Source: an uncultured Chloroflexia bacterium
Lineage (GTDB): Bacteria; Chloroflexota; Limnocylindria; Limnocylindrales; CSP1-4
DNA: 64,000 nucleotides
Assembly (NCBI GenBank): GCA_963810725.1
Contig: CAWEOO010000003.1
Location: forward strand, 135,314-199,313
Reading direction: 5' to 3'
Shown here: positions 1 through 64,000 of the stretch, in pieces
Layout: each line of letters begins with the position of its first letter
Position numbering within the stretch: position 1 is the stretch's first letter
Position numbers and translations under genes: made by a program
Notes under the pieces: model-generated
Seen by the model: the letters and a program-made list of their open reading frames with translations, nothing else
Databases searched by the model: none
What the model was told of the DNA's origin: nothing

Positions 1-1404
1 CACCTGCAGCCGGCCACTGGACCCGCCGAAGCCGCCCACCTGCACGTAGTACGTCACCCCTTCGACCGTATCCACCGTGATCCTCGCCTGGAGGCTGAAA
101 TCGGGCTCGAACACGTCATCGACGCAGCCCACCTGCTCGAACGACCCGGGTGAACCCGTGTAGACCCCCGCGATCGTGTCGAAGTTGCTGCCGACCGTGT
201 CGACGGTCACCGGGCCGCCGGTCCCGACGAACGTCCACCAGGCGGTGTATTCGATGGGGAACGGGAAGGAATTGCCGGTATCGGGATCGATGAACGCACA
301 GGGCTCCTCAGGTGCCTGCGCGTTGCCACCGGTCACGAGCCGATACGTCCGCCCGAGGTCGGCCGCGATCGCTTCGTCGGGTGTGTCGTTCGCCAACGGC
401 CCGGGCTTCGGGCCGCTGGGCCGGACATCGTGCACGAACACGTGTTCTCGCGACGCGACGCAGTGCTCGTCATCCATCGGCAGCGTCTGGTCGCCGCCCG
501 GCGTGCTGACGTCAAGGGTGCCGCTCACCGCGAGGCGTTCGCTGGTGAACTTCGCCCGGTTCGGGCCGGTGCCGTCCATCGTCCGAGTGATCTCGCCGGT
601 CGGCTCGAGGGTCGCGGATGCGGCGCCGGTGCCGACCGCGATATCGCCATCGGGCTGCAGGAACAGCTCGAAGGTCGCGCCCAACGCCGTGTCGGACAAG
701 GACGTGGATTTGGAGAAGCCGGCATATTCGCCGCTCGAGTCCGACATGAACAGGTCGCTGAAGGCTCCAAAGGCGTCGCCGCTCGCGAACAGGCCGACGA
801 ACCCATCGGCCGTCTCCCAGGTGCACGACACGTTGATGCTGTCGAAGCGCTGGATGAAAGCCGAAGGGTTGGTCGTGAAGAAGGTCAGGTCCTGGACCGA
901 AGCAAAGCAACTTGCCAGGTCAAAGGCCTCTGCGCCCGGCACGGTCAGCGTCCCGCTGACGAGCATCGGCTGATCGGTGCCCTCGACATCCGTCCAGCGG
1001 TTCCCGTCACGGAATTGTTCGTCCACCAGCAGTGGCTCGCCATCCGGAGTCAACGTCGCCTCGAGGCTGGCCGTGCCGGCCGGGGAGCCCGTGTCGACGT
1101 CCACGAGCTCGAACGTCGCGGAGATGTTCGTATCGGTCGCCTCCACCTCGGCGCCGATCGCCACGGACGTCGGGTCGTCGCTGAATGGCTCGGCGGGCGC
1201 CTCCCAGAACGCGAGCTCACCGAAGCTTCCGAACTCGGAGCTATCGACCGCGAACGTGCTGACAAAGCCGTCGTCGTTCGAAAGGTCGCACCCGATGACG
1301 ACGGCGTGCTCGATGACGTGCTGCGCCGGTGCCGCGGTCACCGCCGCCGGCATGGCGATCATGAGCAGGGACGCGACCGTCCCGATGACGAGTGACCGAC
1401 GCAT
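1..1404 (-). CDS. Secreted hypothetical protein. It has an N-terminal signal peptide (MRRSLVIGTVASLLMIAMPAAVTAAPA) and its C-terminus runs off the window start.
   Basis: The reverse frame is open from the ATG at 1402-1404 to position 1, with strong GC3 bias. A GGAGGAGG Shine-Dalgarno lies upstream. It is absent from the ORF track because it runs off the window edge. The plus-strand ORFs 176..973, 430..1395 and 977..1624 are antisense artefacts of this gene. Confidence 0.6.
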   Translation of the reverse strand, partial: MRRSLVIGTVASLLMIAMPAAVTAAPAQHVIEHAVVIGCDLSNDDGFVSTFAVDSSEFGSFGELAFWEAPAEPFSDDPTSVAIGAEVEATDTNISATFELVDVDTGSPAGTASLEATLTPDGEPLLVDEQFRDGNRWTDVEGTDQPMLVSGTLTVPGAEAFDLASCFASVQDLTFFTTNPSAFIQRFDSINVSCTWETADGFVGLFASGDAFGAFSDLFMSDSSGEYAGFSKSTSLSDTALGATFELFLQPDGDIAVGTGAASATLEPTGEITRTMDGTGPNRAKFTSERLAVSGTLDVSTPGGDQTLPMDDEHCVASREHVFVHDVRPSGPKPGPLANDTPDEAIAADLGRTYRLVTGGNAQAPEEPCAFIDPDTGNSFPFPIEYTAWWTFVGTGGPVTVDTVGSNFDTIAGVYTGSPGSFEQVGCVDDVFEPDFSLQARITVDTVEGVTYYVQVGGFGGSSGRLQV

Positions 1405-1506
1405 GATCTCCTCCTCCACGGATCGCAGAGATACGTGGCCGGGACCATACAACGCGGATGTTGCCCTGCCGTCTCGTGCCGGTGTCGCCTGCCCTCGTCG
1501 GGGTGC

Positions 1507-4500
1507 TCAGCGGATCGTCAGTTCGCGCCGCGGCGTGATCGCTGCGCGGTTCGGACCGCTGCGTGACTCGACGATGGCGGATTCCCACCGGTACGTGCCC
1601 ACGGTGATCACCCTGGCGACATAGCGCAGCCAGACCGTCCCTTCGTTCGGGCTCCTCATGGCGCAGAAGGTCACGCGTTGAGCGGCCTGCTCCTCGGGAT
1701 AGGTGCGATCTCGCTGGCGCTCGCCCGTCTCCGGATCCATCCAGTCCTCGAGGACCCCCACCGGGACGAGGCCGGACGGCACCATATCCGTCACGCGATG
1801 GCAGCCGATCGCAGCCTGCGGACCGAACGAGACCTTGAAGTCCACGGCCACGAGGTCACGCGCTCGAACGGTCCCGGCGGGGCTGACCCGGCGCTCGATG
1901 GTGACATCCGGGTCCTTCTCGAGGGTCGTGGCGTCCACGGGTTCGCGCCAACTCGTCGTCACGCCGACCGCACCTTCGACGGGCTCGATGGACACGTTCG
2001 CCAGCTGACGCCTTCGTGAGACTGACGCGGAAATCCTCGCCCGGTCCGAGCTCCACGACCCGACGCTCGCCGTCGGACACGTACGCGAAGCTGGCGGACG
2101 CGGCGGGCCGATGCTCCAGCGTCCAGCGGCTGTACCCCACGCTGTGCAACTCGTGCGGTGCCTCGACGCTCGGGTTCGCCTCCACATACGCCTGGTATCG
2201 CGACGCGACCGGGTCGCCCGTCGAAGCCATGAGCATCGCCATGAGCCCCGTGGCCGCGGTGATATCCGCGGCATCGTCGCCGACACGCAGCCGCGCGTGA
2301 CCGTCGACCGCCTCGCCGAACTCGTCGACGAGCGAGGTGATGACCGACCTGGCGGTGGTGGCATCACCCAGGCTAGCGGCGCCCAGACCGGCCATGAGCC
2401 GCTCGCGGACGGTCAACTCCGGGTCGGCGACCGCTGCCCGGATCCTCCGGGAGCACGGGTGCGCCCACACCCGCGAGGCCTGCGAGCGCGTAGATGCGCC
2501 GCTCCCGCGTCGCCTTGGCGTCCTCGGCGACCGCCCGGAAGAAGCTGGTCAGTCGCCATGGGTCGAACCGGTCGGGCGCCACGACCGCCGCGAGCGCAGA
2601 CACTTCGAGATCGCTGCTCGCATAGGGCAGGATCGCGATCCCACCGTCGTCGGTCTGGTACTGGTCCGCGTCGAACGTCGGGGAGTCCGCTTCCTTGCCA
2701 GCGGACGGGAATCGCTGCGCCATCAGCGTCCTGGCGAGGTCCGCCGCGAGGGCTCGCTCAAGGCGGGCGCTCCCGCCAGCGGCAAGCTCCACTAGGCGCG
2801 GGAGTTCCTGCCCGGCCCCCGCATCCGAAACGATGATCTCCGTCATGCCTTCGCCGCCTTCGATGACCGTCGGGCCGGACACCGCCACATAACTCGTCCG
2901 GGTTCGCGTCAGGCGCGACGGCACGACCGCGAAGGAGCGCGTCAGGCGATCGGTCTGCTTCGAGGCGCCGCTTCCCGTCGTGGCCGTGATCGTGATCGAA
3001 TGCGTGCCCAGCTTGAGATCCGGCAAGGGGACGGTCACCGCCTTGAATGCGTCGGCCCGCAGGCCGGATGCGTGGAGCCCCAGGCTCTCGGCGTCGACCG
3101 CAAAGGTCACCCGGTCGTCAGCGTCGAGGGCGGTGCCGAACCCTCGGATCTGGATGGCCGGTCGATCCGCCAGGAGATACTCGGGTGCGATCGCGGCGTC
3201 GATGAAGAAGGGTAGCCCGACCGGGATGAGGGTCGATCCCCCGCCCGCTTCCAGGCCGGCCCCGATGGCCGATGCACCCACGCGCCACGAAGTCAGGTCA
3301 TCCGACAGTCGGAAGGTCACCGACGCACGCCCGTCGGCACCGGTCTCCACGGCCTGGAACAGGACGGTGTCCCGGAACTCGTCGTCACCGCCGCCTCCGC
3401 CGGTGTCGCCGCCTTCGCCACGGTTGCCTGGCCCTCGATGCGAGAGGTACGTCGCCCGGATGCCGGCATCCACCGAGGCGTATAGCTCACGGAGCGGATC
3501 GTCGACGCTGGCGGCGCCGATTTCGAAGAGCTTCTCGTCGACGGCGCGCAGGACGACCGTGGCAGGAATGGGGTCCCCCGTTGCGTTACGCGTCCGGACG
3601 GCGAGGGTCACCTCGTCGCGGGGAGCGTAGCGGGCCTTGTCCGGCTGCACGTCCACGGTGATCGCTCGGTCCGAGGAGCGGAAGCGCGCCTGGAACCGGC
3701 CGGCATCCACGTACCCCGTGCCCGTGAACCGGACCGCGCCGATCTCGACGTTCGGCGGTCCCCATGATGGGAAATCGGTCACGAACCGCGCCGATCTCGC
3801 CACCGTGACGTCCCGGAGGCCGCGCTGGGCCACGTAGAACAGGCGCCGGTCGTCTTCGGGGGTGCCGCTGGCCCCAGGCTCTCGCATCGTCAGGTCGACC
3901 TCGTCGCCGATCCCGAACTCGGTCGGATCGTCCTGATCGGCGCTCAGTCCGAGGAAGGCTGACGCGTGCGGCTCGCCGAAGTCGTGTTCGACGCTCGCGT
4001 GGGTCGTCCGCCTGGCGACGTGGCCGTCGGGATCCGAGAGCGTGAGTTGGACCCGGTAATCGTGGCCCTTGCCGGACGCCGGGATGGACCCGCTGAACCG
4101 GCCGCGATCGTCCGTGCTGATCCGGATCGTCCCGGCGGCCCGCTCCCGCTGCTCGTACTCGTACAAGGGGACGACGCGCTTCTCGATGAAGTCGTACGTC
4201 GTGCCGACCTGCCTGCGCACCGGGATGATCTCGGTGAACCTGGCTGTCACGGTCCGGCTCCTGACCGGCGCACCGCGTGGGTCGAGGTCCCAGATCGAGG
4301 CGCCCGCAGCCAGCTCGCGCTCCAAACGGTCGCGATCGACGACGTTGACGGCGCCCGACATCCTGACCCGGCCGCCGCGGATCTCCGAGTCCGCGGTGAC
4401 GGTCCACATGCTCGGGAACACCATGAAATCGTGACTCGCGCCGTTGATCTCCCCCTCCTCGGCTCGAGCGGGTCGTACGGACACCGTCTGGTGCTCGGGA

Positions 4501-5957
4501 TCCTGCAAGTCCTGGTCATCTGACAGGCGGGCCGTCTTCCGGATGGTGGCGGACCCGGACGCGTTGGTCGTCGCGCTTCCTTCGACGAGCCCATCCATCC
4601 GCAGCGGGACGCCGGGGACCGGGGTGCCCTCGAAGAAGCTGGCCGTCGCCGTGACCCGGATCCGATCGCCGACGATGTAGATGCGGCGACCCGTGGCGAC
4701 ATCCAGTCGGTAGGCGGGTTTGAGGATCCGCCCGACCTGGACATGGCGTCGGGTGACCACCGCACCATCGATGACGAGCTCGAGCCGATAACTGCCCTCC
4801 GGGACGTCACGCAGCGCAAGGGACCCGGTGAACGCCCCGGTCGGCCTCGTTGCCCCCGTGATCTGGGCAATGGGGGCGATCGCCCCGTCGGATCCGTCGG
4901 CCGAGCTGAGTCGGATCGTGACGCTTGCGGGGACTTCGCCGGTATCGCGATCGCGGACGACGCCCCAGGCGTTGATCGCGTCCGTCGGTCGATAGCGGTC
5001 GCGATCGCTATGGAGGAGCTGCCAGAACCGTGGGTGTCCTTCGAACCCGGGCCAGAAGCTATCGATGCCGAAGCCCCCATCGGGGGTTCGCGCACCGGTC
5101 GCCGGGACGAAGGCCGATCGCCGGCCATCGCCGATGACGACCACCGGCTCGCAATCCTTCAGACACGCTCGACCTTGGTCCGCCTTGAGTGATGCCGGGG
5201 TGGCGGTCACGAGGGTGCCGTTCCCGCCGGTGCGGCCAAGCGACGCGCCATCCACGGACACGGTCGCATCGGCGATCGGGTCTCCCGTGGCGAGATCGTT
5301 GGCCCACACCAGGGTGTCGGTATCGGACACGAGCAGGTAGCTCGCGATATCCGTGACCTGCAGGATGGCCTGGGCCGGGTGCTTCTTCGATGGGTACTGC
5401 ACGAGATACCAGCCGGCCGGGAGGCGTTCCGGCAGGCGCGTCCACACCGTCCCCTGGTGATCCTCGACGTGCGCATCGAGCTTGACGACTCGGCGCAGGC
5501 CCTTGGTCGGGACCTGGGGGCCGGTGCTCCACTGGCTCCAGCTCGGGGTCGCGCGAAGGCGGCGGAACGATTCGATGGCCTTCGCCCGATCGGACAGCCG
5601 GTAGACCTCCAGCGGCACGCTGTCGATCTCGTCGCTACCGTCCCAGTCGAACGCCCAAAGCGAGATGATCGGCCGGTCGGCGGTCGCCGAATTCGAACAG
5701 GTCGTTCGCGAACCGGAAGGTCGTCTCGCGCGGGGCCGCATCGTTCGCGGGCGCGGTTTCGAACTGGAATCGGACATCCTCCTCGAGGATCTCGCCGGTC
5801 GCGGCGACCTGCACGCCACGACGCACCGTGACGGTGTAGATCCTGGCCGGGGACAGGCGCTTCGCCGGAACGAACGCGAGGACGCGACCGTGCACCTCGA
5901 AGCGGCCTTCGATCTTGGGCTCGATCGACACGTGTGCCGCGGCGTCGACCACGCCAT
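1507..5957 (-). CDS. Alpha-2-macroglobulin family protein with MG/Ig-like repeats, roughly 1500 aa or more. It is split into three frames: 2373..5957, 1856..2470 and 1507..2367.
   Basis: It contains A2M-type motifs (FRDTVLFQAVETGADGRASVTFRLSDDLTSWRVGASAIGA ... LPFF). Protein-like sequence continues in shifted frames near 2400 and 2000. There is no signal peptide at the frame start. Real coding begins around 5657, where the upstream anti-sigma frame stops. Confidence 0.7.
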
Positions 5958-6834
5958 CCTGGTCGAAGGTGATCTCGATGCCCGTGTCGCGCGGCACGCC
6001 CGTTACCTCGTTGCCGGGGACCGTCGAGATGACCCGCAAGGGCTGCCGTGCCTGGAAGGCCCAGGAATCGAGGGTCTGTCCGTCCGAGCCAGCCAGCGTG
6101 AAGCGGTACACCGCGCCCGGCGTCAGCGGCTCGACCGGGGTGAGGCGGACGCGGCCGTCCGCTTCAGGCGTCGCGGTCAGGGTCAGCGGCGGCTGAACGC
6201 TGACCCGTTCGGCAAGCTCGGCCGGCGATGTCCCGTCGAGGCTGCCAAGGAGGAAGCTGTTCTCGAGCTCGATCATGCCGTCGCGGGCGTGCTCGGCCGT
6301 CAGCTCGGCCACGGGATCCCACCTGGTGGCGAGCACGTCGTTCGGGACGCCCGTGGGGCCTGGCCCTCCCGGGTCACCCGAATTCGGCGGCGCCGAACTG
6401 CCTGGCCCCGCCGAAGGGGCGCCCGATGGATCGACGACGGCGATCCCGCCGTCGGAGGGGATGGCGCGCCAGGCGAGCGTCCCGCCCACGACCGCGACGA
6501 TGACCGCGGCCGCGGCGACGAGAGCCGCCCGGTCACGGAATTGATCGGGCAGCCGGAGCACCGTCGACCGCGCTGGAACCGGGGACGGGAACGGGGCGCG
6601 TCCGCTCACATCTGGCCTCGCGGCGGCACCGACGATCCGAGCGCGCAGGTCGCTGGGTGCGTCTTCGCGGCCGAGTTCGACCAGGGCGACGGCATCAGTG
6701 CGTAGGCCTTCGTCGATGGCCCGGCATTCGCCGCACGATGCGAGATGGGCCGTGAGGGTTTCGGCGTCCGCCAGCGACAGCTCGAAGTCGACGGTGCTGG
6801 CGGCGAGCTCGAGGGCGCGTTCGTGATCGTTCAT
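5635..6834 (-). CDS. Zinc-finger anti-sigma factor with a transmembrane segment and an Ig-like (SbsA/Big-like) extracytoplasmic domain. It probably runs on into the A2M ORF.
   Basis: The N-terminus reads MNDHERALE..HLASCGEC, a zinc-finger anti-sigma (ZAS)-type motif. A hydrophobic helix is followed by a Pro/Gly linker. Its ATG overlaps the sigma-factor stop as ATGA at 6831-6834. The C-terminal 300 bp overlaps the giant ORF in another frame. Confidence 0.7.
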   Translation of the reverse strand: MNDHERALELAASTVDFELSLADAETLTAHLASCGECRAIDEGLRTDAVALVELGREDAPSDLRARIVGAAARPDVSGRAPFPSPVPARSTVLRLPDQFRDRAALVAAAAVIVAVVGGTLAWRAIPSDGGIAVVDPSGAPSAGPGSSAPPNSGDPGGPGPTGVPNDVLATRWDPVAELTAEHARDGMIELENSFLLGSLDGTSPAELAERVSVQPPLTLTATPEADGRVRLTPVEPLTPGAVYRFTLAGSDGQTLDSWAFQARQPLRVISTVPGNEVTGVPRDTGIEITFDQDGVVDAAAHVSIEPKIEGRFEVHGRVLAFVPAKRLSPARIYTVTVRRGVQVAATGEILEEDVRFQFETAPANDAAPRETTFRFANDLFEFGDRRPADHLALGVRLGR

Positions 6835-7406
6835 GGCAGGGCCTGCATCGAGCCGAGCCGCTCGCGGAGCTGGAGCCGAGTACGGCACATCAGGGCCCTC
6901 GTCGCGATCGCGCTGCGGCCGATGGCCTCGGCGATCTCGAGCCCGTTGAAACCATTCGCGGCCATGAGGAGGGCGGTCCGCGCATCCGGTCCGATCTCGG
7001 CGAGGACGGCGTCGATGTCCTGCTTACGCTCGTGCTCGAGGAATTCCGGCTCGGGGCCGGCCTCGACCCCGCGGGCCACCAGCGCACCGAGCTGCTTCTG
7101 CGCCACGGCGGCGCGTCGTGCCCGTGAGACGACGAGATTCGCGATCACGCGGTACAGCCAGGCGCGGATGTTCGTCGGCTCGCGCCCCGCGTCGATCTCG
7201 ACGATCAGGCGGACGAACGCCTCGTGGACGAGGTCTTCTGCCGCTTCGCGGTCTCGGCTGGAGCGGAGCGCGAAGCTGAACAGTTCCCGCTGATGCGCGT
7301 CGTAGAGCGCGGCGACCAGGTCCCCGGTCTGCCCGGCGGCATCGACGCCGGCACTCCCGAGGACGTGCAGGTCATCCATCGTCACGAGGGCCATGCTGTG
7401 GCTCAC
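6831..7406 (-). CDS. ECF (sigma-70 family) RNA polymerase sigma factor.
   Basis: It has sigma region 2 and region 4 motifs (DLVHEAFVRL ... LEIAEAIGRSAIATRALMCRTRLQLR). It is coupled to the downstream anti-sigma by a stop/start overlap. Confidence 0.85.
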   Translation of the reverse strand: MSHSMALVTMDDLHVLGSAGVDAAGQTGDLVAALYDAHQRELFSFALRSSRDREAAEDLVHEAFVRLIVEIDAGREPTNIRAWLYRVIANLVVSRARRAAVAQKQLGALVARGVEAGPEPEFLEHERKQDIDAVLAEIGPDARTALLMAANGFNGLEIAEAIGRSAIATRALMCRTRLQLRERLGSMQALP

Positions 7407-7607
7407 GCCGCGTGTGACGCCGCGACCGCTCGGATGTTGCGCTGCCCTTGTCCATTGCCTGGCCCCTCGACGGGTGATGGCTCGGGCCGGGTGGCTCGAT
7501 CAAAGCAGGCGACGCTTCATCGGTGCCGTTGTTGCAGTCTTGCAGGCAGGTGTCGGCCAGTTGTCAGGCCACCGCTTCAGCCGCGGCGCCACGGAGGTCC
7601 GCCGTCG

Positions 7608-8564
7608 CTACTCCAGGTCCTGGAGCAGCTCCGCGAGCATCAGCGCGTTCGTCGCGCCGTAATTGGCGTAGCAGTTGTTGAACAGGACGTGGGTCTGCTT
7701 CGCCTGGCCGGCGGCTTCGCGGACGCGCGGCACCCACTCCTCGAGCTCGTCCTCGTCGTACAGGTAGCGGAAGCGCTCGACGGTCTTGATGCCGGGCTTC
7801 TCCCACGTCTCGGTGCGGCGGCCATGGAAGCGCACGACCGCGAGCTCCGGTGACGTGGCGGCGACGATGGCCGGCACGCTCGACTTGAAGCCCTGCGGTC
7901 CATCGACCATGACGAGCGGGATCTCGCGGTCGCCCAGGAACTTGAGCGTGCGCTCGATGTTCTTGTCGTTGAACCACGACGCGCTGCGGAATTCGACGGC
8001 CGGCGTCATCCCGACGTTCCGCAATCGGTCAACCGATTCCTCGATCGTGTCGCGGTTCTCCGACGAGGTGAAGAACCAGCGCGGGTACTGGAGCAGGATC
8101 GAGCCGAGCTGGCCGGCTTCCTGCAGCGGCTCGAGGCCGTCGGCGAACCACGCCCACACGTCGTCCTTGAGGGCGTCGGGCAGGTCCTTGGCGTAGATCC
8201 GGGCCTTCTCGGCGACCTCGCCCGGCAGGGCCTCGCGCAGGTCCTTGGGGAGGCGCTTCGTCTCGGTCGGCTGACCGGTCATCAGGGCGTGGGCCTTGAT
8301 GTCGAAGGTGAAGTCGGGCGGCGTGCGCTCGACCCACAGCTCCGAGGTGCGCCGGACGGGCAGCGAGTAGTAGGTCGCGTCGACCTCGACCAGCGGGAAG
8401 CGCGACGCGTAGAACTGGAGCCGCTCCTCGGCGGAGTCGGCGCCGCTCGGGTAGAAGACGCCCGACGCGGTCATCGTCGGGTCGGTCCACGACGCCGTGC
8501 CGATCCGGATCGCGCCGCCGCCCTTGATCGTCGAACGGGTTCGCGGCCACGTCCGGTGCCCCAT
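7608..8564 (-). CDS. DUF72 (YecE-like) family protein.
   Basis: The protein reads IRIGTASWTDP...FYPSG...YASRFPLVEVDATYYSLP, which matches the DUF72 pattern. Confidence 0.8.
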   Translation of the reverse strand: MGHRTWPRTRSTIKGGGAIRIGTASWTDPTMTASGVFYPSGADSAEERLQFYASRFPLVEVDATYYSLPVRRTSELWVERTPPDFTFDIKAHALMTGQPTETKRLPKDLREALPGEVAEKARIYAKDLPDALKDDVWAWFADGLEPLQEAGQLGSILLQYPRWFFTSSENRDTIEESVDRLRNVGMTPAVEFRSASWFNDKNIERTLKFLGDREIPLVMVDGPQGFKSSVPAIVAATSPELAVVRFHGRRTETWEKPGIKTVERFRYLYDEDELEEWVPRVREAAGQAKQTHVLFNNCYANYGATNALMLAELLQDLE

Positions 8565-8660
8565 CGAAGGTCGCGGCCGCGGCGTCCGGCCCCGGGTCGT
8601 GGACGTTGTCCGTCATGCCCGCAGGGTACCGAAGTCGCGCCGCGAGCGCGCGTACGATAG

Positions 8661-8933
8661 GCAGCGTGGACGACACCGAGCCGCGCGATCGACCTCCACC
8701 TCGAGCTCGCCGACGACGAGGAGCTCGCCGAGCTGGAGCGGGCGCTGCTCAAGGCCCGCGCGACCGAGCTCGGCGAGGTCCGTCGCCGCGACATCCGGCT
8801 CACCGCCGGCTACGGCGACGCGACGACCCGCGACGTGCTCGACGACGAGAGCCGGCGGGCGCGGATCCGCCACGACGTCCTCGGCAAGGTCCTCGACGCG
8901 CTCGGGGCCGCGCGGGGCGAGCGGCGACCCTGA
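8661..8933 (+). CDS. Small acidic hypothetical protein of about 85 aa. It has no canonical in-frame start, so it may be frameshifted relative to the GTG at 8666.
   Basis: GC3 bias is very strong across 81 codons (LELADDEELAELERALLKARATELGEVRRRDIRLTAGYGD...). The frame opens after a TAG at 8658-8660. Confidence 0.35.
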   Translation, partial: AAWTTPSRAIDLHLELADDEELAELERALLKARATELGEVRRRDIRLTAGYGDATTRDVLDDESRRARIRHDVLGKVLDALGAARGERRP

Positions 8934-8939
8934 CGGTCG

Positions 8940-10397
8940 TCAGCCGTGACGCGGCTCCTTGCGCGACCGCCGCCCGGGCCCGGCGTCCGGGCAGGAGCAG
9001 CGACGATGCGGCCACGCCGATGGCGACGACCGCCAGGATGCCGAACCCGGTCGAGATGCCGGCCGGGGTGACCGTTCCGCCCAGCACCGCGCCCGCCAGC
9101 GTGGCGCCGAGCGCCCCGCCGATGTATCGCCCGGTGATATAGGTTCCCGCCGCCATCCCGACCCGCTCCGGACTCGATCATCTCGAGCGCCGCCGTCTGC
9201 CGCGGCGAGCCCGCCATCCCCATCCCGAACCCGACGAGGGCCAGCAGGAGGCCGAGCGCCAGCGTGGACGACTCCGGTGCGACCAGCCAGAGCGCGGCGA
9301 GCCCCACGACGCTCGGCGACCGTGCCGATGACCGCCGGCTGACGACGCCCGACGACGTCCGACCGTCGGCCGCCGATCGGCGCCGCGATGGCGCCAAGGG
9401 CCGAGATGCCGAGCAGCACGAAGCCGCTCGTCTGGGCATCGCCGCCCTGGAGCCGCTCGACGAGGAGCGGCACGAGCACGAGCGTGGCATGGAGGATCAC
9501 CGTGGTCGCCGAAGACGCCGACCACCGCCGCCGCGAACGAGCGCGAGGCGAAGAGCCGCGGATCGACGGCGGGGTGCTCCGTTCGTAGCTCGACGAGGAC
9601 GAACAGGAGCGAGGAGGACGGCGCCGCGAGGATCGCCGCGATCTCCGGCCCGCCGCCCTCCAGCCCGCGAAGGCCGAGCAAGCAGCGAGACGAGGAACGC
9701 CGCGAGGACGCCCAGGCCGGGCAGGTCGATCGGGCGCGGCACGACCGGTCGCTGCGGTCGCGGCTCCGACTGGCCGGGGCCGGACGACCGCTCCGACCGC
9801 GACCGCGGCAAAGATCGCGACCGGCACGGCGACCACGAACAACGATCGCCAGCCCAGGCCCGCGACCAGCAAGCCACCGATGAACGGCCCGACCGCCGCG
9901 CTCGTCGAGACGAGCATGTCGAAGAGCCCGAACGCCGACCCGCGCCGATCCGGCGGCGCCATCGAGCGAAGCAACGCGACCGAGCTCGTGGACACGAACG
10001 CCCCGCTCACCGCCTGGAAGACCCGCGCCAGCGCGAGGACCTCGAAGGAGGTGGCCGTGGCCGCAAGCGCGGACGCAAGCGCGAACGCCGCAACGCCGAG
10101 GAGGAAGAGCCGCCGGTGACCGAACCGATCGCCAAGGCTGCCGCTCGCCGGCAACGCGATCGCGACCGCGCCCAGGTACAGCGTCACGAGCGAGGCGACG
10201 GTGGCCGCGCCAACGTCGAATTCGTCCATCACGCTCGGCAGGGCGACCGCGAGCATCGTCGAGTTGAGCGGGACCAGGATCGCCCCCGAGGCGAGGCCGA
10301 GCATGGCGCCGGTCATCAGGCGGCTCGGGCCTCCGGCCGGAGTCGTGGCCGGCTCGCCCGCTTCGTCCTCGGCCGCCGCCGCGGCCTCCTCGCTCAC
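8940..10397 (-). CDS. MFS transporter of the DHA2/EmrB-like drug:H+ antiporter family, interrupted by at least four frameshifts.
   Basis: MFS motifs (LVPLNSTMLAVALPSVMDEF ... LLFVLVELRTEHPAVDPRLFASRSF ... C-terminal helices) are spread over four ORF-track frames: 8940..11930, 9497..9877, 9178..9681 and 8810..9490. The GTG start overlaps the upstream stop as GTGA at about 10394-10397. Confidence 0.6.
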   Translation of the reverse strand: MSEEAAAAAEDEAGEPATTPAGGPSRLMTGAMLGLASGAILVPLNSTMLAVALPSVMDEFDVGAATVASLVTLYLGAVAIALPASGSLGDRFGHRRLFLLGVAAFALASALAATATSFEVLALARVFQAVSGAFVSTSSVALLRSMAPPDRRGSAFGLFDMLVSTSAAVGPFIGGLLVAGLGWRSLFVVAVPVAIFAAVAVGAVVRPRPVGAATAATGRAAPDRPARPGRPRGVPRLAACSAFAGWRAAGRRSRRSSRRRPPRSCSSSSSYERSTPPSIRGSSPRARSRRRWSASSATTVILHATLVLVPLLVERLQGGDAQTSGFVLLGISALGAIAAPIGGRRSDVVGRRQPAVIGTVAERRGARRALAGRTGVVHAGARPPAGPRRVRDGDGGLAAADGGARDDRVRSGSGWRREPISPGDTSAGRSAPRWRARCWAERSPRPASRPGSASWRSSPSAWPHRRCSCPDAGPGRRSRKEPRHG

Positions 10398-11930
10398 GAC
10401 AGTCGAACGAAGCCGGTCGTCCCGTCCAGCTCGAGCATCTGCCCGTCGGCGATCCGCGTCGTCGCGTCGCCAGTGCCGACCACCGCCGGCAGGGCGAACT
10501 CGCGGGCGACGACCGCCGCGTGGCAGAGTACGCCGCCAGTGTTGGTCACGAGCCCGCCGGCGATCGTGAACAGGGGCACCCACGATGGGTTCGACGACGG
10601 CGCGACGATGATGTCGCCCGGGCCGGACGCGCTCGAAGTCCTCGGGGCCTAGCACGACCCGAGCAGGGCCGCTGGCGATCCCGGCCGAGGCGCCGGTGCC
10701 GCGCACGATCGCATCGTCTTCCTTGGCGAACCGCTCCCCGCCGAAGCGCCCGGACGGGCTCGGCGTCGGTCGGCTTCCCGATCTTGGACGGCGGGGTGAC
10801 GGCCCGCCAGTGCTCATGCTCGGCCCTCCGCTCCGCGACGATGTCGCGACGGTCCTGCGGGCGAGCGAAGGAGCCCCGGCACCTCGGCCCGGCGCAGGTA
10901 CAGCACGTCGTGCGGTCGCTCGATGACGCCCATCGCGGGCGAGCCGGGCACCCACGCGCATCACGAAGGTCCGCAGGCGCGCCTGGGCCATCCGGTCGAT
11001 CCAGTAGTTGTGGGTCTCCGTGATCGGGCCGATCTTGCGGGCCAGGCCAAGCAGTCGTTCGAATTCGGCGAGCCGCTCCGGTTGGTCGGCGAGCCGGTCG
11101 CGGACGCCCTCGGCCAAGGTCTCGGCCTCGCCGGCGAGGCGGGCGGCGCGCTCCGTGGCCGGTTCGACGGCCCGTTCGAGCCGCTTGCCGACTTCGGCGA
11201 GGAGCATCGCCGGTTCCTCGCCCCAGGACGCGAGCGCGAGGTCGTCGAACCCCTGGCCGAGGTGCCCGTGCTCCTCGAGGAAGCGACGCAGCTCCGACAC
11301 GAACGCGTCCGCCGCCCGGGAGCGTCGCCAGCGCCTCGAGGGAAGGTGCCGGTCGCGCCGCGACCGCTGCGGCGAGCTCCGGCGATGCGCCCGCCAGCTC
11401 GGTCGAGGCGCCCAAGGCCGGCGTCCACGCCCACCAACTCGTGGATCGTGCCCTGGATCAGCTTGAGGGCCTCGCCGGGATGCGGCTTCTCGATGACCGA
11501 CTCGTACAGGTCGGCGAGGTCGTCCATGACCTGGTACGGGCCGGTGATCGCGTAGAAATGGATGGCCCAGGCGCGCTGGGCCCGTTCCCACGCCAGCTCC
11601 CAGGCCTCGACCAGCTGCTCGGCCGGCAGCTCCTCGACCTCGATCGCGGCGATCTCGGCGTACAGCCGCTGCAGCTCGGGAACGGCGCGCTCCCAGTAAT
11701 CGACCGCGAGCGGCGTGTGCTGGCGGCAAGGCGGCCATGTACTGCTCGACGACCGCCTCGTGCTCCGACTCCGGACCGAGCGGCATCCACGAGAGGTACC
11801 AATAGCCGTTGACGATCAGGGCCCGCATGCTGATCGGCACGTCGAGCCGCTCGTAGCGGTAACCGAACCCGTTCCCGATGAGCGCCACGTAGTCCTGCGA
11901 GAGCGGCACGAGATAGAACGGCGAGTGCAT
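10394..11930 (-). CDS. PEP-utilising enzyme family protein with a phosphohistidine swivel domain, interrupted by at least three frameshifts.
   Basis: The protein reads GTGASAGIASGPARVVLGPEDFERVRPG and then, in another frame, PLFTIAGGLVTNTGGVLCHAAVVAREFALPAVVG. The N-terminal part is split across three frames (11930-11730, 11527-11400, 11315-10925). Confidence 0.55.
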
Positions 11931-12157
11931 CTCGTCACGACGCCACGAGCGCTCGACATCGCTCGGGTCCGACCACGCGATCGGGAAGTCCTCGGGAGCT
12001 GGACGCGTTCATGCTCGGACTCGTGCTCCTCTCGGGCTCGGACCGGAAGAGTCGCGACAGTCTAGCAACGGGGCGTCCGCGTGCGGCATGCCGCGTGTCC
12101 CTGTGCGCCGGCGCATGATGGGCGCAGCAGGGCCAGAGCTACGAGGAAACGAACGAG

Positions 12158-13739
12158 TTGCTGAGGCCGACGATCCACGAGGCGTTGAACGCCTGGCGCG
12201 CAGCGGAGCGACGCTGGGAAGCGACGCCACCGGCCGATCCCGGCTACCGAAGCGCCGCGATCGCGGTGATCGCCGCCTGGCTGACGTACCACGCGCCCAC
12301 CGAGGAGTCCGAGCCCGGCAGCTTCGTGCTGGTGGCCGACGAGGAGCATCGTTACGTCGCCGTCAGCGACGGGGTAAAGGCCGCCCTCGGGTACGAGCCA
12401 GCCGAACTCCTCGGCAAGAGCATCGAGGACATCGCGCCACCCGATCTGGCGGCAAGGACCCCGGCGCAATGGCAGCAGTTCCTGTCGGACGGCCGCCAGG
12501 ACGGGGAGTTCCGGCTTCTGGCATCCGATGGACGCGAAGTCCCATTGCGCTTCCAGGCCCGCGCCCATTATCCGATCGCGGGATACCACTTGTCGCGCCT
12601 CCGGACCCGCGCCAGCGCCGGTATCCTGACGGGAGCATCCCTTCATGCGAGCGGGGGACCGCGCACGATGACCCGGAACCTGCTGCTGGTCGGAACGTCC
12701 AAGGGCGCCTTCATCCTCGACGGCGACGCCTCGCGGACGTCATGGTCCCTGCGCGGCCCGCTCTGCAATGGCTGGCCGATCCACGACCTGTCCGTCGACC
12801 CGGCCGATGGCGCCATCCTCGCCGCCGGGGGTTCGGCCTGGTACGGGCCGGCGGTCTTCCGGAGCGAGGATCTCGGGGAGACCTGGACCCATTCGTCCGA
12901 GGGGCTGACCTACGGCGACGACGGTCCGAAGATCCCGACGATCTGGAACGTCACCGGCGCTCACGGCTCGATCTGGGCGGGCGCCGAGCCCGCCGGCCTG
13001 TTCCGGAGCGACGACCGCGGCCGGACCTGGTCGCACGTCTCGGGCCTGCGCGACCACCCGAGCCGTCCGGGCTGGGAGCCGGGCGCGGGCGGCCTCATCT
13101 GCCACACGATCGTCCCCCATCCGAGCGACCCTGAGCGGATGTGGGTCGCGATCAGCGCGGTCGGGACCTTCGCCACCGAGGATGGCGGCGCGACCTGGGA
13201 GGCTCGAAATCGCGGCGTCGCCGCCTGCTTCGAGCCCGACCCGTACCCCGAGACCGGGCAGTGCGTGCACAAGCTCGTCATGGCGGCGGGCGAGCCCGAC
13301 ATCGTTCTACCAGCAGAACCATTGCGGCGTCTATCGCTCGGCCGATGCCGGTCGAAGCTGGGATGACGTCAGCGCGGGGCTGGTGTCGGAGTTCGGGTTC
13401 GTCATGGGAGCGCATCCGCGCGACCCAGCCACGGTTGGGTGATCCCGCTCACGCATCCCGAGGAGGGCCGCCTCTCGCCCGGCGGCGCGCTGGCGGTCTG
13501 GCGCACCCGCGACCGCGGCGACACCTGGGAGCGCCACGGCGAGGGCTGCCCCAGAAGGACACGTTCGTGGGCGTGCTACGCGAGGCGCTCGCGGTCGACC
13601 GACAGCGACCCGGCTGGCGTCTACTTCGGGACGAGCACCGGACAGCTCTACGGCTCGCATCGACGAAGGCGTCAGCTGGTCCCTCGTCGCGGACCATCTC
13701 CCGCCCATCTGGGGCGTCGAGGCGGTCGTCCTCGACTGA
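12158..13739 (+). CDS. PAS-domain protein fused to a Ycf48/BNR-like beta-propeller. The propeller half carries at least three frameshifts.
   Basis: The N-terminal 150 aa are PAS-like. From MTRNLLLVGTSKGAFILDGD onward there are repeated D-x-G-x-TW blades. The sequence continues in frames 13182..13442 and 13439..14005, then reaches IDEGVSWSLVADHLPPIWGVEAVVLD and stops at about 13737-13739. Confidence 0.55.
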
Positions 13740-13741
13740 CG

Positions 13742-14005
13742 ATGGCGACGATCATCCTGCCGCGCTCCCTGATCGCTCTGTTCCCGGCGGCACCGCGACG
13801 CTGCGACGTCGACGCGGCGACCGTCGCCGAGGCGATCGACCGGTTGGACGAGCTGGCGCCCGGGATGCGCAACCGCATCGTCGACGCCGGGCCGGCGATC
13901 CGCGAGCACATCAAGCTCTTCGTCGACCAGGTGCCCGCGAACCTCGGGACCCCGTTGCGCCCCGACTCGACGCTCCACGTGATCCCGGCGGTCTCGGGAG
14001 GCTAG
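13742..14005 (+). CDS. MoaD/ThiS-family sulfur-carrier protein with a C-terminal Gly-Gly.
   Basis: The 87-aa protein ends ...DSTLHVIPAVSGG*. A MoaD-like beta-grasp pattern is present. Confidence 0.7.
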   Translation: MATIILPRSLIALFPAAPRRCDVDAATVAEAIDRLDELAPGMRNRIVDAGPAIREHIKLFVDQVPANLGTPLRPDSTLHVIPAVSGG

Positions 14006-14197
14006 GCGACGGGTCGCTCCGACTGATACTCGCGCGGGTGGTCCGAGCGGTCCTTGTCCAGCGTCGCGCTGATCGTCTCGAACGTGCTTCTCGACGCTGT
14101 TGCCGTTCTCCTTCGCCGCGCGTTCGACGTCCTCAAAGGTGATGTTCGACTCGCCCATCTCTCGATGCGCGTCCATGCAGCCGCAGGTCAGACACAT
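14002..14197 (-). CDS. Small CxxCxC protein of about 65 aa (MCLTCGCMDAHREMGESNITFEDVERAAKENGNSVEK...). It has one frameshift near 14090.
   Basis: GC3 bias is strong. Protein-like sequence continues in an adjacent frame (TFETISATLDKDRSDHPREYQSERPVA*). It shares a 4-bp CTAG stop overlap with the convergent MoaD gene. Confidence 0.45.
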
Positions 14198-14302
14198 GAC
14201 GTGGGTCTCCTCGTTCGACGGTCGCGTCGGATCGGGTCCGCCGCGAAGGCCATGTTCGATCCTGACGGGGCGACCGTTGCAAACGCATCAGCGTTCGTGC
14301 GG

Positions 14303-15888
14303 TCAGGGCTCGACGATGGTCGTCGTGTAGCGCACCGTGCTGTCAGCGGCGATGGCCACGATCGTCGCGGAGTGGCGATTCCCCTCGGGCTCGATCGCGA
14401 GGGCATAGGCGCCGCCATTCGGGTTGACGGCAAGCGCCCAGAACGTGGAACCCGCGCGGCGGAGCCCGACCGGCCAACCGTCACGGATCCGGCCATCGGG
14501 TCGGATCGCCACGACGCTCCCGCCAGCCGATGAACTCGCGGCTTCGTGGATCAGGTACAGAACGTCGTGGCTGTCGATGCCTATCGGGGTGCGATTCGAG
14601 CCGCAGCCGGTGTCTTCCGCTTCGCATCGATCGATGAATTGGATCCCGAGCTTGGATCGATACGGCCAACCAGACAGCGACGTGCCGGCCGCGTCGAGAC
14701 CCATGATCGTCGTGCCGATACCCTCAGTGCTGACGATGAAGGTCGAGCCGTCGGACGCGACGATCGGCGCTCCTGGGTAGGGGTCGCCTGCGCCATCCCA
14801 CGTGAGGCTGGAGACGATGTCGAGATCGTCGGAGCCGACATGCTGACCGCCGTCGGGGCTGATCACCACGGTCCGGGACGGGCGTTCATATGGCGGGCTC
14901 ACCGCAAGGTGCAGACGGCCACGCGGATCGAACGCGACCTCGGAAGCGCTGCCATCGATGGTGATCGGCCAGCCGTCACGGACGCCGTGTTCGTCGAACG
15001 CCACGAGCGTGGTCGTCACCGACTACCCGAGTCTCCGACCAGACGCGGGTGCTGACGACCCCCAACCCGCGGGGGCCGATCGCAAACGCGTTGTCACAGC
15101 AGGCGAACGGGATGTCGACGCCCGATCGCATGGAACCGTCGGCTTCGACGACGTCCATGATGGACGTACTCCGGCGCGTCCGCCTCAGGAGCATCACCCT
15201 GGTCCGGCCTCGACAGCACGACCAGGGCATCGCCGACCATCACGCCGGTGAAGGCCTCCGAGACATTGCCCGGCCAGCCTGGGAGGGGATCTCCGTCACG
15301 ATCGAACGCGTGCGCTTGAGAGATCAACGCGCCGAGCCCATCGATGGCTTCGGATCGGTGGCACAGGATGCGCACGGAGCCGTCGGGAGCCGCGAGCAAC
15401 AGGTCGCAGAAATCGTTCCCGGGGACCACGATGGGCCATCCCGCGCGTGACCGGCCATTTCGATCCAGGAGCGTCAGGACTTCGCCGGCCGCGGTCGGGA
15501 CCGCCACATAGAGCTCACCCTCCACGCCGGCGGCCATCAGGATGTCGCCGCCGATCTGCCGCCCCGATCCCTTGACGGGGAGCAGGTCCTTGCGCGGGGT
15601 CGGGTCGGGCCCTGCCGGATCGCTCGCCGGCGGCGAGGCCTCGACGGAGGGTGCCGCGGCCGCGGCTCGCAGCTGGGCGTCGCCGAGGTCGCCCGCGGCG
15701 TCGCCGACGGACTCGCGGTCGGGGCCACGCCGAGCGGAATCGTTTGGATCCGGGTCCGCGGTCAGCCGCACGAGCGCACCGAGCGCGAGACCGGCAACGA
15801 TCGCCCCGGCGCCGATGGCCGCCAGCACGCGGCCGCGGGGCAGCCGCCGAGGCGGGGGCGCGGTTCGGCGCGGCGGTGGCAGGTCCAT
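14303..15888 (-). CDS. Membrane-anchored repeat protein, probably a beta-propeller, with recurring (R)DGWP / AGWPI motifs. There is a frameshift near 15050-15100.
   Basis: The N-terminal transmembrane helix is AAIGAGAIVAGLALGALV. The motifs DGWPITIDG, GWPYRS, RDGWPVGL, AGWPIVVPG and LPGWPGN repeat along the protein. Two ORFs, 15094..15888 and 14303..15019, are separated by a frame change. Confidence 0.5.
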
Positions 15889-16011
15889 GACCGTGAAACG
15901 TTCGAAGCGCGGCTCTGTTTCGGGCGGGCGGCTGTCGGCGATTCGACACGACCGCGAACCTGCCGGTCCGGCGCCGTGCGGGCGCCGGACCGGGTCGAAC
16001 AGCGGAGGGGC

Positions 16012-16870
16012 TTAGAGCCCGAGCTGGTCTGCGAATGCGCTGGCCATGACGCCATAGCCGGCGGCGTTCGCATGGTTGTTCGGGCCCAAGCGGCGCGGGT
16101 GCGCAGATCCACGTCCACATGCAGATCCGGGCGACGTTGAGCGGGACGTCCCCGGCTCCCGGCAGCGGCACAAGGGTCGTGAAATCGGTCGTCGAGAAGG
16201 CGCCCTCGACATCCGCCACCGAAGCGCCGCCTGCCAGGAAGATCCCGCGCAGGAGCTGGTTGATCGGCACGATCCCCTGGAAGGTCGAGACCTGGGCGAA
16301 CTGCTGGCCCTCGGGCCCGGTCAACCAGGCGCCCAGGAACGGGTTGTAGAGCGTCATCCCGACGATCGGGACGTCGGGGCCGGCCGCTTCGCGCAGCGCA
16401 GCCAGGATCGTCGGGAGGTTGGCCTGCATCGACGCAACACCGGCGGGCACGCACGACAGGTCGGCACAGGTGAAGTCGTTCGCGCCGATGTCGATGGTGA
16501 CGAAGGCGACGAACTGCCGATGCGCCTCCAGGAAGGCCACGGCCTCGTCCAGCTGAGACCCGTGGTCGTAGGTGCAGATCCCCCCGTCGATCATCGTCAC
16601 CGTCGTTTCGCCCGGACACCCGAGCTTGACCAGGGACAACTTCGGGGACTGGGCACGAGCGATCGCCAGGAGCTGCTCGGCATAGCCCTCACTGGTGCGG
16701 AAGAGGTCGTCTGGGTCTCCGATCGGCTGGACGCTCGAGGCGAGCGAATCACCGACCGACACGTAGTACTTCTTCGCACGCTCGCCACTGGCGCCCGGCG
16801 CGGCCAGCGCCGGGGTGATGACAGCGACGCTCAACAGGAGCGCGCCGAGGACCGGGTACAACCGTCTCAT
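16012..16870 (-). CDS. Secreted SGNH/GDSL-family hydrolase (lipase/esterase). There is a frameshift near 16100.
   Basis: It has a signal peptide and a YVSVGDSLAS (GDS-L) block. The C-terminal end, ...HANAAGYGVMASAFADQLGL*, sits in a second frame (16012..16212). Confidence 0.65.
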
Positions 16871-17145
16871 CGTCGTTTCCCTCTCCCGGGATGTCGGCAC
16901 CGAGCGGTGTCACGGACCCGGGTGTAGCCCTACGACGCGTGGGGCGGCATTCCATTAGGGGTATCCGGGCAGGTTGTCGGCCAGCCGACGTCCGGTCCGT
17001 CGGTCACTCGCCCCGCCGTCGATCTGTCGACATTCGTCCATGGCCGTGAGACCGAATGACCATCGAGACGGCTGGCGGGCGGGACGACACTCCTGGCACG
17101 ACCACCGACAGGTCCCGGTGGGCGATACCGACAACGAGGCCCATG

Positions 17146-18331
17146 ACGATGCTTGCACCCGCCCCCTCCACTGCGATCCGCCGCCGCGCCAGCGCAGTCA
17201 TCGCCGGCGCTTTGCTGCTTCTGCTGGTAGCCCAGCCCGTCCTGGCGCGTCGAGTGGGGTCCCGCGATCCGATTGTCCTCGCAGGACAATTACCGACCGC
17301 GCATCTTCCGCACCGGTCCCACCAGCGCGCTGACGGTGTACCAGCGCGGTTCCTATGCCTACGCTCGTCGGAGCGTGGACAGCGGGCAGACGTGGTCGGC
17401 GCCCGTGCAGATCGCGTCCAAGATCCGCCTCAACTTCTCGGCGGCCGCCTACGGCTAAAAGGTCGATATCGCCTACGTCCGCCAGATCGCGACAGCGACC
17501 GGCGGCACCTCCAACCGGCTCTACTATCGGCGGAGCCTCGATGGTGGCGCGACCTGGGGGGACTCGCGAGCCATGACCTCGAGCTCGTCGAACATCGTCG
17601 ACCAGGCCGTCGCCCGCCACTCGAGCGGGCGGGTGTCGATCGCGTGGACCGGCTACTCGACGGGCCGTCTGTACCTGCGGACCAGCAGCGACGGCGGAGC
17701 CACGTTCTCGGCGGCCCGCTACATCGGCAAGACCGCGAATTGGGAACCCGGCGTCCACCCGATGTACTACTCCGAGCCCACGATCGCGATCGGCACCGGC
17801 GTCACCTACATCGCCTACCTGTCCGATACCAACACGATGTCGGTTCGGCGCACGAAGGACAACGGTATGACGTGGTCGACTCCCACGAAGATCAGCTCCT
17901 CCACGGACGCGCCCTTCGAGCTGGTGGCGACCGGCAGCCACGCACTTCTCGGTTACACCTCGACGGCATCGGGAACGATGCAGGCGTCCTATCGCCTGAC
18001 GACGGACAAGGGTTCGACCTGGTCTGCCAGGAAGGCGCTGTCTGCCAGCACGAACGGTCGCTTCAGCGCGCGACCGCAATTCACCCTCAGGAGCGGGGTC
18101 CTGGCCGTCGTCTTCAAGCACGGGACGCCGGGCGAATCGCCGATCTGGTACCGCCAGAGCACCGACTTCGGGCTGACCTGGTCGCCGCTCTCACGGGTCA
18201 GCCAGACTCATGTGGAGGACTCCGATCCGGAGCCCGCCGGCGTGGCCATCCTGGACGCGGTCAAGCTCGCGGGCTACAACGAGAACCGCAGCGAGGGCAG
18301 CGAAGGCCTCTGGATCCGCCGAGGTCAGTGA
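17146..18331 (+). pseudogene. BNR-repeat exo-alpha-sialidase-like secreted protein. It has a frameshift near 17260 and an in-frame TAA at 17456-17458.
   Basis: The signal peptide is MTMLAPAPSTAIRRRASAVIAGALLLLLVAQPVLA. S-x-D-x-G-x-T-W motifs recur (SVDSGQTW, SSDGGATF, TKDNGMTWS, TTDKGSTWS, STDFGLTWS). Protein-like sequence reads straight through the TAA. Confidence 0.6.
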
Positions 18332-18346
18332 CCCAAGCGCATTAGG

Positions 18347-18368
18347 GCGCGCCGGTGATCCGGCGCGC
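18347..18368. terminator. GC-rich hairpin GCGCGCCGG-TGAT-CCGGCGCGC, 16 bp after the BNR gene stop.
   Basis: It has a perfect 9-bp stem and a 4-nt loop. There is no downstream T-tract, which is usual in high-GC genomes. Confidence 0.3.
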
Positions 18369-18458
18369 TCGAACCACGACGTCAGCCGGCCTGCGCCGGA
18401 ACGCATCACCCGTTTCCGTCCCAGGCGTCCTCTATCAGTCGATGACGCCGGAGGATGC

Positions 18459-18974
18459 GTGGAAACTGGACGCGTGGCCGACTTCGCCGCGGTGAAATCT
18501 CGATCTCGGGAGCGTGCCCTGGAGGCCTTGCACGAGCACGGCCCGATGCTGCTCGCCGCCGCTCGCGTGATCACCCTCGATGACGACGAGGCCAAGGACC
18601 TCGTCCAGACGACCTTCGAGATCGCTCTGCGCAGGATCGACACGTTGCGCGAGCCGGCGGCGATTTGCGCGTGGCTCCTGAGGATCGAGACCCGCGAGGC
18701 CTTCCGGGTCGTCCGTCGACTTCGTCGCGTCGTCCGCCTCGACGGCTACGTCGCGGAGCTTGCGTCGCCTGGATCGGATCTGGCGGCGCGGGCGGACATG
18801 CGGCAGGCACTCATGACGCTTCCGGTGCGGACTCGGGCAGCCGTCGCGCTGCACCACCTGGCCGGGCTGTCGGTCCGAGAAACCGCCGATGCGCTCGGCG
18901 TGACCGAGAACACGATCAAGACGCAGCTGAAGACCGGGCTGGCACGGCTCAGGGAGGTACTCGACGATGGTTGA
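18459..18974 (+). CDS. ECF sigma factor.
   Basis: It has a GTG start and region 2/4 motifs (DLVQTTFEIALRR ... LSVRETADALGVTENTIKTQLKTGLARLR). Confidence 0.8.
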   Translation: METGRVADFAAVKSRSRERALEALHEHGPMLLAAARVITLDDDEAKDLVQTTFEIALRRIDTLREPAAICAWLLRIETREAFRVVRRLRRVVRLDGYVAELASPGSDLAARADMRQALMTLPVRTRAAVALHHLAGLSVRETADALGVTENTIKTQLKTGLARLREVLDDG

Positions 18975-20262
18975 TCGAGCGTCCGACGCCGCGATCGAGT
19001 CCCGCCTGAACGAGTTCCTCGCCGCGGAACGTCGTCGAGCCGAGGCCGACTTTCCGCAGATGCTGCTTCCGACGCCGGGTCGACGCCGCGACGCCGCCCC
19101 GCTCGGGCTCGCGGCGCTGGCGGCGGTCGTCTTCGCGGCGGTCCTGCTGGTCCGCCCCTGGGGCGACCGGCTGCCCGTGACGCCCGGCGGAGAACCGCTC
19201 GGCGCCGACGGGATCCCGCTCTCGATCGGTGGGCAGCCGGTGCTCCGTGGCGAGGCGATCGACGACCGCTTTGCGGAGGGCACCGCGTTCCTGGCGGGCG
19301 GCTACCTCGTGCTCCATCCGACGCCCTGCGATCTCGCCTCGCCCACGCACAGCCCGGCGCCGAGCGCTGGGTGCGCCGAGGACTGGCGACTGGAGGACGT
19401 CGCGGCTGGACACTCCGTCCGCGTCACGATCGCTGACGACGGCGCGACCTTCGTGCGGACCTCGGGCGCCGCGTCCGTCTTCCGAGTCCAGCCGGTCGAG
19501 GATGGGGCGCTCGGCGCCGGGGTCCGAGGACGGGTGCTGCTCATCGAAGCGACCGTCTGGCGCCAGCCGACCAAGGGCCGGATCCCGGAGCGGGCCAGTC
19601 CGCCGGAGGGTGGCGAGATCAACCTCGCCCTCGTGCCGGACTTCGTCGGCGTGTGGGGAGGCCCGACCGGCGAGACCATCGCGGGGTATGTGCCCAAGGA
19701 TCTGTTACTCAACCCGCGCTCCGAACCCGGCGGCACGCCCGAGAACCCGCCGCAGGATGTCCCGATGCCGGTCTACGGGGAGGACCTCACGACGCTCGTC
19801 GGTCACATGGTGGCGGGCGTCGGGTTCGTTCCCCTTGGAGCGTCACCCAACCCGCCCGGAGCCTTCGGCTCGCCGTCAGCCGCGCCATCCGGCGACCCCT
19901 GGGGCCCACTGGCGGTCACGGCGACGAATGCCGGCATGGACGCCAGGAACGAGGGCACGCTTGTGCTAACCGAGCAGTGCGCATTCTTGGAGCGAGCGGG
20001 TGAGCGCGAACTGCTGGTGTGGCCGGCGAACCAGACGAGCTGGTCTCCCGCAACCGCAGAGATCTCGTTCCGGCGCTCGGACGGTCAGGTCGTGGCGATG
20101 CGCCACGGGCAACGGATCGTCATCGGCGGAGGAGGGTCTAGCCGAGCTGAGGATGGGCTCGCTGGAGAGGAGTGGGCGAGCCGGATCGACTGGCTCGTTG
20201 TGCCGGATCCCAGCTGCCTCGTCGATGTTCGGTTCCTCGTTTCTGACGTCCTGCCGGAGTGA
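18967..20262 (+). CDS. Anti-sigma factor-like membrane protein of 431 aa with a roughly 360 aa extracytoplasmic domain of unknown fold.
   Basis: Its ATG overlaps the sigma stop as ATGGTTGA. A single transmembrane helix (LGLAALAAVVFAAVLLV) follows a short cytoplasmic N-terminus. Confidence 0.6.
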   Translation: MVDRASDAAIESRLNEFLAAERRRAEADFPQMLLPTPGRRRDAAPLGLAALAAVVFAAVLLVRPWGDRLPVTPGGEPLGADGIPLSIGGQPVLRGEAIDDRFAEGTAFLAGGYLVLHPTPCDLASPTHSPAPSAGCAEDWRLEDVAAGHSVRVTIADDGATFVRTSGAASVFRVQPVEDGALGAGVRGRVLLIEATVWRQPTKGRIPERASPPEGGEINLALVPDFVGVWGGPTGETIAGYVPKDLLLNPRSEPGGTPENPPQDVPMPVYGEDLTTLVGHMVAGVGFVPLGASPNPPGAFGSPSAAPSGDPWGPLAVTATNAGMDARNEGTLVLTEQCAFLERAGERELLVWPANQTSWSPATAEISFRRSDGQVVAMRHGQRIVIGGGGSSRAEDGLAGEEWASRIDWLVVPDPSCLVDVRFLVSDVLPE

Positions 20263-20299
20263 CCGAGCCGCTCACAGGCGGCACCGAGATACACCCCTG

Positions 20300-20390
20300 G
20301 GGTATTGACAGAAGGGTTGACAGATCAGCCTCCAAAGGGGCACAATATGCACCTACAGGGCTTGTCAAGACTTGACAGGCCCACAGGTGT
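20300..20390. promoter_or_regulatory. Candidate promoter/operator region upstream of dnaG-sigA.
   Basis: It has a locally low GC content. Tandem TTGACA hexamers lie at about 20307 and 20318. The inverted repeat CTTGTCAAG-A-CTTGACAGG lies at about 20362-20380. Confidence 0.3.
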
Positions 20391-20464
20391 GTTCGGGTCC
20401 TGGCGAGAGGGCCCGGCACGAGATCTGAACGGCGCCGACTGGTCCTCGGCGCGAAGGAGTGGAT

Positions 20465-22396
20465 TTGTCGGTCGGCGTCACTGCCGAGGTCAAGAGCAAG
20501 CTGTCGGTCGTCGATGTCGTCGGCGAATCGGTCACGCTGAAGAAGGCTGGCACTACCTACAAGGGCCTCTGCCCGTTCCACGGTGAGAAGACACCGTCGT
20601 TCGTCGTCACCCCCGCACGCGAGTCGTGGCATTGCTTCGGCTGCGGCCTGGGCGGCGACATCTTCAGCTTCGTCATGCAGCGCGACAGCGCGACGTTCCC
20701 GGAGGCGCTCCGCACGCTGGCCGCCCGCGCCGGCGTCGAGATCGACGAGCGGACGAAGCGCGAGGACGCCCGCCGCGCCCGGTTGCGCCATGTCCTCGAG
20801 ACCGGCGTCGCCTTCTACCACGCCGTCCTGACCGGCTCGAAGGCCGGCGAGAGCGCGCTCGACTATCTCAAGGGCCGCGGCTTCACGGACGCGACGATCG
20901 AGACCCATCAGCTGGGCTGGGCGCCCAACGGCTGGGACCAGATGGCCCGCCAGCTCCAGGCCAAGCGCGACATCCGGCCGGAGGAGCTCGTCGAGGTCGG
21001 CCTCGCCAGCCCCAGCCAGCGCGGCCGCGGCGTGATCGACAAGTTCCGTGCCCGCGTCCTCTTTCCGATCCGGGACACGAGCGGGCACGCGGTCGGGCTC
21101 GGTGGCCGGCTGCTGGAAGGGGAGGGGCCCAAGTACCTCAACTCCCCGGCGACGCCGCTGTTCGACAAGAGCCGGACGCTGTACCTCATCGACAAGGCCA
21201 AGGGGCCGATCCGCAAGAGCGGCCAGGCCGTGATCGTGGAGGGCTACACGGACGCGCTGATGGCGCACCAGGCGGGCTTCGAGAACGTCGTCGCGAGCCT
21301 GGGGACCGCGCTCACCCCGAACCAGATCGGCCTGCTGACCCGCTACGCCAACCGGATCGCGCTCGCCTACGACGTCGATGCCGCCGGCGAGAAGGCGGGC
21401 ACGCTCGGCGTGACCGCGCTCGCCTCGCTCATCGGCCAGCTCCAGGGCGACGTGTCGGGCGTCAAGCTCGAGGACGTGCGCGTCGTGCGCCTGCCCGACG
21501 GCAAGGACCCCGACGAGGTCGTCCGCGAGGACCCGGCCGCGTGGGAGCAAGGAGTCGCCAAAGCCAAGCCGCTGGTCGAGTACCTCATCGGCCACCATGC
21601 CGGCCGCTTCGACCTCAAGACGAGCACCGGCCGGATCGGCTTCGTGGAGGCCGTGATGCCGGCCATCCGCGACATCGCCGATCCGCTCCGGCGCGACGAG
21701 GCGCTCCAGCAGGTCCGCCACGAGTCCGGCGTGGAGGAGCGCGTGCTGCGTCAGGTCCTGGACCGCCGCATCGCCGCGACCGTGGGCCAGGGTTCGCAGC
21801 GCGGTGGGGAAGCCGCGAGCCGCATCACCGCCGACGCCGTTCTGGCATCGCCGGACGCGCTGCCCATCGGCGACATCCTGCGCGCGGTGACCCCGGTCGA
21901 GGCGGAGTTGCTTCGGCTGCTGCTGCTCGTTCCGGACCAGCAGTTGCGCGTGACCGACGAGCTCGGCCCCGACCAGCTGCCGAGCACGCTCGCACGCGAG
22001 CTGTATCGAGCGATGGTCCTCCAACGCGCGCCCGACGATCAGGGCATCCGCCCGCCGTTCGATGGCGCCGCGCTGCTACTCGCCGTCGACGACGAAACGG
22101 CCTCGCTCGCCCGCGCGTTGTACGCGAAGACAGGCCCGGATGCGCGGACGCTCGAGCCGCGCAAGCTCGCCTACGAGATCACGCGCCTGTTGCTGGAGCT
22201 CGAGGATGACCAGTTGCGCGAGCGCAGTGACTACAACGAAGCCGCCCAGGCGGAGGCCGAGCGAGCCGGTGACACCGACTCGATGGAACGCCTGCTCCTG
22301 GAGCGTCGCCAGATCAACGAAGCCCGCCGGTCGCTCGACCGGCGCCGCGAAGACACCCGACTGCTTGCCCGGCCCAGCGTGGCCGTGCACGCCTGA
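20465..22396 (+). CDS. dnaG: DNA primase.
   Basis: It has a CHC2 zinc finger (CPFHGEKTPSF...WHCFGCG) and a TOPRIM (AVIVEGYTDALMAHQAG). The TTG/GTG start follows a GAAGGAG Shine-Dalgarno. Confidence 0.9.
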   Translation: MSVGVTAEVKSKLSVVDVVGESVTLKKAGTTYKGLCPFHGEKTPSFVVTPARESWHCFGCGLGGDIFSFVMQRDSATFPEALRTLAARAGVEIDERTKREDARRARLRHVLETGVAFYHAVLTGSKAGESALDYLKGRGFTDATIETHQLGWAPNGWDQMARQLQAKRDIRPEELVEVGLASPSQRGRGVIDKFRARVLFPIRDTSGHAVGLGGRLLEGEGPKYLNSPATPLFDKSRTLYLIDKAKGPIRKSGQAVIVEGYTDALMAHQAGFENVVASLGTALTPNQIGLLTRYANRIALAYDVDAAGEKAGTLGVTALASLIGQLQGDVSGVKLEDVRVVRLPDGKDPDEVVREDPAAWEQGVAKAKPLVEYLIGHHAGRFDLKTSTGRIGFVEAVMPAIRDIADPLRRDEALQQVRHESGVEERVLRQVLDRRIAATVGQGSQRGGEAASRITADAVLASPDALPIGDILRAVTPVEAELLRLLLLVPDQQLRVTDELGPDQLPSTLARELYRAMVLQRAPDDQGIRPPFDGAALLLAVDDETASLARALYAKTGPDARTLEPRKLAYEITRLLLELEDDQLRERSDYNEAAQAEAERAGDTDSMERLLLERRQINEARRSLDRRREDTRLLARPSVAVHA

Positions 22397-22420
22397 AATC
22401 CAGTCCCCAAGGAGGAACCC

Positions 22421-24157
22421 ATGCCCGCCGATCCGCTCGATAAGCAACTCGTAGAGGCCGTCCTGTCCCGACCGCGCCGCGCCAAGGCCGATCTCGAGGA
22501 GGCCAAGATGGCCGGCCTGCGCCCGGCGCGCGGTGGTGGCACGGCCGTCGCCGCCGCCGACGACGACGATGACGATGACGACGAGGATCTCGACCTCGGG
22601 CCGGAGGCCCCCGCCCCGGACGCCGACGCCGAGGTGAACGTCGAGGTCGTCGCCGAAGACGGCTCGCTCGACCCGGCCGCCAAGCTCCCGCTCGAAGGGC
22701 CGACCAAGCTCGACCCGAAGGAAGTCGAGGAGCCGACGGCCGAGGACCTCGAGGCCATCAGCGCCGACATGATCGGCATCGACGACCCGGTCCGGATGTA
22801 CCTCAAGGAGATCGGCAAGGTCGCCCTGCTGACCGCCGAGGAAGAGGTCGTCCTGGCCAAGGCCATCGAGCTCGGCGAGCAGCTCGTCGACGAGCCGTGG
22901 AAGGGCATCGCGTCGCTGCACGAGTGGACACTTCACGACACCGAGCGCAAGACGCGGACCCAGAAGCCCCAGCATCGCCTGCCGTACGGCGACGAGGCGC
23001 ACGCCCTCGTCCGGACCGCGATCTCGGCCAAGGCCGCCAAGGACCTCCTGGTGCCGTCGCCCGACTTCCACCTCATCAAGGCCGGCCGCGATGCCCAGTC
23101 GGACGGCACCAAGGAGCTGCTCAAGCAGGCCAAGAAGCTCGTCCACACGTACAACGAGCAGTCGACCCCGGACAACTTCATCACGCTGCTGGACTGGGGG
23201 TTCATGGCCGTCCACAACGGCGATCTCGACTCGCGCGACAACGTCGGCCTGCGGGCGATCTGGGACTGGACCCGCGAGGGCGTGGCCTTCCCGGCGCTCG
23301 AGCGCTACATCATGGCCGGCAACGAGGCCGAGCTCCTCAAGAAGATGGGCTATGACCCCGAGGTCCCGGCCAACACGAAGCTGCGCGACCGCAAGGGCGT
23401 CATCGTCGGCATCGGGCGCGACGCGCGCGAGCAGCTGACGTCGGCGAACCTGCGGCTGGTCGTGTCGATCGCGAAGAAGTACATCGGGCGCGGCATGTCG
23501 TTCCTGGACCTCATCCAGGAAGGCAACATCGGCCTGATCCGGGCGGTCGAGAAGTTCGACTACGAGAAGGGCTTCAAGTTCTCCACGTACGCCACGTGGT
23601 GGATCCGCCAGGCCATCACCCGGGCTATCGCCGACCAGGCGCGCACGATCCGCATCCCGGTCCACATGGTCGAGACGATCAACCGGCTCATTCGCGTCTC
23701 GCGTGGCCTGCTCCAGGAGCTGGGTCGCGAGCCGACGGTCGAGGAGATCGCCGAGGCGATGTCCAAGGGCCAGGAGGTCCAGGTCACGCCGGAGAAGGTC
23801 CGCGAGATCATCAAGGTCTCGCAGGAGCCGGTCTCCCTGGAGACGCCGATCGGTGAGGAGGAGGACTCGCACCTCGGCGACTTCATCGAGGACCGCGGGG
23901 CCTTGGCTCCGGCCGAGGCGGCCTCGCACCAGCTGCTCAAGGAGCAGGTCGAAGCGGTGCTCGACTCCCTCACCGGGCGCGAGCGGCGCGTGCTCCAGCT
24001 CCGGTTCGGGCTTGAAGACGGTCGGGCACGGACGCTCGAGGAAGTCGGCAAGGAGTTCAACGTCACCCGCGAGCGGATTCGCCAGATCGAGGCGAAGGCG
24101 CTGCGCAAGCTGCGCCACCCGTCCCGGTCGCGCAAGCTCAAGGACTACCTGGAGTAG
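22421..24157 (+). CDS. sigA: Principal (housekeeping) sigma-70 factor with a long acidic N-terminal extension.
   Basis: It has conserved regions 1.2 to 4.2 ([21 protein letters not shown] ... [24 protein letters not shown] ... [18 protein letters not shown]). An AAGGAGG Shine-Dalgarno is present. Confidence 0.92.
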
Positions 24158-24173
24158 CGAGAACTGAGCACGC

Positions 24174-24190
24174 TGGCAGCGGTTCTGGCA
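24174..24190 (+). repeat. attL candidate (TGGCAGCGGTTCTGGCA), 17 bp downstream of the sigA stop.
   Basis: It is an exact 17-mer copy of the sequence at 31423-31439. Both copies are preceded by TGAGC. Confidence 0.55.
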
Positions 24191-24272
24191 TCATTCGACC
24201 GCGCGATGCGGGCGACCCCCGGCGGATAACCAGGGGCCGCCCCGATCGCAGCCTATCGAGGAGGCAGCGAAC

Positions 24273-25418
24273 GTGGCCGAGTCTAGCGAGACGCAGGGTC
24301 GCCGTCAGGAACGCGGCGACGGCACGATCTACACCACGGCGGACGGCCGGCTCCGGGCCGCCCTGACCGTCCCCCATCCCCTCACCGGCGAGCCCGTCCG
24401 GCGCTACCTGTCGGCGCGCTCGGACCGCGAGATCCGGCGCAAGCTGCGCGCCGCGAAGAGCGAGGCCGCCGCGATCGGGCGCACCCCGACGATCGCCCGC
24501 TGGTGCGAACGGTGGCTGGCGACGGTCACGCAGCGCGTCCGGCCGGCGACCCTGTCGAACTACCGGACGGCCGTCCGCCAGCACATCGTGCCGGCGCTCG
24601 GCCGCGTCGAGCTCGGCCGCCTGTTGCCGTCCGACGTCGAGGCGATGACCGGCGCGATGATCGACGCCGGCCGCCGGCCGTCGACGGCCGCGCTCACCCG
24701 CCGCATCCTGGTCATCGCCCTGTCCGACGCCGCCCGCGACGGCCTGGTGGCGCGCAACGTCGCCCGCCTGGCCCATCCCCCGCGGACGACGCCGCCCGTC
24801 CGGCGCGCCCTGACCGCGGCCGAGGTCCGGCGCTTCGTGGCCGCCATCGAGGGCGAGCCGCTGGGGCCCCTGGCGATGCTGGCGATCGCGACCGGCCTGC
24901 GCCGCGGCGAGCTGCTCGCCCTGCGCTGGTCCGACGTCGACGGCGCGATGCTGACGGTCGCCCGGGCGCTCGCCAGGAGCGCTCGAGGCGGCTACGTCGT
25001 GGCCGAGCCGAAGTCGCGCCGGGCCCACCGCACCATCGCCCTGCCCGCGCTCGCCCAGGACGCGCTGGCCCGCCAGCGGCTCGCCCAGGACGCCGAGCGC
25101 GCGGCCGCGGGCTCGGCCTGGCAGGATCGCGACGGCCTGATCTTCGCCGACCCGATCGGCCGCGCCTGGCATCCCGAGACGATCACCACCGCCTACCGGG
25201 CGCTCGTCGAGCGGAGCGGGATCGGCCACCTTCGGCTGCACGACCTGCGCCACACCGCGGCGACCCTGGCGCTGTCGGCCGGCGTGCCGGTCCGCGACGT
25301 GTCGGACGCGCTCGGCCACGCGGGCCCGTCGATCACCCTCGACATCTACGGCCAGACGGTGGCCGAGGGGCCGCGCCGCGTCGCAGACGCGATGGACCGG
25401 ACGCTCGGCGCCGAATAG
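24273..25418 (+). CDS. int: Tyrosine site-specific integrase of the phage integrase family.
   Basis: It has the catalytic region motifs R...HDLRHT...Y (LRLHDLRHTAATLALSAGV...ITLDIYGQ). The GTG start follows a GAGGAGG Shine-Dalgarno. Confidence 0.9.
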   Translation: MAESSETQGRRQERGDGTIYTTADGRLRAALTVPHPLTGEPVRRYLSARSDREIRRKLRAAKSEAAAIGRTPTIARWCERWLATVTQRVRPATLSNYRTAVRQHIVPALGRVELGRLLPSDVEAMTGAMIDAGRRPSTAALTRRILVIALSDAARDGLVARNVARLAHPPRTTPPVRRALTAAEVRRFVAAIEGEPLGPLAMLAIATGLRRGELLALRWSDVDGAMLTVARALARSARGGYVVAEPKSRRAHRTIALPALAQDALARQRLAQDAERAAAGSAWQDRDGLIFADPIGRAWHPETITTAYRALVERSGIGHLRLHDLRHTAATLALSAGVPVRDVSDALGHAGPSITLDIYGQTVAEGPRRVADAMDRTLGAE

Positions 25419-25686
25419 GCGCTTGACAACGGATAGAACGCTTGTACGCTTTTGCCGACGCGCTACGGCCTCGGGTATCCGAGTCCCCAGCGGACGGGTA
25501 ACACCCGGCCAGGCCGGCGAGCGCGGCGACCACCGCCGGGGTCAACAGACCCGGCAGCAAAGCGGGATCGTCCGCCGGTAGACCGGCGATCGGGGCGCCC
25601 TCCAGGGGCGCGGCGGATCCAGCAGGCCCGGTCAGCGACTGGTCGCTGCGTGCTCGCACGCGGGCGGACCGTGGAGTCGCTCGTCT

Positions 25687-25875
25687 ATGCCGCACATCCT
25701 CGACCCTGACCGGGCGCGATTGCTGGCGTATCGCTCCGCCGCGGTGCGACGCGCCAAGGCGCGCCGACGACGCGCCGACCATCTCGACCGGCGAGCGACG
25801 CTGCTGTCGCGACAGGCCGCCGATCTGCGCGCCGCGGCGGATCGTGACGTGCGCGACGCGCCGGCGCTGCCGTGA
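25687..25875 (+). CDS. Small basic hypothetical protein of 62 aa.
   Basis: It is a short ORF whose stop overlaps the next gene's start as GTGA. Support is weak. Confidence 0.3.
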   Translation: MPHILDPDRARLLAYRSAAVRRAKARRRRADHLDRRATLLSRQAADLRAAADRDVRDAPALP

Positions 25876-26126
25876 GCGATCGCCTGGCGGCCGCCCTCGC
25901 CGAGCTCGTCGAGGCGATCCGCGAAGAGGCCCGGGCCGACGTCGTCGACGCGAACGCGCCCGACCGCCTGCTGTCGGTCGCGGAGGCACGGGCGACGTTG
26001 AACATCGGCCACGCCCTGATCTACGACCTGATCGGCTCGGGGCGGCTCCGATCGATCCGCGTCGGGCGCCGGCGGCTGATCCCCGCGACGGCCCTGGCCG
26101 ACTACATCGCGGGCCTGGCGGCGTGA
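25872..26126 (+). CDS. xis: Excisionase/AlpA-like helix-turn-helix DNA-binding protein.
   Basis: The protein reads LLSVAEARATLNIGHALIYDLIGSGRLRSIRVGRRRLIPATAL, an excisionase-family HTH. Confidence 0.7.
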   Translation: MSDRLAAALAELVEAIREEARADVVDANAPDRLLSVAEARATLNIGHALIYDLIGSGRLRSIRVGRRRLIPATALADYIAGLAA

Positions 26127-26815
26127 GCGGGATGCGGATCCGCCAGGTCAAGCCGGGCTTCTTCAAGGACGCCAGGATGGCCGAGCTCAGCCCGGAGGAA
26201 CGGCTCTTCTACATCGGGCTCTGGATGCTCGCCGACGACGCCGGCTACCTTCGCTGGGACCCGGCCGAGGCGGCGCTCGAGCTCTACGGCTACGACCCGC
26301 GCGACCAGCGCGAGCGTGCTGTCACCGATCACCTGGCCGTCCTGATCGCGGCCGGGCGCGTGACCAACCTCGAGTGTGGCCACCTCTTCGTGCCGACGTT
26401 CACCACACACCAGCGCCTGGCCGGCCCGACGAGCCGCGTCCTGACCTACGAGCGCGAGCATCTGAAGTGCTACGCCCCGCGCATTCCCGCGGGGGTCCGC
26501 GATGACCCGACAAGCCCCGACCCGGTCAGGTCAGGAACGGGCAACGGTGCGGGGACGGGACGGTTCGTTTCGGAACCGGTCAGCGCGCCTGCGCCCGCGC
26601 CAGGCGACGCGGACGCGCGATCGCTGAAGGAGAAGGTCGGCTGGCAACCCGGCACGTCGGTCGTCGCCGAGCTCGGGCCGATCTGCAACAGGACGCCGAG
26701 CTGCGGAAAGCCGATGACCGGCCACCGTCCCGGGACCGATCGGTGGGTCTGCACCAACGCGCCGGCGCACGCGCCGGCCACTCGAGCCGGACAGATGGTC
26801 GCGGCCGGGAGCTAG
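26123..26815 (+). CDS. Element-encoded hypothetical protein of about 230 aa.
   Basis: It has an N-terminal conserved-looking block (RIRQVKPGFFKD..LSPEERLFYIGLWMLADDAGYLRWDPAEAALELYGYDPRD) followed by a Pro/Gly-rich tail. GC3 bias is strong. Confidence 0.5.
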   Translation: MSGMRIRQVKPGFFKDARMAELSPEERLFYIGLWMLADDAGYLRWDPAEAALELYGYDPRDQRERAVTDHLAVLIAAGRVTNLECGHLFVPTFTTHQRLAGPTSRVLTYEREHLKCYAPRIPAGVRDDPTSPDPVRSGTGNGAGTGRFVSEPVSAPAPAPGDADARSLKEKVGWQPGTSVVAELGPICNRTPSCGKPMTGHRPGTDRWVCTNAPAHAPATRAGQMVAAGS

Positions 26816-26826
26816 GGAGGGTACCA

Positions 26827-27426
26827 ATGAGGTTCTTTCGCACCGATGAGCCGCCCGTCGATCCGTCGCCGGCGGCCGCATCCGACGACCCCGACGACCC
26901 GCCCAGCGAGCCGGCGGATCCTGTCGCCCCGGTCCCCTCGGCGATCACGACCGAGGGCCGGCTCCTCGAGAAGGGATGGCAGCCGCCAACCGACACGATG
27001 CTCTCGAACGTGCTCCGGCGCGAGGCCCTGCGGACGGCCGTCGAGCGGCTCAAGCCTGGTCGACGCCAGGGCCTCAACCAGGTGGCCGCGGCGATCGCGA
27101 CGGGCGACTCCGGCGCGATCGAGGCCGCGATCACCAACCACGTCATCGGCACCTGGCTCGACCTGAATTGTCAGCGCGACACCGGCGACCTGATCGTGTG
27201 GCTCGCGCAACTCGAGAACGCCCTCCGGCGCGAGGTCAACCAGCTCGCCGAGGCGACGCTCGCCAGCCTCGACGCCCTGGCTGCCGACCCCGATGCGCGC
27301 TACCTGCGCGAGCTCGCCCAAGGGTCGCTCGACCGTCAGACGCGATCGATCGGCCCGGGCGGCCGGGCGATGCCGCCCCTCGATCCGCCGCCGGCGGGGT
27401 TCATGCAGCTCATGGTCCCGCGCTGA
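26827..27426 (+). CDS. Element-encoded hypothetical protein of about 199 aa.
   Basis: Its ATG follows a GGGAGG Shine-Dalgarno. The N-terminus is acidic and Pro-rich. GC3 bias is present. Confidence 0.5.
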   Translation: MRFFRTDEPPVDPSPAAASDDPDDPPSEPADPVAPVPSAITTEGRLLEKGWQPPTDTMLSNVLRREALRTAVERLKPGRRQGLNQVAAAIATGDSGAIEAAITNHVIGTWLDLNCQRDTGDLIVWLAQLENALRREVNQLAEATLASLDALAADPDARYLRELAQGSLDRQTRSIGPGGRAMPPLDPPPAGFMQLMVPR

Positions 27427-27914
27427 TGGCACACCCCGTGGCGATCGCCGAGTGGCCTCGGTCTGAGTCGGCCGCTGTACCCTCCGCAGCGGCCGGCTCG
27501 ATCGCCGCGGTCGGGATCCTGGCGGTCACGCAGCCGACCGTCGACGGCCGACCGGCCTGGCCGATCGAGTGGATCCACGACGTCATCCGGCGCTTCGTCC
27601 CGGGGCTCATCCCGATCGTGGCCGGTCACAACGAGCCGGACGTGCCCGCGACCGTCGTCGGGCATCTGTCGTCGCTCGAGGCAGTGCCCGAGGGCCTGCG
27701 CTTCGGTGCCCTCGTCACGATGGCCGCGGCGGAGCGCCTGCAGGCGCGCGGCGGCTACGCGGCCGTCTCCAGCGAGCGTCGCGTCGCGATCGCGGGCCCG
27801 CACACCGTCACCCTGGACCTGGCCGTGGCGCCCTCGAGCCCGCTCGTCGCGATCGCGATCCTCGACGACGACGAGCGGCCGGCCAACCCGTCGTCCTGGA
27901 TCCGCGTCCGATGA
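27426..27914 (+). CDS. Element-encoded hypothetical protein of 162 aa.
   Basis: It is an ORF with GC3 bias. Its stop overlaps the prohead protease start. Confidence 0.45.
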   Translation: MAHPVAIAEWPRSESAAVPSAAAGSIAAVGILAVTQPTVDGRPAWPIEWIHDVIRRFVPGLIPIVAGHNEPDVPATVVGHLSSLEAVPEGLRFGALVTMAAAERLQARGGYAAVSSERRVAIAGPHTVTLDLAVAPSSPLVAIAILDDDERPANPSSWIRVR

Positions 27915-28459
27915 CCGAGGGGCTGATCGAGGGCGTCGTCCTCACGTTCGGGACCGTCGCCACCGTGCGTGACAGCCCGGACGGCCCGACCTACCGCGAG
28001 CTCATCCACCCGACCGCGCTGCGCGGCTTCGATCCGACCCGGGTGCTCCTCACGTTCGGGAACGGCACCCGGGCCAGGGCGGTCGGCCGGGGCGTGGCGG
28101 CCGAGCTCTCCGACCGGGAGCTCGCGATGACGTTCCGGGTCGCCTCGACGCTGGCCGGCGAGGAGGCGATGGTGCTCGCCCGCGACGGGATCCTGGGCGA
28201 CTTCGGCGTCGGTTTCCAGCCGATCGCGGAGCGCACGCGCAGCGACCGGGTCATCGAGCGCCTGGCGATCGACATCGACCGGGTCGCCCTGGTCGAGCGC
28301 GGCGCCTTTGCCGGCACGGGCGTTCGAGTCGCCCGGGCCGCGGCCCAGGACGAGGTCGATCGGCTCGAGCGGGCGGTCGCGATCGATCACGCCCGGGCGA
28401 TCCACGACGCCGAGGTCTTTCGTCGGCGTCTCAGCCAATTCCTGCACGCACAGCCGTGA
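27911..28459 (+). CDS. HK97-family phage prohead (capsid maturation) protease.
   Basis: The protein reads MTEGLIEGVVLTFGTVATVRD...ELIHPTALRGF...LLTFGNGTRARAVG..AAELSDRELAMTFRV, which matches the HK97 prohead protease pattern. Confidence 0.8.
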   Translation: MTEGLIEGVVLTFGTVATVRDSPDGPTYRELIHPTALRGFDPTRVLLTFGNGTRARAVGRGVAAELSDRELAMTFRVASTLAGEEAMVLARDGILGDFGVGFQPIAERTRSDRVIERLAIDIDRVALVERGAFAGTGVRVARAAAQDEVDRLERAVAIDHARAIHDAEVFRRRLSQFLHAQP

Positions 28460-28486
28460 CCAGGACCACGCGACCAGGAGGATCCG

Positions 28487-28726
28487 ATGTCTGATGACGC
28501 GATCAAGGAAGCCGCCGACAACGCCCGCGAGCTGACCGAGCTGCGGCGACAGCCGACCGTGGGCCTCAACCGGCCACCGGAGGACGTGCTCGGGCGCCCG
28601 CTCCCGGACGATCCGGCCGCGGCGCGCGAGCAGCGCCTCGACGCGGTCGCGCTCCGCGACCAGCGCATCGCGGTCGACGTCGCGCGCACCCAGCGCGGCC
28701 TGCCGACGAAGTACGCGACGAAGTGA
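28487..28726 (+). CDS. Small element-encoded protein of 79 aa.
   Basis: It is an ORF with GC3 bias lying between the protease and the capsid-like gene. Confidence 0.4.
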   Translation: MSDDAIKEAADNARELTELRRQPTVGLNRPPEDVLGRPLPDDPAAAREQRLDAVALRDQRIAVDVARTQRGLPTKYATK

Positions 28727-28883
28727 CGGAGGGGGCCGTTTTTTCTGACCCCTCCTGGCGTAGCCGCCAGCGGCTGCGCGCATCGAACGGTGCCCGATTT
28801 GGTCTATTTGCGTCGAGACGCAACTAGTCTGTGCGGGTCTGCACGGACCCAACCCCGACAAGTGAAGAGAGGAGCAACCAACC

Positions 28884-29482
28884 ATGGGTGAGTCACTGGT
28901 CCAGGTCACCGAGGGCAGCGGCAAGAAGCTGCACACCTACAGCCGGGCCATCGGCGCGAACACCGTCGAGGACGAGATCGTCATCCCGGGCGAGCCGTAC
29001 CTGGCGTCCTACGTCATCGCCTTCGCCGGCGTGGGCACCGCCACCCTCGACTCGCACATCGTCCAGATCATGGCCGGCGCGTCGCTCAACGTTCGCATCC
29101 GGCGGATCCGCATCCAGCAGCTGGCCCTTGCCAGCGCGGTCATGAGCCAGCCGTTCCTCATCCATCGTCTGACCACGGCGGGCACCGGCGGCGCGTCGCT
29201 CACGCCGCGACCCTACGACCCGAGCGATGCGGCGGCAGGCGCCACGGCCCAGACGCTGCCGAGCGCCAAGGGCACTGAAGGCGTGTTCCTGCATCGCTTC
29301 ACCATGGGTCTCGTGGCCGCTCACCCCGCGACCGCCTTCTACGAATGGACGCAGCTCGCCGAACGCGAAGCCTCTCGTGATCCCGGCCGGCGTCACCAAC
29401 GGGATCTGCATCAAGAACGGGCTGGCCACGACCGGCGCTTCACTGTACCGGCGTCATCGAGTTCGACGAGACGAGCTTCTGA
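28884..29482 (+). CDS. Small capsid-like structural protein of about 200 aa, possibly a major capsid protein, with two frameshifts near 29380 and 29450.
   Basis: It sits just downstream of the prohead protease, the gene order seen in HK97-like phages. Protein-like sequence continues in shifted frames (AKPLVIPAGVTNGICIKNGLATTGASLY, then GVIEFDETSF*). Confidence 0.4.
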
Positions 29483-29610
29483 CCCGAACAGCCGTTCGCA
29501 TTTCGGAGCGACAGGTGCCAATATCCGTCGTCGGTGGTGATGGTCGACGATCCCTCGAGCCGGTGCCGACGATCAGGTGGGGACCTGGCCGTCCGCCCGG
29601 CTCGGGGTGG

Positions 29611-29997
29611 ATGCCGCGATGCATGACGCCCGACGAGCTCGCCGCCTGGCGCCAGGCAGCGGCCGCGCCGGCTCTCCGAGCCCTCGGGGCACCCGGACGC
29701 CCGTGCATCGACTGCCCGGCCGGCTGGGCCCGCCTGCAGGCCCGCCAGGGCCTGTGCAACGGCGTCCCGGGTCTCGTGCCCGCCGCGCTGCATCCGTCGC
29801 GCCCACCGGCGACCGCGACGCGTCGCGTAGGTCCGCCACGACGCGTCGCGCGGCGATCGACGAGTCGTCAGTGCGCCTGGTGCGGCGTCGCGATCGCCGC
29901 CGGCGAGCGGCAAGGTTCGCGCGTCTGCTCGGCCCGCTGCTACATGGCCGATTGGCGCCGGTCGCGGCGGCTCAGGATGCCCGTCCAAGCCCCGTAG
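29611..29997 (+). CDS. Cys-rich small protein that may bind zinc (CIDCPAGW...CAWCGVAIAAG...CSARCYMADW).
   Basis: It is an ORF with GC3 bias and paired Cys motifs. Confidence 0.45.
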   Translation: MPRCMTPDELAAWRQAAAAPALRALGAPGRPCIDCPAGWARLQARQGLCNGVPGLVPAALHPSRPPATATRRVGPPRRVARRSTSRQCAWCGVAIAAGERQGSRVCSARCYMADWRRSRRLRMPVQAP

Positions 29998-30221
29998 GCC
30001 GCCCAAACGGTCGCCAAGGGCCGATCACCCAGCGCGGTGCCCGTCGCAGCTCCTCGGATGGTTGCAACCCGGCGTCGGGCGACCCAGGACCCGGCGCTAT
30101 GGCCGACATTCGGGCAGGTTGATGGAGTACTTCCCCTTGCGCTTCAGGGTGCCCCCTGGCGCACGCTCCTGGTCACCCGGTCGCGAGCCCCGCGGCCCCA
30201 CGAGAACGAGGTACCTGACCG

Positions 30222-30701
30222 ATGCTGACAGCTGACGGGATCCGGCGAGATCTCTCCGAGGCGTTCCATGGCAACCACGGCGCCGGCTGCGAGTGCTGCG
30301 CGCCGTTCGCGGGCGGACGATCCGCGCTGGAGCTCGAGCTGCTGAAAGAGGCTCGCTACGCGGTCATGCGGTACGAGCGTGAGACGGCCGGCGACGGCCC
30401 GACCGAGCCCGAGCTCGACGCCCTGGCCGAGGCCGCGGCGATCGACGCCCTGATGGCCGCTCGCTACGCGATCACCGAGCGCGCGGTGCGCGGCCTCGCG
30501 CCGGGCGCGCGACGGGAGCCGATCGTCGCCCCCTTCGATCCGGCCACGGAGCGGGTCGCCTGCCAGGCCGAGACGTTCGACGGATCCCATCGCCGCCAGT
30601 GCACGCGCCCGGCGTCGTTTACCCGCGACGGCCTGCTCGTCTGCAAGCAGCACGTCCGCCTCGAGCGGCTCCGCCTGGCGACGCCCGCCGGCTACGATTG
30701 A
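30222..30701 (+). CDS. Cys-containing hypothetical protein of 159 aa.
   Basis: It is an ORF with GC3 bias and contains CECC...C...C motifs. Confidence 0.5.
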   Translation: MLTADGIRRDLSEAFHGNHGAGCECCAPFAGGRSALELELLKEARYAVMRYERETAGDGPTEPELDALAEAAAIDALMAARYAITERAVRGLAPGARREPIVAPFDPATERVACQAETFDGSHRRQCTRPASFTRDGLLVCKQHVRLERLRLATPAGYD

Positions 30702-30705
30702 GTCC

Positions 30706-31419
30706 ATGGCCTCCGGCTCGGCGTTCACGCGGATCCGGGACGACCCGCTCGCGGCGTTCGTCCTGGATCACGCCTCGCTCCTCATCACGGCCGCGTCGAC
30801 CGCGCTCGTGGCCATCCGCGCCATGGCTGTGGCCGGGTTCCAACCTGAGACGGCCGTAGCGCTGCTGTCGAGCGGCGGTCTCACCGGCCTGGTGCTCGCC
30901 ACGATCGAGACCGCGCTGCCGATGGTGGCGCCCGCGATCGCCATTCTGCTGTGGACCGAGTCCGCGCGGTTCCGAGGGTCTCCCTGGCTGTCGATCGTCT
31001 GGGGCGTGTCGCTCCCGATCGCCCTGGTCGTATCGTTGGGGGCGTCGATCGGTTACCTGCTGCTCGGGATCGCTGCGCCCGTCGGCGTGTCCCTGATCAT
31101 TGCTCGTCGGCGTGGCGACCCTACCTTGACACCGGTGGGACTCGCGCTCCTCCTGACCCCCGCGATCGCGCTCGCGCTGATCCCCAGCGGCCGACCATGG
31201 TTCCCGCCCGAGCGCATCACGATCGGGGCCGAGACCTTCACCGGCTACGTCCTCGACGAGTCGGCCGGCTGGACGCGGGTGCTCGTCGACAACCCTCGCT
31301 ACGTCCGCATCGCGGCGTCCGGATCGATCACCGCCCGGGCGTCGTGCGTCACCCAGACCGATCCGCTCTGGACGCCGATCGGCGGCCTCGCCCGTCGCTC
31401 CGGCCTGCCCCCGTGTTGA
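30706..31419 (+). CDS. Polytopic membrane protein of 237 aa, the last gene of the element.
   Basis: It has about six hydrophobic helices. Its stop codon lies 4 bp before the right direct repeat. Confidence 0.6.
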   Translation: MASGSAFTRIRDDPLAAFVLDHASLLITAASTALVAIRAMAVAGFQPETAVALLSSGGLTGLVLATIETALPMVAPAIAILLWTESARFRGSPWLSIVWGVSLPIALVVSLGASIGYLLLGIAAPVGVSLIIARRRGDPTLTPVGLALLLTPAIALALIPSGRPWFPPERITIGAETFTGYVLDESAGWTRVLVDNPRYVRIAASGSITARASCVTQTDPLWTPIGGLARRSGLPPC

Positions 31420-31422
31420 GCG

Positions 31423-31439
31423 TGGCAGCGGTTCTGGCA
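31423..31439 (+). repeat. attR candidate (TGGCAGCGGTTCTGGCA).
   Basis: It is an exact copy of the sequence at 24174-24190. Confidence 0.55.
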
Positions 31440-31749
31440 GCGTCCGGCGTCGGTCGGCCCTGGTCTGTTGTCACGCTCGACGTCGCGCATCGGCGCTCAG
31501 CGCATCCCCCGGCGGACGGTGCCGGACACGGAGGGGCCTACCTGGAGTAGTCGCAAGGCGGTTCCTCGGCGTCGTACACTGGCGACGGCGCGCTCCCGCG
31601 CCTGACTGCCAGACCGAGCCCCCACGCGGCGCGGCGATGCGGCGGTAAAGGGGATCCGGATCCTCGGGACGAACCGGTCGACCATCCGACCGGCCGACGA
31701 CGTGGCGGCGTGGGCGCGTGCGTCGGCGGCCGTGACGGAGAACTGACCG

Positions 31750-33102
31750 ATGACCACCGACAAGGCCTTCAAGCGGGTCGTGCGCGCGCGCATGGCCAAG
31801 ACCGGCGAGCGATATGCCGCCGCCCGACGGACGCTGATCGTGGGGACCGCGGACGGACATCACGCGGAGCCGACGGCCGACGCCGCCACCCCGAGCGGCT
31901 ACCGGATGCGCGGTGGCCTCCACCCGGAGACGGCGGCGCTGGCGAACGTCCTGGCGAACCAGGGTGTTGTCTCGGGCCTGACGGGCGAGCCGTTGACCGA
32001 GGCCGCGATCCTCGGCATCGGCGGGGGCCTGGGCGCCGGCTACATCCTCTGGGAGTTCAAGAGCCACGGCGGGCCGGTGCTCACCCTCGGATTCCGGAAT
32101 CGGTGGCAATACCCGTCGATCCCCGGCTGGACCGGCAAGACGCTCGATCGGCTCGGCGTCGAGCCCGACATGCACGAGACCGGCGGCGCGAAAGGGGCTC
32201 GCGAGGCGCTCGATGCACGCCTGGACGCCGGCATGCCCGTCATCGCCTTGATCGACCTCCAGTCGATCGGGACCTGGGGACAACCCGAGGCGATGTCGGG
32301 GCACTTCGGTCTGGTCGTCGTCGTCTTCGGACGTGACGCCGATGGCGTACCTCGTGGACGACCGTGGCCGGAGCCCATTCCGAGTGTCACCGGCCGTGAT
32401 GGCCGCCGCGCGCGGACGGATCGGCTCGTTCAAGCACCGGATCGTCGGGCTGCGAACGACGCCCGGACCGATCCCGGCCGACCGGCTTCGGGCGGCGATG
32501 CGCGCGGGTCTCCAGGACCAGGTGGATCACCTGCGATCCCCATCCGACTCCTTCTCGCTCCCGGCCTGGCGCAAGTGGGGCCGTCTGATGACCGATCAGC
32601 GGAACGCGAAGGCGTGGCCGCGGGTCTTCGCCGACGGTCACGGCCTGTTCGGCTCGCTGTCGGCCCTTCACGAAAGCGTCGACGGCCAGGTCGGGCCATA
32701 GGGCGGGCACTTGCGGGAGCTGTACGCCGCATCACTCGACGAAGCGGCCGTCGCGCTCGACAACCCTGCGCTCGGTGACGCGGCGCGGGCGTGGCGGGGC
32801 GTCGCCGACCGATGGGAGGAGCTGGCCGACGCGGCCGTACCGCCCGATCTCGACGGTGCAGCCCAGGCGGTCGAGGCGGTCGAGACCCTTCACGAGGCGG
32901 TGATGGCCGGCGAAGGGGGTCGGTCGCGCGTGGGCGCGGCCGCGGAGACCGCGTGGGCGATCCGGGATCGCTACGCCGAAGCCTTCCCCCTGTCACCGGA
33001 CCGCATCGCGGCGATCCTCGAGGACTCGGCGACCGGCTCGGCGCGATCTACCGGGCTGAGGTCGACGCGCTCGAGGTGACCGCTCAGGCCATCGGCAGAT
33101 GA
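31750..33102 (+). pseudogene. BtrH-like (BtrH_N plus DUF4872-type) protein. It has a frameshift near 32340 and an in-frame TAG at 32699-32701.
   Basis: The N-terminal domain is in ORF 31750..32778. It continues in 32333..32701 and then 32711..33102 (LRELYAASLDEAAVALDNPALGDAARAW...). Confidence 0.5.
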
Positions 33103-33886
33103 GGTCTTCACTGCGGCTTCGCAGGGCCCACCGCTCGGGGGTCAGGCCGATCGGGCCGGCCTCGACGAGTCGGTCTGACCCGGGAGTCCCGTCGACTGGC
33201 GCCAATCGACCGGTCATCCAGTCGTGGTACCAGGGCGCCCACGTCCGGGCGCCGCCGTCGTGGTACTCGGCGTATGACCGGCGGTGCGGTGGCTCGTCGG
33301 CGGGCCGCACGGATGTGAACGCCCCCGCATCGTGGAGCGGCGGGAGCTCGGTCTCGGAGACGCCCAGCGTCCGGTAGACCGCCTCGACCTGGTGCAGCCA
33401 CTCGTGGACGTAGCCCTGCTCGGGGTCGGGATCGGTCAGGAGGGTCCGCCAGTGGTCGGTCGAGATGGACGAGAACCCGGCACCGAACGTCGCATCGGAC
33501 GGTCCGATGCTGCATCCCCAGCCACACTGGGGCACGGCCGGATCGCTCGGCCACAGTGCGTAGACGGAGTCGTAGGTCGCACCCGTCCCGGCGACCTCCT
33601 CGAGCTCGGGGCGGACCTCGCGGGGTCCGACCCACCAGCGGCCCCCGCCGCTCGATGACAGCGACCGGATCGAGCGGCGCACCTCGACGACATCGAACGG
33701 CTCGAGCGCTGCGAGGCCGTCACTCCAGGCGTGGACGGTCGCCGGCAGGCGCTCGACGACGTCCATCACGGCCGCCCGTTCGTCGCGGGTCATGACCCGG
33801 CGGGCGCGGCTGCGCTGCAGCCCAGATCCGTACCGGGCGTCCAGGACCGGAAAGAGCAGCACCAGGGTCCGCCACGACTGGGTCAT
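32993..33886 (-). CDS. Hypothetical protein with an HExxH motif (GYVHEWLHQVEAVY), possibly a metallopeptidase-like fold.
   Basis: It is a 297-aa ORF with protein-like composition. The C-terminal 30 aa may be an artefact. Confidence 0.45.
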   Translation of the reverse strand: MTQSWRTLVLLFPVLDARYGSGLQRSRARRVMTRDERAAVMDVVERLPATVHAWSDGLAALEPFDVVEVRRSIRSLSSSGGGRWWVGPREVRPELEEVAGTGATYDSVYALWPSDPAVPQCGWGCSIGPSDATFGAGFSSISTDHWRTLLTDPDPEQGYVHEWLHQVEAVYRTLGVSETELPPLHDAGAFTSVRPADEPPHRRSYAEYHDGGARTWAPWYHDWMTGRLAPVDGTPGSDRLVEAGPIGLTPERWALRSRSEDLICRWPERSPRARRPQPGRSRRAGRRVLEDRRDAVR

Positions 33887-33934
33887 GACCCCGAGCGTAC
33901 CCGGCGCTTCGACCGGCTGCTAGCATCGTCCGCC

Positions 33935-34840
33935 ATGAACACCAAGCGGCTCGCGACCGCCGACCCGGGGCAGCTGATCGGCACGGATTGGCTGGCCGAT
34001 CACCTCGAGGACCCCGACCTGCGCCTCGTCCACGTCTCGCCGAATCGGCGCGTCTACAACAAGCGACACATCCCAGGCGCCGTGTACAGCGACATCCATC
34101 GCGAGATCGCCCTGCGCGGCACGGCTCCGGAGACCGGCGACGCGGAGCGAGAATGGCTGGTCCCCACGCCCGGGCAGACCGCGGCGGTGCTGCGCCGCTG
34201 GCGCGTCGGCGAGGGGGACCGGATCGTCTTCTACGACGACGTCGGGCTCAATCGTCAGGCCATCCGCGGCTACTGGCTGCTCAGCCTGTACCGGTTCCCG
34301 AAGGACCGGCTGCACATCCTCGACGGCGGGATCGAAGCCTGGCGGCGGGCGGGCCACGCCACCTCGACCGAGGTCCCCGCGACCGATCCGGCGGACGCAG
34401 AGCGGACCCCGGTCACGCTGGGGGAGCGCGACGACTCGATCATCGCGACCTACGACGAGGTCCTGGCCTGGAGCAGGGAATCGAGCCAGGGTTCCGACGC
34501 GCCGACGAGGCTCCTCGACGTCCGGACCGCCGGCGAATGGGTCGGCACGGACCTTCGAGCCCGGCGCGGCGGCCACATCCCGGGCGCCCGCAACCGCCTG
34601 TTCTCGGACCTGCTGACGGACGAGGGGACCTTCCGCGCGGTCGACGAGATGCTCTCGATCATCCGCTCGAGCGGCGTCGAGCCGGCGGAGATCCGTGCCA
34701 CGTACTGCCAGGGCGGGGTGCGCGCCGCCCTGGTCTGGTTCGTGCTCCACGAGCTGGCCGGCTTCGAGGACGTCCGGAGCTACGCGGGCTCATGGGAGGA
34801 GTGGGGCAACCGGCCGGACAGCCCGATCGAGGCGCCCTGA
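33935..34840 (+). CDS. sseA: Two-domain rhodanese, a thiosulfate/3-mercaptopyruvate sulfurtransferase.
   Basis: It has tandem rhodanese domains with the active-site motif ATYCQGGVRAA. Confidence 0.85.
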   Translation: MNTKRLATADPGQLIGTDWLADHLEDPDLRLVHVSPNRRVYNKRHIPGAVYSDIHREIALRGTAPETGDAEREWLVPTPGQTAAVLRRWRVGEGDRIVFYDDVGLNRQAIRGYWLLSLYRFPKDRLHILDGGIEAWRRAGHATSTEVPATDPADAERTPVTLGERDDSIIATYDEVLAWSRESSQGSDAPTRLLDVRTAGEWVGTDLRARRGGHIPGARNRLFSDLLTDEGTFRAVDEMLSIIRSSGVEPAEIRATYCQGGVRAALVWFVLHELAGFEDVRSYAGSWEEWGNRPDSPIEAP

Positions 34841-34856
34841 GCGGCTGCCGATCCTG

Positions 34857-35648
34857 ATGCATCGCGAGCTGCGAACACTTCCCGAGCGATCGACGGCGAT
34901 CATTCGCGCGTTCGGTCCCGTCATCCAGCGTTCGTCGGTGCGTGGCGCTCTCGTGGCCGCGGCCGTGGCGGTCGCGTGGATCTACCTGCGACCCGAGGTC
35001 GGGCCGATCCCGGAGCCCCTGGTCGGGGCACCAGTCGCGGGCGCGGTGGCGACCGCCGTGGCGTTCCTGCTGGTCCCGCGGCGAGTCCATCGGGCGTTCG
35101 AGGCGTTTTCCTGGCTCGGTCGCCTGGAGCTTGACCGATTCCAGGAACGAAGCGGCGGGCCCACGCCCGCGAACGCCGAGCAGATCGATCTGTGGTTGGC
35201 CGCCCATCCGCCGGCACCAGCTGTTGTCTTGCCGCGGGTCGAGCTGTTGGCCTTCGCCGGTCGATACGACGACGCGCGCCGGGAGCTGGCGACGCTCGAA
35301 CCCTCGCCGGAGACGGCCTTCGAACGAGCCTCGTTGATCCAGTACATCGACTGGCTCGAGACGGGAGCGCCAGGGGTGGACGACCTTCGATCGGCGGCCG
35401 AGAAGGTTCGTCAAGGAGGCGAGGCACGGCGAGCCGCGGACGTGACGGTCGCCCTGGCCGAAGCGCGGGAGCGGGCCACTCGGGACGACCCTGAGTGGTT
35501 TGCCCCCCTCGAGGCCGTTCGGGCTCGCCTTGGGCTCGCACCGCGACGCGTCGTCCTGCGTGACACCTGGGCCAAGGCCGGTGTCGCGTTCACGCTCGTC
35601 GGGTTCATCGCGGGGATGGTCGCGTCGCTGCTCCGCTTCCTGCTGTGA
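34857..35648 (+). CDS. Membrane-associated hypothetical protein.
   Basis: It has two N-terminal hydrophobic helices and one C-terminal helix. GC3 bias is present. Confidence 0.5.
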   Translation: MHRELRTLPERSTAIIRAFGPVIQRSSVRGALVAAAVAVAWIYLRPEVGPIPEPLVGAPVAGAVATAVAFLLVPRRVHRAFEAFSWLGRLELDRFQERSGGPTPANAEQIDLWLAAHPPAPAVVLPRVELLAFAGRYDDARRELATLEPSPETAFERASLIQYIDWLETGAPGVDDLRSAAEKVRQGGEARRAADVTVALAEARERATRDDPEWFAPLEAVRARLGLAPRRVVLRDTWAKAGVAFTLVGFIAGMVASLLRFLL

Positions 35649-35706
35649 GGTATCCTTCCGACCGGCCGCGCGACGCGGCCCCGTGGGCACGCTGCCCGCG
35701 ACACGT

Positions 35707-35781
35707 TCCGGCGTAGCTCAGTGGTAGAGCGGGCGGCTGTTAACCGCTTGGTCGTAGGTTCGAGTCCTACCGCCGGAGCCA
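35707..35781 (+). tRNA. tRNA-Asn(GTT).
   Basis: A hand-folded cloverleaf gives a 7-bp acceptor stem (TCCGGCG/CGCCGGA), a D-arm GCTC-AGTGGTA-GAGC, an anticodon stem GGCGG/CCGCT with the loop CTGTTAA, a T-arm GTAGG-TTCGAGT-CCTAC, and an encoded 3' CCA. Confidence 0.9.
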
Positions 35782-35817
35782 GACCTCCCCTCATCGATCG
35801 CCTGGACGCGTCGCGCC

Positions 35818-36474
35818 TCAGTCGGTGAATGCGATCGAGGCCGCCAGTTCCGCGACGATCGCTTCCATGGCTGGATCGGGATGCGGCGACAGCGTGGTGA
35901 AATAGTAGCCGCGCCCAGCGTGCACCAGGGTGCGCCCGACGATGTGCTTGCCGGCACAGGTCTGCTCCAGGATCCCGGCGGATTCGCCCGCGAACGTGCC
36001 GGACCGCGGGGTGCCCGGACAATCGGGGGGCAGCCCGGCCGCGACGTGCGTCTCGAAGTCGGACCGCCATTCGTCCGCAGTCGTTTCGGTCGGGATCGCC
36101 ATCGAGTTCATGACGAGGAACGAGCCGAAGCCCGCCGGGGCGATCGCGTCCTCGCCCGGAACCTCACCGCCGGGGGTGAACTCTGCGAGGGATTCCCACG
36201 ATCCGTCGTACTCGTGAACGATCCAGTCGGGTGGGACCTCGACGCGGTACCCGTGTCGAGTGGACTCGAACACGCGCGCGGATGGCGACGCGGAGGGGGA
36301 GTCGGACGGCGTCGCGGAGGGCGCCGCCGCCTCTGACGGAGCGGTCGACGGCTGCCGGATCGTCGGCGAAGGCGCCGGCACCGACGTCGAAGTCGCCGGT
36401 GCGCTGACGCCCACACACGCCACAAGCCCGACGGCCATGGCGACGACGCCGAATCCCCGAAGCCGGCGGCTCAT
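35818..36474 (-). CDS. Lipoprotein with a Pro/Ser-rich linker.
   Basis: The N-terminus is MSRRLRGFGVVAMAVGLVAC, a lipobox. Its ATG overlaps the upstream stop as ATGA. Confidence 0.65.
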   Translation of the reverse strand: MSRRLRGFGVVAMAVGLVACVGVSAPATSTSVPAPSPTIRQPSTAPSEAAAPSATPSDSPSASPSARVFESTRHGYRVEVPPDWIVHEYDGSWESLAEFTPGGEVPGEDAIAPAGFGSFLVMNSMAIPTETTADEWRSDFETHVAAGLPPDCPGTPRSGTFAGESAGILEQTCAGKHIVGRTLVHAGRGYYFTTLSPHPDPAMEAIVAELAASIAFTD

Positions 36475-37700
36475 GGGTTCGCCCTGAGCCAGATGCCGGA
36501 CCGGCTGGGTGCGACCGCCTCGTCGATGGCGCCGAGGACCGCGGCGTGGAGCGCGTCGAGGTCGACCTGGTCGCGGGCTTGGTTCGCGAGCGCCTGCACG
36601 ACGCGGTCGGCGTCGACGCGGGCTCGGTTGAAGCGGCGGTCGACCGTGGCCTGGACGCGGCGCCTGAGCGGCTGGAACAGGCCCGCGACGAGGAGGGTCG
36701 AGGCGGCCGTCGTGAATGTCTCGCCGCCAGTGACGTTCGCCAGCAGCGCCTGGAGGACCAGGTTGGTCGCGACAAAGGCAGCGGCGAGGACGGCGGTGAC
36801 CGTCGCATATGCCACCGTCCGGCCGATAAGGCGGTCGATGTCGTACAGCCGATAGCGCAGGATCGCCATGCCGATGGCGACCGGAACGAAGCCGAGGGCG
36901 ATCGTCATCACGACGTAGCACGCGATGCCGATGGGCTGGGGCAGCGTCGCCGCCCCGGTGAGGCCCAGGGCGGCGAGTCCCATCGCGGATCCGAACCACT
37001 TGAGCTGCTGGCGCTCGATCGACGTCCCGCGACGGAATCGCACGAAGGCGGCGAGGGCGGCCAGCAGGAGGCACGGCAGGAGGACGAACCCGGACAGGTC
37101 CAGCAGCGTCCGCGCGACCTCTGCCAGCGCTGGGATGCCGGTCGGGTTCTCGATCGCGGAGTCGACAAGGTCGAGCGGTCCCGGTTTCAGGATCGCCCCA
37201 AGCGCCAGGCCCACGATCGCAGCGAGGGCGAGCACGAGCACGAGCATCCATCGACGCGACATCAGGCGGCCGTCGGGGAAGAGCAATGGCGGGACGATCA
37301 GGGCCAGCGCCAGCATCGGCATGAAGAGCCAGCTCAGCCAGGCACCGACGGTGGTGCCGGGCAACGCGCCACCGGCGCGAATCACGCTGATGAAGCTCCA
37401 GGACTGGCCCACCAGGCTCACGGCCAAGCCGATGCCCACGACCCACAGTAGCCAGCCGACGATGTTGTCCGGCCGGCGAACGACGATCACGGCACCCATG
37501 ACCGCCCATGTCGAGACGACCGCCGGGTACGCGAACAGCGCCCAGCCGTCTCGTTCTCCGACGAGCGGGAGCAGCGGGAGCGCGGCCACCATGAGCGCGG
37601 GCAAGCCGAGCGCGAGCGCCCACACCAGCGTCCGGATCGGGCGCGACAGCCGGCGTGCCCCCGAGGCAGGAGTATTCACCTCAGGCCGAAAGGCGGTCAT
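36471..37700 (-). CDS. Polytopic membrane protein with a C-terminal cytoplasmic segment that resembles the N-terminal domains of sensor kinases.
   Basis: It has about eight transmembrane helices. It is co-oriented with, and start/stop coupled to, the lipoprotein gene. Confidence 0.6.
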   Translation of the reverse strand: MTAFRPEVNTPASGARRLSRPIRTLVWALALGLPALMVAALPLLPLVGERDGWALFAYPAVVSTWAVMGAVIVVRRPDNIVGWLLWVVGIGLAVSLVGQSWSFISVIRAGGALPGTTVGAWLSWLFMPMLALALIVPPLLFPDGRLMSRRWMLVLVLALAAIVGLALGAILKPGPLDLVDSAIENPTGIPALAEVARTLLDLSGFVLLPCLLLAALAAFVRFRRGTSIERQQLKWFGSAMGLAALGLTGAATLPQPIGIACYVVMTIALGFVPVAIGMAILRYRLYDIDRLIGRTVAYATVTAVLAAAFVATNLVLQALLANVTGGETFTTAASTLLVAGLFQPLRRRVQATVDRRFNRARVDADRVVQALANQARDQVDLDALHAAVLGAIDEAVAPSRSGIWLRANP

Positions 37701-37768
37701 GGCAACGGATGATGCGCGCGGAACGTTCCCGAAACGTTACGGATTTGCCGGCACGTCCGGCGCAGGAG

Positions 37769-40135
37769 TCAGGCGGCCGCGCTCGGCCTCGACCTGGGGG
37801 CGAGCCGTGCCTCGAGTGCCGGGAGCGGCTCCGGCCGCCCGAAGTGGTAGCCCTGACCGAGCGGGCACCCGAGCTCCAGGAGCCGCTTGGCCGTGGCAGC
37901 ATCCTCGATGCCCTCCGCGACGACCGAGACGTGGAGCGCCGCTCCGAGACTGATGATCGCCTCGACCACGGCCGCGTCGACGCCGCCGTCGAGCATCGTC
38001 GCAACGAACGAACGATCGATCTTGAGCCCATCGATCGGCAGGGATCGCAGGTTGCCGAGCGACGAGAAGCCCGTTCCGAAGTCGTCGAAGGCCACCCCGC
38101 ATCCCGCGTCGCGGAGCCTCCGGAGATAGCCCAGGCCTTCCTCGCCGCAATCGAGCACGAGGCTCTCCGTGATCTCGATGTCGAGAACGTCATGCGGCAA
38201 ACCGGCGTCCCGCAACGCTCCGAGCACGTCGTCCACGATGCGGGGATCGCGCAGCTGGCGGGGCGAGAGATTCACGGCCAGGCGCAGGTTCTCCGCGTCG
38301 CCACCGTTCTGCCGCAGGGCGGCCAGGTCCAGGCACGCCCGCCGGAGGACCCAACGACCGAGGGGCAGGATCAGGCCGGTCTCCTCGGCGGTCGGGATGA
38401 AGGTGGCCGGGGGCACGTCACCCCGCACGGGGTGCGACCAGCGCGCCAACGCTTCGACGGCAACGATGCTGCCATCGCGGAGGTCGACGATCGGCTGGTA
38501 CGCCAGGGTGAGGCGTTCGTGCTCGACCGCCTCGCGAAGCGTCGATTCGAGCTCTTGGCGGGCGGCCACCTCGGCCTGCATCGACGGCTCGAAGAGCGCA
38601 TACGATCCGCGACCGCTGACCTTGGCGCGGTACATCGCGACGTCGGCGTCGCGCAGCAGGTGGTCGACCGTGCCCTCGCCGCTGCCCGCCAGGACGACCC
38701 CGATGCTGCAGCGGATCGTGATCTCGCGATTGTCGAGCCGGAAGGGGCTGTCGAAGGCCGTCAGGACCCGCTCGGCCAGGACGACGACGTCGCTCGGTGC
38801 GTCGATATCGTCCACGAGGATCGCGAACTCGTCGCCGCCCAACCGCGCGATGGTGTCCTCGGGGCGCAGGACGGTATGGAGGCGCCCGGCGATGGCGATG
38901 AGGAGCCCGTCCCCGACGTTATGGCCGAGGCTGTCGTTGACGGTCTTGAACCGATCGAGGTCGAGGAACAACAGCGCGACCGACCGGCGCCCCTTGGAGC
39001 GGCGTTGGAGCGCATGCTCGACTCGGTCCTTGAACAGGGCTCGATTGGCCAGGCCGGTGAGGTCGTCATGGAACGCCTGCTGGATGAGTCGTTCCTCGAG
39101 CTCCCGACGGATCGTGACGTCGGTGAGGGTGCCGGACATCCCGGCGAACTCGCCGTCCTCGTCGAGGATGCGCTGGGCATGCGCTTCGACCCAGATGTCC
39201 GTGCCGTGCTTGCCGACCACGCGCAATTCGTGTCGGTAATCCTCCAGCTTGCCCTGCACGATGGAACGCGCCAGGTCGACGTGGGCCTCGCGGTCGTCGG
39301 GGTGGATGAACTCCGTGATGGGGCGGCCGATCGCGTCGGCGACCGGGTAACCAGTCAGCTCCTCCCATGCCTGGTTGAGCAACGCCCAACGCCCGGCGCT
39401 GTCGACGCGGAAGATCACCTCACGGACGGCCTCGACGACCGTCCGGTAGCGTGCCTCGCTGTCGCGCAGCGCTTCGCTCGAAGTCTGCGCACGTGTCACC
39501 GCGTGCTCGAGTCGACGGCGGTGCCGGAACAAGACGAGACCGACCAGGCCGACGACCGCGGCCAGTGCCCCGACGCGCAGGAGCGCGGCGAATTCCGCAG
39601 GCAGGTCGGGACTCGCCGGCGTGAGCTCGATGATGACGGAGGTGATCACCGCGACGATCCAGGCGGCGATCAGGGCGCCCTTGAGCCGGCGACCGTTCAG
39701 GAAGGAGAGGGCGAAGGCCACGGCCATGATCGGCGCCGCCGCCAGGGCCGGGACCGGAGGCGGAATGGGAGCCGAGGCGAGGACCGCCACGAGCACCGAC
39801 GCGACCAGCAGCATCACCGCCCGCTCCGAACGCCCGGCGAGGAGCTGTCGCCGGGCGTGGATGAGGGCCACGGCGAGCGCGGTCATGACGACGGCTCCAG
39901 CGGCCGACGCCATGTCGCCGGTCTCGAGCACCAGGCCGACTCCCGCCACGGCGAAGATCAGGACGATGGCGGCCATGGCCACGGCCAGACGGGCGAGTTC
40001 GCGGGTTTCGTCGGCGGGAAGCGGGCGTTCGGCGGGCGGGGTCGGTTGGGCTTCAGCGGCATCCACGAACGTGGGGCTCTGGGCCGAACCTGACGGGATG
40101 GACGGGACAGACAAACGGGGACTCCGTTGCGCCAT
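37769..40135 (-). CDS. Membrane-anchored PAS-GGDEF-EAL protein, a c-di-GMP diguanylate cyclase/phosphodiesterase.
   Basis: It has an N-terminal multi-helix membrane domain, a PAS domain, a GGDEF domain (RLGGDEFAIL) and an EAL domain (EALARW...DDFGTG...KIDRSFV). Confidence 0.9.
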   Translation of the reverse strand: MAQRSPRLSVPSIPSGSAQSPTFVDAAEAQPTPPAERPLPADETRELARLAVAMAAIVLIFAVAGVGLVLETGDMASAAGAVVMTALAVALIHARRQLLAGRSERAVMLLVASVLVAVLASAPIPPPVPALAAAPIMAVAFALSFLNGRRLKGALIAAWIVAVITSVIIELTPASPDLPAEFAALLRVGALAAVVGLVGLVLFRHRRRLEHAVTRAQTSSEALRDSEARYRTVVEAVREVIFRVDSAGRWALLNQAWEELTGYPVADAIGRPITEFIHPDDREAHVDLARSIVQGKLEDYRHELRVVGKHGTDIWVEAHAQRILDEDGEFAGMSGTLTDVTIRRELEERLIQQAFHDDLTGLANRALFKDRVEHALQRRSKGRRSVALLFLDLDRFKTVNDSLGHNVGDGLLIAIAGRLHTVLRPEDTIARLGGDEFAILVDDIDAPSDVVVLAERVLTAFDSPFRLDNREITIRCSIGVVLAGSGEGTVDHLLRDADVAMYRAKVSGRGSYALFEPSMQAEVAARQELESTLREAVEHERLTLAYQPIVDLRDGSIVAVEALARWSHPVRGDVPPATFIPTAEETGLILPLGRWVLRRACLDLAALRQNGGDAENLRLAVNLSPRQLRDPRIVDDVLGALRDAGLPHDVLDIEITESLVLDCGEEGLGYLRRLRDAGCGVAFDDFGTGFSSLGNLRSLPIDGLKIDRSFVATMLDGGVDAAVVEAIISLGAALHVSVVAEGIEDAATAKRLLELGCPLGQGYHFGRPEPLPALEARLAPRSRPSAAA

Positions 40136-40306
40136 GCGCGCGGCGCGGATACGACCTTGACGCCTCAGGGTCGGTCCCCGAAGGCGATCACGTCCGTCCC
40201 CCGGTAGTCAGGGCATTCGAGGCGGAAATCGGCTCGCTCCGGCACGCACCGGCCCTCGTCGGCCGTGCTCAAGGCCCGCCGGCGGGGCTTCGTGCCCGCG
40301 TCGGCC

Positions 40307-40906
40307 TCAGGAAGTCAACTGACAGGCCTCATTCCAGGTCTCGATGGCGCGGTTCGTGCGCTCCCAGCCCAGGATCCCGATCGTGGCCGTCCCGAGGGCG
40401 AAATGGCGGCCCGCGTCTGCCGGCAGGTGGATCCAGCGCGCAGCCATGACTCGCAACAGGTGCCCGTGCGCGAACAACAGCACATCGCCATCCCCGCCCG
40501 GGTCGAGGCAACGCTCGATCACGCGGTCAGCCCGCACCCCGACCTGTTCGACCGTTTCGCCGCCGCGCCAGGGCCCGGTCCAGACACTCCAGTCCGGGAT
40601 CTCTTCGCGGATGTCGGCCGTCGTCCGACCCTCGAACGCGCCGTAGTCCCATTCGCCAAGGTCGGGCTCGATGACGGCGTCCGCGAACCCGGCCAGACGG
40701 GCCGTCTCGGCGGCCCGCGAACGCGGGCTCGTGAGGACGAGCGGGAACCGGTGGCCGGCGAGGCGGTGGGCGAGGGCCCCGGCTTGTTGCCGCCCGATGT
40801 CGGTGAGGGGGATGTCGGTGCGACCGGTGTGACGCCCGGACTTCGACCACTCGGTCTCGCCGTGGCGGACCAGCCAGATCTGGCGTTCCGGGGCCCCATC
40901 GCTCAC
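40307..40906 (-). CDS. Histidine phosphatase superfamily protein, phosphoglycerate-mutase-like.
   Basis: The protein reads IWLVRHGETEWSKSGRHTGRTDIPLTDIG...FAHGH, with an RHG catalytic motif. Its GTG start overlaps the LemA stop as GTGA. Confidence 0.8.
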   Translation of the reverse strand: MSDGAPERQIWLVRHGETEWSKSGRHTGRTDIPLTDIGRQQAGALAHRLAGHRFPLVLTSPRSRAAETARLAGFADAVIEPDLGEWDYGAFEGRTTADIREEIPDWSVWTGPWRGGETVEQVGVRADRVIERCLDPGGDGDVLLFAHGHLLRVMAARWIHLPADAGRHFALGTATIGILGWERTNRAIETWNEACQLTS

Positions 40907-41469
40907 AGCGAGGCCTCCGGACGGACGCTTTCCTGGGGTGTGGCGGCAAAGAACTCGCGCGGGGTCCACCCGAAGACCCAGGCGAGCGGCAGCGTCGGGA
41001 TCGTCGAGATCCTCGTGTTGTAGCGATAAACCTGGTCGTTGTAGAGCTCCCGACGGTCGGCGATCATCGCCTCGAGTCGCTCGATCTCGTCCTGGAGGTC
41101 GAGGACGTTCTGCTGGGACTTCACCGCGGGATACGCCTCGACGACCGCGAACAGCGAGCGGACGGCGGCCGAGGTCGCCTCGGCGTGGAGGGCCTGGGTC
41201 GGGATCGGCTCGGTCGGGGAGTATGCCGCCCGGGCTCGGGTCACCTCGGTCAGGACTTCCTGTTCGAAGGCCATCGCTCCGCGGACGGCGGCGACGAGCG
41301 CCGGCAGTTGATCGTGCCGCTGCTTGAGCGCGACATCGATGTTGGACCAGGCCTTGTCGATGCGCTGCCGTAGTGCCATGACAGCGTTGTAGCTTGCTAC
41401 CACGATGAAGAGGAGGATGGCGAGCAGCAGCCCGACCGCGAACGCAGCCGCCAAGTTTTCCGGCGTCAT
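40903..41469 (-). CDS. lemA: LemA family membrane protein.
   Basis: It has an N-terminal transmembrane helix and LemA signature blocks (VASYNAVMALRQRIDKAWSNIDVALKQRHDQLP...YNTRI). Confidence 0.85.
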   Translation of the reverse strand: MTPENLAAAFAVGLLLAILLFIVVASYNAVMALRQRIDKAWSNIDVALKQRHDQLPALVAAVRGAMAFEQEVLTEVTRARAAYSPTEPIPTQALHAEATSAAVRSLFAVVEAYPAVKSQQNVLDLQDEIERLEAMIADRRELYNDQVYRYNTRISTIPTLPLAWVFGWTPREFFAATPQESVRPEASL

Positions 41470-42560
41470 GACCCGAATCCGCCGCTCAGCACGAGGGCAA
41501 GCCCAAGCGCGGATCCGATGGCCAACACGGCTCCGAGCAATCCGATGACGAACAAGTCCTGGTTCCGATCGGCCGCCACCCCGGGCAGCCCGTGGGCGAT
41601 GAGCAGAGGCACGTCAGGCGCGCTGGCGAGGACCAAGGTGTGGGGCCCGATCGTGAAGCGCCGCTCGATGCGCGCGGCGTCCTCGGCGCTGCCCATGGGG
41701 AGGGCATCGGCATCGGCGTCCAGCTCGGGCGGTCGCACGGGCCGCCCGATGCCGAACCCCGGGATCGCCGCGTTGCCCCAGGCCTCCTCTGGATCGTCCG
41801 CGAGGAGTCCGGCCGCGCGAGCCTCGGCGAGATCGGCCGCGACCTCCGGGTCGTCGGTGGCCAGACCAGAGCCGCTGGCCGCGTCGGCCTCCGTCGGATC
41901 CGCGAGATCCGAGAACGGGACGGCCCGGCCGATGACCGTGACCACGTCGCCCGGGGCCAGACGTGCCTCGCGAAAGCGCCGCCGCCGCCGCGCCGCGCCG
42001 CCGGCGAACCCGCCGAGCAGGGAGCCGTCACCCAGGTCGTCGTCTGCCATACCCGCCGCTGGTCGCACCGTCAACAGGGCCGCGATCGCGGCCTCGCGGT
42101 CGATCTCGGCCGGCGCCACGGCACTGCCCGTCCGCATCGACAATCCGGCCGGTTCCTCGCCGAACGTGCCGGTCCCATCGTCGAAGCGGACCGGCGCGTC
42201 CCAGCGAGCCCCGCGCGGGAACACCCGCACGTCACCCGACTCGTCGACGACCCGGAACCCGACTGCCCGCTCCTCCACGACGTCGTCCGGGTCGCCGATA
42301 TCGTCGTCGCCGCTCTCGATCGTCGAGCGGTAGTACACGCACGGCGCGCTCTGCAGGGGCGAGATCAGCAAGACCTCCGCCGTCTCGATCCGGCCGCTCA
42401 CCCGGACCTCACCGGCGGCCAACGTCGCGATCCGCGACGTGCCGGTATCGCTGATGCGGACGGCCGTCCGGTAACCACCCATCCCGCGGGCGAGCAGCCA
42501 CAGACCCGCGAGGACCCCCGCGCTGAGCAACGCCGCGAACTGGACCTCCGACCCCTCCAT
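41466..42560 (-). CDS. Two-transmembrane membrane protein with a large acidic domain between the helices, possibly GIDE-like.
   Basis: It has N- and C-terminal transmembrane helices. Its stop overlaps the LemA start. The GIDE-like assignment rests on the LemA neighbourhood and the topology, not on sequence motifs. Confidence 0.5.
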   Translation of the reverse strand: MEGSEVQFAALLSAGVLAGLWLLARGMGGYRTAVRISDTGTSRIATLAAGEVRVSGRIETAEVLLISPLQSAPCVYYRSTIESGDDDIGDPDDVVEERAVGFRVVDESGDVRVFPRGARWDAPVRFDDGTGTFGEEPAGLSMRTGSAVAPAEIDREAAIAALLTVRPAAGMADDDLGDGSLLGGFAGGAARRRRRFREARLAPGDVVTVIGRAVPFSDLADPTEADAASGSGLATDDPEVAADLAEARAAGLLADDPEEAWGNAAIPGFGIGRPVRPPELDADADALPMGSAEDAARIERRFTIGPHTLVLASAPDVPLLIAHGLPGVAADRNQDLFVIGLLGAVLAIGSALGLALVLSGGFGS

Positions 42561-42592
42561 ACAGGCATCCTACGGAACCGGTCGGCGCCGGG

Positions 42593-42769
42593 TCAGGTCG
42601 TTGGGCGTCCGGGCCGGATCGACAGGACCAGGAGCGTCACCCCGAGGACGACGGACGCGATCGGCCACAGCCGCCCGAAGTCGAACCCGGGAATCGCCTC
42701 GCGAGCCAGGAACAGCCCCCCGATGACGATCAGCACCAGCCCCGCGGCGATCGGTCCGCGCCCGGTCAC
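42593..42769 (-). CDS. Small two-transmembrane membrane protein of about 58 aa.
   Basis: Its GTG start overlaps the upstream stop as GTGA. The protein reads GLVLIVIGGLFLA...VVLGVTLLVLSI. Confidence 0.45.
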   Translation of the reverse strand: MTGRGPIAAGLVLIVIGGLFLAREAIPGFDFGRLWPIASVVLGVTLLVLSIRPGRPTT

Positions 42770-43755
42770 GAGCAGCCCTCCTCGGGATCCAGGCGGAACG
42801 ATCCGACGTTCGCCTCGATCTGCAACTCGATCCGCGTCACGGCCGTGTCGTAGCCCGGGGTCTCCCACGTGTCGCCGACCTGGATCAGCCCGGCCGATCC
42901 GAAATCGTAAGAGGACAGGACGTTCTCGTCCGTATGCAGGCGCAGGGCCACGCCCGGCGGCGCGCACAGCTTGATGCTGCCCGCGTTCGCCTCGATCGTG
43001 CCGGAGGTGGACACGGACGGTAGATACAGCCCCAGCGAACCGGCGTTCAGGCTCGCCTCGATCCCGCCGACCTCCACGGCGTCACGCAGGATCACCGTGG
43101 CCTGGCCGGCGTTGAGCTCCACGTCGACGACGCCGAGTCGGGCCTCCTGCAGGTCGGCGACCAGCGAGCCGGCGTCGACACTCAGGAAGAGGTCGAGATG
43201 CGGCGCCGTCGGCAGGCTGACCTCCCAGCGATCGCGTTCGCCGACGAATCGCCCGATGTCGCCGTCGGGTGGCGCGATCGAGAGGGTCTGCCCGTCGGCC
43301 TCGATGCGTGGTCCCCCGCCGGTGTCATCGACGCCCTGGACCGTCCACGTCTGCCCGGGCGACATAGCGACGTCGACGGTGCCGCACGACACCTCGATGT
43401 TCGCCGAGGCGTCTCCTTCGAACGAGCCCGTGACCGGCCGGAACGGCGTCCCGCCGCTATCCGCGCCCGAGCCGCATACGCCCGATTGGAGGTCGCCGAT
43501 CCCGCCGAAGCCGTTCGTCAGGATGCCTGCAGCGAGCAGACCGAACGTACCCGACACGATCAGCCCGCCGACCAGCTCGAGCGGCGTCCGGGTGAAGATG
43601 AGGCCCAGCCCGATGCCGACCAGGATCAGCGGCCAGAACGACCACCAGCGATCGAGCACGGCCTGATCGAGCAGGCCCGTCTGGACCGCCAGGGGCAACC
43701 CGCCCGCGACGATGAAGAAGACGCCCCAGCCCGCAAGGTCCCGGTGGATCCGCAC
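42766..43755 (-). CDS. DUF4097-like membrane protein of the LiaF/putative-adhesin beta-helix type.
   Basis: It has an N-terminal two-transmembrane segment and a C-terminal repetitive beta-strand domain (..LNAGS..LNAGQ..ANAGS..). Confidence 0.55.
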   Translation of the reverse strand: MRIHRDLAGWGVFFIVAGGLPLAVQTGLLDQAVLDRWWSFWPLILVGIGLGLIFTRTPLELVGGLIVSGTFGLLAAGILTNGFGGIGDLQSGVCGSGADSGGTPFRPVTGSFEGDASANIEVSCGTVDVAMSPGQTWTVQGVDDTGGGPRIEADGQTLSIAPPDGDIGRFVGERDRWEVSLPTAPHLDLFLSVDAGSLVADLQEARLGVVDVELNAGQATVILRDAVEVGGIEASLNAGSLGLYLPSVSTSGTIEANAGSIKLCAPPGVALRLHTDENVLSSYDFGSAGLIQVGDTWETPGYDTAVTRIELQIEANVGSFRLDPEEGCS

Positions 43756-43868
43756 CGCCGCACGATACCGCGCCGACCCGCCGGGTGCCGGACGTGATCT
43801 TCGGACAACGGCCCTGTGCTAGCCTCGATGCTCCGTCCGGACCCAGCCGGTCGTACCGGGAGGACAGC

Positions 43869-44474
43869 ATGCGTCTGAGCGATTGGCGGACTCGAGCGCC
43901 TCACAAGGACGCGCTGACACTCAAGGTGCTGGCCGTCATCGATCCGGTCCTGGCGGCACTCGGTGCCGAGCCGGACCCGCGGACCTGGATCGTCTGGGGC
44001 GAGGATCCCGGGGTCCGCTACGTGATGCTCGTCCCCACCGACGCGGGCCTCCTGCAGGTGCTCGTTCGCGTCAACGCGCCGGGGGAAGGCCCTCGGGCGT
44101 CGGCCAAAGTGATCCGCTGGGCGCGGCTCCAGGTGGGCGAGCTCGGGTTGGAGATGGTGAGTGGCCATCGCCTGCTCGGCTTCCAGGTGGAGAGCCACAT
44201 CCTGCGTGGTACGGACGACGATGGCGACGCCCTGGCCTCGTTCGCGCTGGAGCTGTTCGCCCGGATCGACGGACGGCCGTTCACGCCTCGCGCCGTGAAG
44301 CGCGGTCGATCCGCCAAGGCCGGCGGCGGCTCGACCGCCGTGGCGAAGTCGGCAGCGCGCAAGCCCGCCGGCGCGTCGGGCAAGGCCGGGAGTTCGCCGG
44401 CCAAGGCCGACGGCGCATCTCGAAAACCCGGGGCGGCGCCGCCGCCGCCGGCCGCAGGACGGTCCGGCTCTTGA
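43869..44474 (+). CDS. Hypothetical protein with a C-terminal Lys/Ala-rich basic tail.
   Basis: It is an ORF with GC3 bias. The C-terminal tail reads AKSAARKPAGASGKAGSSPAKADGASRKPGAAPP, which resembles histone-like tails. Its stop overlaps the plsC start. Confidence 0.5.
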   Translation: MRLSDWRTRAPHKDALTLKVLAVIDPVLAALGAEPDPRTWIVWGEDPGVRYVMLVPTDAGLLQVLVRVNAPGEGPRASAKVIRWARLQVGELGLEMVSGHRLLGFQVESHILRGTDDDGDALASFALELFARIDGRPFTPRAVKRGRSAKAGGGSTAVAKSAARKPAGASGKAGSSPAKADGASRKPGAAPPPPAAGRSGS

Positions 44475-45265
44475 GCGCCGCGCCACGCCCGATCCCGGTC
44501 AAGCCGCCCCTGCACCCGTTCCGGCGGACCCTCCGCTACTGGATGTCCCGGCTCGCCGTGGGCGCCGTTTGCCGCGCCTGGCTGCAATTCGAGGAGGAGG
44601 GCTTCGATCGGCTCCCGGACGGACCCGCCATCTACTGCTTCAACCACCTGTCATGGTCCGATCCATTCGTATTGATGGGCACCCTCCCGATGCGGCCGCG
44701 ACTGTCGTTCTTCGGCCCCAAGGAGGAGGACATGGGCGTGGGCGGGCGGAACCGGCTCATGGCCTGGACGGGAACGTCCATCCCGTACAAGCCAGGCAAG
44801 AACGACCTGCTCGAAGCGACCCGCAAGGTCAGCGCGGTCATCGGCGCCGGTGGCGTCGTGGCGATCGCGGGGGAGGGGAGGATCGGCGCGATCGAGTCGG
44901 CCGTCCTGCCGCTCAATGAGGGGGCCGCGTACTTCGCCCTGCGATCACGCGTCCCGCTCGTCCCGATCGCCATCAACGGCACCAGCTGGCTGCGCTTTGG
45001 CGGCCGCGTCCGCGTTCGGGTCGGGGAGCCCATCGTCGGGTCCGGACGCCCCGACCGAGCGAACATCGCCGCGATGACCGCGGCGGCCCAGGCGTCGCTC
45101 GAGGCCCTCGTCGCGGACGCCCGGCAACCTGCCCGGAGCGGCCGTTCCGGAGCGTGGCTCTCGGAGCGCTTCAACGACTGGCCGGAGGGATCCCGCGAGG
45201 CCGCCCTGGCCGCCCAGACCGCCGACGCCAGCGAGCCGCAGACGCTCGCCACGGCCGGCGGTTAG
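44471..45265 (+). CDS. plsC: 1-acyl-sn-glycerol-3-phosphate acyltransferase of the PlsC/LPLAT family.
   Basis: It has the HxxxxD motif region (CFNHLSWSDPFVL) and the FFGPKEE and AGEGRI blocks. Confidence 0.8.
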   Translation: MSAAPRPIPVKPPLHPFRRTLRYWMSRLAVGAVCRAWLQFEEEGFDRLPDGPAIYCFNHLSWSDPFVLMGTLPMRPRLSFFGPKEEDMGVGGRNRLMAWTGTSIPYKPGKNDLLEATRKVSAVIGAGGVVAIAGEGRIGAIESAVLPLNEGAAYFALRSRVPLVPIAINGTSWLRFGGRVRVRVGEPIVGSGRPDRANIAAMTAAAQASLEALVADARQPARSGRSGAWLSERFNDWPEGSREAALAAQTADASEPQTLATAGG

Positions 45266-45314
45266 CCGGGCGCGTCTGGCATACTCCGCGCGCAGGATCC
45301 CCACAGGAGCGAGC

Positions 45315-45680
45315 GTGGCTTCGACCGGCCTATCCGCCGACCCCACCGAGTACCGAGCCCGTCTCGGCGAGCAGAGCGACGAGCAGATCGACCTCTGGGC
45401 GCAGGAGATGATGCGCGATGTCGCCAAGCGTCGCGGCGTACTGCGGGTGCTCGACGACCTGCGCCGGTCGGCCCGGCTCAGCGAGCGTGATATCGAACGG
45501 GTGTTCGCATCCGGCAACGGGCCGCCGGCCGTGATCGGGCGCGACGCTCAGGGCCGCCAGATGATGCCGGCGGTGACGCTCTTCGCACTCGTGCCGGGGA
45601 TCCGTGCCGACGCCCCCGACGCCCGTCAGCGCCTCATCGACTACCTGGTCGAGAACTTCCACGAGCTCGTCTACGTCTGA
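45315..45680 (+). CDS. Hypothetical protein of 121 aa.
   Basis: It is an ORF with GC3 bias. Confidence 0.45.
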   Translation: MASTGLSADPTEYRARLGEQSDEQIDLWAQEMMRDVAKRRGVLRVLDDLRRSARLSERDIERVFASGNGPPAVIGRDAQGRQMMPAVTLFALVPGIRADAPDARQRLIDYLVENFHELVYV

Positions 45681-46524
45681 CGGGTCACTCGGCCGCACCG
45701 CGGCCGCGGCCGTCGTCCGCCTGGTCCATCCCTTCCCTTCGCTCCTCGACGGGATCGTCGTCGCTACTGTCGCCACCGCCGCCGGGGCGGAGTCGGTCCG
45801 GGCGCTGGGCCTCGGCGTGTCGATGACCGCCCTCCAGGTCTCCATCGGAGCGCTCAACGACATCCAGGATGCCCCCGACGATGCCGGTCGCAAGCCCGGC
45901 AAGCCGATCCCGGCCGGGCTCGTGAGCGTGCCGGCGGCCTGGGCCGTCGTGGGCGGGGGAGCGCTGGTCGGCGTCGCGCTCGGGGCCGTGGTCGACATCC
46001 GGGTCGGGGCGCTCGCGCTCGCCGTGCTCCTCATCGGGTATGGCTACGACCTCGTGGCCAAGGGCACGGCCTGGTCGTGGCTCCCGTTTGCCGTCGGCAT
46101 CCCGCTGCTGCCCGTCTACGGCTGGCTCGGCGCGGCCGGAGACCTCCCGTCCTTCTTCCTCGTGCTCGTCCCGATGGCGGTCCTGGCCGGTGCCGCCCTC
46201 GCGATCGCCAATGCCCGGGCCGACCTGGAGCGGGATGTGGCGGCGGGCACGGCCTCGGTGGCGACCCGGCTCGGGCTCGAGGGATCGTGGCGAGCGCATG
46301 CCGCGCTGTGGTTGCTGACCCTGATCGTGGGCCTGGGCTGGCTCGCGTTCCGTGGAGTGGGACTCCTCCAGATCGCCCCGGTGGTCCCCGCCGCTGGCCT
46401 CATCGGGGCGGCCATCCTCTGGTCACGCGATCGCCGAGCGGCCGGTCGTGAGCGCGCGTGGCAGTTCGAGGCGGTCGGCGGCGGGCTGGCCCTGCTCGCG
46501 TGGCTGCCGGCCGCGCTCGGATGA
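45604..46524 (+). CDS. UbiA-family prenyltransferase-like integral membrane protein.
   Basis: It is a polytopic membrane protein of about 9 transmembrane helices. It has a conserved NDIQDAPDD-like block (ALNDIQDAPDDAGRKPGKPIPAG). Confidence 0.55.
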   Translation: MPTPPTPVSASSTTWSRTSTSSSTSDGSLGRTAAAAVVRLVHPFPSLLDGIVVATVATAAGAESVRALGLGVSMTALQVSIGALNDIQDAPDDAGRKPGKPIPAGLVSVPAAWAVVGGGALVGVALGAVVDIRVGALALAVLLIGYGYDLVAKGTAWSWLPFAVGIPLLPVYGWLGAAGDLPSFFLVLVPMAVLAGAALAIANARADLERDVAAGTASVATRLGLEGSWRAHAALWLLTLIVGLGWLAFRGVGLLQIAPVVPAAGLIGAAILWSRDRRAAGRERAWQFEAVGGGLALLAWLPAALG

Positions 46525-46667
46525 CGCCTCCGCGTGATGGCTCCGCCGCCGCGGCGACGGGTACCCGGCGGCCCTAACGCGGCACTTTCCGACTTCGTTA
46601 TCGTTGGTGCGCGGGGCGAGATCGAGTAGGGCCGGACGGCCCGCCCCGTGAACGGAGGTCCCCCATC

Positions 46668-47135
46668 GTGCATCGAATCACTCGCAACCTTCGCGGCCTG
46701 CTGGTCGCACTCGCCACGCTCGCGCTCTCGGCCGGCGTGGTGCTCGCAGCCAGGCCCGCTTCGGTGGCAGCGCCTGCGGCTGCCGCCGGGGACGGACTCA
46801 CGCGGGCGTCCGAGGCAGCGGGCAAGATCGTGCCCGTCGAGCCCGACGCCGCGGCCGTGCCCGAGGCCGACGAGGATGAGGAGGGCGACGACAGCGCCCC
46901 GGATGCCGACGAGGCAGGCGAGCGGCCGCAGAACCACGGCTGGTTCGTGTCGCAGGCCGCGACCGGGGCGACCCCAGCGAGCGCTGACAATCACGGCGCG
47001 TACGTCTCCGAGATCGCTCGCGGTGATGAGGGCAAGCCTGAGGCCGCAACGGCCGCCGACGAGCGCGGATCGGCGGCGTCGGAGGCCGCCAAGGCCCGCA
47101 AGGCCGACAAGGCCGCGAACGGCGGAAACGACTAG
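46668..47135 (+). CDS. Secreted hypothetical protein with an Ala/Glu-rich low-complexity region.
   Basis: The signal peptide is MHRITRNLRGLLVALATLALSAGVVLAA. It has a conserved-looking HGAYVSEIARG block. Confidence 0.55.
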   Translation: MHRITRNLRGLLVALATLALSAGVVLAARPASVAAPAAAAGDGLTRASEAAGKIVPVEPDAAAVPEADEDEEGDDSAPDADEAGERPQNHGWFVSQAATGATPASADNHGAYVSEIARGDEGKPEAATAADERGSAASEAAKARKADKAANGGND

Positions 47136-47166
47136 GGACACTCGAGGTCCTCGACCCCCAAGCGAC

Positions 47167-47192
47167 GAAGCCGGCGCCATGGCGCCGGCTTC
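47167..47192. terminator. Perfect 26-bp palindrome GAAGCCGGCGCCATGGCGCCGGCTTC between convergent genes, a candidate bidirectional terminator.
   Basis: It forms a 12-bp GC stem and is followed by GTTATGTCTG. It lies between the stop of the secreted protein at 47135 and the parB stop at 47216. Confidence 0.45.
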
Positions 47193-47215
47193 GTTATGTC
47201 TGCGTCGGTCGTCGG

Positions 47216-48286
47216 TCAGTCCCGGGTATCGCCCGTCCGGACGATGGCGATCGCGTTCTCGAGGCGGAGCTTCGCGATGGTCAGGTACTTCGCGAGGTTG
47301 GCCCGGTCGACCTCGGTGATCGAGGCGACGGCGTCCGGTGATCGGAGGACGCCGACGAGCAGGTCGAGCGCGTCGGCCAGGGAGTGCTTGGCGTTCACGA
47401 GCGAATCGTCGGTCAGCTCCGCGGCGGGTCGCGGTTCTGTCTCGGGGATGGCGGCGTCCTCGAGCTCGAATTCGCCATCGTCATGGGCGGCGTCATCGAT
47501 CCCGATGTCGTCCACGACGCGCGCCGGCCGAGAGCGGCGACCCTCGATCTTGTCGCGCAGCTTGATGAGCGTCAGCTCGCCGCGCGCGACCTGATCGGCC
47601 AGCCGGCGTCGCTTCTTCGGGTCGTCGACCTTCATCAGTTCGTAGGCGTGGGACAGGGTGTCTTTGCGCAAGGACACCAGCTCGCGAATCTCCGGTGGCG
47701 CGTCTGCCAGGCGAAGCCGGTTCTCGAGGTAGCCCTTGTCCTTGCCGAGCTTGTCGGCGAGCTTGCGGATGCTGTAGCCGTGCTCGCGGACCATCCGGTC
47801 GTACATCGCCGCCTCGTCGAGTGGCGAGATGTCCTCGCGCTGGAGGTTTTCGATGATCGAGATCTCGAGGGCCGTGTCGTCGTCGATCTCTTCGATCAGG
47901 GCGGGGATCGTCTCGAGGCCCGCCTGCTTCGAGGCCCGCCAGCGGCGCTCGCCGGCGACGAGCTGGTAGCGGTTCGGGCCCATGGGCCGAACGAGGATCG
48001 GCTGTAGCACGCCGTGCTCGCGGATGGAGGCGGTCAGCTCGTCGAGCGTCTCCTGGTTGAACGCGAGACGCGGCTGCTGCGGGTTGGAGTCGATGCGATC
48101 GACCGGGACGATCCGGACCCCGACGCTGCGCGTCGGTGAGTCGTTCGACAGCAGGCTGACGATGGCAGGGGAGAGCTCACGCTCCTCCGAAAGGCGACGG
48201 GCGGCCGTCGCCCGGAAATCAGGACGCGCCAAGTTCGACCACCTCCCGTGCGAGGTCGCGGTATGTTCGCGCGGCGTCGCTGCCAC
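47216..48286 (-). CDS. parB: Chromosome partitioning protein ParB/Spo0J. The true start may be internal, near 48220.
   Basis: It has ParB N-terminal and HTH domains ([10 protein letters not shown]...[25 protein letters not shown]). It contains one degenerate copy of the 16-bp palindrome. Confidence 0.85.
47660..47675. repeat. GTCTTTGCGCAAGGAC, a 15/16 match to the 16-bp palindrome, inside parB.
   Basis: The flanking bases extend it to the 20-bp near-palindrome GTGTCTTTGCGCAAGGACAC. Confidence 0.5.
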
Positions 48287-49010
48287 CGGCGTAGGTCGTG
48301 ATCGGGCGTCCGACCAGCGGCGCCTCGCCGAGCTTCACGGTGTTTCGGACGATGCTGGTGAAGACGTGATGATCGCCGACCACGCGCAGCTCATCGAGCA
48401 TGTCGCGAGCGAGGTTGGTGCGGCCGTCGTAGAACGTGGGCAACAGCCCGAGGATGCGCAGGTCGCGGTTGAGCTTGAGCCGGATCGCGTTGATGACCTT
48501 GACGAGGTTGGTCAGGCCCTTCATCGCGTAGTACTGGGTCTGGACCGGGATGATCACGCCGTTGGCGGCCACGAGGCCATTGACGGTCAGCAGCCCGAGG
48601 TTCGGGGGACAGTCGATGAGGACGTAGTCGTAGTCGTCGGTCTGCCCGTCGATGGCGTCGCGCAGGATCTGCTCGCGCCCGAGAGCGGTGAACAGCTCCC
48701 CCTCGGTCGAGGCGAGGTCGATGTGCGCCGGAGCGACGTCGATGCCCGCGCTTTCGGTCGCGCGAATCACTTCGGCGAGCGTCGATCGTCCGTCGGCGAG
48801 CACGTCGGCCATCGAGCGTTCGACGGTATTGAGGTTGATCCCGAGTCCAGCCGTGAGGTTGGCCTGGGGGTCCATGTCGATGCAGAGGATGCGCAGGCCT
48901 TCCTCGGCGAGGGCCCCGGCGAGGTTGATCGCCGTCGTCGTCTTCCCGACGCCGCCCTTCTGGTTGGCGATCGCGATCACATTGGTCACCAGGACATCAC
49001 CTCGAATCAT
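48219..49010 (-). CDS. parA: ParA/Soj partitioning ATPase.
   Basis: It has a deviant Walker A motif ([18 protein letters not shown]). Confidence 0.9.
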
Positions 49011-49096
49011 CGACCGGGCTCGGCGTGCCGTGCAGAGCGGCTGGGGGCGGGGATGTGGTCATGCTACCGCAGCCCACCCGCTTGCGGACAGGCTGG

Positions 49097-49139
49097 TTAT
49101 CCACACGGATCGAGAGTTGTTCACCATTTCGGTGGATAA
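49097..49139. promoter_or_regulatory. Inverted pair of DnaA-box-like sites in the parA/pccB divergent intergenic region.
   Basis: TTATCCACA lies at about 49097-49105 and its inverse, GGTGGATAA (TTATCCACC on the other strand), at about 49131-49139. The segment between them is of relatively low GC. Confidence 0.35.
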
Positions 49140-49149
49140 CTGGGACCGT

Positions 49150-50748
49150 ATGATGGCCACTGTCCTTGCACAAAGACGACCTTTGGCAGCGGGAGGATCG
49201 GCATTGCCGACGAATGAAGAGCGAGCCGCGCGGCTCGATGCGATGCGCGCAGAGTCGATGCTCGGCGGCGGACAGGAACGCATCGATCAGCAACATAAGC
49301 GCGGAAAGCTGACGGCGCGCGAACGGCTGGACCTGCTTCTCGACGCCGATTCGTTCGTCGAACTGGATGCGTTCGTCACGAACCGGAACCCCGAGGCCGA
49401 GACCGCGTTTCTTGGCGATGGCGTGGTCACCGGGCACGGCACCATCGACGGTCGGCTCGTCTTCGTGTTCAGCCAGGACTTCACCGTGTTCGGTGGATCG
49501 TTGTCGGAGGCGTACGCGGAAAAGATCTGCAAGGTCATGGATCTCGCGATGAAGGTCGGGGCGCCGATCGTCGGTCTCAACGATTCGGGTGGCGCCCGCA
49601 TCCAGGAGGGCGTGGTATCCCTCGGCGGCTACGCCGACATCTTCCTGCGCAACACGCTGGCGTCGGGCGTCGTGCCGCAGCTGTCGCTCGTCATGGGCCC
49701 TTGTGCCGGTGGCGCCGTGTACTCGCCGGCGATCACCGACTTCACGATCATGGTCGAGGGGACGAGCTACATGTTCGTCACCGGACCGAACGTCGTGAAG
49801 GCGGTCACGCACGAGGACGTCGACGCCGAGACGCTGGGCGGTGCGACGACCCACACGACGCGCAGCGGCGTCGCCCACATCGCAGCGCATGACGAGGCGG
49901 AGGCACTCGCGGTCGCGCGGCGGATCCTGGGCCACCTCCCGCAGAACAACCTCGGCGAGGCGCCGCGCGGTTCCGCGACCGACCCCGTCGAGCGACGCGA
50001 TGGCGAGCTGGATCGGATCGTCCCCGACGACCCGAGCAAGCCCTACGACATGCACCGTGTGATCGAACTCGTGATCGACGACGGCGCGTTCCTCGAGATC
50101 CAGCCCGGCTGGGCACCGAACATCCTGACCGGGTTCGCGCGGCTTGGCGGGCGCAGCGTCGGGATCGTCGCCCAGCAACCGGCGGTGCTGGCGGGGGCCC
50201 TGGACATCGACGCCTCCACGAAGGCGGCGCGCTTCGTTCGGACCTGCGACTGCTTCAATGTGCCGCTCGTGACTCTGGTCGATGTGCCGGGTTTCATGCC
50301 GGGTGTCGACCAGGAGCACGGCGGGATCATCCGCCACGGCGCGAAGCTGTTGTACGCGTACTGCGAAGCGACGGTGCCGAAGCTGACCGTCATCACGCGC
50401 AAAGCCTACGGCGGCGCGTACGACGTCATGTCCAGCAAGCATGTGCGCGGTGATATCAACCTCGCCTGGCCGACCGCGGAGATCGCGGTGATGGGCGCGG
50501 AGGGCGCGGTCAACATCCTGCATCGCGACACGATCGCGTCCGCTGCCGATCCGGCCACCGAGCGCGCGCGGCTGGTCGCCGACTACGAGGAGCGATTCGC
50601 CAACCCGTATGCCGCCGCGGCCCGTGGCTATGTGGACGACGTGATCCGGCCATCCGACACGCGGCCGCGACTCATCGCCGCGCTGGAGATGCTTGCCGAC
50701 AAGCGGGACACGAATCCGCCCAAGAAGCACGGCAACATCCCGCTGTGA
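49150..50748 (+). CDS. pccB: Propionyl-CoA carboxylase beta chain / methylmalonyl-CoA carboxyltransferase.
   Basis: It has carboxyltransferase family motifs ([40 protein letters not shown]...). Confidence 0.9.
49162..49177. repeat. GTCCTTGCACAAAGAC, a 14/16 match to the palindrome, at codons 5-9 of pccB.
   Basis: It is a degenerate copy lying 60 bp from the DnaA-box pair. Confidence 0.4.
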
Positions 50749-52853
50749 CCGCGCCCTCGCGGACGGCGTCCGACGCCGCGTCTTTGCGCAAAGACGGTGG
50801 CCGGCCATTCGCCCGGATCCTGATCGCGAATCGCGGGGAGATCGCCCTGCGCATCATGCGGACCTGTCGCGATCTCGGCATCGAAACGGTGGCCGTCTAC
50901 TCCGACGCCGACGCGGATGCGTCCCACGTCCAGTCGGCCGATCTCGCCGTCCGGCTCGGCCCGGCGCCGGCGTCGGAGAGCTACCTGCGCTTGGACGCGA
51001 TCGTCGAGGCGGCCATGGCCACGGGTGCCGAGGCGATCCACCCAGGCTACGGATTCCTGTCCGAGCGGGCAGCGTTCGCGCGGGCGGTGATCCATGCCGG
51101 TCTCGCCTTCATCGGACCGAGTCCCGATGCCATCGATGCCCTCGGCGACAAGCTGACCGCCCGCCGAACCGCGATGGCGGCCGGCGTCCCGGTGGTGCCG
51201 GGGACGTTCGAGGCTGCGGCCGTGGACCGCCCCGACGAGGCGGCGGCCGTCGTCGCGGCGGCGGAGGCCGTCGGTTTCCCGTTGCTCGTGAAGGCGTCGG
51301 CCGGCGGTGGTGGCCGCGGCATGCGTCACGTCGCGTCGCCCTCGGACTTGCCGGCCGCCCTGGCGGCAGGATCGGCGGAGGCGTTGGCCGCATTCGGTGA
51401 TGGCGCGGTGTACCTGGAACGCGAGGTGCGTCCAGCCCGGCACATCGAGGTGCAACTCCTGGGCGATGCGGACGGCACGATCGTGGCGCTGGGGGAGCGG
51501 GACTGCTCGATCCAGCGGCGGCACCAGAAGCTCGTCGAGGAATCGCCGGCGCCGGGCCTGACGCCCGATGAGCGAGCAGAGCTGCACGACCTCGCGATCC
51601 GGGCCGCACGCGCCGCCCGGCTGCACAACGCCGCGACGGCGGAGTTCCTGTTCGACACCGACCGGCGGTTCTGGTTCCTCGAGGTCAACGCGCGGCTGCA
51701 GGTCGAACACGGCGTCACGGAGCTCGTCACGGATCTCGATATCGTCGCGGAACAACTGTGGATCGCGGCGGGGGCGCCGCTGCCCGAGGCCGTTCTGGCT
51801 GCGGGTGCCGCCGCGTTGGCACCGACCCGCCATGCGATCGAGATCCGGCTCGCCGCCGAAGATCCGTCGCGTGCTTTCGCGCCGTCGCCGGGCCGGGTGG
51901 GGGAGTGGCGGATGCCATCGGGGCCTGGGGTTCGCATGGATACGGCCATCCGCGCCGGGGAGCGGGTGCCGCCGGACTACGATCCGTTGATCGCCAAGAT
52001 CATGACCGTCGGCCCGGACCGGGTTACTGCCATCGACCGGATGCGGCGGGCGCTCGACGAGGTCGCGGTGACCGGCATCCAGACGACGCTGCCGTTCGAC
52101 CGGGCGTTGCTGCGCGATCCGGCGTTCGGCCTGGGTGAGGTTTCCACGGACTGGGTCGAGACGCACTGGGACGGCGACGCGAGTCGGCGAGAGGCGCTGG
52201 CCGTGGCGGTGCAGGTGGCGGCGGGAGCCGCGGACCCGGGCGGTCCCGGAGATGGGTCGTCCGGCGGGACGGCCCGACACCTGGGCGTCTTTGCGCAAAG
52301 ACGCGGGTGCCGCGGCGTGGCGAAACGCCGGCCGCGCGACGGCCATCGATCGATGGCCGCGGTGAGCGGCAGGGCGGACTCCCGACCCAGGCGCGTCTCG
52401 ACGGCTCCGGCGACCGCCCATCCAGGCGATGAGCCGGTGACCGTCGACTCGCCGTCGAGCGCGGCCCTCGGACCGAATGGGGTGGTCGGACTGGTCGGCG
52501 CCCTCGATCGCGACGGCCGCCGTCTGGTCGAGGTCGTCGTCGACGGCTGGCGATTCGAACTCCTCGTGGAGGATGAGGCCAGGGCCGACCTGCGCGAGCG
52601 TGCCTCGCGGGACCGCACAGCAGCCGGTTCCGCTGGTGGACCGCTCGAGATCCGTGCCATCATCCCGGGCAGGATCGTGTCCGTGGCCGTCGCGCCCGGT
52701 GACACGGTCGAGGCCGGTCAGACGCTGCTCGCCGTGGAGGCCATGAAGATGCAGAACGAGCTGCGGGCGCCACGGGCGGGGACAGTGACGCATGTGCCGG
52801 TCGGCACCGGCTCCACGGTGGAGCTCGGCGATGTCCTCGTGGTGCTCGCGTGA
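50745..52853 (+). CDS. accA: Acetyl/propionyl-CoA carboxylase alpha subunit, comprising biotin carboxylase and BCCP.
   Basis: It has a biotin carboxylase ATP-grasp domain and a C-terminal biotinyl domain (EAMKMQNE). Its GTG start overlaps the pccB stop as GTGA. Confidence 0.9.
50780..50795. repeat. GTCTTTGCGCAAAGAC, a perfect 16-bp palindrome, at codons 12-17 of accA.
   Basis: It is an exact copy. It is read in-frame as S-L-R-K-D. Confidence 0.6.
52287..52302. repeat. GTCTTTGCGCAAAGAC, a perfect 16-bp palindrome, in the BC-BCCP linker of accA.
   Basis: It is an exact copy. It is read as V-F-A-Q-R, a different frame from the copy at 50780. Confidence 0.6.
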
Positions 52854-54547
52854 CCCCGCCACACGACCGGCCGCCGCGCCCGGTGGGGGAGGGCAAGGAC
52901 CCGGCCCGGGAACGGTGGCGCCAGACGCTCCGGGCCAAGGCCGCGGAGGCTGCGCCGGAACGGCGCGCCCGCTTCGAGACTTCGTCCGGCCTCGAGATCC
53001 GCGACCTGTACACCGCCGCCGATCTGGCCGGGATGGACGAGAATCGCGATCTCGGCCGCCCAGGCGAGTACCCATTCGCGCGCGGCGTCCAGCCGACCAT
53101 GTACCGCAGCCGCTTTTGGACGATGCGTCAGTACGCCGGGTTCGCGACGGCCGAGGAGACGAACCGCCGCTTCCGCTACCTCCTGGACCACGGCCAGACC
53201 GGCCTGTCGGTCGCGTTCGACCTCCCGACCCAGATGGGCTACGACTCCGACGCCCCGGCGGCAGAGGGCGAGGTCGGCCGGGTCGGGGTGCCCATCAGCA
53301 GCCTGGCCGACATGGCGGTGCTGGTCGACGGCCTGCCCCTGGGCGAGGTCAGCACCTCGATGACGATCAACGCGACCGCACCCATCCTGCTCGCGCTGTA
53401 CGTGGCGGCCGCCGAGGCCCAGGGCGTGGCTCGCGAGCGGATCTCGGGCACGACCCAGAACGACATCCTCAAGGAGTACATCGCCCGGGGGACCTACATC
53501 TTTCCGCCGCGCCCGTCGATGCGCCTCGTGACCGACGTCTTCGAGTTCTGCGCCCGCGAGCTGCCTCGCTGGAACACGATCTCCATCAGCGGCTACCACA
53601 TGCGCGAGGCCGGGGCGACAGCCGCTCAGGAGCTCGCGTTCACCCTGGCCGACGCCATCGCCTACGTCGAGGCGGCCGTTGACCGAGGGCTCGACGTCGA
53701 CGACTTCGCCGGGCGCCTGTCCTTCTTCTTCGCGGCCTGGTCGGAGCTGTTCGAGGAGGTCGCCAAGTTCCGGGTGGCCCGCCGCATGTGGGCGACGATC
53801 ATGCGCGAGCGGTTCGGGGCGACGAACCCCAAGTCGCTGCTGTGCCGGTTCCACGTCCAGACCGCCGGGTCCAGCCTGACCGCCCAGTCGATCGACAACA
53901 ACGTGGTGCGCACCACGGTCCAGGCGCTGGCCGCGATCCTGGGCGGAGCGCAAAGCCTGCACACGAACTCCCGCGACGAGGCGCTCGCTCTCCCGACCGA
54001 GGAGGCCGCCCGGCTGGCCCTGCGAACGCAGCAGATCCTGGCCTACGAGGCGGGGGTGACCGAGACGCCCGATCCCCTGGCCGGCTCCTATTACGTGGAG
54101 AGCCTTACGAACGAGCTCGAGGCCGCCGCCTGGGCCTACCTCGATGAGATCGAGTCGTTGGGTGGGACGCTCGCGGCCATCGAGCGCGGCTTCCAGCAGC
54201 GCGAGATCCAGGAGGCGGCCTACCGCGTCCAGCGTGCGGTCGACAGCGGCGACCAGGTCGTCGTCGGCGTGAACAAGTTCCGCGACGACGAGGTCGCCAC
54301 GCCACCGACCCAGCGGATCGATCCAGAAGGGGAGCGCCGCCAGATCGAACGCGTCCGGAAGGTCCGGGCGGAGCGTTCCGCCGAGGCGTGGGGCTCGGCC
54401 ATGGACGAGCTCGAGCGGGTCGCGCTGGCGGACGGCAATCTGATGCCGGCGATCCTCGCGGCGGTCCGTGTCTACGCCACGGTCGGGGAGATCAGCGACC
54501 GGCTTCGGGTGACATGGGGCGAGCACCGCGAACTCATCACGGTCTGA
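52850..54547 (+). CDS. mcm: Methylmalonyl-CoA mutase family catalytic (large) subunit of 565 aa with no fused B12-binding domain.
   Basis: It has MCM substrate-binding barrel motifs ([25 protein letters not shown]...[20 protein letters not shown]). It stops where a fused enzyme would begin the cobalamin-binding domain. Confidence 0.88.
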
Positions 54548-55085
54548 CCCCGAACGGGATCCGCCAGCGCGGCCGCCACCGACCCGCCGCGTCCTGGCAC
54601 CACAGCTCGAGGCGCTGGGCTCGGCGGACGAATGGCGCGACGCGGGCGGCGGCGTCTTCGATGGCCCCGAGCGGCGCGACCTCGGACTCGACCAGCGTCA
54701 GGTGCGGGATGACGGTCTCGAAGGTCCCGCCGTAGGGCGGGTGGTCCGGCCAGCGCTCGGCGACCGCCGCGGTCAGCGCCGCGAACGGTTCGGCGGGCTC
54801 TGGTTCGATCCAGACGAGGTCCGCGAAGCGGCGCACCCGCTCGAAGCGGACGTTGCATGCCGGTACGCTCGCGGCGACGGCGGCGAGCGTCGCGCGGTCG
54901 GCCGAGCCGAGCGACTCGCATGGCAGAAAGGGGTACAGGATCGTGACATGCGGCCCGGCGCCAGCGAGGGCCGCCCGGTCCCAGCGTCGGCGAAGGTCGT
55001 CCAGGGCCGGCGGCACGGCGAACGGCACCACCAGCCCGCTGGCCACGGGCCATGGGATCGACCCGGGAACATCCGTCTCCGGCAT
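54537..55085 (-). CDS. 2H phosphoesterase superfamily protein, 2'-5' RNA ligase (LigT)-like.
   Basis: It has two H-x-T/S-x motifs (HVTILYPF ... HLTLVESE). It corresponds to the C-terminal part of the composite 580-aa ORF. Confidence 0.6.
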
Positions 55086-55203
55086 CGACGACAGGGTACG
55101 CTCCGTCCGTGAGGAATCGACCGATGGACGACGGGGCTCGCGCGACGATCCGCGTTGCGGCCATCGCCGTGCCCGGCTGGCGCACGTTCCCGGGGACCAG
55201 GCC

Positions 55204-55671
55204 GTGAGCGCGGGTCGGCCACTCCCGCTCCGCATCCGGTCGCTCGGCAAGATCCACCATGTCGCGCTGATCGTCGCCTCGATCGAGGCGGCGCTGGGGC
55301 TGTGGCGGGACCAGCTGGGCCTCGAGGTCGAGACGATCATGGACATCGAGCACGACCGCGTGCGCATCGCGTTCCTGTCCGTCGGGGAATCGAAGGTCGA
55401 ACTCGTCCAGCCCACGGACGACACCACCGGTGTCGCGCGGTTCCTCGCCTCGAAGGGGGAGGGGTTCCACCACGTGTGCTTCGAGGTGCCCAACCTGACC
55501 GAGACGCTGCTGCGCCTGGAGATGGATGGCCTCGAACTCATCGACACCGCACCCCGGCGGGGGGCGGAGGGGCCGGTCGCGTTCATCCACCCGCGCTCGT
55601 GCCACGGTGTCCTGGTCGAGCTCATCGAGGCGCCCGGCGGGCCGGGCTGGACGGCGCTCGGGTTCGCCTGA
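55204..55671 (+). CDS. mce: Methylmalonyl-CoA epimerase (VOC/glyoxalase fold).
   Basis: The protein reads KIHHVALIV...HHVCFEV...[14 protein letters not shown], the metal-binding residue pattern of this family. Confidence 0.85.
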
Positions 55672-55727
55672 GCTATCCTCGGGCGGCACCCAACACCGAC
55701 ACCGCAACTCGACCTGGAGGAGCCCCG

Positions 55728-56048
55728 ATGATCGTTTCCACGACCCCGACCCTCGAAGGACGCCCGATCGCCGAATACAAGGGCCTGGTGACCGGCGAGG
55801 CGATCCTTGGCGCGAACATCTTCAAGGACCTGTTCGCCGGGATCCGCGACATCGTCGGCGGGCGCTCCGGCGCGTACGAGCAGGAGCTCAACAAGGCCCG
55901 CACCATCGCGGTCGAGGAGATGACGGCCGCAGCGTCTGCGCTGGGCGCCGACGCGATCGTGGGCGTGGACCTCGATTACGAGACCGTCGGCCAGGGCGGC
56001 TCGATGCTCATGGTCACCGCGTCCGGCACGGCCGTTAAGCTCGGGTAA
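55728..56048 (+). CDS. YbjQ/UPF0145 family protein.
   Basis: The protein reads [57 protein letters not shown] Shine-Dalgarno is present. Confidence 0.8.
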
Positions 56049-56086
56049 CCCCGCGCCGCGGCGTCCTCCGTACTCGGGGCTGAAAC

Positions 56087-56353
56087 TCAGTCGCGGAACG
56101 CGCGCGAGTTCTTTGTCCGCTCTTCCTTCGAGGGCTTCGGCTCGCGTCCGGGTCGCGGCGGTCGCGGCGCCGTGCCGGGAGCCATCGGAGGCGGGGGCTC
56201 GACCGGCCCGCGCGCTCGGGCCGCTGCGACCGCGGTCGTGAAGGCCTTGGCGGCATCGGGTGCGAGGCTGCCCAGCCATGCGGCCTCGATCTCCTTGACC
56301 CGGATCGTCTCGGCGGCTCGTCGTTCGCGCTCGGCGCGAGAGTGCTTGGTCAT
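56087..56353 (-). CDS. Small basic, Pro-rich hypothetical protein of 88 aa.
   Basis: It is an ORF with GC3 bias lying within the larger composite ORF 56087..57334. Confidence 0.4.
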   Translation of the reverse strand: MTKHSRAERERRAAETIRVKEIEAAWLGSLAPDAAKAFTTAVAAARARGPVEPPPPMAPGTAPRPPRPGREPKPSKEERTKNSRAFRD

Positions 56354-56436
56354 CGTCGGTCCTCGATCATTCGTGGGTGCCGGACGGGCGGAGGTCTTCC
56401 GTCCGTGGAAAGCTCGAACGGGAAGTGTACGCCCGT

Positions 56437-57282
56437 TCAGCCCGCCGCCGGCTTCGTCGCGCGCAGGGAGAACGCCAGCGGCAGCTCTCCGGCCCCGGGC
56501 GGCAGCACGAAGCGGCCAGTCCCCGGCGCGCTCTCCACGAGGAAGTCGGTGGCCCACTCGAGGTACGAGAGCTCCTCGAGCGACTCGATCCGCAGTCCGG
56601 CGTCGATGAGGGCGGTGACGACCTCGCCGAGGCCGTGGTCCCAGCCATGCTCCTTCTGCTCCCCGACATCGGCATCGGGGTTCGCGTAGGAACCCTTCAC
56701 GTCGAACACGAGCGGATCGCGGTGTTCCCAGTACGGATAGAGCGGCCGCAGCTCCCCGGGCGCGACGCCGTCGGTCTCGAACACCTGCAGGACCGGATGG
56801 GCCTCGGTGATGAAGAACGTCCCGCCGGGCGCCAGGAAGTGCGCCACGACCCGAGCCCAGCCGCGGATGTCCGGTAGCCAGCCGAGCACTCCGCGCGAGG
56901 TATAGACGACTTCGAACTCGCCCGCGAGATGTTCGGGCAGGTCGTACAGGTTTGATTCGACGAAGCGGGCGTCCTCGATCCCGATGTCGGCCGCGAGCTC
57001 GCGCGCGAGACGGATAGCCGCCGGCGAGAAATCGGCGCCCGTCACCCGCGCCCCGAGCCGAGCCCACGACAGCGTGTCGATACCGAAGTGGCACTGGAGA
57101 TGCAGGAGCGTCTTGCCGCGGACGTCGCCGACCGCGGCGATCTCGTCGTCCCGGAGGCGCACGCCTCCGGCGCGGAATCCATCGAGGTCGTAGAAGTCGC
57201 CCTCCGCGTGGACCGCCGTCCAGGCATCCCAGAGCCGCCGGTTCGCCTCGTACGAGTCGGCGTGGTCGCCCTGGGCAGTCAC
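56437..57282 (-). CDS. Class I SAM-dependent methyltransferase.
   Basis: It has a SAM-binding motif I region (LLHLQCHFGIDTLSWARLGARVTGADFS). Its GTG start overlaps the upstream stop as GTGA. Confidence 0.8.
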   Translation of the reverse strand: MTAQGDHADSYEANRRLWDAWTAVHAEGDFYDLDGFRAGGVRLRDDEIAAVGDVRGKTLLHLQCHFGIDTLSWARLGARVTGADFSPAAIRLARELAADIGIEDARFVESNLYDLPEHLAGEFEVVYTSRGVLGWLPDIRGWARVVAHFLAPGGTFFITEAHPVLQVFETDGVAPGELRPLYPYWEHRDPLVFDVKGSYANPDADVGEQKEHGWDHGLGEVVTALIDAGLRIESLEELSYLEWATDFLVESAPGTGRFVLPPGAGELPLAFSLRATKPAAG

Positions 57283-57785
57283 CCGGCCGACTCAGCCGCC
57301 TCGGCCGCCGGGCTCGCCACGCGCTCGTCGGCAAAGTTGAACATGTCCAGCTCGCCTGGCGAGTGCCCGGCGGCGGTCAGGAGCACAGCCGCCTCGGAGC
57401 GATGCTGGGTGCCATGGTTCACGACGTGCGCCAGCATCTGCCAGACGGCGATCGCCCCGTGGACGTACGCGAGCATCGCATCGTCGATGCCTTCCAGGAA
57501 CGCGTCGAAGTCGACCCACTCCCGCTCCCAACGTTCGCGGAGCTCGGCAAGCGACGGCAGCGGCTCGTCTTCGGGAGCCGGCGGCTCTCCCGGCGACTGC
57601 GAGATGCCGTGGCGCCAGCGCTGGTGCGCGCCGAGCTGGTGGACGAGGATCCCGCCAAGCCCGCGTTCGTCGATCACGTTCTCCGCGGACCAGGTGGCGT
57701 CATCGATGCCAACGGCCGCATCGAGGACCCGCTGGGTGCTCCAGCGGTCGTAGTCGAACAGGAAGCGAATCTCGGACTGCTGCAA
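57279..57785 (-). CDS. DinB/YfiT-like (DinB_2) metal-dependent hydrolase family protein.
   Basis: It has conserved His motifs (LVHQLGAHQRWRH ... HVVNHGTQHRSEA). The TTG start is preceded by an AAGGAGGA Shine-Dalgarno. Confidence 0.65.
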   Translation of the reverse strand: MQQSEIRFLFDYDRWSTQRVLDAAVGIDDATWSAENVIDERGLGGILVHQLGAHQRWRHGISQSPGEPPAPEDEPLPSLAELRERWEREWVDFDAFLEGIDDAMLAYVHGAIAVWQMLAHVVNHGTQHRSEAAVLLTAAGHSPGELDMFNFADERVASPAAEAAESAG

Positions 57786-57798
57786 CGGTCCTCCTTGG

Positions 57799-58683
57799 TC
57801 AGCCGCGGTAGCCGGCGTCGCGCAGGAGAGCCGGCAACTCGGTCGGGGAGCCGGCGACACGGAAACCCGCCGCCTCGAGTGCCTCGACCTTGGATGCCGC
57901 GGTCCCCGCGCCACCGCTGATGATCGCCCCGGCGTGGCCCATGCGCTTGCCCTCCGGGGCGGTCCGCCCGGCGATGAACGCGACCTTGGGGACGTCGCGC
58001 AGGTGCTCCCCGGCCCAGGCCGCGGCCACCTCCTCGGCTGCGCCCCCGATCTCGCCGATGAGCACGATCGCGTCCGTCTCGTCGTCCGCCGCGAACAGTT
58101 GCAGCACGTCGAGGAAGGTCGTGCCGATGATCGGGTCGCCACCGATCCCGACGCACGTCGACTGGCCGAGCCCAGCATCCGTCATCGCCTGGACGGCTTC
58201 GTAGGTGAGGGTGCCCGACCGGCTCACGACGCCGACCCGGCCCTCGCGATGGATGGCGCCGGGGATGATCCCGACCTTGGCCCGGCCGGGCGAGGTCGCC
58301 CCTGGGCAGTTGGGGCCGATGAGGCGGGCGCCATGCGCCCGTACGACCTCGACGGCCGGGATCATGTCGAGCGCCGGGATCCCCTCGGTGATGCAGAAGA
58401 TCGTGGCGATACCGCTGTTCGCCGCCTCCATGATCGCGTCCGGCGCTCCGGCGGCCGGGACGAAGATCAGGGACGTGTTGGCTCCGGTCTCGCGGACGGC
58501 CTCGGCGACGGTGTCGAAGACGGGGACCGCACCATCGAGGGCGGTCTGGCCGCCCTTGCCCGGGGTCACGCCCGCGACGACCTTCGTGCCGTAGTCGCGA
58601 GACGCACCCGCGTGGAACCCGCCCTCGCGCCCGGTGATGCCCTGCACGACGAGGAGGGTCTCGCGGCCGACGAGGATGCTCAT
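57799..58683 (-). CDS. sucD: Succinyl-CoA synthetase alpha subunit.
   Basis: It has the CoA-binding motif and the phosphohistidine loop (GHAGAII). Confidence 0.92.
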
Positions 58684-59861
58684 GCGGGGGTCCCGGCGCG
58701 ACGGGACGCCTCGACCGCCTTGGCCGCCGCCTCATCCAGCGAGGAGGCGGTCTGGAACTGCGCTTCCTCGAGCAGGGTGGCGGCTTCGGCCGCGTTGGTC
58801 CCCACGATCCGGACGACCATCGGCACGTCCCGGGTCTGCTGGGCGCGCGCCTCGATCAGGCCGCGGGCCACCTCGTCGCCGCGGGTGATGCCACCGAAGA
58901 TGTTGACGAGGATCGCATTGACCTTCGGGTCGGTCAGGATGAGGCGCATCGCCGCCGCGACCTTGTCCGCCCGGGCGCCGCCGCCGATGTCGAGGAAGTT
59001 CGCCGGTTCACCGCCAGCCCGCTTGACGAGATCCATCGTCGCCATGGCCAAACCAGCGCCGTTGACCATGCAGCCGATCGTGCCGTCGAGCTTGATGAAC
59101 GTCAGGCCGGCCTCGCGGGCCTCCTTGTCCTCGGGCGCTTCCTCGTCGGGATCGCGCAGGTCTTCAAGGCCGGGATGCCGATCCAGGGCGGAGTCGTCGA
59201 GGGTCACCTTGGCATCGAGACAGACGAGTCGCTCGATGGCGGCCCCGTTGGCATCCGTCTCCCGGACGATCGCCAGCGGATTGATCTCGACGAGATCGGC
59301 GTCGTATGCCTTCATCGTGGTCACCAGCCCCTTGGCGATCACGACGGCCGCTTTCAGGTGGGCGCCCAGGCCCATCGCAAAAGCCAGCTCGCGCGCCTGG
59401 AAATCCTGGAGGCCCAGGAGCGGGTGGGCGTGCCGGCGGATGATCGCGCCGGGGTTCGATGCGGCGACCTGCTCGATCTCGACGCCGCCCTCCGCGGAGC
59501 CCATCAGGAGGATCCCCCGCTCCGCGCGGTCGAGGACGGCCGCGAGGTAGAACTCCTTGACGATGTCGGCGGCCGGCCCGATGAGGACCTTCCTCACGGT
59601 CATGCCCTTGATGTCCATGCCGAGGATCGCCTCGGCCACCGTCTCCGCCTCGTCCGGCGAGCCCGCGAGCTTCACGCCGCCCGCCTTGCCCCGCCCACCG
59701 ACCAGGACCTGGGCCTTGATGACGACCTTGTCGGCGCCGTCGGCGAGGAGCCGTTCTGCCGCGATGCGTGCCTCGGCTGCGGTGTGGGCGACCGCCCAGG
59801 CTGGGACCGGCAGGCCCTGGGCGACGAGCAGCCCTTTGGCGTCGGCTTCGTGCAGTTTCAC
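58680..59861 (-). CDS. sucC: Succinyl-CoA synthetase beta subunit.
   Basis: It has an ATP-grasp N-terminus ([19 protein letters not shown]) and its stop overlaps the sucD start. The start is a GTG. Confidence 0.9.
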
Positions 59862-60069
59862 GCGCGGCAGGCTCCGGTGGCGGGGGAGGTGTCGGGGACC
59901 GCGATGGTACCGCGTCGGCCCCGCCACGACTGCGCCACGAGCCGTCCGTGACCAGACGCCGGCCCGATCCGTGGCCCCTCGCCGGCCGAATTCGGAACGG
60001 AACGGGGATGCGGCCTCGCCATACTGATTGAGCGTGGCCAGATGGGTCGCGCCACCGCCGAGGGGCGTG

Positions 60070-60627
60070 ATGCAGCGAGACCTCGTGGAGCGAGCGCGGA
60101 AGGGCGATCATGACGCCTTCGCCGAGCTGGCAGGCGCCGCGATCTCCCGACTGGACGCGGCCGCCTGGCTCATCCTCCGCGATCCCGATCAGGCCAAGGA
60201 CGCCGTGCAGAACACGCTCGTCCGGGCCTGGCGCGACCTGCCGACGCTGCGGGATCCGGACCTCTTCGACGCCTGGGTCCATCGGATGCTCGTCAACGCC
60301 TGCATCGATGAGGCCCGACGGCTTCGGCGCCATCGCGTCGATGTCGAGCTCACGAACCTTCACGCGCCCGCCGTCGCCGGCATCGAGTCGGCCGTCGCGG
60401 ATCGCGACCAGATCGAGCGCGGGTTCCTGCGCCTCGAGCCGGACGCGCGGGCGCTCATCGTCTTGCACCACTACTTCGACCTGCCGTTGCCGGAGGTCGC
60501 CACGACGCTAGGGATCCCGCTCGGGACGGCGAAGTCTCGCCTGCACCGAGCGCTCCAGGTCATGCGGGCGGCGCTCGACGCCGATGCCCGCTACCGACCG
60601 GAAGCCACGGAGGGTCGTCTGGCATGA
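60070..60627 (+). CDS. ECF sigma factor.
   Basis: It has region 2/4 motifs (DAVQNTLVRAWRD...LPLPEVATTLGIPLGTAKSRLHRAL). Confidence 0.85.
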   Translation: MQRDLVERARKGDHDAFAELAGAAISRLDAAAWLILRDPDQAKDAVQNTLVRAWRDLPTLRDPDLFDAWVHRMLVNACIDEARRLRRHRVDVELTNLHAPAVAGIESAVADRDQIERGFLRLEPDARALIVLHHYFDLPLPEVATTLGIPLGTAKSRLHRALQVMRAALDADARYRPEATEGRLA

Positions 60628-61908
60628 CGACGAACGACGTCTTCGGACGCAACCTCTCCACCTGGCTTCACGAGGACGCCGAGCACCACGTGCCCGACCA
60701 CCTCGCGGAGGTCCTGCAGCGGACCGCGGCGACCCGCCAGCGACCGGCATGGTCGAGCCTCGAAAGGTGGCTCCCCGTGGACACGACCCTCCGACCGCGC
60801 CTGATCATGCTGCCGCGCCACCGCCGACTCGTGCTCGTCGCGAGCCTGATCCTCATCCTGCGGCCTTGGCGACATCGCCGTCGGCTCCTATCGATCGCGA
60901 GTGCCCGAGCCGTTCGGGTTGGCGCGCAACGGCCTGATCGTCACCAGCCGCGATGGCGACCTCTACGTGATCGATCGGGCGACGACGCGAGCCCCAGCTG
61001 ATCGTGCGGCGGTACCGGCTTCGACTTCGGGCCGATCTTTTCGCGGGACGGGACGGAGGATGGTCTTCCTCCGCTCCGACGGGCCGTTGCCGTCGACGGG
61101 GCCCGCGATCCTGACGCTGGTCGTCGCCAACGCGGACGGCACACAGCCCAGGGCCCTGACGCCGCCGACCACGGCCCTGGACTGGTTCGATTGGTCGCCG
61201 GACGGGGCCTCGATCGCCTACATGTCAAGGGGAGGGCTCTACGTCGTCGACGTCGACGTCGACGCGGCGCAACCACGGCAGGTGAAGGACACCGGGACGA
61301 TGCACTTCCCGACGTGGCTGCCGCCCGACGGCAAGGACATCGTCTACCGGCTGGAAATCGGCGAGCCCCGGGATCTACGCCATCGCGGCCGATGGCACAG
61401 GCGAGCGACGCCTGCTGTCGACGACCCCTGCCAACAACGAATTCGACTACCAGGGGATCGCCGTCTCGCCGGACGGTTCGCACGTCACCTTCACGCGCTG
61501 GTCCGAAGCCGGCCTCCCGCGCGTCTACGCGCTGAACGTCGCGACCGGAAAGGACACCGTCTTCCCGATGTCGGAAGGGGTTGGTCAGCGCGGGACGGCG
61601 ACCTATTCTCCCGACGGAAGGCTGGTGGCCTATGCCCGGATCTTTGTAGTGGGGGCTTCCAGCTGGTCGTCGCCGATGCCGACGGGTCGGGCAACGAACG
61701 AACGATCGGTCAAAGGAAGCCCGGGCCGGCGGGCGGAACCGACGTGGACGCCTCGTGGGCATTCACCCCCGACGGCACCGCGCTGATGGTCCGCTACGGA
61801 GACGACGCCGCAGGCAGGACCCACCTCATGCCGATCGATGGATCGGCGCCGACCGACTTGGGTTCGGGCGAATTCGAGTTCGTGGACATCCAACGCCTCG
61901 CGCCCTGA
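60624..61908 (+). CDS. Anti-sigma factor with a TolB-like beta-propeller extracytoplasmic domain, carrying at least three frameshifts.
   Basis: The N-terminus and transmembrane helix are in ORF 60624..61001. The propeller runs through 60901..61908 and two other frames ([39 protein letters not shown] ... [13 protein letters not shown] ... [17 protein letters not shown]). The shift near 61650 sits on a G5 run and the one near 61375 on a C4G3 run. Confidence 0.55.
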
Positions 61909-61987
61909 CGACCGCCCGGGCAGCGCACGGCCGGCCGCCCTTCCTGGCGGCCGGCCGCGCCACGCCCGCCGCGGCTACAATCGGGCC

Positions 61988-63010
61988 ATGGCCCACCGTG
62001 TGACCCTGATCCCCGGCGACGGCATCGGTCCGGAGCTGGCGGAGGCGACATGCCGCGTCCTCGACGCGACCGGGATCGCCTTCGAATGGGAGCCCGTCGT
62101 GGCCGGCGAGGCCGCGATCGCCGAGCACGGCGCGCCGCTCCCTGAAGGGGTCCTTGAGTCGATCAAGCGGAACAAGGTGGCGCTCAAGGGCCCGATCACG
62201 ACCCCGGTCGGCGGCGGCTTCCGGAGCGTCAACGTCGCCCTCCGACAGGCGCTGAACCTGTACGCCAACCTGCGGCCGGCGCGCTCGATGGTCGGGGTCG
62301 AGTCCCGCTACCAGGACGTCGATCTGATCATCGTCCGCGAGAACACCGAGGACCTCTACGCCGGCATCGAGCACATGGTCGGCCGCGACGCCGCGGAGAG
62401 CATCAAGATCATCACGCGTGAGGCGTCCGAGCGGATCGCCCGTTTCGCCTTCGACTACGCGGTCGCCAACGGCCGGCGCAAGGTCACGGCCGTGCACAAG
62501 GCCAACATCATGAAGCTGTCCGACGGCCTGTTCCTGGAGAGCTGCCGGACGGTCGCCGCCGACTTCGACGGCAAGGTCGAATTCGAGGACCGCATCGTCG
62601 ACAACATGTGCATGCAGCTCGTCCAGAAGCCCGAGCTGTACGACGTGCTCGTGCTGCCGAACCTGTACGGCGACATCGTCAGCGATCTCGCCGCCGGGCT
62701 CGTCGGCGGGCTGGGGGTGGCGCCGGGCGCGAACATCGGCACCGAGGCAGCAGTCTTCGAGCCGGTCCACGGCTCAGCGCCCAAGTACGCCGGGCTCGAC
62801 AAGGCCAACCCGACCGCCCTGATCCTGTCGGGCGCGTTGATGCTGCGCCACCTGGGCTACCCCGACGAGGCGGATCGGCTCGAGACCGCCGTTCGCGACG
62901 TCATCGCCGAGGGGAAGTCCACCACGTCCGATCTGGGCGGCACGGCCGGGACGGCCGCCTTCGCCGACGCCGTCATCGAGCGACTGGCCGGCGTGGGCTC
63001 GGCCCGATGA
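61988..63010 (+). CDS. Isocitrate/isopropylmalate dehydrogenase family enzyme, most likely an NAD-dependent isocitrate dehydrogenase.
   Basis: The protein reads [12 protein letters not shown]...NLYANLRP...[14 protein letters not shown]...GSAPKYAG, which matches the IDH/IPMDH pattern. Confidence 0.85.
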
Positions 63011-63816
63011 CCGGGCTGCCTGCCAGCCTCCGGGCCCCGCACAAGCCGCGCGGGACGGCCCCGAACGGCCTCGGTGCCACGCGGCGCGGCGACCGCTGGT
63101 GGGTCGCCCCCACGGTCCAGGGCGTCCTGTTCACGGTCTGCGCGACGTATCTCTTCATCAGCGGCATCTTGCTGACACCCCTCCTCGGAACGCCCTACAA
63201 GATCGACGGGCTCCTGTCGCCGCTCTTCTCCCCGGAGATCGCCCCGGATTGGCTCCCGTCGTGGGTCAGTCCCGGGCTCTTCATCCTGTGGGTCCCGCTC
63301 GGCTTCCGGGCCACCTGCTACTACTACCGCAAGGCCTACTACCGCTTCTACTTCGCCGATCCGCCCGGCTGCGCCGTCGGGGAGCCCAGGGTCCACGACC
63401 GCTACGCGATGGAGACGGCGTTCCCGTTCATCCTCCAGAACCTACATCGCTACTTCCTGTACCTCGCGTTCATCCCGCTCTTCTTCCTGTGGCTCGACGC
63501 CGGCCTGGCGGTCGTCCACGGCGGCGCGATCACGGTCGGGGTCGGCGTGGTGATCCTGTTCGTGAATGCGTTCCTCCTGACCGGCTATTCGCTGTCCTGC
63601 CACTCGCTCCGGCACCTCGTCGGCGGGCGGCTCGACTGCTTCTCGTGCTCGCGCCGGGCGAAGATGCGCTACACCCTCTGGCAGCGGCTGACGTCGCTCA
63701 ACCTGCGCCACATGTCGTGGGCCTGGGCGAGCCTCATCTCCGTCACGCTGGCCGACGTGTACGTGCGGCTGGCGGCCACCGGCGTGATCGACGATCCCAC
63801 CCTCATCCGACTCTAG
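63007..63816 (+). CDS. Succinate dehydrogenase/fumarate reductase membrane anchor subunit.
   Basis: It has five hydrophobic helices and lies immediately upstream of sdhA. Its ATG overlaps the upstream stop as ATGA. Confidence 0.65.
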
Positions 63817-63832
63817 GCGCGCGACGACGCCG

Positions 63833-64000
63833 ATGATCGAACCGACCCGTCCACAGACGCGCCCGCACGACGTCCTCGTGATCGGGGCGGGCGGGGCCGG
63901 ACTCCGGGCAGCGATCGCAGCGAAGGATGCCGGTGCGGACGTCGGGCTGGTGTGCAAGTCGCTGCTCGGCAAGGCGCACACGGTGATGGCCGAGGGCGGC
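63833..64000 (+). CDS. sdhA: Succinate dehydrogenase flavoprotein subunit. Only the N-terminus lies inside the window.
   Basis: It has an FAD-binding N-terminus (DVLVIGAGGAGLRAAIAA...GKAHTVMAEGG). Confidence 0.85.
   Translation, partial: MIEPTRPQTRPHDVLVIGAGGAGLRAAIAAKDAGADVGLVCKSLLGKAHTVMAEGG

Follow-up and report, generated by a model that had tools for sequence, protein, structure and literature searches.

The locus described here, in a soil Chloroflexota genome, contains an ECF sigma factor gene followed by a gene whose product joins a zinc-binding anti-sigma domain to an alpha-2-macroglobulin (A2M) ectodomain, and we hold this architecture and its conservation to be practically certain. 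More than 100 database proteins align end to end with the reconstructed protein as single ORFs, and therefore the pattern is not a product of chance. Within the 64 kb of DNA analysed (the window), we lean toward reading the locus as an ECF operon of two intact genes, with one or more ECF-type promoters of its own.

Reconstruction of the operon

The two genes and the three single-base insertions, each located by pairwise alignment with the related locus L001, are as follows.

6831..7406, minus strand: ECF sigma gene, 191 aa from the GTG at 7406, with an alternative start at the ATG at 7394
1507..6834, minus strand: anti-sigma/A2M fusion gene, 1774 aa after removal of three inserted bases
5686, minus strand: first inserted base, an extra C in GGcGACC, by which the anti-sigma frame is apparently cut off
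2445, minus strand: second inserted base, an extra G in GAgGAT
2009, minus strand: third inserted base, an extra G in GGCgTCAG

The product of the first gene matched Sigma70_r2 of Pfam (5.7e-14), passed the cut-off of the NCBIfam sigma70-ECF model TIGR02937 (61.8 bits, cut-off 42.9) and is 84% identical to the sigma factor of L001. The sigma stop overlaps the anti-sigma ATG at 6834 on the minus strand in an ATGA (CCTGCCATGAACGA), through which the second gene is translationally coupled to the first. Together with the HLASCGEC motif of the anti-sigma domain, which fits HxxxCxxC, these matches bear out the initial annotation, which had described an ECF sigma gene coupled through ATGA to a zinc anti-sigma gene.

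In the deposited sequence, the anti-sigma frame that opens at 6834 ends at 5635 because of the extra C at 5686, and the A2M domains then lie in other frames, namely in an ORF at 2373..5957 (MG2, A2M_BRD and A2M) followed by those at 1856..2470 and 1507..2367 (bMG10). The fusion gene is collinear with P0001/L001 at 85.6% nucleotide identity, and the only indels over 5.9 kb are the three +1 insertions. The corrected ORF of 1774 aa has no internal stops and is collinear with an intact, 84%-identical homologue. It had been proposed that a single anti-sigma-A2M gene was broken by small indels, and this agrees with the relatives, since P0001 and more than 60 further homologues cover 100% of the reconstruction as one ORF of 1750-1800 aa. 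The three indels are indeed single-base shifts, but they are located at 5686, 2445 and 2009 instead of near 5640-5660, 2400 and 2000, and the suggested length of 2000 aa or more has to be reduced to 1774 aa.

From sequence comparison, it is very probable that the three breaks are errors of a long-read assembly, each an inserted base, because the adjoining genes have some 16 additional +1 insertions and not a single 1-nt deletion, because dN/dS is about 0.2 (0.20-0.25 in all four segments of the fusion gene, that is, on either side of every shift), and because such breaks are confined to Nanopore MAG loci. Frame changes occurred in 13 of the 37 homologous loci from MFD MAGs, for which the sequencing technology was Nanopore (PMC12313526), versus none of 48 other loci. 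The frameshifts do stand in the deposited sequence, the depositor's gene call for the locus is a fragment of 1081 aa (P0010), and the density of errors is uneven, being far higher at 1.5-12 kb than in those parts of the window where long ORFs (1.7-2.4 kb) are intact; these observations would suit a genuine pseudogene, in which the three frameshifts are real mutations in a copy of the operon that is decaying along with its neighbours. However, all 19 small indels in genes over 10.5 kb are +1 insertions, in-frame stops are absent after correction, dN/dS stays at 0.2 downstream of every shift, and the breaks are restricted to long-read MAGs, so that decay of the locus is very unlikely. The ORF list alone would also give two genes, an anti-sigma factor of 417 aa ending at 5635 and a second, independent gene for the A2M starting inside 5657-5957. 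This reading is scarcely credible and is already contradicted by sequence comparison: none of the relatives has the anti-sigma factor and the A2M as two successive genes, each with a start of its own, the similarity to P0001 changes frame exactly at 5686-5693 without a gap, and the first 90 residues of the ORF at 2373..5957 are an Arg/Ser/Pro-rich, out-of-frame translation.

The relatives were found to be either fused or devoid of the anti-sigma domain altogether. The same fusion is present as one ORF in at least 62 homologues, nearly all from Chloroflexota (Ca. Limnocylindrales), and all members of the family come from uncultured MAGs. In L001, L002 and L006, the fused gene is immediately preceded by a homologous ECF sigma gene, which overlaps it by 4 nt, and tblastn showed this arrangement in about 19 distinct loci (18 or more). 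No sigma gene adjoins L003, L004 or L005, three homologues that lack the zinc anti-sigma (ZAS) domain.

Domains of the fusion protein

All of the domains are encoded on the minus strand, and the Pfam matches to zf-HC2, MG2 and bMG10 are below the gathering threshold.

6610..6834, minus strand: cytoplasmic zinc-binding anti-sigma domain, residues 1-75, with H4, H30, C34 and C37
6466..6546, minus strand: single transmembrane helix in the AF2 model, residues ~97-123, preceded by basic residues
6280..6465, minus strand: extracytoplasmic linker rich in Pro/Ser/Gly/Ala by composition, residues 124-185
5755..6045, minus strand: bacterial Ig-like domain Big_5 (Pfam PF13205, 4.1e-13)
4761..5012, minus strand: MG2 macroglobulin domain (Pfam PF01835, 4.1e-7, below threshold)
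3522..3929, minus strand: A2M bait-region domain, A2M_BRD (Pfam PF07703, 2.1e-6; 28.5 bits, cut-off 22.7)
3378..3425, minus strand: disordered Gly/Asp-rich loop NRGEGGDTGGGGGDDE at the canonical bait position (AF2 pLDDT 32-49)
3195..3368, minus strand: A2M (MG7) domain (Pfam PF00207, 1.2e-4; 22.3 bits, cut-off 21)
2050..2822, minus strand: helical domain in the position of the thioester domain, boundaries approximate, without CxEQ and with GGSARLERAL at 2739..2777
1564..1872, minus strand: C-terminal bacterial MG10 domain, bMG10 (Pfam, 6.2e-5, below threshold)

The N-terminus is best read as a cytoplasmic zinc-binding class I anti-sigma domain similar to that of RsiW. H4, L10, H30, C34 and C37 are invariant among 40 homologues, the NCBIfam anti-sigma model NF052375 was matched at 1.2e-9, and the AF2 model of this part contains four helices and the transmembrane helix at 97-123. 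Its best fold match in the PDB was RsiW in complex with SigW (5wuq), with a probability of 0.98 and a TMt of 0.69, but with an E-value of 0.2. The only strongly hydrophobic segment has its highest Kyte-Doolittle window at residues 103-121 (score 2.42), and this segment and the Big_5 match are in agreement with the transmembrane helix and Ig-like repeats that the initial annotation had assigned to the anti-sigma factor. In the family consensus, the sequence and the length of the linker differ between homologues.

The ectodomain is best read as a flexible linker and Ig-like domains followed by a complete, thioester-less alpha-2-macroglobulin. The MG domains and the bait region that had been expected were matched in Pfam (A2M_BRD and A2M, with MG2 and bMG10 under threshold), and no CxEQ thioester motif was found in the reconstructed protein or in its homologues. 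The AF2 model of the A2M part (pLDDT 81.8) is built of beta-sandwich domains, with helices from residue 956 of the model onward. The top Foldseek matches were ECAM (5a42, 6.9e-39), Salmonella A2M (4u48, 3.4e-37) and trypsin-activated ECAM, followed by A2ML1, C3/C5, CD109 and TEP1, and the family profile matched the C-termini of 4u48 and 5a42 at about 1e-12. In the alignment of 47 homologues, the loop NRGEGGDTGGGGGDDE immediately precedes EFRDTVLF, an FPETW-like motif, and its core, GGDTxGGGGD, is conserved. This conservation, unlike the variability of classical baits, could mean that the loop is recognised by a specific endogenous protease or has another role.

Promoter motifs and known systems

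Two copies of an ECF-type promoter motif precede the sigma gene.

7511..7534, minus strand: distal motif P2, CAACAACGGCACCGATGAAGCGTC (AAC-N16-CGTC), one of the two matches to CAACAN{14,17}GCGTC in the 64 kb window
7416..7439, minus strand: proximal motif P1, CAACATCCGAGCGGTCGCGGCGTC, ending 9 nt before the GTG of the sigma gene

Both matches to CAACAN{14,17}GCGTC in the window are at this locus, versus 0.47 expected. Since P1 ends only 9 nt before the GTG, its leader would be very short or absent. P1 is conserved across 18 aligned regions upstream of sigma genes, in which the flanks diverge, and P2 has a copy at the same relative position in nine loci (L001, L002, L010, L011, L017, L034, L045, L048 and L074). 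Of the sigma-linked loci, 18 have enough sequence 5' of the sigma gene, and AAC-N16-CGTC was present just before the sigma gene in every one of them; the background for the expression AA[CT]A-N14-[GA]CGTC was 16 matches per 1.25 Mb (0.013 per kb). It is likely from this conservation that the operon is autoregulated through the AAC-N16-CGTC promoter. At a distance of 60-93 nt, the motif also precedes at least 12 unfused A2M genes as well as genes that bear a ZAS domain but have no sigma gene upstream.

In the SigW-RsiW system of Bacillus subtilis, as at this locus, the sigma and anti-sigma genes are neighbours and co-transcribed, the anti-sigma factor begins with a cytoplasmic zinc-binding HxxxCxxC domain and has one transmembrane helix, and the promoter is autoregulated and of the AAC...CGT type; RsiW also gave the best fold match (5wuq). 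The ectodomain here is an A2M of about 1650 aa, whereas the extracytoplasmic domain of RsiW is small, about 100 aa. RsiW is cut by PrsW at site 1 and by RasP at site 2 (PMC10202637), whereas no linked gene for a site-1 or site-2 protease was found here in any neighbourhood inspected. MagD of Pseudomonas aeruginosa, a Type II A2M, likewise has a bait-region domain and no CXEQ, and still traps protease after bait cleavage (PMC5764988). However, in this Gram-negative bacterium MagD is periplasmic, is made with a signal sequence, is retained by MagB at the inner membrane and is encoded in a six-gene mag operon, whereas the fusion, from Chloroflexota, has its own transmembrane anchor and anti-sigma domain and no mag neighbours. 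The Type I proteins ECAM/YfhM of E. coli and Sa-A2M of Salmonella, which gave the top structural and profile matches to the ectodomain at a sequence identity of about 13%, share with it a tether to the cytoplasmic membrane, several MG domains, a bait region and a C-terminal MG10. The CXEQ thioester, lipoprotein anchor and pbpC partner gene of Type I bacterial A2Ms (PMC5764988) are all absent from the fusion locus.

The concept of an anti-sigma ectodomain that engages a hostile extracellular enzyme is shared with SigV-RsiV, in which RsiV is a receptor for lysozyme that triggers stepwise proteolysis and release of the sigma factor (PMC4183432). The two differ in that RsiV binds lysozyme and is cleaved by signal peptidase, and its ectodomain is unrelated to A2M, whereas here the protease would at the same time be the attacker. 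SigI-RsgI systems of cellulolytic clostridia, whose membrane anti-sigma factors have carbohydrate-binding ectodomains, also use an extracellular sensor module borrowed from an extracellular protein family, but that sensor binds polysaccharide and is not a protease substrate, and the anti-sigma class and sigma family are different. Full-text searches found no literature linking anti-sigma factors with A2Ms, consistent with the suggestion made from the sequence that this architecture, as it appears, is undescribed.

Candidate signals and proposed mechanism

On balance, we favour an autoregulated ECF module in which the anti-sigma ectodomain serves as a protease decoy. It is improbable that the switch is cytoplasmic and, as in RsrA, depends on the HxxxCxxC zinc site sensing thiol or oxidative stress, the A2M being only a co-regulated passenger. 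The ZAS motif is invariant and the RsrA model TIGR03988 gave a weak match to the anti-sigma domain (1.9e-4), but the first zinc ligand is His (H4) and not Cys, the closest structural match is RsiW, which is bound to the membrane and is not known to sense redox state, and the fusion has a membrane anchor and a huge ectodomain, whereas RsrA is soluble. It is less improbable, but still unlikely, that the fusion and the operon are real and the A2M ectodomain is no sensor of foreign proteases. The anti-sigma domain might merely tie sigma activity to the amount of membrane A2M as a negative feedback, or a different envelope stress might be read through an endogenous site-1 protease dedicated to this task, which would cut either in the conserved Gly/Asp-rich loop or in the juxtamembrane region. 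The conserved core GGDT-GGGG-D suits a specific recognition site more than a universal bait, the ECF promoter also heads unfused A2M genes, so that A2M may be a plain output of an envelope-stress regulon, and RsiW, a known ZAS membrane anti-sigma factor, uses a dedicated site-1 protease (PMC10202637). However, this would leave unexplained why a whole 1600-aa trap, and not a small sensor, has been kept covalently attached to the anti-sigma domain in more than 60 lineages, and the operon has no conserved accompanying protease gene.

For the protease decoy, stepwise proteolysis of membrane anti-sigma factors (PMC4183432, PMC10202637) provides the analogy by which we tentatively propose that the signal is protease attack and that the sigma factor is released by regulated proteolysis. 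The protease-sensing switch, already raised in the initial annotation, is better motivated by the conserved autoregulatory ECF promoter, the disordered loop at the bait position and the RsiW-like cytoplasmic domain. In the resting state, the sigma factor would be held at the membrane by the fusion protein. Extracellular proteases would cleave the exposed A2M ectodomain in the linker or in the disordered loop that occupies the bait position, and the truncated stub would become a substrate of intramembrane (site-2) proteolysis; bait cleavage alone would leave a large membrane-bound N-terminal fragment, and thus more trimming would be needed before the site-2 protease could act. The freed sigma factor would then transcribe its own operon, by which the consumed protease trap would be replaced, and other targets may be switched on.

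Reading frames and inserted bases

The operon region has a G+C content of about 70% and contains the following reading frames, with the A2M (alpha-2-macroglobulin) and MG (macroglobulin) domains spread over several of them:

6831..7406, minus strand: ORF of 191 aa, Pfam Sigma70_r2 (5.7e-14)
ATG at 6834, stop at 5635, minus strand: ORF with Pfam zf-HC2 (weak) and Big_5 (4e-13)
2373..5957, minus strand: ORF of 1194 aa in a different frame, Pfam MG2, A2M_BRD and A2M
1856..2470 and 1507..2367, minus strand: overlapping ORFs, the last one with Pfam bMG10

The 191-aa protein consists of only sigma-2 and sigma-4 domains, as expected for an ECF (group 4) sigma-70 factor of about 190 aa, and it matched TIGR02937 (sigma70-ECF, NCBIfam) with 61.8 bits against a cut-off of 42.9, while Pfam Sigma70_r4_2 scored 20.5 bits, slightly under its cut-off of 25.7. 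The ATG at 6834 overlaps the sigma stop codon as ATGA (CCTGCCATGAACGA), and this coupling to a putative cognate anti-sigma gene, together with an AAC (-35)/CGT (-10) promoter signature present at 18 loci, is also what would be expected of an ECF sigma factor. The layout described in the initial annotation, an ECF sigma gene coupled through ATGA to a zinc-finger anti-sigma gene and an overlapping A2M ORF, was therefore borne out by the ORFs and by the Pfam and NCBIfam matches.

When the four frames downstream of the sigma gene were joined at the points where protein-like sequence changes frame, a protein of about 1773 aa resulted, for which a search of a 5.8-billion-protein collection returned 181 matches. 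More than 100 of these are single proteins of 1650-1800 aa, many of which span 100% of the query, and the top match, P0001, has 1774 aa and 84% identity to the joined protein. The minus strand of the window from 7406 to 1507 is 85.6% identical to the sigma and fusion genes of L001, the contig that encodes P0001, and the alignment of the anti-sigma/A2M gene is gapped at just three sites, 5686, 2445 and 2009, at each of which the window has one extra base. Deletion of these bases gives an ORF of 1774 aa with zero internal stops. The single anti-sigma-A2M fusion broken by 1-nt indels that had been suggested from the sequence is thus supported by the single-ORF homologues, many of which cover the whole query, and the alternative of two separate genes was rejected. 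The number of shifts stood, with their sites moved from the approximate 5640-5660, 2400 and 2000 to the exact positions, whereas the proposed length of about 2000 aa or more was too large. Another database protein, P0010, is 1081 aa long, matches the window at 100% identity and represents the gene caller's fragment lying between the first and second shifts.

Programmed frameshifting was rejected, because the shifts occur at three unrelated sites and are missing from the relatives. We also considered that the gene is a true pseudogene. The dN/dS values against L001 were 0.20, 0.24, 0.25 and 0.21 for the four segments into which the shifts divide the gene, and therefore selection is not relaxed downstream of them. 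Sequence comparison instead indicates that the three inserted bases are assembly errors. The neighbouring proteins in the syntenic contigs L001 and L002 (DUF72, MFS transporter and PEP-utilising enzyme) matched the window with repeated frame switches, and DNA alignment of these three genes with L001 revealed about 16 more single-base insertions and zero single-base deletions. The genes, each with several single-base insertions relative to L001, are:

7611..8616, minus strand: DUF72 gene
8989..10340, minus strand: MFS transporter gene
10400..11987, minus strand: PEP-utilising/Rph-like enzyme gene

A small gene at 8676..8918 (plus strand) is likewise affected by insertions. Among 85 homologous loci, frame changes were found in 13 of the 37 from "MFD" MAGs, which are deep Nanopore assemblies (PMC12313526), and in none of the 48 from other assemblies. 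A long-read origin of the window assembly is what we infer, from the error pattern and the relatives only. In L002, another long-read MAG, the Rph-like gene (848-2496) is split into pieces of 425 and 86 aa, where L001 has one gene of 536 aa; a like assembly frameshift therefore also occurs outside the window.

The error density is uneven along the window, because intact ORFs of 1.7-2.4 kb, consistent with the GC3 frame plot, are also present at 20459..24157, 37769..40135 and 48652..54547. The insertion errors therefore seem to be concentrated within the first 12 kb, and neither the GC3 frame plot nor Pfam searches with the ORFs that overlap at 25.8-30 kb established frameshifts beyond 1.5-12 kb. 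Coverage, strain mixture and proximity to the contig end are possible causes of the clustering. The sole tRNA or Rfam match within the window is a tRNA-Asn (GTT) at 35707..35781 (plus strand). The practical lesson is that an uncorrected long-read assembly produced two artefacts, the "broken" gene and the database protein of 1081 aa.

The anti-sigma domain and the A2M ectodomain

Alignment of 40 fused homologues revealed just five invariant residues within the first 130 positions: H4, L10, H30, C34 and C37. These include the HxxxCxxC zinc motif of the zinc-binding class I anti-sigma domain (ZAS), as H30-x3-C34-x2-C37, plus a fourth, upstream ligand, H4, and on this pattern the N-terminus is assigned as an anti-sigma domain. 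The AlphaFold model of the N-terminus (pLDDT 80.5) has helices at residues 3-16, 21-33, 35-53 and 61-72. Its best PDB fold match was RsiW (probability 0.98, TMt 0.69), but with an E-value of only 0.2, and the meaningful matches were limited to two RsiW chains from the SigW-RsiW zinc complex. The Pfam zf-HC2 and NF052375 anti-sigma matches were both under cut-off, as was the match to the RsrA model of NCBIfam. One fused homologue, P0039, is otherwise typical but has HLAGWPSC at residues 30-37, where Trp takes the place of the first Cys of HxxxCxxC; either a sequencing error or natural loss of the zinc site may account for this. The sole strongly hydrophobic segment is a long helix at residues 97-123 of the model, with basic residues on its N-terminal side, so that the predicted topology, which the initial annotation had proposed to check, is single-pass type II (N-in).

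The ectodomain was modelled over residues 383-1461, the uninterrupted stretch at 2451-5687 of the window, with 46 homologues (pLDDT 81.8, pTM 0.66). Most of the model is made up of beta-sandwich domains, and helices are present from model residue 956 on. In Foldseek the first ranks were native ECAM (5a42, 6.9e-39), Salmonella A2M (4u48, 3.4e-37) and trypsin-activated ECAM, followed by A2ML1, C5, C3, CD109, human A2M and TEP1, the whole set spanning 1e-25 to 7e-39; the predicted model and these matches both correspond to the chain of MG beta-sandwich domains of the A2M fold. A phmmer search of the intact P0001 against the PDB gave zero matches, and for this reason a family profile was used, which matched the C-termini of the two bacterial A2Ms (5a42 and 4u48) at about 1e-12. 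The HMM annotation of MG domains and a bait region that had been suggested as a check matched MG2, A2M_BRD (28.5 bits against a cut-off of 22.7), A2M and bMG10. A loop of 16 residues, NRGEGGDTGGGGGDDE (3378..3425, minus strand), modelled with low confidence, follows the bait-region domain and directly precedes the FPETW-like start of MG7, which is the canonical bait position, although its Gly/Asp core is conserved among the homologues and only its flanks are variable and often basic. The other element that had been sought, a CxEQ thioester motif, is missing from the 1774-aa protein and from 120 homologues, except for an off-position CCEQ in P0028, and a Type I thioester A2M was therefore rejected. 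As modelled, the ectodomain is a thioester-less A2M and a predicted protease trap. In the source databases the homologues are labelled "Ig-like domain-containing protein", "alpha-2-macroglobulin" or "hypothetical protein".

The protein can be compared with both types of bacterial A2M. Type I proteins (ECAM/Sa-A2M) have CXEQ, a lipoprotein anchor and a pbpC (PBP1c) neighbour, whereas the fusion protein has no CXEQ and begins with the anti-sigma domain and a transmembrane helix; no lipobox was found in it and no PBP gene in the eight neighbourhoods inspected. It resembles Type II (MagD), defined by a retained bait region without CXEQ, and MagD is still cut at the bait and able to hold a protease (PMC5764988). 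However, MagD is soluble and periplasmic, is anchored through MagB and is encoded in a six-gene magABCDEF operon, while the fusion protein has its own transmembrane helix. No mag operon was found around the fusion genes, whose flanks other than the sigma gene are unrelated and variable between loci.

Sigma linkage, promoter motif and history of the fusion

A scan of one genome per species gave 79 homologous loci, nearly all in Chloroflexota or Ca. Limnocylindrales MAGs. All long contigs with homologous loci are from Chloroflexota. Five short contigs (L013, L015, L047, L078 and L085) are in MAGs labelled Verrucomicrobiia, Methylomirabilota or Actinomycetota, which looks like mis-binning and not horizontal transfer. 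The genes of the fused proteins P0001, P0011 and P0074 lie in different neighbourhoods, and in each case a Sigma70_r2 gene is located directly upstream with a 4-nt overlap. By tblastn, about 19 distinct loci had a ZAS N-terminus with a homologous sigma gene immediately upstream, and ZAS-less genes had no adjoining sigma gene, except for a related sigma/anti-sigma pair beside the locus L080. From this linkage, the sigma factor is the predicted binding partner of the ZAS domain.

The regions upstream of the sigma genes diverge save for the block GCAACATCC-N-GCGTCAC (AAC-N16-CGTC), which ends some 9 nt ahead of a conserved [AG]TG start. Many loci have a second copy about 95 nt upstream of the first, and the tandem pair recurs in about 9 related loci. 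In the window, the sole two matches in 64 kb are both upstream of the sigma gene:

7416..7439, minus strand: promoter motif copy P1
7511..7534, minus strand: promoter motif copy P2

With the pattern AA[CT]A-N14-[GA]CGTC (background 16 matches per 1.25 Mb), the motif was at the expected site in 18 of 18 sigma-linked loci with enough upstream sequence. Truncated database proteins confounded tblastn with the N-terminus, and the starts of ZAS-less genes were therefore anchored on the GIEITFDQ motif; at least 12 of these genes have the promoter motif 60-90 nt upstream of their start. With a slightly relaxed pattern it was also found upstream of ZAS-bearing genes that lack an upstream sigma gene (L013, L023 and L087). 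Because the motif precedes sigma-linked, ZAS-less and sigma-less ZAS-bearing genes, the A2M gene is apparently an ECF target across the whole family. In the clade of the window, we infer that the sigma factor, its inhibitor and its target are packed in one putative autoregulated operon. A search of 1200-1600, downstream of the operon, revealed neither an intrinsic terminator nor a sigma-70 promoter.

We placed 106 ectodomains, 62 from ZAS-bearing and 44 from ZAS-less proteins, in a neighbour-joining tree computed without support values. Its deepest branches are ZAS-less, and it requires no fewer than 11 state changes. The ZAS-less proteins P0067-P0072, placed among fused proteins, begin with MIDRERVRELLRRPAFL (e.g. 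L004:3022-3110), in which the ten N-terminal residues of the anti-sigma domain run straight into the pre-membrane motif. This start points to an internal deletion: it looks as if the whole zinc-binding domain was removed in frame, with the first ten residues and the membrane helix kept. Genes of this type retain the ECF promoter motif 88 nt upstream and have no adjoining sigma gene. The fused clade P0047-P0076 also has no sigma gene upstream and often adjoins a separate operon, which encodes a sigma factor about 50% identical to that of the window and a zinc-finger anti-sigma factor of 600-633 aa whose ectodomain belongs to no recognisable family:

L052:309-2806 and L030:261-2758, minus strand: paralogous operon, divergent
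L080:8075-10314 and L087:10311-11023: paralogous operon, downstream

The paralogous sigma gene of L080 has the same promoter motif at 7899..7921.

A possible response to proteolytic attack

The current view of bacterial A2Ms is that of passive protease traps in the periplasm of Gram-negative bacteria, and to our knowledge little is known of how they are regulated or of what triggers them physiologically. ECF anti-sigma factors carry many kinds of sensor domain. The present finding is likely to be new in two respects: the ECF/anti-sigma pair has a new sensor, and the bacterial A2M has a new anchor and a likely signalling role. [quoted passage not shown] Such destruction is typical of membrane anti-sigma factors (PMC4183432, PMC10202637). 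The released sigma factor would then re-express the operon and replace the used-up trap. We propose tentatively that the A2M ectodomain may be a decoy receptor, such that any foreign endopeptidase cutting the bait loop or the linker acts as the site-1 protease. Against protease-triggered release, the core of the bait-position loop is conserved and bait cleavage would need further trimming; none of the neighbourhoods inspected has a linked gene for a site-1 or site-2 protease. Alternatively, the operon might respond to feedback or another envelope signal or, less probably, to cytoplasmic redox sensing, both of which we considered.

If the ectodomain does sense proteolysis, the cell would read extracellular proteolytic attack directly as transcription and would scale the rebuilding of the trap to its consumption. 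The protein would then be the first bacterial A2M with a role in signalling, and a prokaryotic analogue of the thioester-protein or "guard/decoy" sensing of eukaryotic innate immunity. The module comprises just two genes and a short promoter, so that a protease-responsive switch could be built from it in a heterologous host. The fusion ties A2M genes, even unfused ones, to an ECF regulon, extends membrane-tethered A2Ms to Chloroflexota and, as a conserved covalent link, provides a concrete, testable hypothesis on how bacteria may sense proteolytic attack.

Follow-up and report, generated by a model that had tools for sequence, protein, structure and literature searches.

Clustered frame disruptions in a soil Limnocylindria contig: probable long-read consensus errors rather than gene loss

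Introduction

Is the organism behind this locus losing its envelope, secreted and sensory functions, or are the broken reading frames of the locus a product of its assembly? The window analysed here is a stretch of 64,000 nucleotides, and its source is a soil member of the Chloroflexota (Limnocylindria). A preliminary description had listed at least 25 frame disruptions in accessory, secreted and sensor genes beside intact housekeeping genes, and had offered reductive evolution and regionally poor consensus as the two possible causes. Mass pseudogenisation is known from Mycobacterium leprae, Sodalis, Shigella and recent host-restricted bacteria, whilst programmed ribosomal frameshifting is known from prfB, dnaX and IS elements.

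Number, type and clustering of the disruptions

Events were called by frameshift-aware protein-to-DNA alignment against intact homologues from relatives. At least 36 frame disruptions and two in-frame stops were found in this way (Table 1); the disruptions first reported, those of a capsid-like gene excepted, are present in the sequence, and there are more of them. All 36 are frameshifts of 1–2 nt, of which 31 (86%) are net +1 and five net −1 (binomial p = 1.3e-5), and stops account for two of the 38 lesions. Indels of 3n are almost absent, with only four codon gaps in approximately 2,400 codons aligned to the intact sister locus L082, and no large deletion or truncation was seen in homologue alignments of the eleven affected genes. 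The disruptions lie in three blocks, at 2.0–17.3, 32.3–33.0 and 60.9–61.6 kb, and codon-usage Viterbi segmentation revealed same-strand coding runs with repeated internal frame switches. The suspected non-uniformity of the lesions proved to be clustering far beyond chance (index of dispersion 2.76 in 1-kb bins, p = 2.6e-12), the longest stretch without events being 27.8 kb. Event density was linked neither to local GC (z = 0.2–1.6) nor to homopolymer content, and no 4-mer, TCGA included, was enriched across 25 sites. Homopolymer runs of at least 7 nt are almost absent in this high-GC clade. The earlier remark that shifts sit on homopolymers holds only for a minority of sites; most insertions fall outside such runs, and close-reference DNA alignments placed many inserted bases there, e.g. 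CGC[A]GGA, CCA[T]CAT and TCC[A]GCT.

Table 1. Disrupted genes and event-free blocks of the window (positions in nucleotides from its first letter).
Feature	Position	Strand	Events or basis
Anti-sigma (zf-HC2) N-terminus fused to alpha-2-macroglobulin-like (A2M) body, one gene	1508–6835	−	Three +1 nt: ~5691, 2447, 2008
MFS transporter	8947–10395	−	Five, all net +1: 9752, 9682, 9507, 9314, 9172
PEP-utilising enzyme (phosphohistidine swivelling, Rph-like)	10397–12010	−	Eight single-base insertions, all +1: 12000, 11729, 11404, 11310, 10931, 10855, 10761, 10622
PAS-domain gene	12160–12656	+	Three small 3′-end insertions: 12605, 12621, 12647
BNR/Sortilin-type propeller	12670–13736	+	13301 (+1), 13432 (−1), 13548 (−1), 13603 (+1), 13658 (+1)
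CxxCxC protein, 64 aa	14005–14195	−	One +1 (A to AA): 14089
DGWP-repeat secreted protein, 527 aa	14306–15886	−	At least two: 15159, 15029
SGNH/GDSL hydrolase	16015–16868	−	One +1: 16078
BNR sialidase-like secreted protein	17151–18328	+	One +1: 17248; in-frame TAA 17456–17458
Event-free block: dnaG, sigA, tyrosine integrase	19826–25413	+	Frame analysis
BtrH_N/DUF4872 protein (BtrH-like)	31752–33099	+	32347, 33027; in-frame TAG at 32699
Event-free block	37809–60619		Single frames
TolB/PD40-type propeller (TolB-like anti-sigma)	60626–61905	+	Five to six: 60861, ~60988–61007, 61056, 61357, 61647

Gene by gene, the earlier counts were matched for the A2M gene (two events plus the junction with the anti-sigma), for the CxxCxC protein and the SGNH hydrolase (one each) and for the BNR sialidase-like gene (one plus its TAA). 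They were exceeded for the MFS transporter (at least four, now five), the PEP-utilising enzyme (at least three, now eight), the PAS-propeller region (three, now three in the PAS gene and five in the propeller), the DGWP gene (one, now at least two), the BtrH-like gene (one plus its TAG, now two plus the TAG) and the TolB-like anti-sigma (three, now five to six).

The affected genes and their relatives

Every affected gene regained its full length once the extra bases were removed. The stitched anti-sigma/A2M protein matches the Pfam families Big_5, MG2, A2M_BRD and A2M; in the short-read locus L004 it is a single ORF of 1300 aa (82% identity), to which 1300 of 1300 residues align without codon gaps and with one +1, at 5691, the other two events being seen against L021, a locus from a Nanopore MAG. 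At the A2M junction one extra base lies at the same spot in the window (T) and in L021 (A), and the junction is in frame in the short-read loci L004 and L008. The MFS transporter shares 88% identity with the intact L082 gene (480 aa) and is free of stops, and its stitched product spans positions 1–347 of the 347 in the Pfam MFS_1 profile across all five junctions. The PEP-utilising enzyme aligns with the intact L082 protein over 536 of 536 residues (91% identity, no codon gaps, no stops), and its best 17 database homologues are all full-length (536–580 aa, 86–91% identical). In two further relatives (L003 and L001) the MFS and PEP genes carry occasional +1 shifts, at other sites than those of the window.

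The insertions in the PAS gene abolish its stop codon and so fuse it in frame to the propeller gene, the two being separate genes in L082 (166 and 356 aa). The propeller is clean over its initial 630 nt and then carries its five events within 360 nt, and is 98.0% identical in amino acids to the intact L082 protein, to which 354 of 356 residues align with no codon gaps. Identity to intact L082 genes is 97% for the CxxCxC protein and 88% for the DGWP protein, in whose low-complexity N-terminus several further small indels (15661–15735) are doubtful; the SGNH hydrolase aligns over 285 of 285 residues at 91%, again with no codon gaps. Where the BNR sialidase-like gene has its TAA, relatives carry TCG (Ser). 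The BtrH-like gene is conserved across the clade (a 168-member cluster) and, corrected to full length, is 90–91% identical to intact 451-aa homologues; its TAG stands where homologue P0329 has Trp and P0330 has Ser. The TolB-like anti-sigma, likewise full length after correction, is approximately 84% identical to intact 427-aa homologues. It is flanked by its partner, an ECF sigma gene at 60070–60627, and by icd, both of them clean against the relative L083.

Clean regions

The larger event-free block encodes GGDEF-EAL, phosphatase and LemA proteins, membrane proteins, an acyltransferase, a prenyltransferase, ParAB, PccB, AccA, Mcm, a methyltransferase, SucCD and an ECF sigma factor. That the core genes are clean, as had been claimed, was borne out: dnaG, sigA, pccB, accA and mcm are single open frames, as is the GGDEF-EAL gene, and comparison with homologues found the ECF sigma, ThiS, methyltransferase, sucD, sucC, ECF60, icd and 269-aa genes clean, with zero events against L083 in the methyltransferase, sucD, sucC and ECF genes. 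A frame wobble at 52234–52415 falls inside one open 702-aa ORF, the DUF72 protein aligns to relatives in one frame over residues 13–318, and the gene at 1–1417 matches L005 without gaps. The two disruptions that had been assigned to a capsid-like gene were not confirmed: at 27888 a gene of a 160-aa family adjoins the gene of an HK97-type prohead protease (182 aa), which is intact, and their junction is a normal gene boundary.

The distribution of lesions follows position, not function, since at 8.9–17.3 kb nearly all genes are disrupted regardless of product, whilst at 37.8–60.6 kb a PAS-GGDEF-EAL sensor, membrane proteins and other non-core genes are intact inside a clean block of approximately 23 kb. 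The functional split first described was overstated, both because of these intact non-core genes and because the clade-conserved BtrH-like gene is hit.

Selection on the corrected genes

Terminal-branch dN/dS values were obtained after frame correction. For the PEP-utilising enzyme they were 0.12–0.17 in the window and 0.12–0.15 in the intact sister L082, and for the MFS transporter 0.16–0.22 and 0.22–0.31, so that both genes match or fall below the sister; the propeller, at 0.04–0.07, lies slightly above it (0.02–0.04). Window-branch values as a whole (0.04–0.22) are not above the background of relative pairs. Indeed propeller codons 206–356 (approximately 450 nt) hold five indels and yet differ from L082 by Nd = 3 and Sd = 22, a substitution rate equal to that of the clean first half. 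The window lineage shows no relaxation of purifying selection, and the dN/dS comparison with orthologues of relatives, which the preliminary description had proposed as a check, thus went against decay.

Comparison of sequencing platforms

A reference-free control compared 42 Nanopore-only loci of this clade, from the Microflora Danica collection, with 38 short-read loci. Frame-switch candidates numbered 5.8 per 10 kb in the window, 5.3 in the Nanopore-only loci and 1.8 in the short-read loci, and steps of +1 made up 68% of those in the Nanopore-only loci as against 36% in the short-read loci. In a homology-based control, the four Nanopore loci gave 5.5 (L033), 3.8 (L035), 0 (L029) and 0.3 (L066) events per kb, and six short-read loci a mean of 0.18. 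LigD carries 21 shifts in L033 and 15 in L035 with zero stops, and the adjoining DUF72 gene is clean. The orthologues in L082, L004 and L008 are without shifts. Homopolymer spectra gave no indication of the platform behind the window's contig. Microflora Danica MAGs are Nanopore-only and were assembled with Flye, followed by a single Medaka round; the authors of the collection screened for Nanopore-associated errors by way of coding density (PMC12313526).

Discussion

These comparisons of sequence make it very probable that a long-read metagenome assembly introduced the frame disruptions as errors of its consensus, and that the organism itself does not carry them as mutations. The single 440,925-bp contig to which the window belongs would be a long-read MAG contig, probably from Nanopore reads assembled with Flye and Medaka, and the spurious bases, mostly single-base insertions, would be limited to stretches with a poorly supported consensus. 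The blocks may mark local drops in effective read support. A possible cause is that, in segments variable between strains or species, coverage comes solely from the few reads of the MAG itself or from a mixture of divergent reads, whilst conserved core genes would receive a better pile-up. Regionally poor consensus, the second of the causes first proposed, is accordingly the one backed by the error signature and the platform comparison. Genuine mutations could nevertheless underlie both nonsense codons and perhaps some of the events. The excess of insertions counts against an artefact, as does the lack of a link between event density and local GC, 4-mers or homopolymer content. So does the TolB-like patch, covering exactly one gene between clean neighbours, as gene-specific decay would look.

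That patch is one of several features expected if the frameshifts were fixed mutations in a lineage shedding envelope, secreted, sensor and accessory functions. Lesions do cluster in certain genes whilst dnaG, sigA, pccB, accA, mcm, sucCD and icd are intact, two in-frame stops are present, and some relatives lack the A2M/ECF and DGWP/SGNH genes, which are accessory. Genuine pseudogenisation is nonetheless very unlikely. Window-branch dN/dS is about as low as that of the intact sister; five to eight independent frameshifts per gene come with neither a substitution excess nor large deletions, and with few stops; and the excess of net +1 events, with its many non-homopolymer insertions, is the reverse of what natural bacterial indels show, namely a deletion bias and slippage contexts. 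In addition, the pattern recurs in Nanopore MAGs from the clade, and to a far smaller extent in its short-read MAGs, and the sensor, membrane and accessory genes of the clean block are intact. Reductive evolution as first proposed is therefore not supported, in view of the selection, the nearly exclusive single-base insertions, the full length of the corrected genes and the intact sensor and membrane genes. It is very unlikely, too, that the disruptions are a mixture in which a real minority, namely the two nonsense codons and degraded genes of an integrated element, stands among a majority of consensus errors. A putative 7.25-kb integrated element at 24.2–31.4 kb has a replication-initiator homologue that is truncated (profile positions 2–95 of 315) and long stretches lacking coding signal (26466–26830 and 29435–30231), both typical of cryptic-element decay and hence in favour of a mixture, and the TAG at 32699 is one substitution from the Trp and Ser codons implied by homologues. 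The change from TCG to TAA at 17456, however, alters two bases of a conserved codon and is more readily taken as a miscall than as a mutation, and homologues separating decay from error were not found for the element genes.

Two further readings would have the extra bases be genuine. In the one, highly improbable, many single bases would recently have been inserted, in a Limnocylindria lineage and in some relatives, into certain genes that are still under purifying selection; a targeted insertion-generating mutational process would then be in action, or correction at the level of expression would skip the extra base, and the +1 at the anti-sigma/A2M junction of two divergent genomes would be a conserved recoding site. 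In the other, which is scarcely credible, expression would bypass the bases, through programmed +1 frameshifting or a correction of the transcript, and the genes would be functional. Purifying selection on the genes, their full length if one base per site is skipped and the +1 at the same A2M junction in the window and L021 are all compatible with such recoding, but the sites share no slippery or stimulatory motif or enriched 4-mer, there are up to eight per gene in unrelated contexts, the same-site insertions of the window and L021 differ in base, and orthologues in short-read assemblies lack the extra base. No bacterial system is known to bypass extra bases in this way.

There is thus no evidence for loss of function in the organism, and the biological weight of the disruptions is small; their weight for data quality is larger. 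For at least 11 genes in the window the gene calls are split and the pieces have been deposited as proteins in their own right (one public collection includes a 399-aa piece of the anti-sigma), and the PAS gene is falsely joined to the propeller gene. Such high-GC long-read MAGs would inflate pseudogene censuses, pangenomes and completeness estimates by approximately 3–4 spurious frame breaks per 10 kb, concentrated in blocks, and several species-representative MAGs of the clade share the problem.

Set beside known systems, the window resembles the long-read (Nanopore or PacBio) consensus indel errors that split ORFs and mimic pseudogenes. It shares with them lesions that are nearly all indels with a strong direction bias, ORFs that single-base edits restore, selection that is not relaxed, and a pattern that the clade's Nanopore-only MAGs display and its short-read MAGs show to a far smaller extent. 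In Nanopore consensus, deletions would be expected to outnumber insertions, and the classic form is the homopolymer deletion, whereas the window has mostly insertions, mostly outside long homopolymers, which fall into sharply bounded blocks of kilobase scale and are not spread evenly along the contig. With genome reduction of the M. leprae, Sodalis or Shigella type it has in common many broken non-core genes beside intact housekeeping genes, but it differs in that dN/dS is not raised, nonsense codons are hardly seen, insertions prevail, large deletions and IS insertions are lacking, and the lesions are absent in short-read relatives. With the programmed frameshifting of prfB, dnaX and IS elements it shares a +1 offset between the halves of a coding sequence, whereas its sites are many per gene, have no conserved slippery sequence and are lacking in the orthologues of short-read assemblies.

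Frame disruptions and their placement

The window has a GC content of approximately 70%. When its intact DUF72 protein was scanned against species-representative genomes, 80 related loci were found, all in Chloroflexota MAGs of the class Limnocylindria, the closest at 95–97% amino-acid identity. Around half are Microflora Danica (MFD) MAGs; these derive from Nanopore reads only, were built with Flye and received a single Medaka polishing round, and their authors used coding density to look for Nanopore-associated errors (PMC12313526). Ten window proteins are present verbatim in a public protein collection, all from one contig of 440,925 bp. A contig encoding an identical YbjQ protein (L081) is 88% identical to the window at the DNA level; no short-read contig of the same strain was found, the best homologue of the PEP-utilising enzyme (PEP) being only 91% identical. 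The references used were relatives: L004, a syntenic short-read MAG with intact genes that spans A2M to propeller; L082, a forest-soil scaffold of 9.7 kb that matches window 8.9–16.9 kb in gene order and in which the SGNH, DGWP, CxxCxC, ThiS, propeller, PAS, PEP and MFS genes are intact; L083, colinear with 56–64 kb; and database homologues for the TolB-like and BtrH-like genes.

The lesions are present in the sequence as given and are non-randomly placed. Codon-usage Viterbi segmentation located repeated frame changes within long same-strand coding runs in A2M, MFS, PEP, PAS-propeller, the 14–16 kb genes and the TolB-like gene, whilst dnaG, sigA, the integrase, GGDEF-EAL, pccB, accA, mcm, sucCD and icd each occupy one frame. 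The stitched MFS protein covers the Pfam MFS_1 profile completely (1–347/347) across five junctions, and the BtrH_N Pfam match crosses a junction. Using a frameshift-aware protein-to-DNA dynamic programme against intact homologues, at least 36 frame disruptions and two in-frame stops were called; these cluster strongly (index of dispersion 2.76, p = 2.6e-12), as the preliminary description had proposed, and 27.8 kb lack any verified event. Disruption was borne out for ten of the eleven genes for which it had been claimed, mostly with more events than originally counted; the claim for a capsid-like gene was not confirmed, the junction at 27888 being that between a 160-aa-family gene and an intact 182-aa HK97-type prohead protease.

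It had also been proposed that accessory, secreted and sensor genes are hit and housekeeping genes spared. The clean blocks, however, also hold three ECF sigmas, a PAS-GGDEF-EAL sensor, LemA, membrane proteins, methyltransferases and a secreted protein gene that aligns without gaps to L005, a related locus. The hit genes include cytosolic and clade-conserved ones, namely PEP and the BtrH-like gene (a cluster of 168 members). Almost every gene is hit at 8.9–17.3 kb and none at 37.8–60.6 kb, and midway through the propeller gene a clean part gives way to a dense one. The events track position rather than function, with one exception, the hypervariable TolB-like gene (43% identity to its L083 counterpart; conserved neighbours 89–90%).

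At its 3′ end (12605–12680) the PAS gene carries three small insertions that abolish its stop, resulting in a single ‘PAS-propeller’ open reading frame; in L082 these are two genes, 5 nt apart. L082 also carries a Pyr_redox_2 oxidoreductase between PAS and PEP, with no counterpart at window 12067–12160. A 996-aa open frame with an ATG start covers MFS and PEP, mostly out of phase with both; it was rejected as a gene, being a chance open frame of 73% GC DNA that gene callers could take for a real one.

Coordinates of features in the window and in related loci
Feature	Location	Strand	Remark
Secreted protein gene	1–1417		clean
ECF sigma and anti-sigma/A2M genes	1508–7392		L004 counterpart 10964–15444
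DUF72 gene	7608–8564		intact
Open frame, 996 aa	8940–11930	−	rejected as a gene
Putative integrated element	24174–31446		7.25 kb, directly downstream of sigA
Direct repeat, 17 bp, exact	24174 and 31423		TGGCAGCGGTTCTGGCA; brackets the putative element
Tyrosine integrase	24273–25418		in putative element
HTH_17 excisionase-like gene			in putative element
Phage replication-initiator homologue			in putative element; N-terminal third only
160-aa-family gene			in putative element
HK97-type prohead protease	27888–28446		in putative element; intact
tRNA-Asn (GTT)	35707–35781	+	sole tRNA gene in the window
Long open reading frame	35818–37623	−	overlaps the next
Long open reading frame	36471–37700	−	overlaps the previous
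Pyr_redox_2 oxidoreductase, 381 aa	L082 5157–6302		between PAS and PEP
LigD	L033 16094–18902; L035 16593–18377		ATP-dependent DNA ligase/phosphoesterase

Putative integrated element and tRNA gene

The putative integrated element contains long stretches without coding signal and looks like a decayed prophage or satellite remnant; a viral-contig search with its protease region gave no match. The tRNA gene lies between a membrane-protein gene (34.8–35.6 kb) and minus-strand genes (35.8–37.6 kb), where the junction of the two overlapping reading frames is ambiguous (~36.25–36.5 kb).

Lesion type and selection on the hit genes

The events are strongly directional, 31 of 36 being net +1 base and five net −1 (p = 1.3e-5). 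Against L082 (88–98% amino-acid identity) the alignments run the full length of the genes and contain hardly any codon gaps; indeed all 536 of 536 PEP residues are aligned, with eight +1 events and nothing else. DNA alignment with L082 places the inserted base often outside runs (CGC[A]GGA, CCA[T]CAT, TCC[A]GCT), and around half of the insertions are of A or T, in sequence of 71% GC. No large deletions or truncations were found in the aligned hit genes. Of the two stops, the TAA at 17456–17458 sits at a conserved Ser codon, TCG (GGCTCGAAGG in the related loci L003, L004 and L005), and differs from it at two neighbouring bases (CG to AA), a change seldom expected of a nonsense mutation in nature; at the TAG at 32699, one homologue has Trp and another Ser.

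Selection was assessed by correcting the frames of the window genes and aligning them by codon with L082 and six other relatives. Terminal-branch dN/dS was 0.12–0.17 in the window and 0.12–0.15 in L082 for PEP, 0.16–0.22 and 0.22–0.31 for MFS, and 0.04–0.07 and 0.02–0.04 for the propeller. The window values lie near those of its intact sister, and the pairwise background of the relatives is similar, so that none of the three genes shows dN/dS rising towards 1. In the propeller, whose protein is 98% identical to its intact L082 counterpart, the 150 codons carrying five indels differ from L082 by three nonsynonymous and 22 synonymous changes, and the substitution rate of this part equals that of the clean first half. 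Had the gene drifted for the time needed to fix five indels in 450 nt, it would show many more replacements; ordinary pseudogene decay therefore cannot account for frameshifts that number five to eight, each independent, in a gene.

Explanations for the disruptions

Genuine reductive evolution, the alternative raised in the preliminary description, is thus improbable: dN/dS is as low as in intact relatives, the many frameshifts come without excess replacements, and large deletions and truncations are lacking, with only two stops. A mixture of errors with a small number of real lesions, for example the two stops or the decayed 7-kb element, has a similarly low probability, and recoding can be given almost no weight. 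The best explanation, held with considerable confidence, is that the lesions are consensus errors of a long-read MAG.

Several causes of such errors were considered. GC bias, through poor coverage or polishing of the GC-richest stretches, was rejected, local GC at the events matching background (z = 0.2–1.6). A methylation or motif hotspot was likewise rejected, no 4-mer being enriched after multiple testing; by eye TCGA seemed to recur at 5691, 9172, 14089 and 17456, and so did a C inserted before GACC, but in a formal test TCGA lay near 4/25 sites against a 15.5% background (p = 0.55). Homopolymer slippage, suspected earlier for some shifts, was rejected as the main cause, since only a minority of sites extend a run, mostly one of 1–3 bases; run-length spectra showed no difference among the window, Nanopore loci and short-read loci. 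Neither local GC, 4-mer motifs nor homopolymers account for the block structure. At a few sites the sequence is suggestive of ‘merged alleles’ at polymorphic positions, for example CG[C/A]GGACC read as CGCAGGACC at 10855. The cause proposed for the blocks is that effective read support is uneven along the metagenomic contig: coverage would be thin or mixed in variable segments and good in conserved genes.

Comparison with related MAGs

At window 1508–7392 an ECF sigma gene is followed by a single ~1,770-aa gene, in which a zf-HC2 anti-sigma N-terminus and a transmembrane segment are fused to a bacterial alpha-2-macroglobulin body (Big_5, MG2, bait region, A2M and MG10). The window shares this 6-kb cassette with L004, L008 and L021; L002, L003 and L005 lack it, and their copies of the flanking genes adjoin. 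In the short-read L004 and L008, N-terminus and body form one open reading frame (…DLFES[GT/AV]ADRP…). The window has one extra T at ~5691, between TTCGAA and TCGG (GAA[T]TCGG), and the Nanopore MAG L021 (CAWABV010000004.1), its protein only ~52% identical, has one extra A at the equivalent spot (~12809; GAA[A]TCGG). An insertion site that these two share, with different bases, and that both short-read assemblies lack indicates an error favoured by the sequence context, and the junction may be a context-specific error hotspot, albeit on a single coincidence. Shared ancestry or a programmed shift is not indicated, as the inserted bases differ and L004 and L008 are in frame.

An identical Viterbi procedure was applied to all fetched loci, counting changes of frame on the same strand except those that fall at a stop codon. 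Candidates per 10 kb numbered 5.8 in the window. The 42 MFD Nanopore loci (873 kb) had 5.3, with 68% of step +1; the 38 short-read loci (511 kb) had 1.8, with 36% of step +1, the background level that normal gene junctions give. By homology, the four Nanopore loci tested had 5.5 (L033), 3.8 (L035), 0 (L029) and 0.3 (L066) events per kb, and short-read loci a mean of 0.18 (n = 6). LigD carries 21 shifts in L033 and 15 in L035, both MFD species-representative MAGs, with no stop and with a clean adjoining DUF72 gene. Several of these shifts fall at identical reference positions (563, 759, 775, ~960 and ~994), even though identity between the two genes is only 85.5%; relative to a 75%-identical reference, some may be natural indels that have been compensated, and others may be recurrent errors. 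Occasional +1 shifts occur in MFS and PEP of L003 and L001 too, at positions differing from those of the window. The pattern of the window, with a riddled gene next to a clean gene as one part of it, is thus also found in other long-read MAGs of the clade, and is no peculiarity of this organism.

Follow-up and report, generated by a model that had tools for sequence, protein, structure and literature searches.

The window analysed here is a stretch of 64,000 nucleotides from an uncultured Chloroflexia bacterium (GCA_963810725.1, CAWEOO010000003.1:135314-199313). At the 3' end of sigA, the gene for the primary sigma factor, it contains a compact set of phage-related genes, Table 1. As a preliminary description of this DNA had stated, all of the genes between the two copies of a 17-bp direct repeat lie on one strand, and a GC3 frame plot gave a coding signal on the + strand throughout this interval.

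Table 1. Features of the element at the 3' end of sigA; positions are counted from the first nucleotide of the window.
Feature	Position	Strand	Evidence or remark
attL core, CTACCTGGAGTAG	24145-24157	+	End of sigA (13 nt, with the TAG stop)
P' arm repeat (17-mer)	24174-24190	+	16 bp from attL core
Tyrosine integrase (int), 381 aa	24273-25418	+	Pfam Phage_integrase 8e-19; Phage_int_SAM_3 2e-7; phrog_1 3e-60
int-xis spacer	25419-25871	+	Short ORFs only: 25423-25581, 25452-25709, 25687-25875
Excisionase (xis) / HTH_17 DNA-binding protein, 84 aa	25872-26126	+	HTH_17 3e-9; TIGR01764 4.5e-10
Phage-type replication-initiation-like protein (rep), 227 aa	26132-26815	+	phrog_16167 1.8e-18; phrog_1408 1e-15; phrog_2149 6e-14
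Conserved core gene, function not assigned, ~199 aa	26827-27426	+	65% identical to L013
Predicted prohead-protease (assemblin) fold protein, 162 aa	27426-27914	+	Core gene; His68, Ser115 and Glu117 invariant
Stand-alone S78 prohead-protease domain, predicted catalytically dead, 182 aa	27911-28459	+	phrog_2263 1.3e-13
79-aa ORF	28487-28726	+	Coding signal; present in neither L013 nor L110
Jelly-roll protein gene of phage tail-module origin, ~200 aa	28884-29482	+	Two +1 frameshifts, ~29357 and ~29446
Cys-rich zinc-ribbon-like core protein, ~128 aa	29611-29997	+	40–52% identical to L013/L110
Cys-containing core gene, 159 aa	30222-30701	+	57% identical to 153-aa gene of L110
Multi-pass membrane protein, 237 aa	30706-31419	+	Coding signal; singleton cluster, absent from L110
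P arm repeat (17-mer, copy two)	31423-31439	+	98 bp upstream of attR core
attR core, CTACCTGGAGTAG	31538-31550	+	Displaced copy of sigA 3' end

Relatives of this element were found as a 6,312-bp circle and as a fragment, L013. The circle was present in two independent soil assemblies (L110 and L111) as sequences that were 100% identical and circularly permuted, each with a 115-bp terminal overlap, and to judge from the scaffold names these were apparently assemblies of bulk forest soil, as opposed to viromes. The same assembly would result from a tandem integrated array, a point against reading the circle as that of a satellite. Protein identities to the circle were 77% for the integrase, 66% for Rep, 57% for the 159-aa protein, 52% (52–54%) for the excisionase, 40% for the Cys-rich protein and 38% for the protease-fold protein. 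The L013 fragment carries, in the same order as the element, the core gene without an assigned function, the protease-fold gene, the dead protease domain and the genes for the Cys-rich and 159-aa proteins. The compact gene order recurs in the circle and in L013 at 35–77% protein identity, and dN/dS was 0.3–0.5 for every gene tested, the dead protease included, indicating purifying selection. The shared backbone consists of int, xis, a phage-type rep, the unassigned gene, a protease-fold protein that retains His and Ser, the zinc-ribbon protein and the further Cys-containing protein; the copy in the window adds to it the dead protease domain, the jelly-roll tail-module gene and the membrane protein. 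Together these make up a family of very small integrative elements of phage derivation that had not been described before.

The proposed identities of the tyrosine integrase and of the excisionase-like helix-turn-helix protein were borne out by the profile matches in Table 1. The integrase residues R210/R211, K247, H323, R326, H349 and Y359, constituting the RKHRHY set, are invariant in comparison with the circle. The spacer between the two genes gave an ambiguous frame plot and showed no homology to the 188-aa gene which fills this slot in the circle. The preliminary description had found no replication gene. This was wrong, as the gene following xis matches phrog_16167 and its homologues recur in phage contigs of 36–42 kb in IMG/VR; its product has a C-terminal Cys cluster.

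The 17-bp direct repeat (TGGCAGCGGTTCTGGCA) is real and exact. It occurs only twice in the window, with exactly one copy per arm, and two copies were obtained in none of 100 shuffles. It had been taken as the att core, with insertion 17 bp behind sigA. Neither proposal holds. The core is instead an outer 13-mer, CTACCTGGAGTAG, also present only twice in the window (0/100 shuffles gave as many), and the insertion lies inside the 3' end of sigA. The attP of the circle has the layout 17-mer, ~110 bp, GGACTACCTGGAGTAG, 16 bp, 17-mer, int, in which the core, at 2810-2825, is CTACCTGGAGTAG in extended form and corresponds to a sigA 3' end with its stop codon. Its P' 17-mer (2842-2858) is identical to that of the window and has the same 16-bp gap to the core, and its P-arm counterpart, TGGCAGCACTTCTGGCA at 2687-2703, is 109 bp from the core. 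Positions 31405-31537 of the window match the P arm of the circle and the alignment stops at the core; when aligned, the attP of the circle is equivalent to the left arm of the attR of the window, the core and the right arm of the attL of the window. The attP of the element has the corresponding layout 17-mer, ~100 bp, CTACCTGGAGTAG, 16 bp, 17-mer, int. The attP layout of the relative, taken with the same 13-mer core in the window, indicates integration into the sigA 3' end, with the tyrosine integrase predicted to recombine attP with the end of this primary sigma-factor gene, and places the 17-mers as arm repeats, probably arm-type sites for the binding of Int or Xis. The integrated element spans ~24145-31550 of the window, 7,393 bp from core to core (~7.4 kb).

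Synteny with relatives of the host stops at 24156. The sigA gene in the window is of full length, encoding 578 aa as in the relatives, and since the element brings along a duplicate of the final 13 nt and the stop codon, sigA remains intact. In five relatives with a SigA 98–99% identical, the element is absent directly after sigA. These five have other genes downstream of sigA (AHSA1/HTH_20 versus window 31551-33110), yielded no exact empty attB and have a TAA stop in sigA compared to TAG in the window. The direct repeats in both arms of attP and the position of int next to the P' arm are as in lambda-type integration. As in other integrative elements which restore the 3' end of their target, each junction carries one copy of a short core identical to the final bases of the target gene, although the target here is an essential primary sigma-factor gene and not a tRNA gene. 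A literature search, which was not exhaustive, found no precedent for integration at the 3' end of a primary sigma-factor gene. That the locus contains the integrated copy of a discrete integrative element is considered highly probable.

Two genes are related to the HK97-family prohead proteases (MEROPS S78, PF04586; herpesvirus assemblin fold), 27911-28459 as a sequence homologue and 27426-27914 through its modelled fold, but neither adjoins a capsid gene. The former had been described as an HK97 prohead protease; the homology stood, as shown by the match to phrog_2263, whereas both the catalytic His and the catalytic Ser have been lost. Against TIGR01543 the match covered the full length with an E value of 4.8e-4 and 20 bits compared to the curated cut-off of 59, while hhalign against the phage protease-capsid fusion family gave a probability of 100% and an E value of 7e-54. 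A homologue, P0134, carries PF04586. The protein resembles the N-terminal domain of phage protease-capsid fusions of 578–602 aa. Alignment showed a 9-aa deletion removing the catalytic His loop (LLTF---------GNG) and a change of the catalytic Ser to Gly (DFGVGF); all of the phage homologues retain H[DE]G and [LM]S[VA]. On these alignments, 27911-28459 is a protease domain that was taken over from a phage gene for a protease-capsid fusion and is catalytically dead. The deletion, the Ser-to-Gly change and the truncation are common to L013, indicating that the changes are old and that the gene has been maintained, and the dN/dS of 0.41 indicates purifying selection. For 27426-27914, an AlphaFold model built from 7 sequences (pLDDT 75.6) predicts an assemblin/prohead-protease fold with a conserved His/Ser pair, and the His-to-Ser spacing of 47 residues is that of the phage S78 domains. 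Similarity to S78 sequence profiles was not detectable and the assignment of the fold rests on the model.

The ~200-aa protein encoded at 28884-29482 had been considered capsid-like. A structure check gave a single jelly-roll fold, there was no Phage_capsid match, and the homologues of the gene in intact uncultured phages are located where the tail module ends; its identification as an HK97-type capsid protein is therefore rejected. The gene is accessory, being absent from L013 and L110, and derives from the same phage lineage as the dead protease domain. The protease-capsid fusion and the jelly-roll gene are both present in phage contigs L019 and L024, where they are ~6.6 kb apart, compared to 425 bp between the protease domain and the jelly-roll gene in the element. 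The two frameshifts in this gene, which had been thought to argue for decay, are present. However, the conserved chromosomal genes at 9319-9743, 10400-11987 and 12668-13736 are also frame-broken with respect to a close relative. Given that core genes elsewhere in the assembly are frameshifted as well, the two frameshifts in the jelly-roll gene do not show decay.

Searches with Pfam, PHROGs and NCBIfam gave no matches in the element to a capsid protein (including Phage_capsid for the HK97-fold major capsid protein), portal, head-tail connector, terminase (including the small terminase), relaxase or FtsK-like protein. An hhalign comparison with the families of portal, terminase and connector proteins from related phages was also negative while the positive control worked, and no packaging signal was identified in the element. 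The element lacks terminase, portal, tail-tube and lysis genes, in agreement with the preliminary description, and a capsid gene is absent too. No helper-type phage genes were found elsewhere in the 64 kb window.

The remaining ORFs were all present as previously described: the 79-aa ORF, the two small Cys-rich ORFs and the terminal membrane protein, which was confirmed to be multi-pass. The 79-aa ORF had no significant homology in Pfam, PHROGs or hhalign searches. The zinc-ribbon-like protein matched the Zn-ribbon part of phrog_1271 weakly (E value of 4e-4), and its homologue in phage contig L116 adjoins rep. The 159-aa protein matches the beginning of the final gene of L013, and in the circle no further gene separates its counterpart from attP. 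The unassigned core gene, 26827-27426, is 35–37% identical to a 236-aa gene of the circle with a dN/dS of 0.33, and had no family match in Pfam, PHROGs, NCBIfam or PADLOC. The membrane protein, for which the same four collections gave no match, occurs in this copy alone and is regarded as accessory cargo.

The whole is best explained as an integrated member of a new tiny family, probably a satellite packaged by a helper phage, and a probability of roughly 0.55 is assigned to this reading. Lacking genes for capsid, portal, terminase, tail or transfer, the element probably spreads via helper-phage packaging, and the part of the explanation concerning the satellite and its helper has an even chance of being correct. 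Most likely the element is either a minimal capsid-less satellite or an integrative episome, of a new family in both cases, and probably a phage hitchhiker of a new, minimal kind. As an episome or mini-plasmid that integrates and carries anti-phage cargo, it would excise, be replicated by Rep and persist or spread without phage packaging, for instance through transformation, in vesicles or by mobilisation in trans, and the protease-fold, dead decoy, jelly-roll and membrane proteins would act in defence or superinfection exclusion against the protease-capsid-fusion phages. The presence of int, xis and rep and the circular relative agree with this, as do the lack of any packaging gene or site identified with Pfam, PHROGs and NCBIfam, the position of the membrane protein next to attR, which is typical of cargo, and the purifying selection on the dead protease, which suits a decoy or sensor. 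Viral-contig collections yielded no member of the family (IMG/VR was searched with the integrase and the protease-fold protein), which is in line with an episome and counts against the satellite reading, as do the lack of helper-type phage genes elsewhere in the window and the small size of the family, with one full circle and a few fragments among billions of proteins. However, none of the proteins matches a known defence family, genes for a relaxase, for partition or associated with an oriT are lacking, and every recognisable gene is of phage origin. Since known satellites carry interference genes too, such cargo does not separate an episome from a satellite. The episome is regarded as unlikely, if by no means negligible.

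The alternative named in the preliminary description was a heavily degraded prophage, in which large internal deletions took out the genes for head, tail, lysis and packaging, so that random remnants persist between intact att sites. The short distance between the protease domain and the jelly-roll gene relative to L019 and L024, the loss of the capsid part and of the catalytic residues from the protease domain and the two frameshifts could all be accommodated by such deletions. Yet the backbone genes and both att sites are all intact, the protease-domain changes are shared with L013 in a maintained gene, and conserved core genes of the assembly are frameshifted as well. The compact backbone recurs in the 6.3 kb circle and in L013, and as this gene order is kept in relatives, the element is not a decayed prophage; this alternative is largely refuted and is held to be improbable. 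Even less credence is given to a capsid-forming phage satellite which encodes a capsid protein and a protease of its own and assembles small capsids with them. Such a satellite would be small, with int, xis, rep and protease-related genes as found here, but there is no HK97-fold capsid protein, the 200-aa jelly-roll candidate is missing from L013 and L110, portal, head-tail connector and small terminase are lacking, and the adjoining protease homologue is catalytically dead. Fold and context refute it unless 26827-27426 or 30222-30701 encodes a new type of capsid protein. The original description of a phage-satellite-like integrative element was right in that the element is discrete, compact and phage-related, and wrong as regards a capsid-forming architecture.

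As a helper-packaged satellite, the element would replicate as a circle after excision and would be packaged by a helper phage for spread. The likely helper is an uncultured lineage (loci L014-L027) in which capsid protein and S78 protease form one fusion protein. The protease of the element and the dead decoy domain probably enter or bind the procapsids of the helper, whose maturation would be altered or blocked, favouring the element or protecting the host. A fuller version is put forward more tentatively. It envisages new minimal satellites of probable Chloroflexota, inserted at the end of sigA by means of an attP with conserved 17-bp arm sites, in which the only structural genes are homologues of capsid-maturation proteases, namely a divergent protease predicted to be active and, in some members, a dead decoy copied from the protease domain in the protease-capsid fusion of the helper, by which procapsid maturation may be hijacked or poisoned.

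Among the closest known systems are the VEIMEs (virion-encapsidated integrative mobile elements), marine phage satellites of under 5 kb to 16.8 kb which were defined by the concatemers that virus particles contain (Eppley et al. 2022, PMC9618062). Like the element, they are very small and have a tyrosine integrase, replication genes, an excisionase/AlpA-type regulator and no major capsid gene, and their circular or concatemeric form recalls the element family, known as a 7.4 kb integrated copy and a 6.3 kb circle; a circular or tandem assembly is compatible with concatemers in virions but not specific to them. In contrast, VEIMEs belong to marine plankton, whereas the present element is known from genes and assemblies and its host is probably a soil Chloroflexota; the gene content is also unrelated, with prohead-protease-fold genes and the sigA 3' end as target in the element family. 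PICIs and SaPIs resemble the element in having an int-xis-rep front end at one end and a specific integration site. Their genes act on helper capsid assembly, and the proteins of the element may act in a corresponding manner. In SaPIs, capsid size is redirected by CpmA and CpmB, and in SaPIpT1028 by rcm; an HK97 protease is present in cf-PICIs. Compared to PICIs, SaPIs and cf-PICIs, the element is about half the size and lacks a small terminase, capsid, portal, connectors and a recognisable master repressor. Its capsid-related genes are protease-fold proteins only, one of them predicted to be inactive. In distinction from actinomycete-type integrative conjugative elements (AICEs), domain searches found no FtsK/TraB-like DNA translocase for conjugative transfer in any ORF of the element.

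Two cautions follow from this locus, namely that a direct repeat flanking an element need not be the crossover site and that frameshifts in long-read MAGs should not be taken as pseudogenisation. The analysis supplies precise sequences for a 13-bp core, two 17-bp arm sites and the predicted attP and attB junctions, and names the uncultured phages with a capsid protein fused to an S78 protease as the candidate helper lineage. If the inference is correct, the element would be among the smallest integrase-bearing phage parasites known and would come from a phylum in which no such parasite has been described before. It would also represent a new principle of interference in which an inactive copy of the capsid-maturation protease domain of the helper, together with a divergent protease, stands in place of scaffold-like proteins that redirect capsid size.

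The window holds a 7.4 kb site-specific integrative element with intact integrase, excisionase and replication genes and intact attachment sites. The coding signal between its two 17-mers lies on the + strand throughout in a GC3 frame plot, which bears out the one-strand layout of the preliminary description, and profile searches agree with the integrase and excisionase-like HTH calls made there and relate a third product to the HK97 prohead protease family, as had been proposed. A replication gene had been thought absent. One is present, however, its product matching phage replication-initiation families and having homologues in 36-42 kb viral contigs. The recognisable genes of the element are phage-derived. 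Profile searches and hhalign (comparisons run with '-M 50') found no capsid, portal, terminase, tail-tube, lysis or conjugation gene in the element, and megablast of the element against cultured phages gave no match. Weak, consistent tblastn matches had made the 79-aa ORF a candidate fragment of a portal C-terminus, and this was rejected by hhalign (probability 0.5%).

Features of the integrated element and its attachment sites, with identities to the circular relative
Feature	Window position	Strand	Evidence or sequence	Identity, circle to window
attL core (sigA end)	24145-24157		CTACCTGGAGTAG	
P' arm 17-mer	24174-24190		TGGCAGCGGTTCTGGCA	
Tyrosine integrase	24273-25418	+	profile searches	77%
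Excisionase-type HTH	25872-26126	+	profile searches	52%
Replication gene	26132-26815	+	several phage replication-initiation PHROGs, best 1.8e-18	66%
Counterpart of circle 236-aa gene	26827-27426			35%
Protease-fold gene	27426-27914			38%
HK97 prohead protease relative (dead protease)	27911-28459	+	phrog_2263 1.3e-13; TIGR01543 full length, below cut-off	
Jelly-roll gene	28884-29482			
Cys-rich gene				40%
159-aa protein (circle 153-aa gene)				57%
P arm 17-mer	31423-31439		TGGCAGCGGTTCTGGCA	
attR core	31538-31550		CTACCTGGAGTAG	
L110 non-coding stretch, 153-aa gene to integrase gene			TGGCAGCACTTCTGGCA, 106 bp, GGACTACCTGGAGTAG, CGCGATCTGAGCACGC, TGGCAGCGGTTCTGGCA, 91 bp, integrase gene	
Predicted attP junction	31520-31550 joined to 24158-24190		GGACACGGAGGGGCCTACCTGGAGTAGCGAGAACTGAGCACGCTGGCAGCGGTTCTGGCA	
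Predicted restored attB			CTCAAGGACTACCTGGAGTAGTCGCAAGGCGGTTCC	

An exhaustive HMMER search with the protease-fold protein recovered six representatives, one of them on L110 and L111, contigs of 6,427 bp each that come from separate forest-soil assemblies. Being 100% identical and circularly permuted, with a 115-bp terminal overlap in each, they stand for a 6,312-bp circle or tandem array. Its genes are, in order, integrase, a 188-aa gene, excisionase, replication gene, a 236-aa gene, a 74-aa gene, the protease-fold gene, a 221-aa gene, a Cys-rich gene and a 153-aa gene. The dead protease, the jelly-roll gene and the membrane protein of the window are accessory, as the circle lacks all three. 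In the slot of the dead protease, L110 carries an unrelated 221-aa gene (1073-1738) with no family match, and cargo at this position of the element appears to be exchangeable. The gene order of the window also recurs on L013, a metagenome contig of 2.3 kb, where an unknown gene, a 160-aa gene, the dead protease and the Cys-rich gene are followed by the beginning of the 159-aa gene, all at 52-65% identity; neither the jelly-roll gene nor the 79-aa ORF is present there. On these comparisons the element is a member of a conserved family of which a 6.3 kb circular form (circle or tandem array) is known as well.

The att site had been assigned to an exact 17-bp direct repeat. The repeat is real, with exactly two copies in the window and two copies reached in 0 of 100 dinucleotide-preserving shuffles of the window. 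However, comparison with the attP of L110 rules it out as the att core. The core is a 13-mer found only twice in the window, beyond chance, at the sigA 3' end and 98 bp beyond the second 17-mer. In a three-way alignment the L110 attP consists of the left flank of the window attR core, the core, and the right flank of the window attL core as far as the integrase start, which places integration of the element in the final 13 nt of sigA. The GGACTACCTGGAGTAG segment of the L110 attP is the sigA 3' end including the stop codon. These nucleotides are swapped for an identical copy upon integration, so that SigA stays at 578 aa, as in relatives. Each of the two attP arms, P and P', has one direct copy of the 17-mer, and its distance to the core is conserved; we infer that these copies are arm-type binding sites. 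The sigA stop codon is TAG in the window (24157) and likewise in the circular relative's attP, and TAA in the element-free relatives (L007 and L009, both at 11735-11737). This would fit with the element supplying the sigA stop codon, yet attR also has TAG. A scan of JGI metagenomes for the 27-nt P' arm gave no match, and a scan with the integrase alignment yielded only an integrase of 43% identity, located at another site.

In this window of ∼72% G+C, sigA lies 24 bp downstream of dnaG (20459-24157), an arrangement known from the macromolecular-synthesis operon. Among named relatives of SigA, the best belong to Chloroflexota and Dehalococcoidia MAGs. The gene pair and these relatives together suggest that the host is probably an uncultured Chloroflexota and not an actinobacterium, in spite of the high G+C. 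A SigA scan of the genome collection returned distant taxa only (best a Chloroflexota MAG, 71%) and no close relative, empty site or second sigA-integrated element. Five relatives with a SigA 98-99% identical are syntenic with the window up to 24156 and again from 33111, and both the element and the 17-mer are absent from all five. The exact empty site was not recovered in these relatives because their genes downstream differ from window 31551-33110. This stretch, from attR to the restart of synteny, stands in place of the relatives' AHSA1 and HTH_20 genes, and what follows sigA thus varies independently of the element. A 53-aa minus-strand ORF lies in it, as does a BtrH_N-domain gene whose reading frame changes near 32330 (31750-32330, then 32333-32701). 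Two more blocks, 14213-20287 and 35797-40306, have no counterpart in the relatives L007-L009 and may be other islands; the latter has 409-aa and 788-aa minus-strand genes adjoining tRNA-Asn (35707-35781).

The gene previously called capsid-like encodes a 200-aa protein once two +1 frameshifts (near 29357 and 29446) are removed. Its 655 homologues of ∼200 aa span its whole length at 50-65% identity and none has a Pfam domain. The capsid assignment was not upheld, as the true capsid gene (Phage_capsid) of longer phage contigs lies ∼10 kb upstream of this gene, which comes behind those for the tail tube and for two large tail proteins. In the phage contig L006 it directly precedes an Amidase_2 endolysin. 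This jelly-roll protein had no tblastn match in cultured phages and no significant match in a PDB sequence search. Its frameshifts, earlier taken as a sign of decay, cannot be read in that way because conserved chromosomal genes of the same window (9319-9743, 10400-11987 and 12668-13736) are broken over two to four frames relative to the close relative L007. A PEP-utilising enzyme gene is among those split, and dnaG and sigA are also split in sister assemblies. Indel errors are thus suggested for the assembly, which is probably a long-read one.

Only two close homologues of the dead protease were present in a large protein collection. Scanning IMG/VR with it gave 16 phage loci at 43-47% identity, where the domain forms the N-terminus of a 578-602-aa protease-capsid fusion ORF and retains the catalytic His (H[DE]G) and Ser ([LM]S[VA].F). 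The protein stands alone in the window (182 aa) and on L013 (196 aa); in both, a common 9-aa deletion removes the His loop and Gly occupies the Ser position. Since these changes are common to both, the truncated inactive form is old. The dN/dS between the two is 0.41, in line with the 0.32-0.39 of the integrase and replication genes of the element. Neither tblastn against cultured phages nor a PDB sequence search gave a significant match for the protease. Two phage loci, L019 and L024, each carry the fusion gene and the jelly-roll gene ∼6.6 kb apart, and both window genes therefore stem from one phage lineage. The IMG/VR loci L014-L027 and contigs L001, L003 and L006 represent an uncultured high-GC lineage, without relative among cultured phages, in which an S78 protease is fused N-terminally to the capsid protein and the conserved jelly-roll protein ends the tail module.

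In the family of the second protease-fold protein His68, Ser115 and Glu117 are invariant, and the His-to-Ser spacing of 47 residues is that of phage protease domains. Its AlphaFold model (pLDDT 75.6) matches 63 viral models at E<=1e-3, the named ones being prohead proteases or protease-scaffold/capsid fusions. The protease assignment is made from the fold, since profile comparisons with S78 domains showed no similarity and Pfam and PDB profile searches gave no match. The protein so modelled is part of the conserved core of the family, whose alignment was too divergent for locus scans. A 21-nt motif, TCGCCGCGGTCGGGATCCTGG, has three copies, at least 81% identical, across both protease-fold genes (27502-27522, 27844-27864 and 28176-28196; spacings 342 and 332 nt), which may be chance in GC-rich coding sequence.

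The broader idea behind the preliminary reading, that of a satellite-like mobile element, is upheld in modified form. The capsid-forming version fails, there being no capsid gene and the candidate being a tail-module jelly-roll protein. The minimal, compact architecture is conserved across the window, L013 and the circle, which argues strongly against production of the element by random prophage decay. The chief competing explanation is an integrative episome in which the protease decoys have a purely defensive role; against it, PADLOC matched no defence family in the element. No virome evidence for the element was found with the integrase and protease-fold protein against IMG/VR or the P' arm against JGI metagenomes. 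The nearest described concept is the VEIME (virion-encapsidated integrative mobile element), a satellite without a capsid gene that is packaged as concatemers (PMC9618062). The present element is best described as a small integrative phage-parasitic element, which most probably relies on a helper phage for its transfer. Such a helper would be of the lineage that was the source of the captured dead protease domain and tail gene. Both protease-fold proteins may then act on maturation of the helper procapsid, which is plausible because prohead proteases co-assemble as oligomers inside procapsids (PMC9958956).

Follow-up and report, generated by a model that had tools for sequence, protein, structure and literature searches.

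An 18-bp palindrome with the consensus YGTCYTTGCGCAARGACR recurs in and around the parAB genes of a 64-kb stretch of Limnocylindria DNA (hereafter, the window), and it most likely represents a putative chromosomal centromere of this class, replacing the near-universal parS. The four copies in the window are probably non-canonical parS loading sites for the ParB that is encoded at the same locus, for which they are proposed as candidates here. The parS-like reading, which was already put forward in a first-pass annotation of this DNA, is the best-supported explanation in view of the clade and locus specificity of the motif, its fixed positions, the rare codons it employs, the replaced contact residues of ParB, and the sister palindromes of related ParB proteins.

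Searching the window for the exact 16-mer GTCTTTGCGCAAAGAC returned two copies (50780-50795 and 52287-52302), accompanied by a 15/16 copy at 47660-47675 (GTCTTTGCGCAAGGAC) and a 14/16 copy at 49162-49177 (GTCCTTGCACAAAGAC), all within 4.7 kb around parAB, which confirms the two exact and two near copies that had been annotated. No further match with up to 3 mismatches was found in the 64 kb, leaving the other 59 kb empty, and shuffled windows contained on average 0.05 matches, with four copies reached in none of 100 shuffles. Moreover, the 16-mer is the only one of the 11 perfect 16-bp palindromes in the window that recurs. Across 194 sites the conserved unit spans 18 bp, in that every site is flanked by a pyrimidine on its left side and by a purine on its right, and consequently the recurrence of the 16-bp unit first described is upheld but its length is not; the 20-bp palindrome proposed at 47658-47677 is imperfect, with 9 of 10 positions pairing. 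In the same 194 sites, positions 4 and 13 of the motif are degenerate (Y/R), with half-sites varying independently, and the central bases are invariant. The parB copy therefore fits the consensus, and a real mismatch in the core is found only in the 49162 copy. Independent variation of half-sites around an invariant center is the pattern that would be expected of recognition by a protein dimer. The palindrome has a T-rich arm and a 6-bp core, TGCGCA, consisting of 2 C, 2 G, 1 A, and 1 T around a central CG, and the 18 bp are free of stop codons in every frame of both strands; the translations S-L-R-K-D and V-F/L-A-Q-R given earlier for its copies are correct. The positions of the sites and the surrounding features are listed in Table 1.

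Table 1. Palindrome sites and neighboring features of the par locus in the window.
Feature	Position	Strand	Description
parB	47216..48232	-	338 aa from TTG 48232; ParB_N CTPase domain, HTH domain, atypical C-terminal region
Site 1, TGTCTTTGCGCAAGGACA	47659..47676	.	Inside parB, HTH-domain region
ParB recognition helix coding sequence	47696..47746	-	Canonical helix = GKSRSHVANTMRLLALP
parA	48219..49010	-	263 aa; Soj-type ATPase, deviant Walker A KGGVGKTT; stop overlaps parB start
Trio of DnaA-box-like elements, TTATCCACA - N11 - TTGTTCACC - N5 - GGTGGATAA	49097..49139	.	Between divergent promoters
-10-like hexamer TATGAT, presumed pccB promoter	49148..49153	+	From conservation
Site 2, TGTCCTTGCACAAAGACG	49161..49178	.	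parA-pccB divergent intergenic region
pccB	49204-50748	+	Host gene region of sites 2-4
accA	50745-52853	+	Host gene region of sites 2-4
Site 3, CGTCTTTGCGCAAAGACG	50779..50796	.	pccB-stop/accA-start junction
Site 4, CGTCTTTGCGCAAAGACG	52286..52303	.	Biotin carboxylase / BCCP linker of accA
mcm	52850-54547		Downstream of accA

As judged from its profile matches and motifs, the local ParB is a genuine ParB with an adjacent ParA. It scores 167.8 bits with the ParB family profile TIGR00180 (cut-off, 58.45), contains the Pfam domains ParB_N and HTH_ParB, and retains in its N-terminal domain an intact CTP-binding motif, GERRWRA, that is invariant in alignment A1, while the product of parA has Pfam matches to AAA_31/CbiA/ParA. 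The locus combines the elements of a ParABS system, i.e., adjacent parA and parB, GERRxRA, and a short inverted repeat that is present four times near or in parAB and also in relatives. The recognition helix is invariant across 48 Limnocylindria ParBs, and alignment to 6T1F revealed the changes Q162I, S172D, R173K, T179R, A184D, G201S, and R204Y relative to Caulobacter ParB, in which the parS-contacting residues have been defined (PMC7383237). The canonical parS (TGTTNCACGTGAAACA) is absent from the window even when 3 mismatches are allowed, in agreement with the earlier annotation, and from 736 kb of related loci when 2 are allowed. The host replicon looks like a main chromosome, with dnaG, rpoD, sucCD, and icd encoded within the window; neither dnaA nor dnaN is present in these 64 kb.

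On the sense strand of parB, site 1 reads GTG TCC TTG CGC AAA GAC ACC (V S L R K D T), and it is found at the identical codon position in parB of 44 relatives. Rather than in a permissive N-terminal extension, where it had been placed, it lies in the HTH_ParB region (residues 151-245 of the 356-aa ORF). This copy is under selection at the DNA level, as is evident from its codons TTG and AAA, which are rare (6.9% of Leu and 6.2% of Lys, respectively); the probability that the site results from synonymous chance is approximately 0.002, and relatives that have lost the parB site also have altered residues (SL to TI, AV, or AA; K to R). The DNA-level conservation that had been claimed is borne out by these codons, together with the positions that are kept as ParB diverges. 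Site 2 begins 7 nt past the -10-like TATGAT and approximately 25 nt ahead of the likely pccB start (TTG 49204, with GGGAGGA ahead), and an equivalent site is present in the intergenic regions of 44 of 53 relatives. A hexamer TATGAT, TATCAT, or TAGAAT occurs in 38 of these 44, and the -10-like pccB element was deduced from this conservation, since no full pccB promoter was called in a scan for consensus promoters. The ATGATG that was previously taken as the pccB start is instead part of the conserved -10-like TATGAT, and the copy assigned to the pccB coding sequence most likely precedes the real start, as part of the promoter or leader; pccB as called in L002 and L003 begins downstream of the motif. 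The DnaA-box-like trio is located 22 bp from site 2, and among the intergenic regions of the 53 relatives, 50 contain a DnaA-box-like element and 41 the full trio. Site 3 forms a perfectly identical island in a spacer that varies in length and sequence among relatives, and it is the copy that is most often exact across the class. Its assignment to the accA N terminus holds in part, in that the copy occupies a variable spacer that separates the conserved core of accA from the pccB stop, and lies upstream of the accA start in some relatives. Finally, site 4 is confined to closer relatives (L001, L036, L053, L097, L099), and the accA linker to which it was attributed corresponds in L001 and L002 to the boundary of separate BC and BCCP genes.

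Limnocylindria are an uncultured class of soil and freshwater bacteria. When one genome per species was scanned for the exact 16-mer, it was encountered mostly in Limnocylindria (Chloroflexota) MAGs, and 89 of the 120 stretches retrieved represent a Limnocylindria-type parB-parA<>pccB-accA-mcm locus, with just 6 of the 95 Chloroflexota stretches falling outside this locus type. Hundreds of scattered copies, as a generic repeat would have, were not seen in this species-representative scan. The motif copies hold three or four fixed positions, including those in parB, upstream of pccB, and at the pccB/accA junction, while ParB identity drops to 52% (range, 52-97%), so that the same gene positions are conserved in relatives. 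The same positions were found in L001-L003, which were retrieved by protein and thus independently of the motif. Throughout the class, the neighbor of parAB is pccB-accA-mcm, or mcm alone. An extra conserved site lies between the convergent genes for a TPP enzyme and a GNAT protein in 3 MAGs, a position that is not a promoter; in one contig, the par locus is 360 kb away from this site. Some viral contigs of IMG/VR also contain multiple copies of the same 16-mer, upstream of genes and ahead of ribosome-binding sites, and no ParB-like ORF was found in the viral stretches fetched.

By its recognition helix, the Limnocylindria system can be assigned to a ParB clade (helix G-K/R-x-K-G-Y) that is otherwise encountered on elements resembling plasmids or ICEs, in Chloroflexota as well as other bacteria, and each subfamily of this clade has a palindrome of its own. 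The nearest ParB relatives, which are 45-53% identical to P0162 and have the helix GKGKGY[IV]E[DS]RLRL, are encoded on such plasmid- or ICE-like elements, at loci that lack pcc genes and carry 2-3 copies of their own 18-bp palindrome, TGTCTGGACGTCCAGACA, with outer arms in common with the chromosomal motif. These copies are the only perfect palindromes of at least 14 bp in L124-L126 and occur both within parB and ahead of parA; L124 and L133 each have one copy at the homologous parB codon, reading V-S-G-R-P-D-T as compared to V-S-L-R-K-D-T. A third ParB subfamily, represented by L129, has TGTACTTACGTAAGTACA twice inside parB. Hence three ParB/palindrome pairs are available, TGTCTTTGC with GCAAAGACA, TGTCTGGAC with GTCCAGACA, and TGTACTTAC with GTAAGTACA, of which the first two have the outer arm TGTCT in common and all three TGT, with inner cores that are unlike. 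In a sister chromosomal clade (P0494/P0495; L130-L132), ParB has the same recognition helix and parAB does not adjoin pcc/mcm, and neither a motif copy with up to 3 mismatches nor another candidate palindrome was found within 10 kb on either side; the chromosomal motif therefore tracks pcc/mcm adjacency as well as ParB.

From these sequence comparisons we infer ParB binding, CTP-dependent spreading, and segregation. A ParB dimer would read the 18-bp palindrome via its diverged helix-turn-helix, with one monomer per 9-bp arm, bind CTP by its intact N-terminal domain, clamp shut, and slide onto the flanking DNA. The sliding clamps would build a partition complex over the parAB-pcc region, which the adjacent Soj-type ParA ATPase would segregate. 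The sites occupy places where the palindrome is tolerated, i.e., at one parB codon position, in the parA-pccB intergenic region, and at cistron junctions of the pcc operon. A joint reading, which we regard as possible and propose tentatively, is that the whole class Limnocylindria lacks canonical ParB-parS and segregates its chromosome by a ParABS system derived from a mobile element and reading a new 18-bp centromere. One copy, in the sequence encoding the DNA-binding domain of ParB, would dictate residues of ParB itself (S-L-R-K-D, versus S-G-R-P-D in the sister systems), and the other copies, threaded through the propionyl-CoA carboxylase operon, would lock both operons together and possibly link expression of the pathway with ParB loading and control by DnaA boxes.

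It is unlikely, albeit worth weighing, that the ParB-bound motif is mainly regulatory in the manner of KorB, tuning or repressing the divergent parAB and pccB-accA-mcm operons, with partition being secondary or absent. This would agree with site 2 starting 4-8 nt after the -10-like hexamer in 20 of the 38 hexamer-carrying relatives, with sites 3 and 4 lying ahead of cistron starts, with the class-wide retention of parAB beside the pcc/mcm genes, with the joint absence of pcc adjacency and motif in the sister chromosomal clade, and with the weak, below cut-off KorB-domain match of ParB (19.8 bits). However, ParB is translationally coupled to a complete ParA of the Soj type, the sites inside parB and between convergent genes follow no promoter logic, and the mobile-element sisters display the classic placement of plasmid parS with no metabolic operon near; regulation and partition may also coexist. 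Still less probable is an operator for an as yet unnamed transcription factor of the propionyl-CoA carboxylase / methylmalonyl-CoA operon, with the parB copy being incidental. Sites do lie at junctions of the operon and in the pccB promoter or leader, as three of the four window sites are just ahead of cistron starts of the pcc operon and site 2 abuts the -10-like element, and the chromosomal motif is seen only where parAB adjoins pcc/mcm; moreover, the core TTTGC-GCAAA loosely resembles ScfR/PccR/RamB-type sites, and the viral palindromes precede genes in contigs with no visible ParB. Nevertheless, no other recognizable DNA-binding regulator is encoded in the conserved neighborhood scanned, the parB copy is held with rare codons at a single codon position class-wide, and four loci (L012, L074, L096, L119) still have the motif in parB and next to parA despite the loss of pccB-accA. 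In addition, a conserved copy lies between the convergent TPP-enzyme and GNAT genes, and on mobile elements without pcc genes, related palindromes follow the ParB subfamilies; the operator alternative is thereby weakened.

An RNA hairpin that signals processing, stability, or translation between cistrons of the pcc mRNA appears very improbable. A Shine-Dalgarno sequence follows three copies, which occupy the 5' leader or intercistronic positions, as ribosome-binding sites follow the viral copies, and the exact copies could form a 6-8 bp stem (z = -2.2 for the 52287 copy), but the pccB-leader and parB copies fold no better than shuffles (z = -0.33 and -0.89, respectively). Furthermore, positions 4 and 13 vary without compensation, with GTCC...AAAGAC leaving a C-A mismatch, the supposed loop bases GCGC are nearly invariant, neither the parB copy nor the convergent-gene site fits such a role, and what is conserved over deep divergence is sequence, not pairing. 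A generic dispersed REP-like repeat or chance recurrence, suggested by the shortness of the palindrome and its location mostly at gene boundaries, has a negligible probability: its observed count was never reached by shuffling, the remainder of the window is free of copies, and the same sequence persists through the whole class, as opposed to species-specific REP families. With 89 of the 95 Chloroflexota stretches, and of the 120 overall, representing one locus in which positions are kept, the motif is therefore no dispersed repeat.

The 16-bp parS is regarded as a near-universal marker of bacterial chromosomes (PMC5450999). A class-wide exception, in which the base-contacting residues of ParB are replaced, would constitute a natural experiment in the joint change of centromere and binder specificity, and the three ParB/palindrome pairs lead to the hypothesis of a recognition code in which the outer bases are recognized by positions 173-179 and the inner ones by 201 and 204. 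The motif could also help to find centromeres close to the origin in the abundant but uncultured Chloroflexota of soil and freshwater, and would add orthogonal ParB/parS pairs to the tools for DNA labelling. Finally, the presence of sites in a metabolic operon beside conserved DnaA boxes raises the question of coupling between segregation, replication control, and metabolism.

Among known systems, canonical ParABS (Spo0J/ParB) has in common with the Limnocylindria locus the adjacent parA-parB, GERRxRA with HTH, TIGR00180 membership, and location on the main chromosome, and canonical parS is likewise short and palindromic, with TGT as outer bases and CG at the center, and its few copies cluster near parAB and within these genes, parB among them. 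In contrast, the site described here is 18 bp rather than 16 bp with the arm YGTCYTTGC instead of TGTTTCAC, the rsmG/jag/yidC context is absent and parAB is divergent from a metabolic operon, and the C-terminus of ParB is atypical. Identity with canonical parS was rejected, the contact residues Q162, S172, R173, G201, and R204 all being replaced (by I, D, K, S, and Y). KorB of IncP plasmids is a ParB-family CTPase that acts on palindromic operators (TTTAGCSGCTAAA) as both partition protein and repressor, and may illustrate how ParB could serve both functions at the promoters of pccB and parA; TTxGC/GCxAA is common to its operator OB and the motif described here. The OB site is of odd length, however, and the partner KorA is absent here; ParB does not qualify as KorB, with 19.8 bits for PF08535 (cut-off, 22.3) and a PDB match to KorB of 4.9e-18, versus 1e-39 to 1e-41 for ParB/Noc. 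Short-chain acyl-CoA regulators of the ScfR/PccR/RamB type have TTTGCAAA sites, and an operator of this type was dismissed, since the motif core is TTTGCGCAAA and no HTH_3/ScfR-type protein was found among the neighbors scanned. Identity with REP-like repeats was also rejected, as there is no copy off the par locus in the 64 kb and one sequence prevails class-wide. In Noc-NBS, a few substitutions at 173, 179, 184, and 201 retarget the ParB fold to another 16-bp palindrome (PMC7383237). The Noc model has the best NCBIfam E-value for the ParB studied here, but its score with TIGR04285 (186.5 bits) is below the cut-off of 315, and it has K, R, D, and S where Noc has Q173, K179, K184, and R201; moreover, parA is adjacent, the motif is unlike NBS, and the sites are clustered instead of genome-wide. 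The Bsr partition systems on secondary replicons of Burkholderiales employ parS variants specific to each replicon, which are 16-bp palindromes with one T-rich arm and, around a central CG, a 6-bp core made up of 2 C, 2 G, 1 A, and 1 T (PMC5450999). Here, another ParB lineage and phylum are involved, and what appears to be the main chromosome of a whole class, but the core TGCGCA fits the description of the Bsr sites, and, as in Bsr, related ParBs would read related but distinct palindromes.

The palindrome GTCTTTGCGCAAAGAC is encountered around parAB in two exact and two near-exact copies, as the first-pass annotation had reported, and the 64-kb window holds no further match at up to three mismatches. 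Dinucleotide shuffles gave a mean of 0.05 matches, with none of 100 shuffles reaching four, and among the 11 perfect 16-bp palindromes of the window GTCTTTGCGCAAAGAC is the sole recurring one. The gene lengths between the junctions account for the spacing of the copies (1502, 1618, and 1507 bp), and the regular distance of approximately 1.5 kb was therefore given no special meaning. Canonical parS is absent from the window even at three mismatches, in agreement with the earlier failure to recognize one, and an Rfam scan of the window detected tRNA only, with no RNA family at the motif sites. The palindrome contains no stop codon in any of its six frames, which enables it to occupy coding DNA as well as operon junctions.

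The gene layout was confirmed by Pfam and NCBIfam. The window is part of the main chromosome and not a plasmid; elsewhere it contains the housekeeping genes dnaG, rpoD, sucCD, and icd, as well as a gene for a GGDEF-EAL protein. No exact-protein record was found in a look-up of the window ParA, and Pfam and NCBIfam searches of the conserved hypothetical neighbors revealed no DNA-binding domain. The placement of the copies within the genes required revision. The parB copy, previously assigned to an N-terminal extension, lies in the HTH-domain region, where it reads V-S-L-R-K-D-T, and the copy previously placed inside the pccB coding sequence is most likely intergenic, downstream of TATGAT and upstream of GGGAGGA and the TTG codon that is probably the true start of this gene. 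The ATGATG formerly taken as the pccB start corresponds to the conserved -10-like hexamer at 49148-49153, which is found as TATGAT, TATCAT, or TAGAAT in 38 of 44 relatives; a consensus promoter and terminator scan called no promoter in the intergenic region or within the operon, so that the -10 reading derives from conservation only. The two copies attributed to an N-terminal extension and a linker of accA stand, with their placement corrected to cistron junctions. Among relatives, the spacer between pccB and accA differs in length as well as in sequence around a perfectly conserved motif. Biotin carboxylase (BC) and BCCP form a single fused ORF in the window and in the related locus L003, and are called as two overlapping genes in L001 and L002, with the fourth motif copy approximately 55-60 nt before the gene boundary.

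Coordinates of features in the window and, where a locus is named, in related or motif-bearing DNA stretches
Feature	Position	Strand	Remarks
Tyrosine integrase gene	24273-25418
Integrase-linked stretch	24273-35778		possible integrated mobile element
tRNA gene	35707-35778
GCCGGCGCCATGGCGCCGGC	47170-47189		20-bp GC-rich perfect palindrome
parB	47216-48232	-	TTG start; ParB_N and HTH_ParB; TIGR00180, 167.8 bits; GERRWRA
Motif copy, parB	47660-47675		one mismatch
parA	48219-49010	-	KGGVGKTT
DnaA-box trio	49097-49139
Motif copy, parA-pccB intergenic	49162-49177		two mismatches
GGGAGGA	49191-49197		precedes TTG 49204
pccB	to 50748	+	probable start TTG 49204
accA	50745-52853	+	biotin carboxylase fused to BCCP
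Motif copy, pccB/accA junction	50780-50795		exact
Motif copy, BC/BCCP boundary	52287-52302		exact
Methylmalonyl-CoA mutase gene	52850-54547	+
Epimerase-like glyoxalase protein gene	downstream of mutase	+
BC and BCCP genes, L001	5382-7450		two overlapping genes
BC and BCCP genes, L002	5108-7422		two overlapping genes
Epimerase/barnase-like gene region, L002	2076-3415
Epimerase with barstar-like region, L003	2563-3450
Motif, TPP-enzyme/GNAT, L032	1039-1054		exact
Motif, TPP-enzyme/GNAT, L083	1959-1974		exact
Motif, TPP-enzyme/GNAT, L098	1006-1021		exact
TGTCTGGACGTCCAGACA, L124	10554, 10778
TGTCTGGACGTCCAGACA, L125	4553, 6184, 8998
TGTCTGGACGTCCAGACA, L126	8791, 10417
TGTCTGGACGTCCAGACA, L133	2762, 3510, 3666
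TGTACTTACGTAAGTACA, L129	10773, 10932		both inside parB
Repeats, Roseiflexaceae-type locus L127	9005, 10758/10824
Repeats, Roseiflexaceae-type locus L128	8984, 10797

Several other features of the region were recorded. Just 3' of the parB stop codon, GCCGGCGCCATGGCGCCGGC is followed by TTCGTTAT and is likely an intrinsic terminator acting in both directions, between parB and the convergent gene upstream. Downstream of dnaG-rpoD, the tyrosine integrase gene is followed by approximately 10 kb of ORFs mostly without Pfam matches; this stretch, which ends near a tRNA gene, is a possible integrated mobile element. In some relatives the N-terminal region of the epimerase (glyoxalase-fold) protein is barstar-like, a barnase-like ribonuclease gene lies between mcm and the epimerase gene in L002, and the window epimerase ORF has an unexplained N-terminal extension of approximately 170 amino acids.

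Many close homologues of the window ParB (81-97% identity) are present in metagenome-assembled genomes. Three of their loci, L001-L003 (contigs of 1.7-3.1 Mb), were fetched through the protein and are thus free of motif bias; synteny is kept in all, with three or four motif copies at the same places. A scan for the exact 16-mer in one genome per species (596 Gb) gave at least 120 matching stretches. Among those listed, 89 are par-pcc (or par-mcm) loci from Chloroflexota MAGs of high GC content that bear the labels Candidatus Limnocylindria/Limnocylindrales, CSP1-4, or 'uncultured Chloroflexia'. Six others among the matches listed are Chloroflexota stretches away from the par locus, and the remainder are single matches scattered over unrelated taxa, as chance would produce in a search space of this size. 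Scattered copies had been named beforehand as the mark of a generic repeat; as far as this could be assessed such scatter was not seen, and the dispersed-repeat reading was rejected because the copies concentrate at the par locus. In three of the six other Chloroflexota stretches the motif lies between the 3' ends of convergent TPP-enzyme and GNAT genes; in L083 and L098 it forms part of a longer palindrome of 22-26 bp, and within one contig (L023 and L098) this site is 360 kb from the par locus. MAG MFD06742.bin.2.302 contains two different whole par-pcc loci on separate contigs (L019 and L053), with ParBs 85% and 88% identical to that of the window, which probably reflects strain mixing in the bin and not duplication.

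The anatomy of the site was determined from 194 instances with at most two mismatches in related loci. The base 5' of the 16-mer is C or T in every instance and the 3' base is always its purine mirror, motif positions 1-3 and 6-8 are essentially invariant, and position 4/13 is Y/R with the two arms varying independently. These constant flanks and the positional conservation define the unit as the 18-bp YGTCYTTGC-GCAARGACR. Independent half-site variation around an invariant center is the pattern expected from a dimeric DNA-binding protein and would not be produced by an RNA stem; moreover, the parB copy (z = -0.9) and the pccB-leader copy (z = -0.3) fold no better as RNA than shuffles, and on these grounds an RNA hairpin was rejected. 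The proposal that conservation acts on the DNA was borne out by the parB copy, which occupies the same codons in 44 relatives (ParB 54-100% identical) and uses TTG for Leu and AAA for Lys, representing 6.9% of the Leu and 6.2% of the Lys codons of the genome; given the amino acids, the chance of obtaining the site from synonymous choice alone is approximately 0.002. In the few lineages that lack this copy, S-L is replaced by T-I, A-V, or A-A and K by R, and this drift indicates that the residues are not constrained by the protein.

The best structural alignments of the window ParB were with Noc, Caulobacter ParB, and Thermus Spo0J (E = 1e-39 to 1e-41). In Caulobacter ParB, Q162, G170, K171, S172, N178, and R204 are conserved parS contacts, R173 is invariable among proteins that bind parS, the G201 contact is altered in Noc, and positions 179 and 184, which bear on specificity, differ between ParBs (Jalal et al., PMC7383237). 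The window ParB shares G170, K171, and N178, and has I162, D172, K173, R179 (T in Caulobacter), D184 (A in Caulobacter), S201, and Y204. Its helix GKDKGY[LVI]ENRLRLA recurs unchanged in 48 Limnocylindria ParBs with an overall identity of only 52-100%, and canonical parS was not found in 736 kb of the loci of Limnocylindria ParBs, nor in the sister loci. By its contact residues, the window ParB appears to be built to read a site other than canonical parS.

Relatives were sought among 50%-identity cluster representatives, where the G-K/R-x-K-G-Y helix marks a small clade of ParBs and all other near matches carry the canonical GKSRS..N..RLL helix. The nearest members from outside Limnocylindria are the sister ParBs P0162, P0164 (both representatives, 51-52% identical to the window ParB), and P0273, with the helix GKGKGY[IV]E[DS]RLRL; their genes lie on DNA resembling plasmids or ICEs, which contains TraG/TrwB, Replic_Relax, Mrr, N6/N4 methylase, and Phage_rep_O but no pcc genes. 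The sole perfect palindromes of at least 14 bp in each of their loci (L124-L126) are two to three copies of TGTCTGGACGTCCAGACA, found within parB in each of the three loci and, in L125 and L126, also directly 5' of parA. Among 11 stretches obtained in a metagenome scan for TGTCTGGACGTCCAGACA, only L133 was a true ParAB locus (GC 0.50, ParB 45% identical to P0162, three copies), providing a fourth, more distant example; the others were rejected as single chance-level matches. TGTCTGGACGTCCAGACA agrees with the Limnocylindria site at the central CG and in the outer arm TGTCT...AGACA, and departs from it at the four inner bases of either arm. At homologous parB codons, one TGTCTGGACGTCCAGACA copy in L124 and L133 reads GTG TCT GGA CGT CCA GAC ACC (V-S-G-R-P-D-T), the Limnocylindria counterpart being GTG TCT TTG CGC AAA GAC ACC (V-S-L-R-K-D-T). 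A third subfamily (L129) has two copies of TGTACTTACGTAAGTACA. Both TGTCTGGACGTCCAGACA and TGTACTTACGTAAGTACA are 18 bp long and are carried on mobile-element-like DNA, and the palindromes within sister parBs recur in the same frame (V-S-G-R-P-D-T, V-Y-L-R-K-Y-T). Across unrelated gene neighborhoods, the palindromes appear to follow the ParB subfamilies. Residues common to the two best-compared subfamilies (K171, K173, G174, Y175, R179) go with the shared outer arm, and those that differ (172, 178, 184, 201, 204) go with the different inner core, a pairing that would agree with published geometry, where the outer base is read by residue 173 and an inner base by residue 201. No close ParB relative is present on known plasmids, since tblastn against PLSDB with sister ParB gave nothing above approximately 44% identity. 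In Roseiflexaceae-type ParB loci (L127, L128; HTH_17-parA-parB among transposases), TGTCGTA[G/C]CTACGAC[G/A] precedes the small HTH_17 gene and GTATnnC-CA-GnnATAC inverted repeats lie inside parB; either of the two may be the parS.

Taken as a whole, the sequence comparisons make it likely that the motif is the parS of the ParB encoded at the same locus. From knowledge of the family, ParB dimers would nucleate at the 18-bp palindromes and, having bound CTP, would close and slide, such that a partition complex would form over the cluster of approximately 5 kb and be moved by ParA. A regulatory role of the motif, through ParB itself or another factor, is plausible: the intergenic copy begins 4-8 nt 3' of the -10-like hexamer in 20 of 38 hexamer-bearing relatives, the copies at the pccB/accA junction and the BC/BCCP boundary precede cistrons, and, by family knowledge, ParB on the copy abutting the pccB -10 element might act as a modest repressor. 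However, the copy between the convergent TPP-enzyme and GNAT genes has no promoter logic.

Other observations qualify the ParB-site assignment. The sister chromosomal clade P0494/P0495 (L130-L132) branches just outside all motif-bearing ParBs and has the same recognition helix, its parAB not adjoining pcc/mcm. Within 10 kb on either side, no motif copy at up to three mismatches, alternative palindrome, or DnaA box was found; candidate palindromes were GC-rich coding ones only and were rejected, including the shared TCGAGGACGTCCTCGA, which falls within a gene of the CorC family and is made up of preferred codons. The sites of this clade may lie further away; equally, the motif in chromosomes co-occurs with pcc/mcm adjacency. 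The exact 16-mer is also present in 30 IMG/VR stretches. A phage-like family carries AGTCTTTGCRCAAAGACT in 5-8 copies per contig upstream of ribosome-binding sites, with AGTCTTTGC[G/A]CAAAGACT about every 2 kb, 10-25 nt upstream of GGAGG and ATG, at GC 0.53, and a second viral group has TGTCTTTGCGCAAAGACA in 1-2 copies at GC 0.56-0.70; the motif-bearing stretches of this kind are L149, L152, L164, and L165 (IMGVR_UViG_3300022864_000001), L150, L155, and L171, L175, and also L147, L154, L158, L163, and L167-L170. A ParB profile search of the motif-bearing viral stretches detected no ParB-like ORF, and Pfam and PHROGs were uninformative for the unannotatable ORFs flanking the copies. Searching viral contigs with the clade alignment retrieved 80 generic phage ParBs (helix GKSRAY...), none on contigs bearing the motif.

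Between the divergent parA and pccB promoters, two inverted consensus DnaA boxes (TTATCCACA and GGTGGATAA) stand on either side of a third box-like element (TTGTTCACC). A DnaA box is present in the intergenic regions of 50 of 53 relatives, the full trio in 41, and the box keeps a fixed distance of approximately 28-29 nt from the -10-like element of parA (GTAGCAT complement). No AT-rich unwinding element was seen. The conserved trio suggests a possible link to DnaA; it could reflect regulation of parAB by DnaA or be a DnaA-box cluster. In the deepest-branching relatives (L015, L062, L073, L088, L110, L123), parA and pccB are separated by a tRNA gene of the CAT anticodon type, and the motif variant GTCTTTGTGCAAAGAC is located just upstream of its TATACT -10-like element, approximately 18 nt after the DnaA box.

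Literature searches for the motif and its core returned nothing but unrelated primers and similar, and those on divergent parS in Chloroflexi no relevant match; the literature that could be searched held no record of the motif. At the gene level, the locus corresponds to a ParABS system, whereas its site departs from canonical parS in sequence and its ParB in the contact residues. By their membership tests, the window ParB belongs neither to Noc nor to KorB. Finally, the site has the architecture described in general terms for variant parS families, Bsr among them (PMC5450999).
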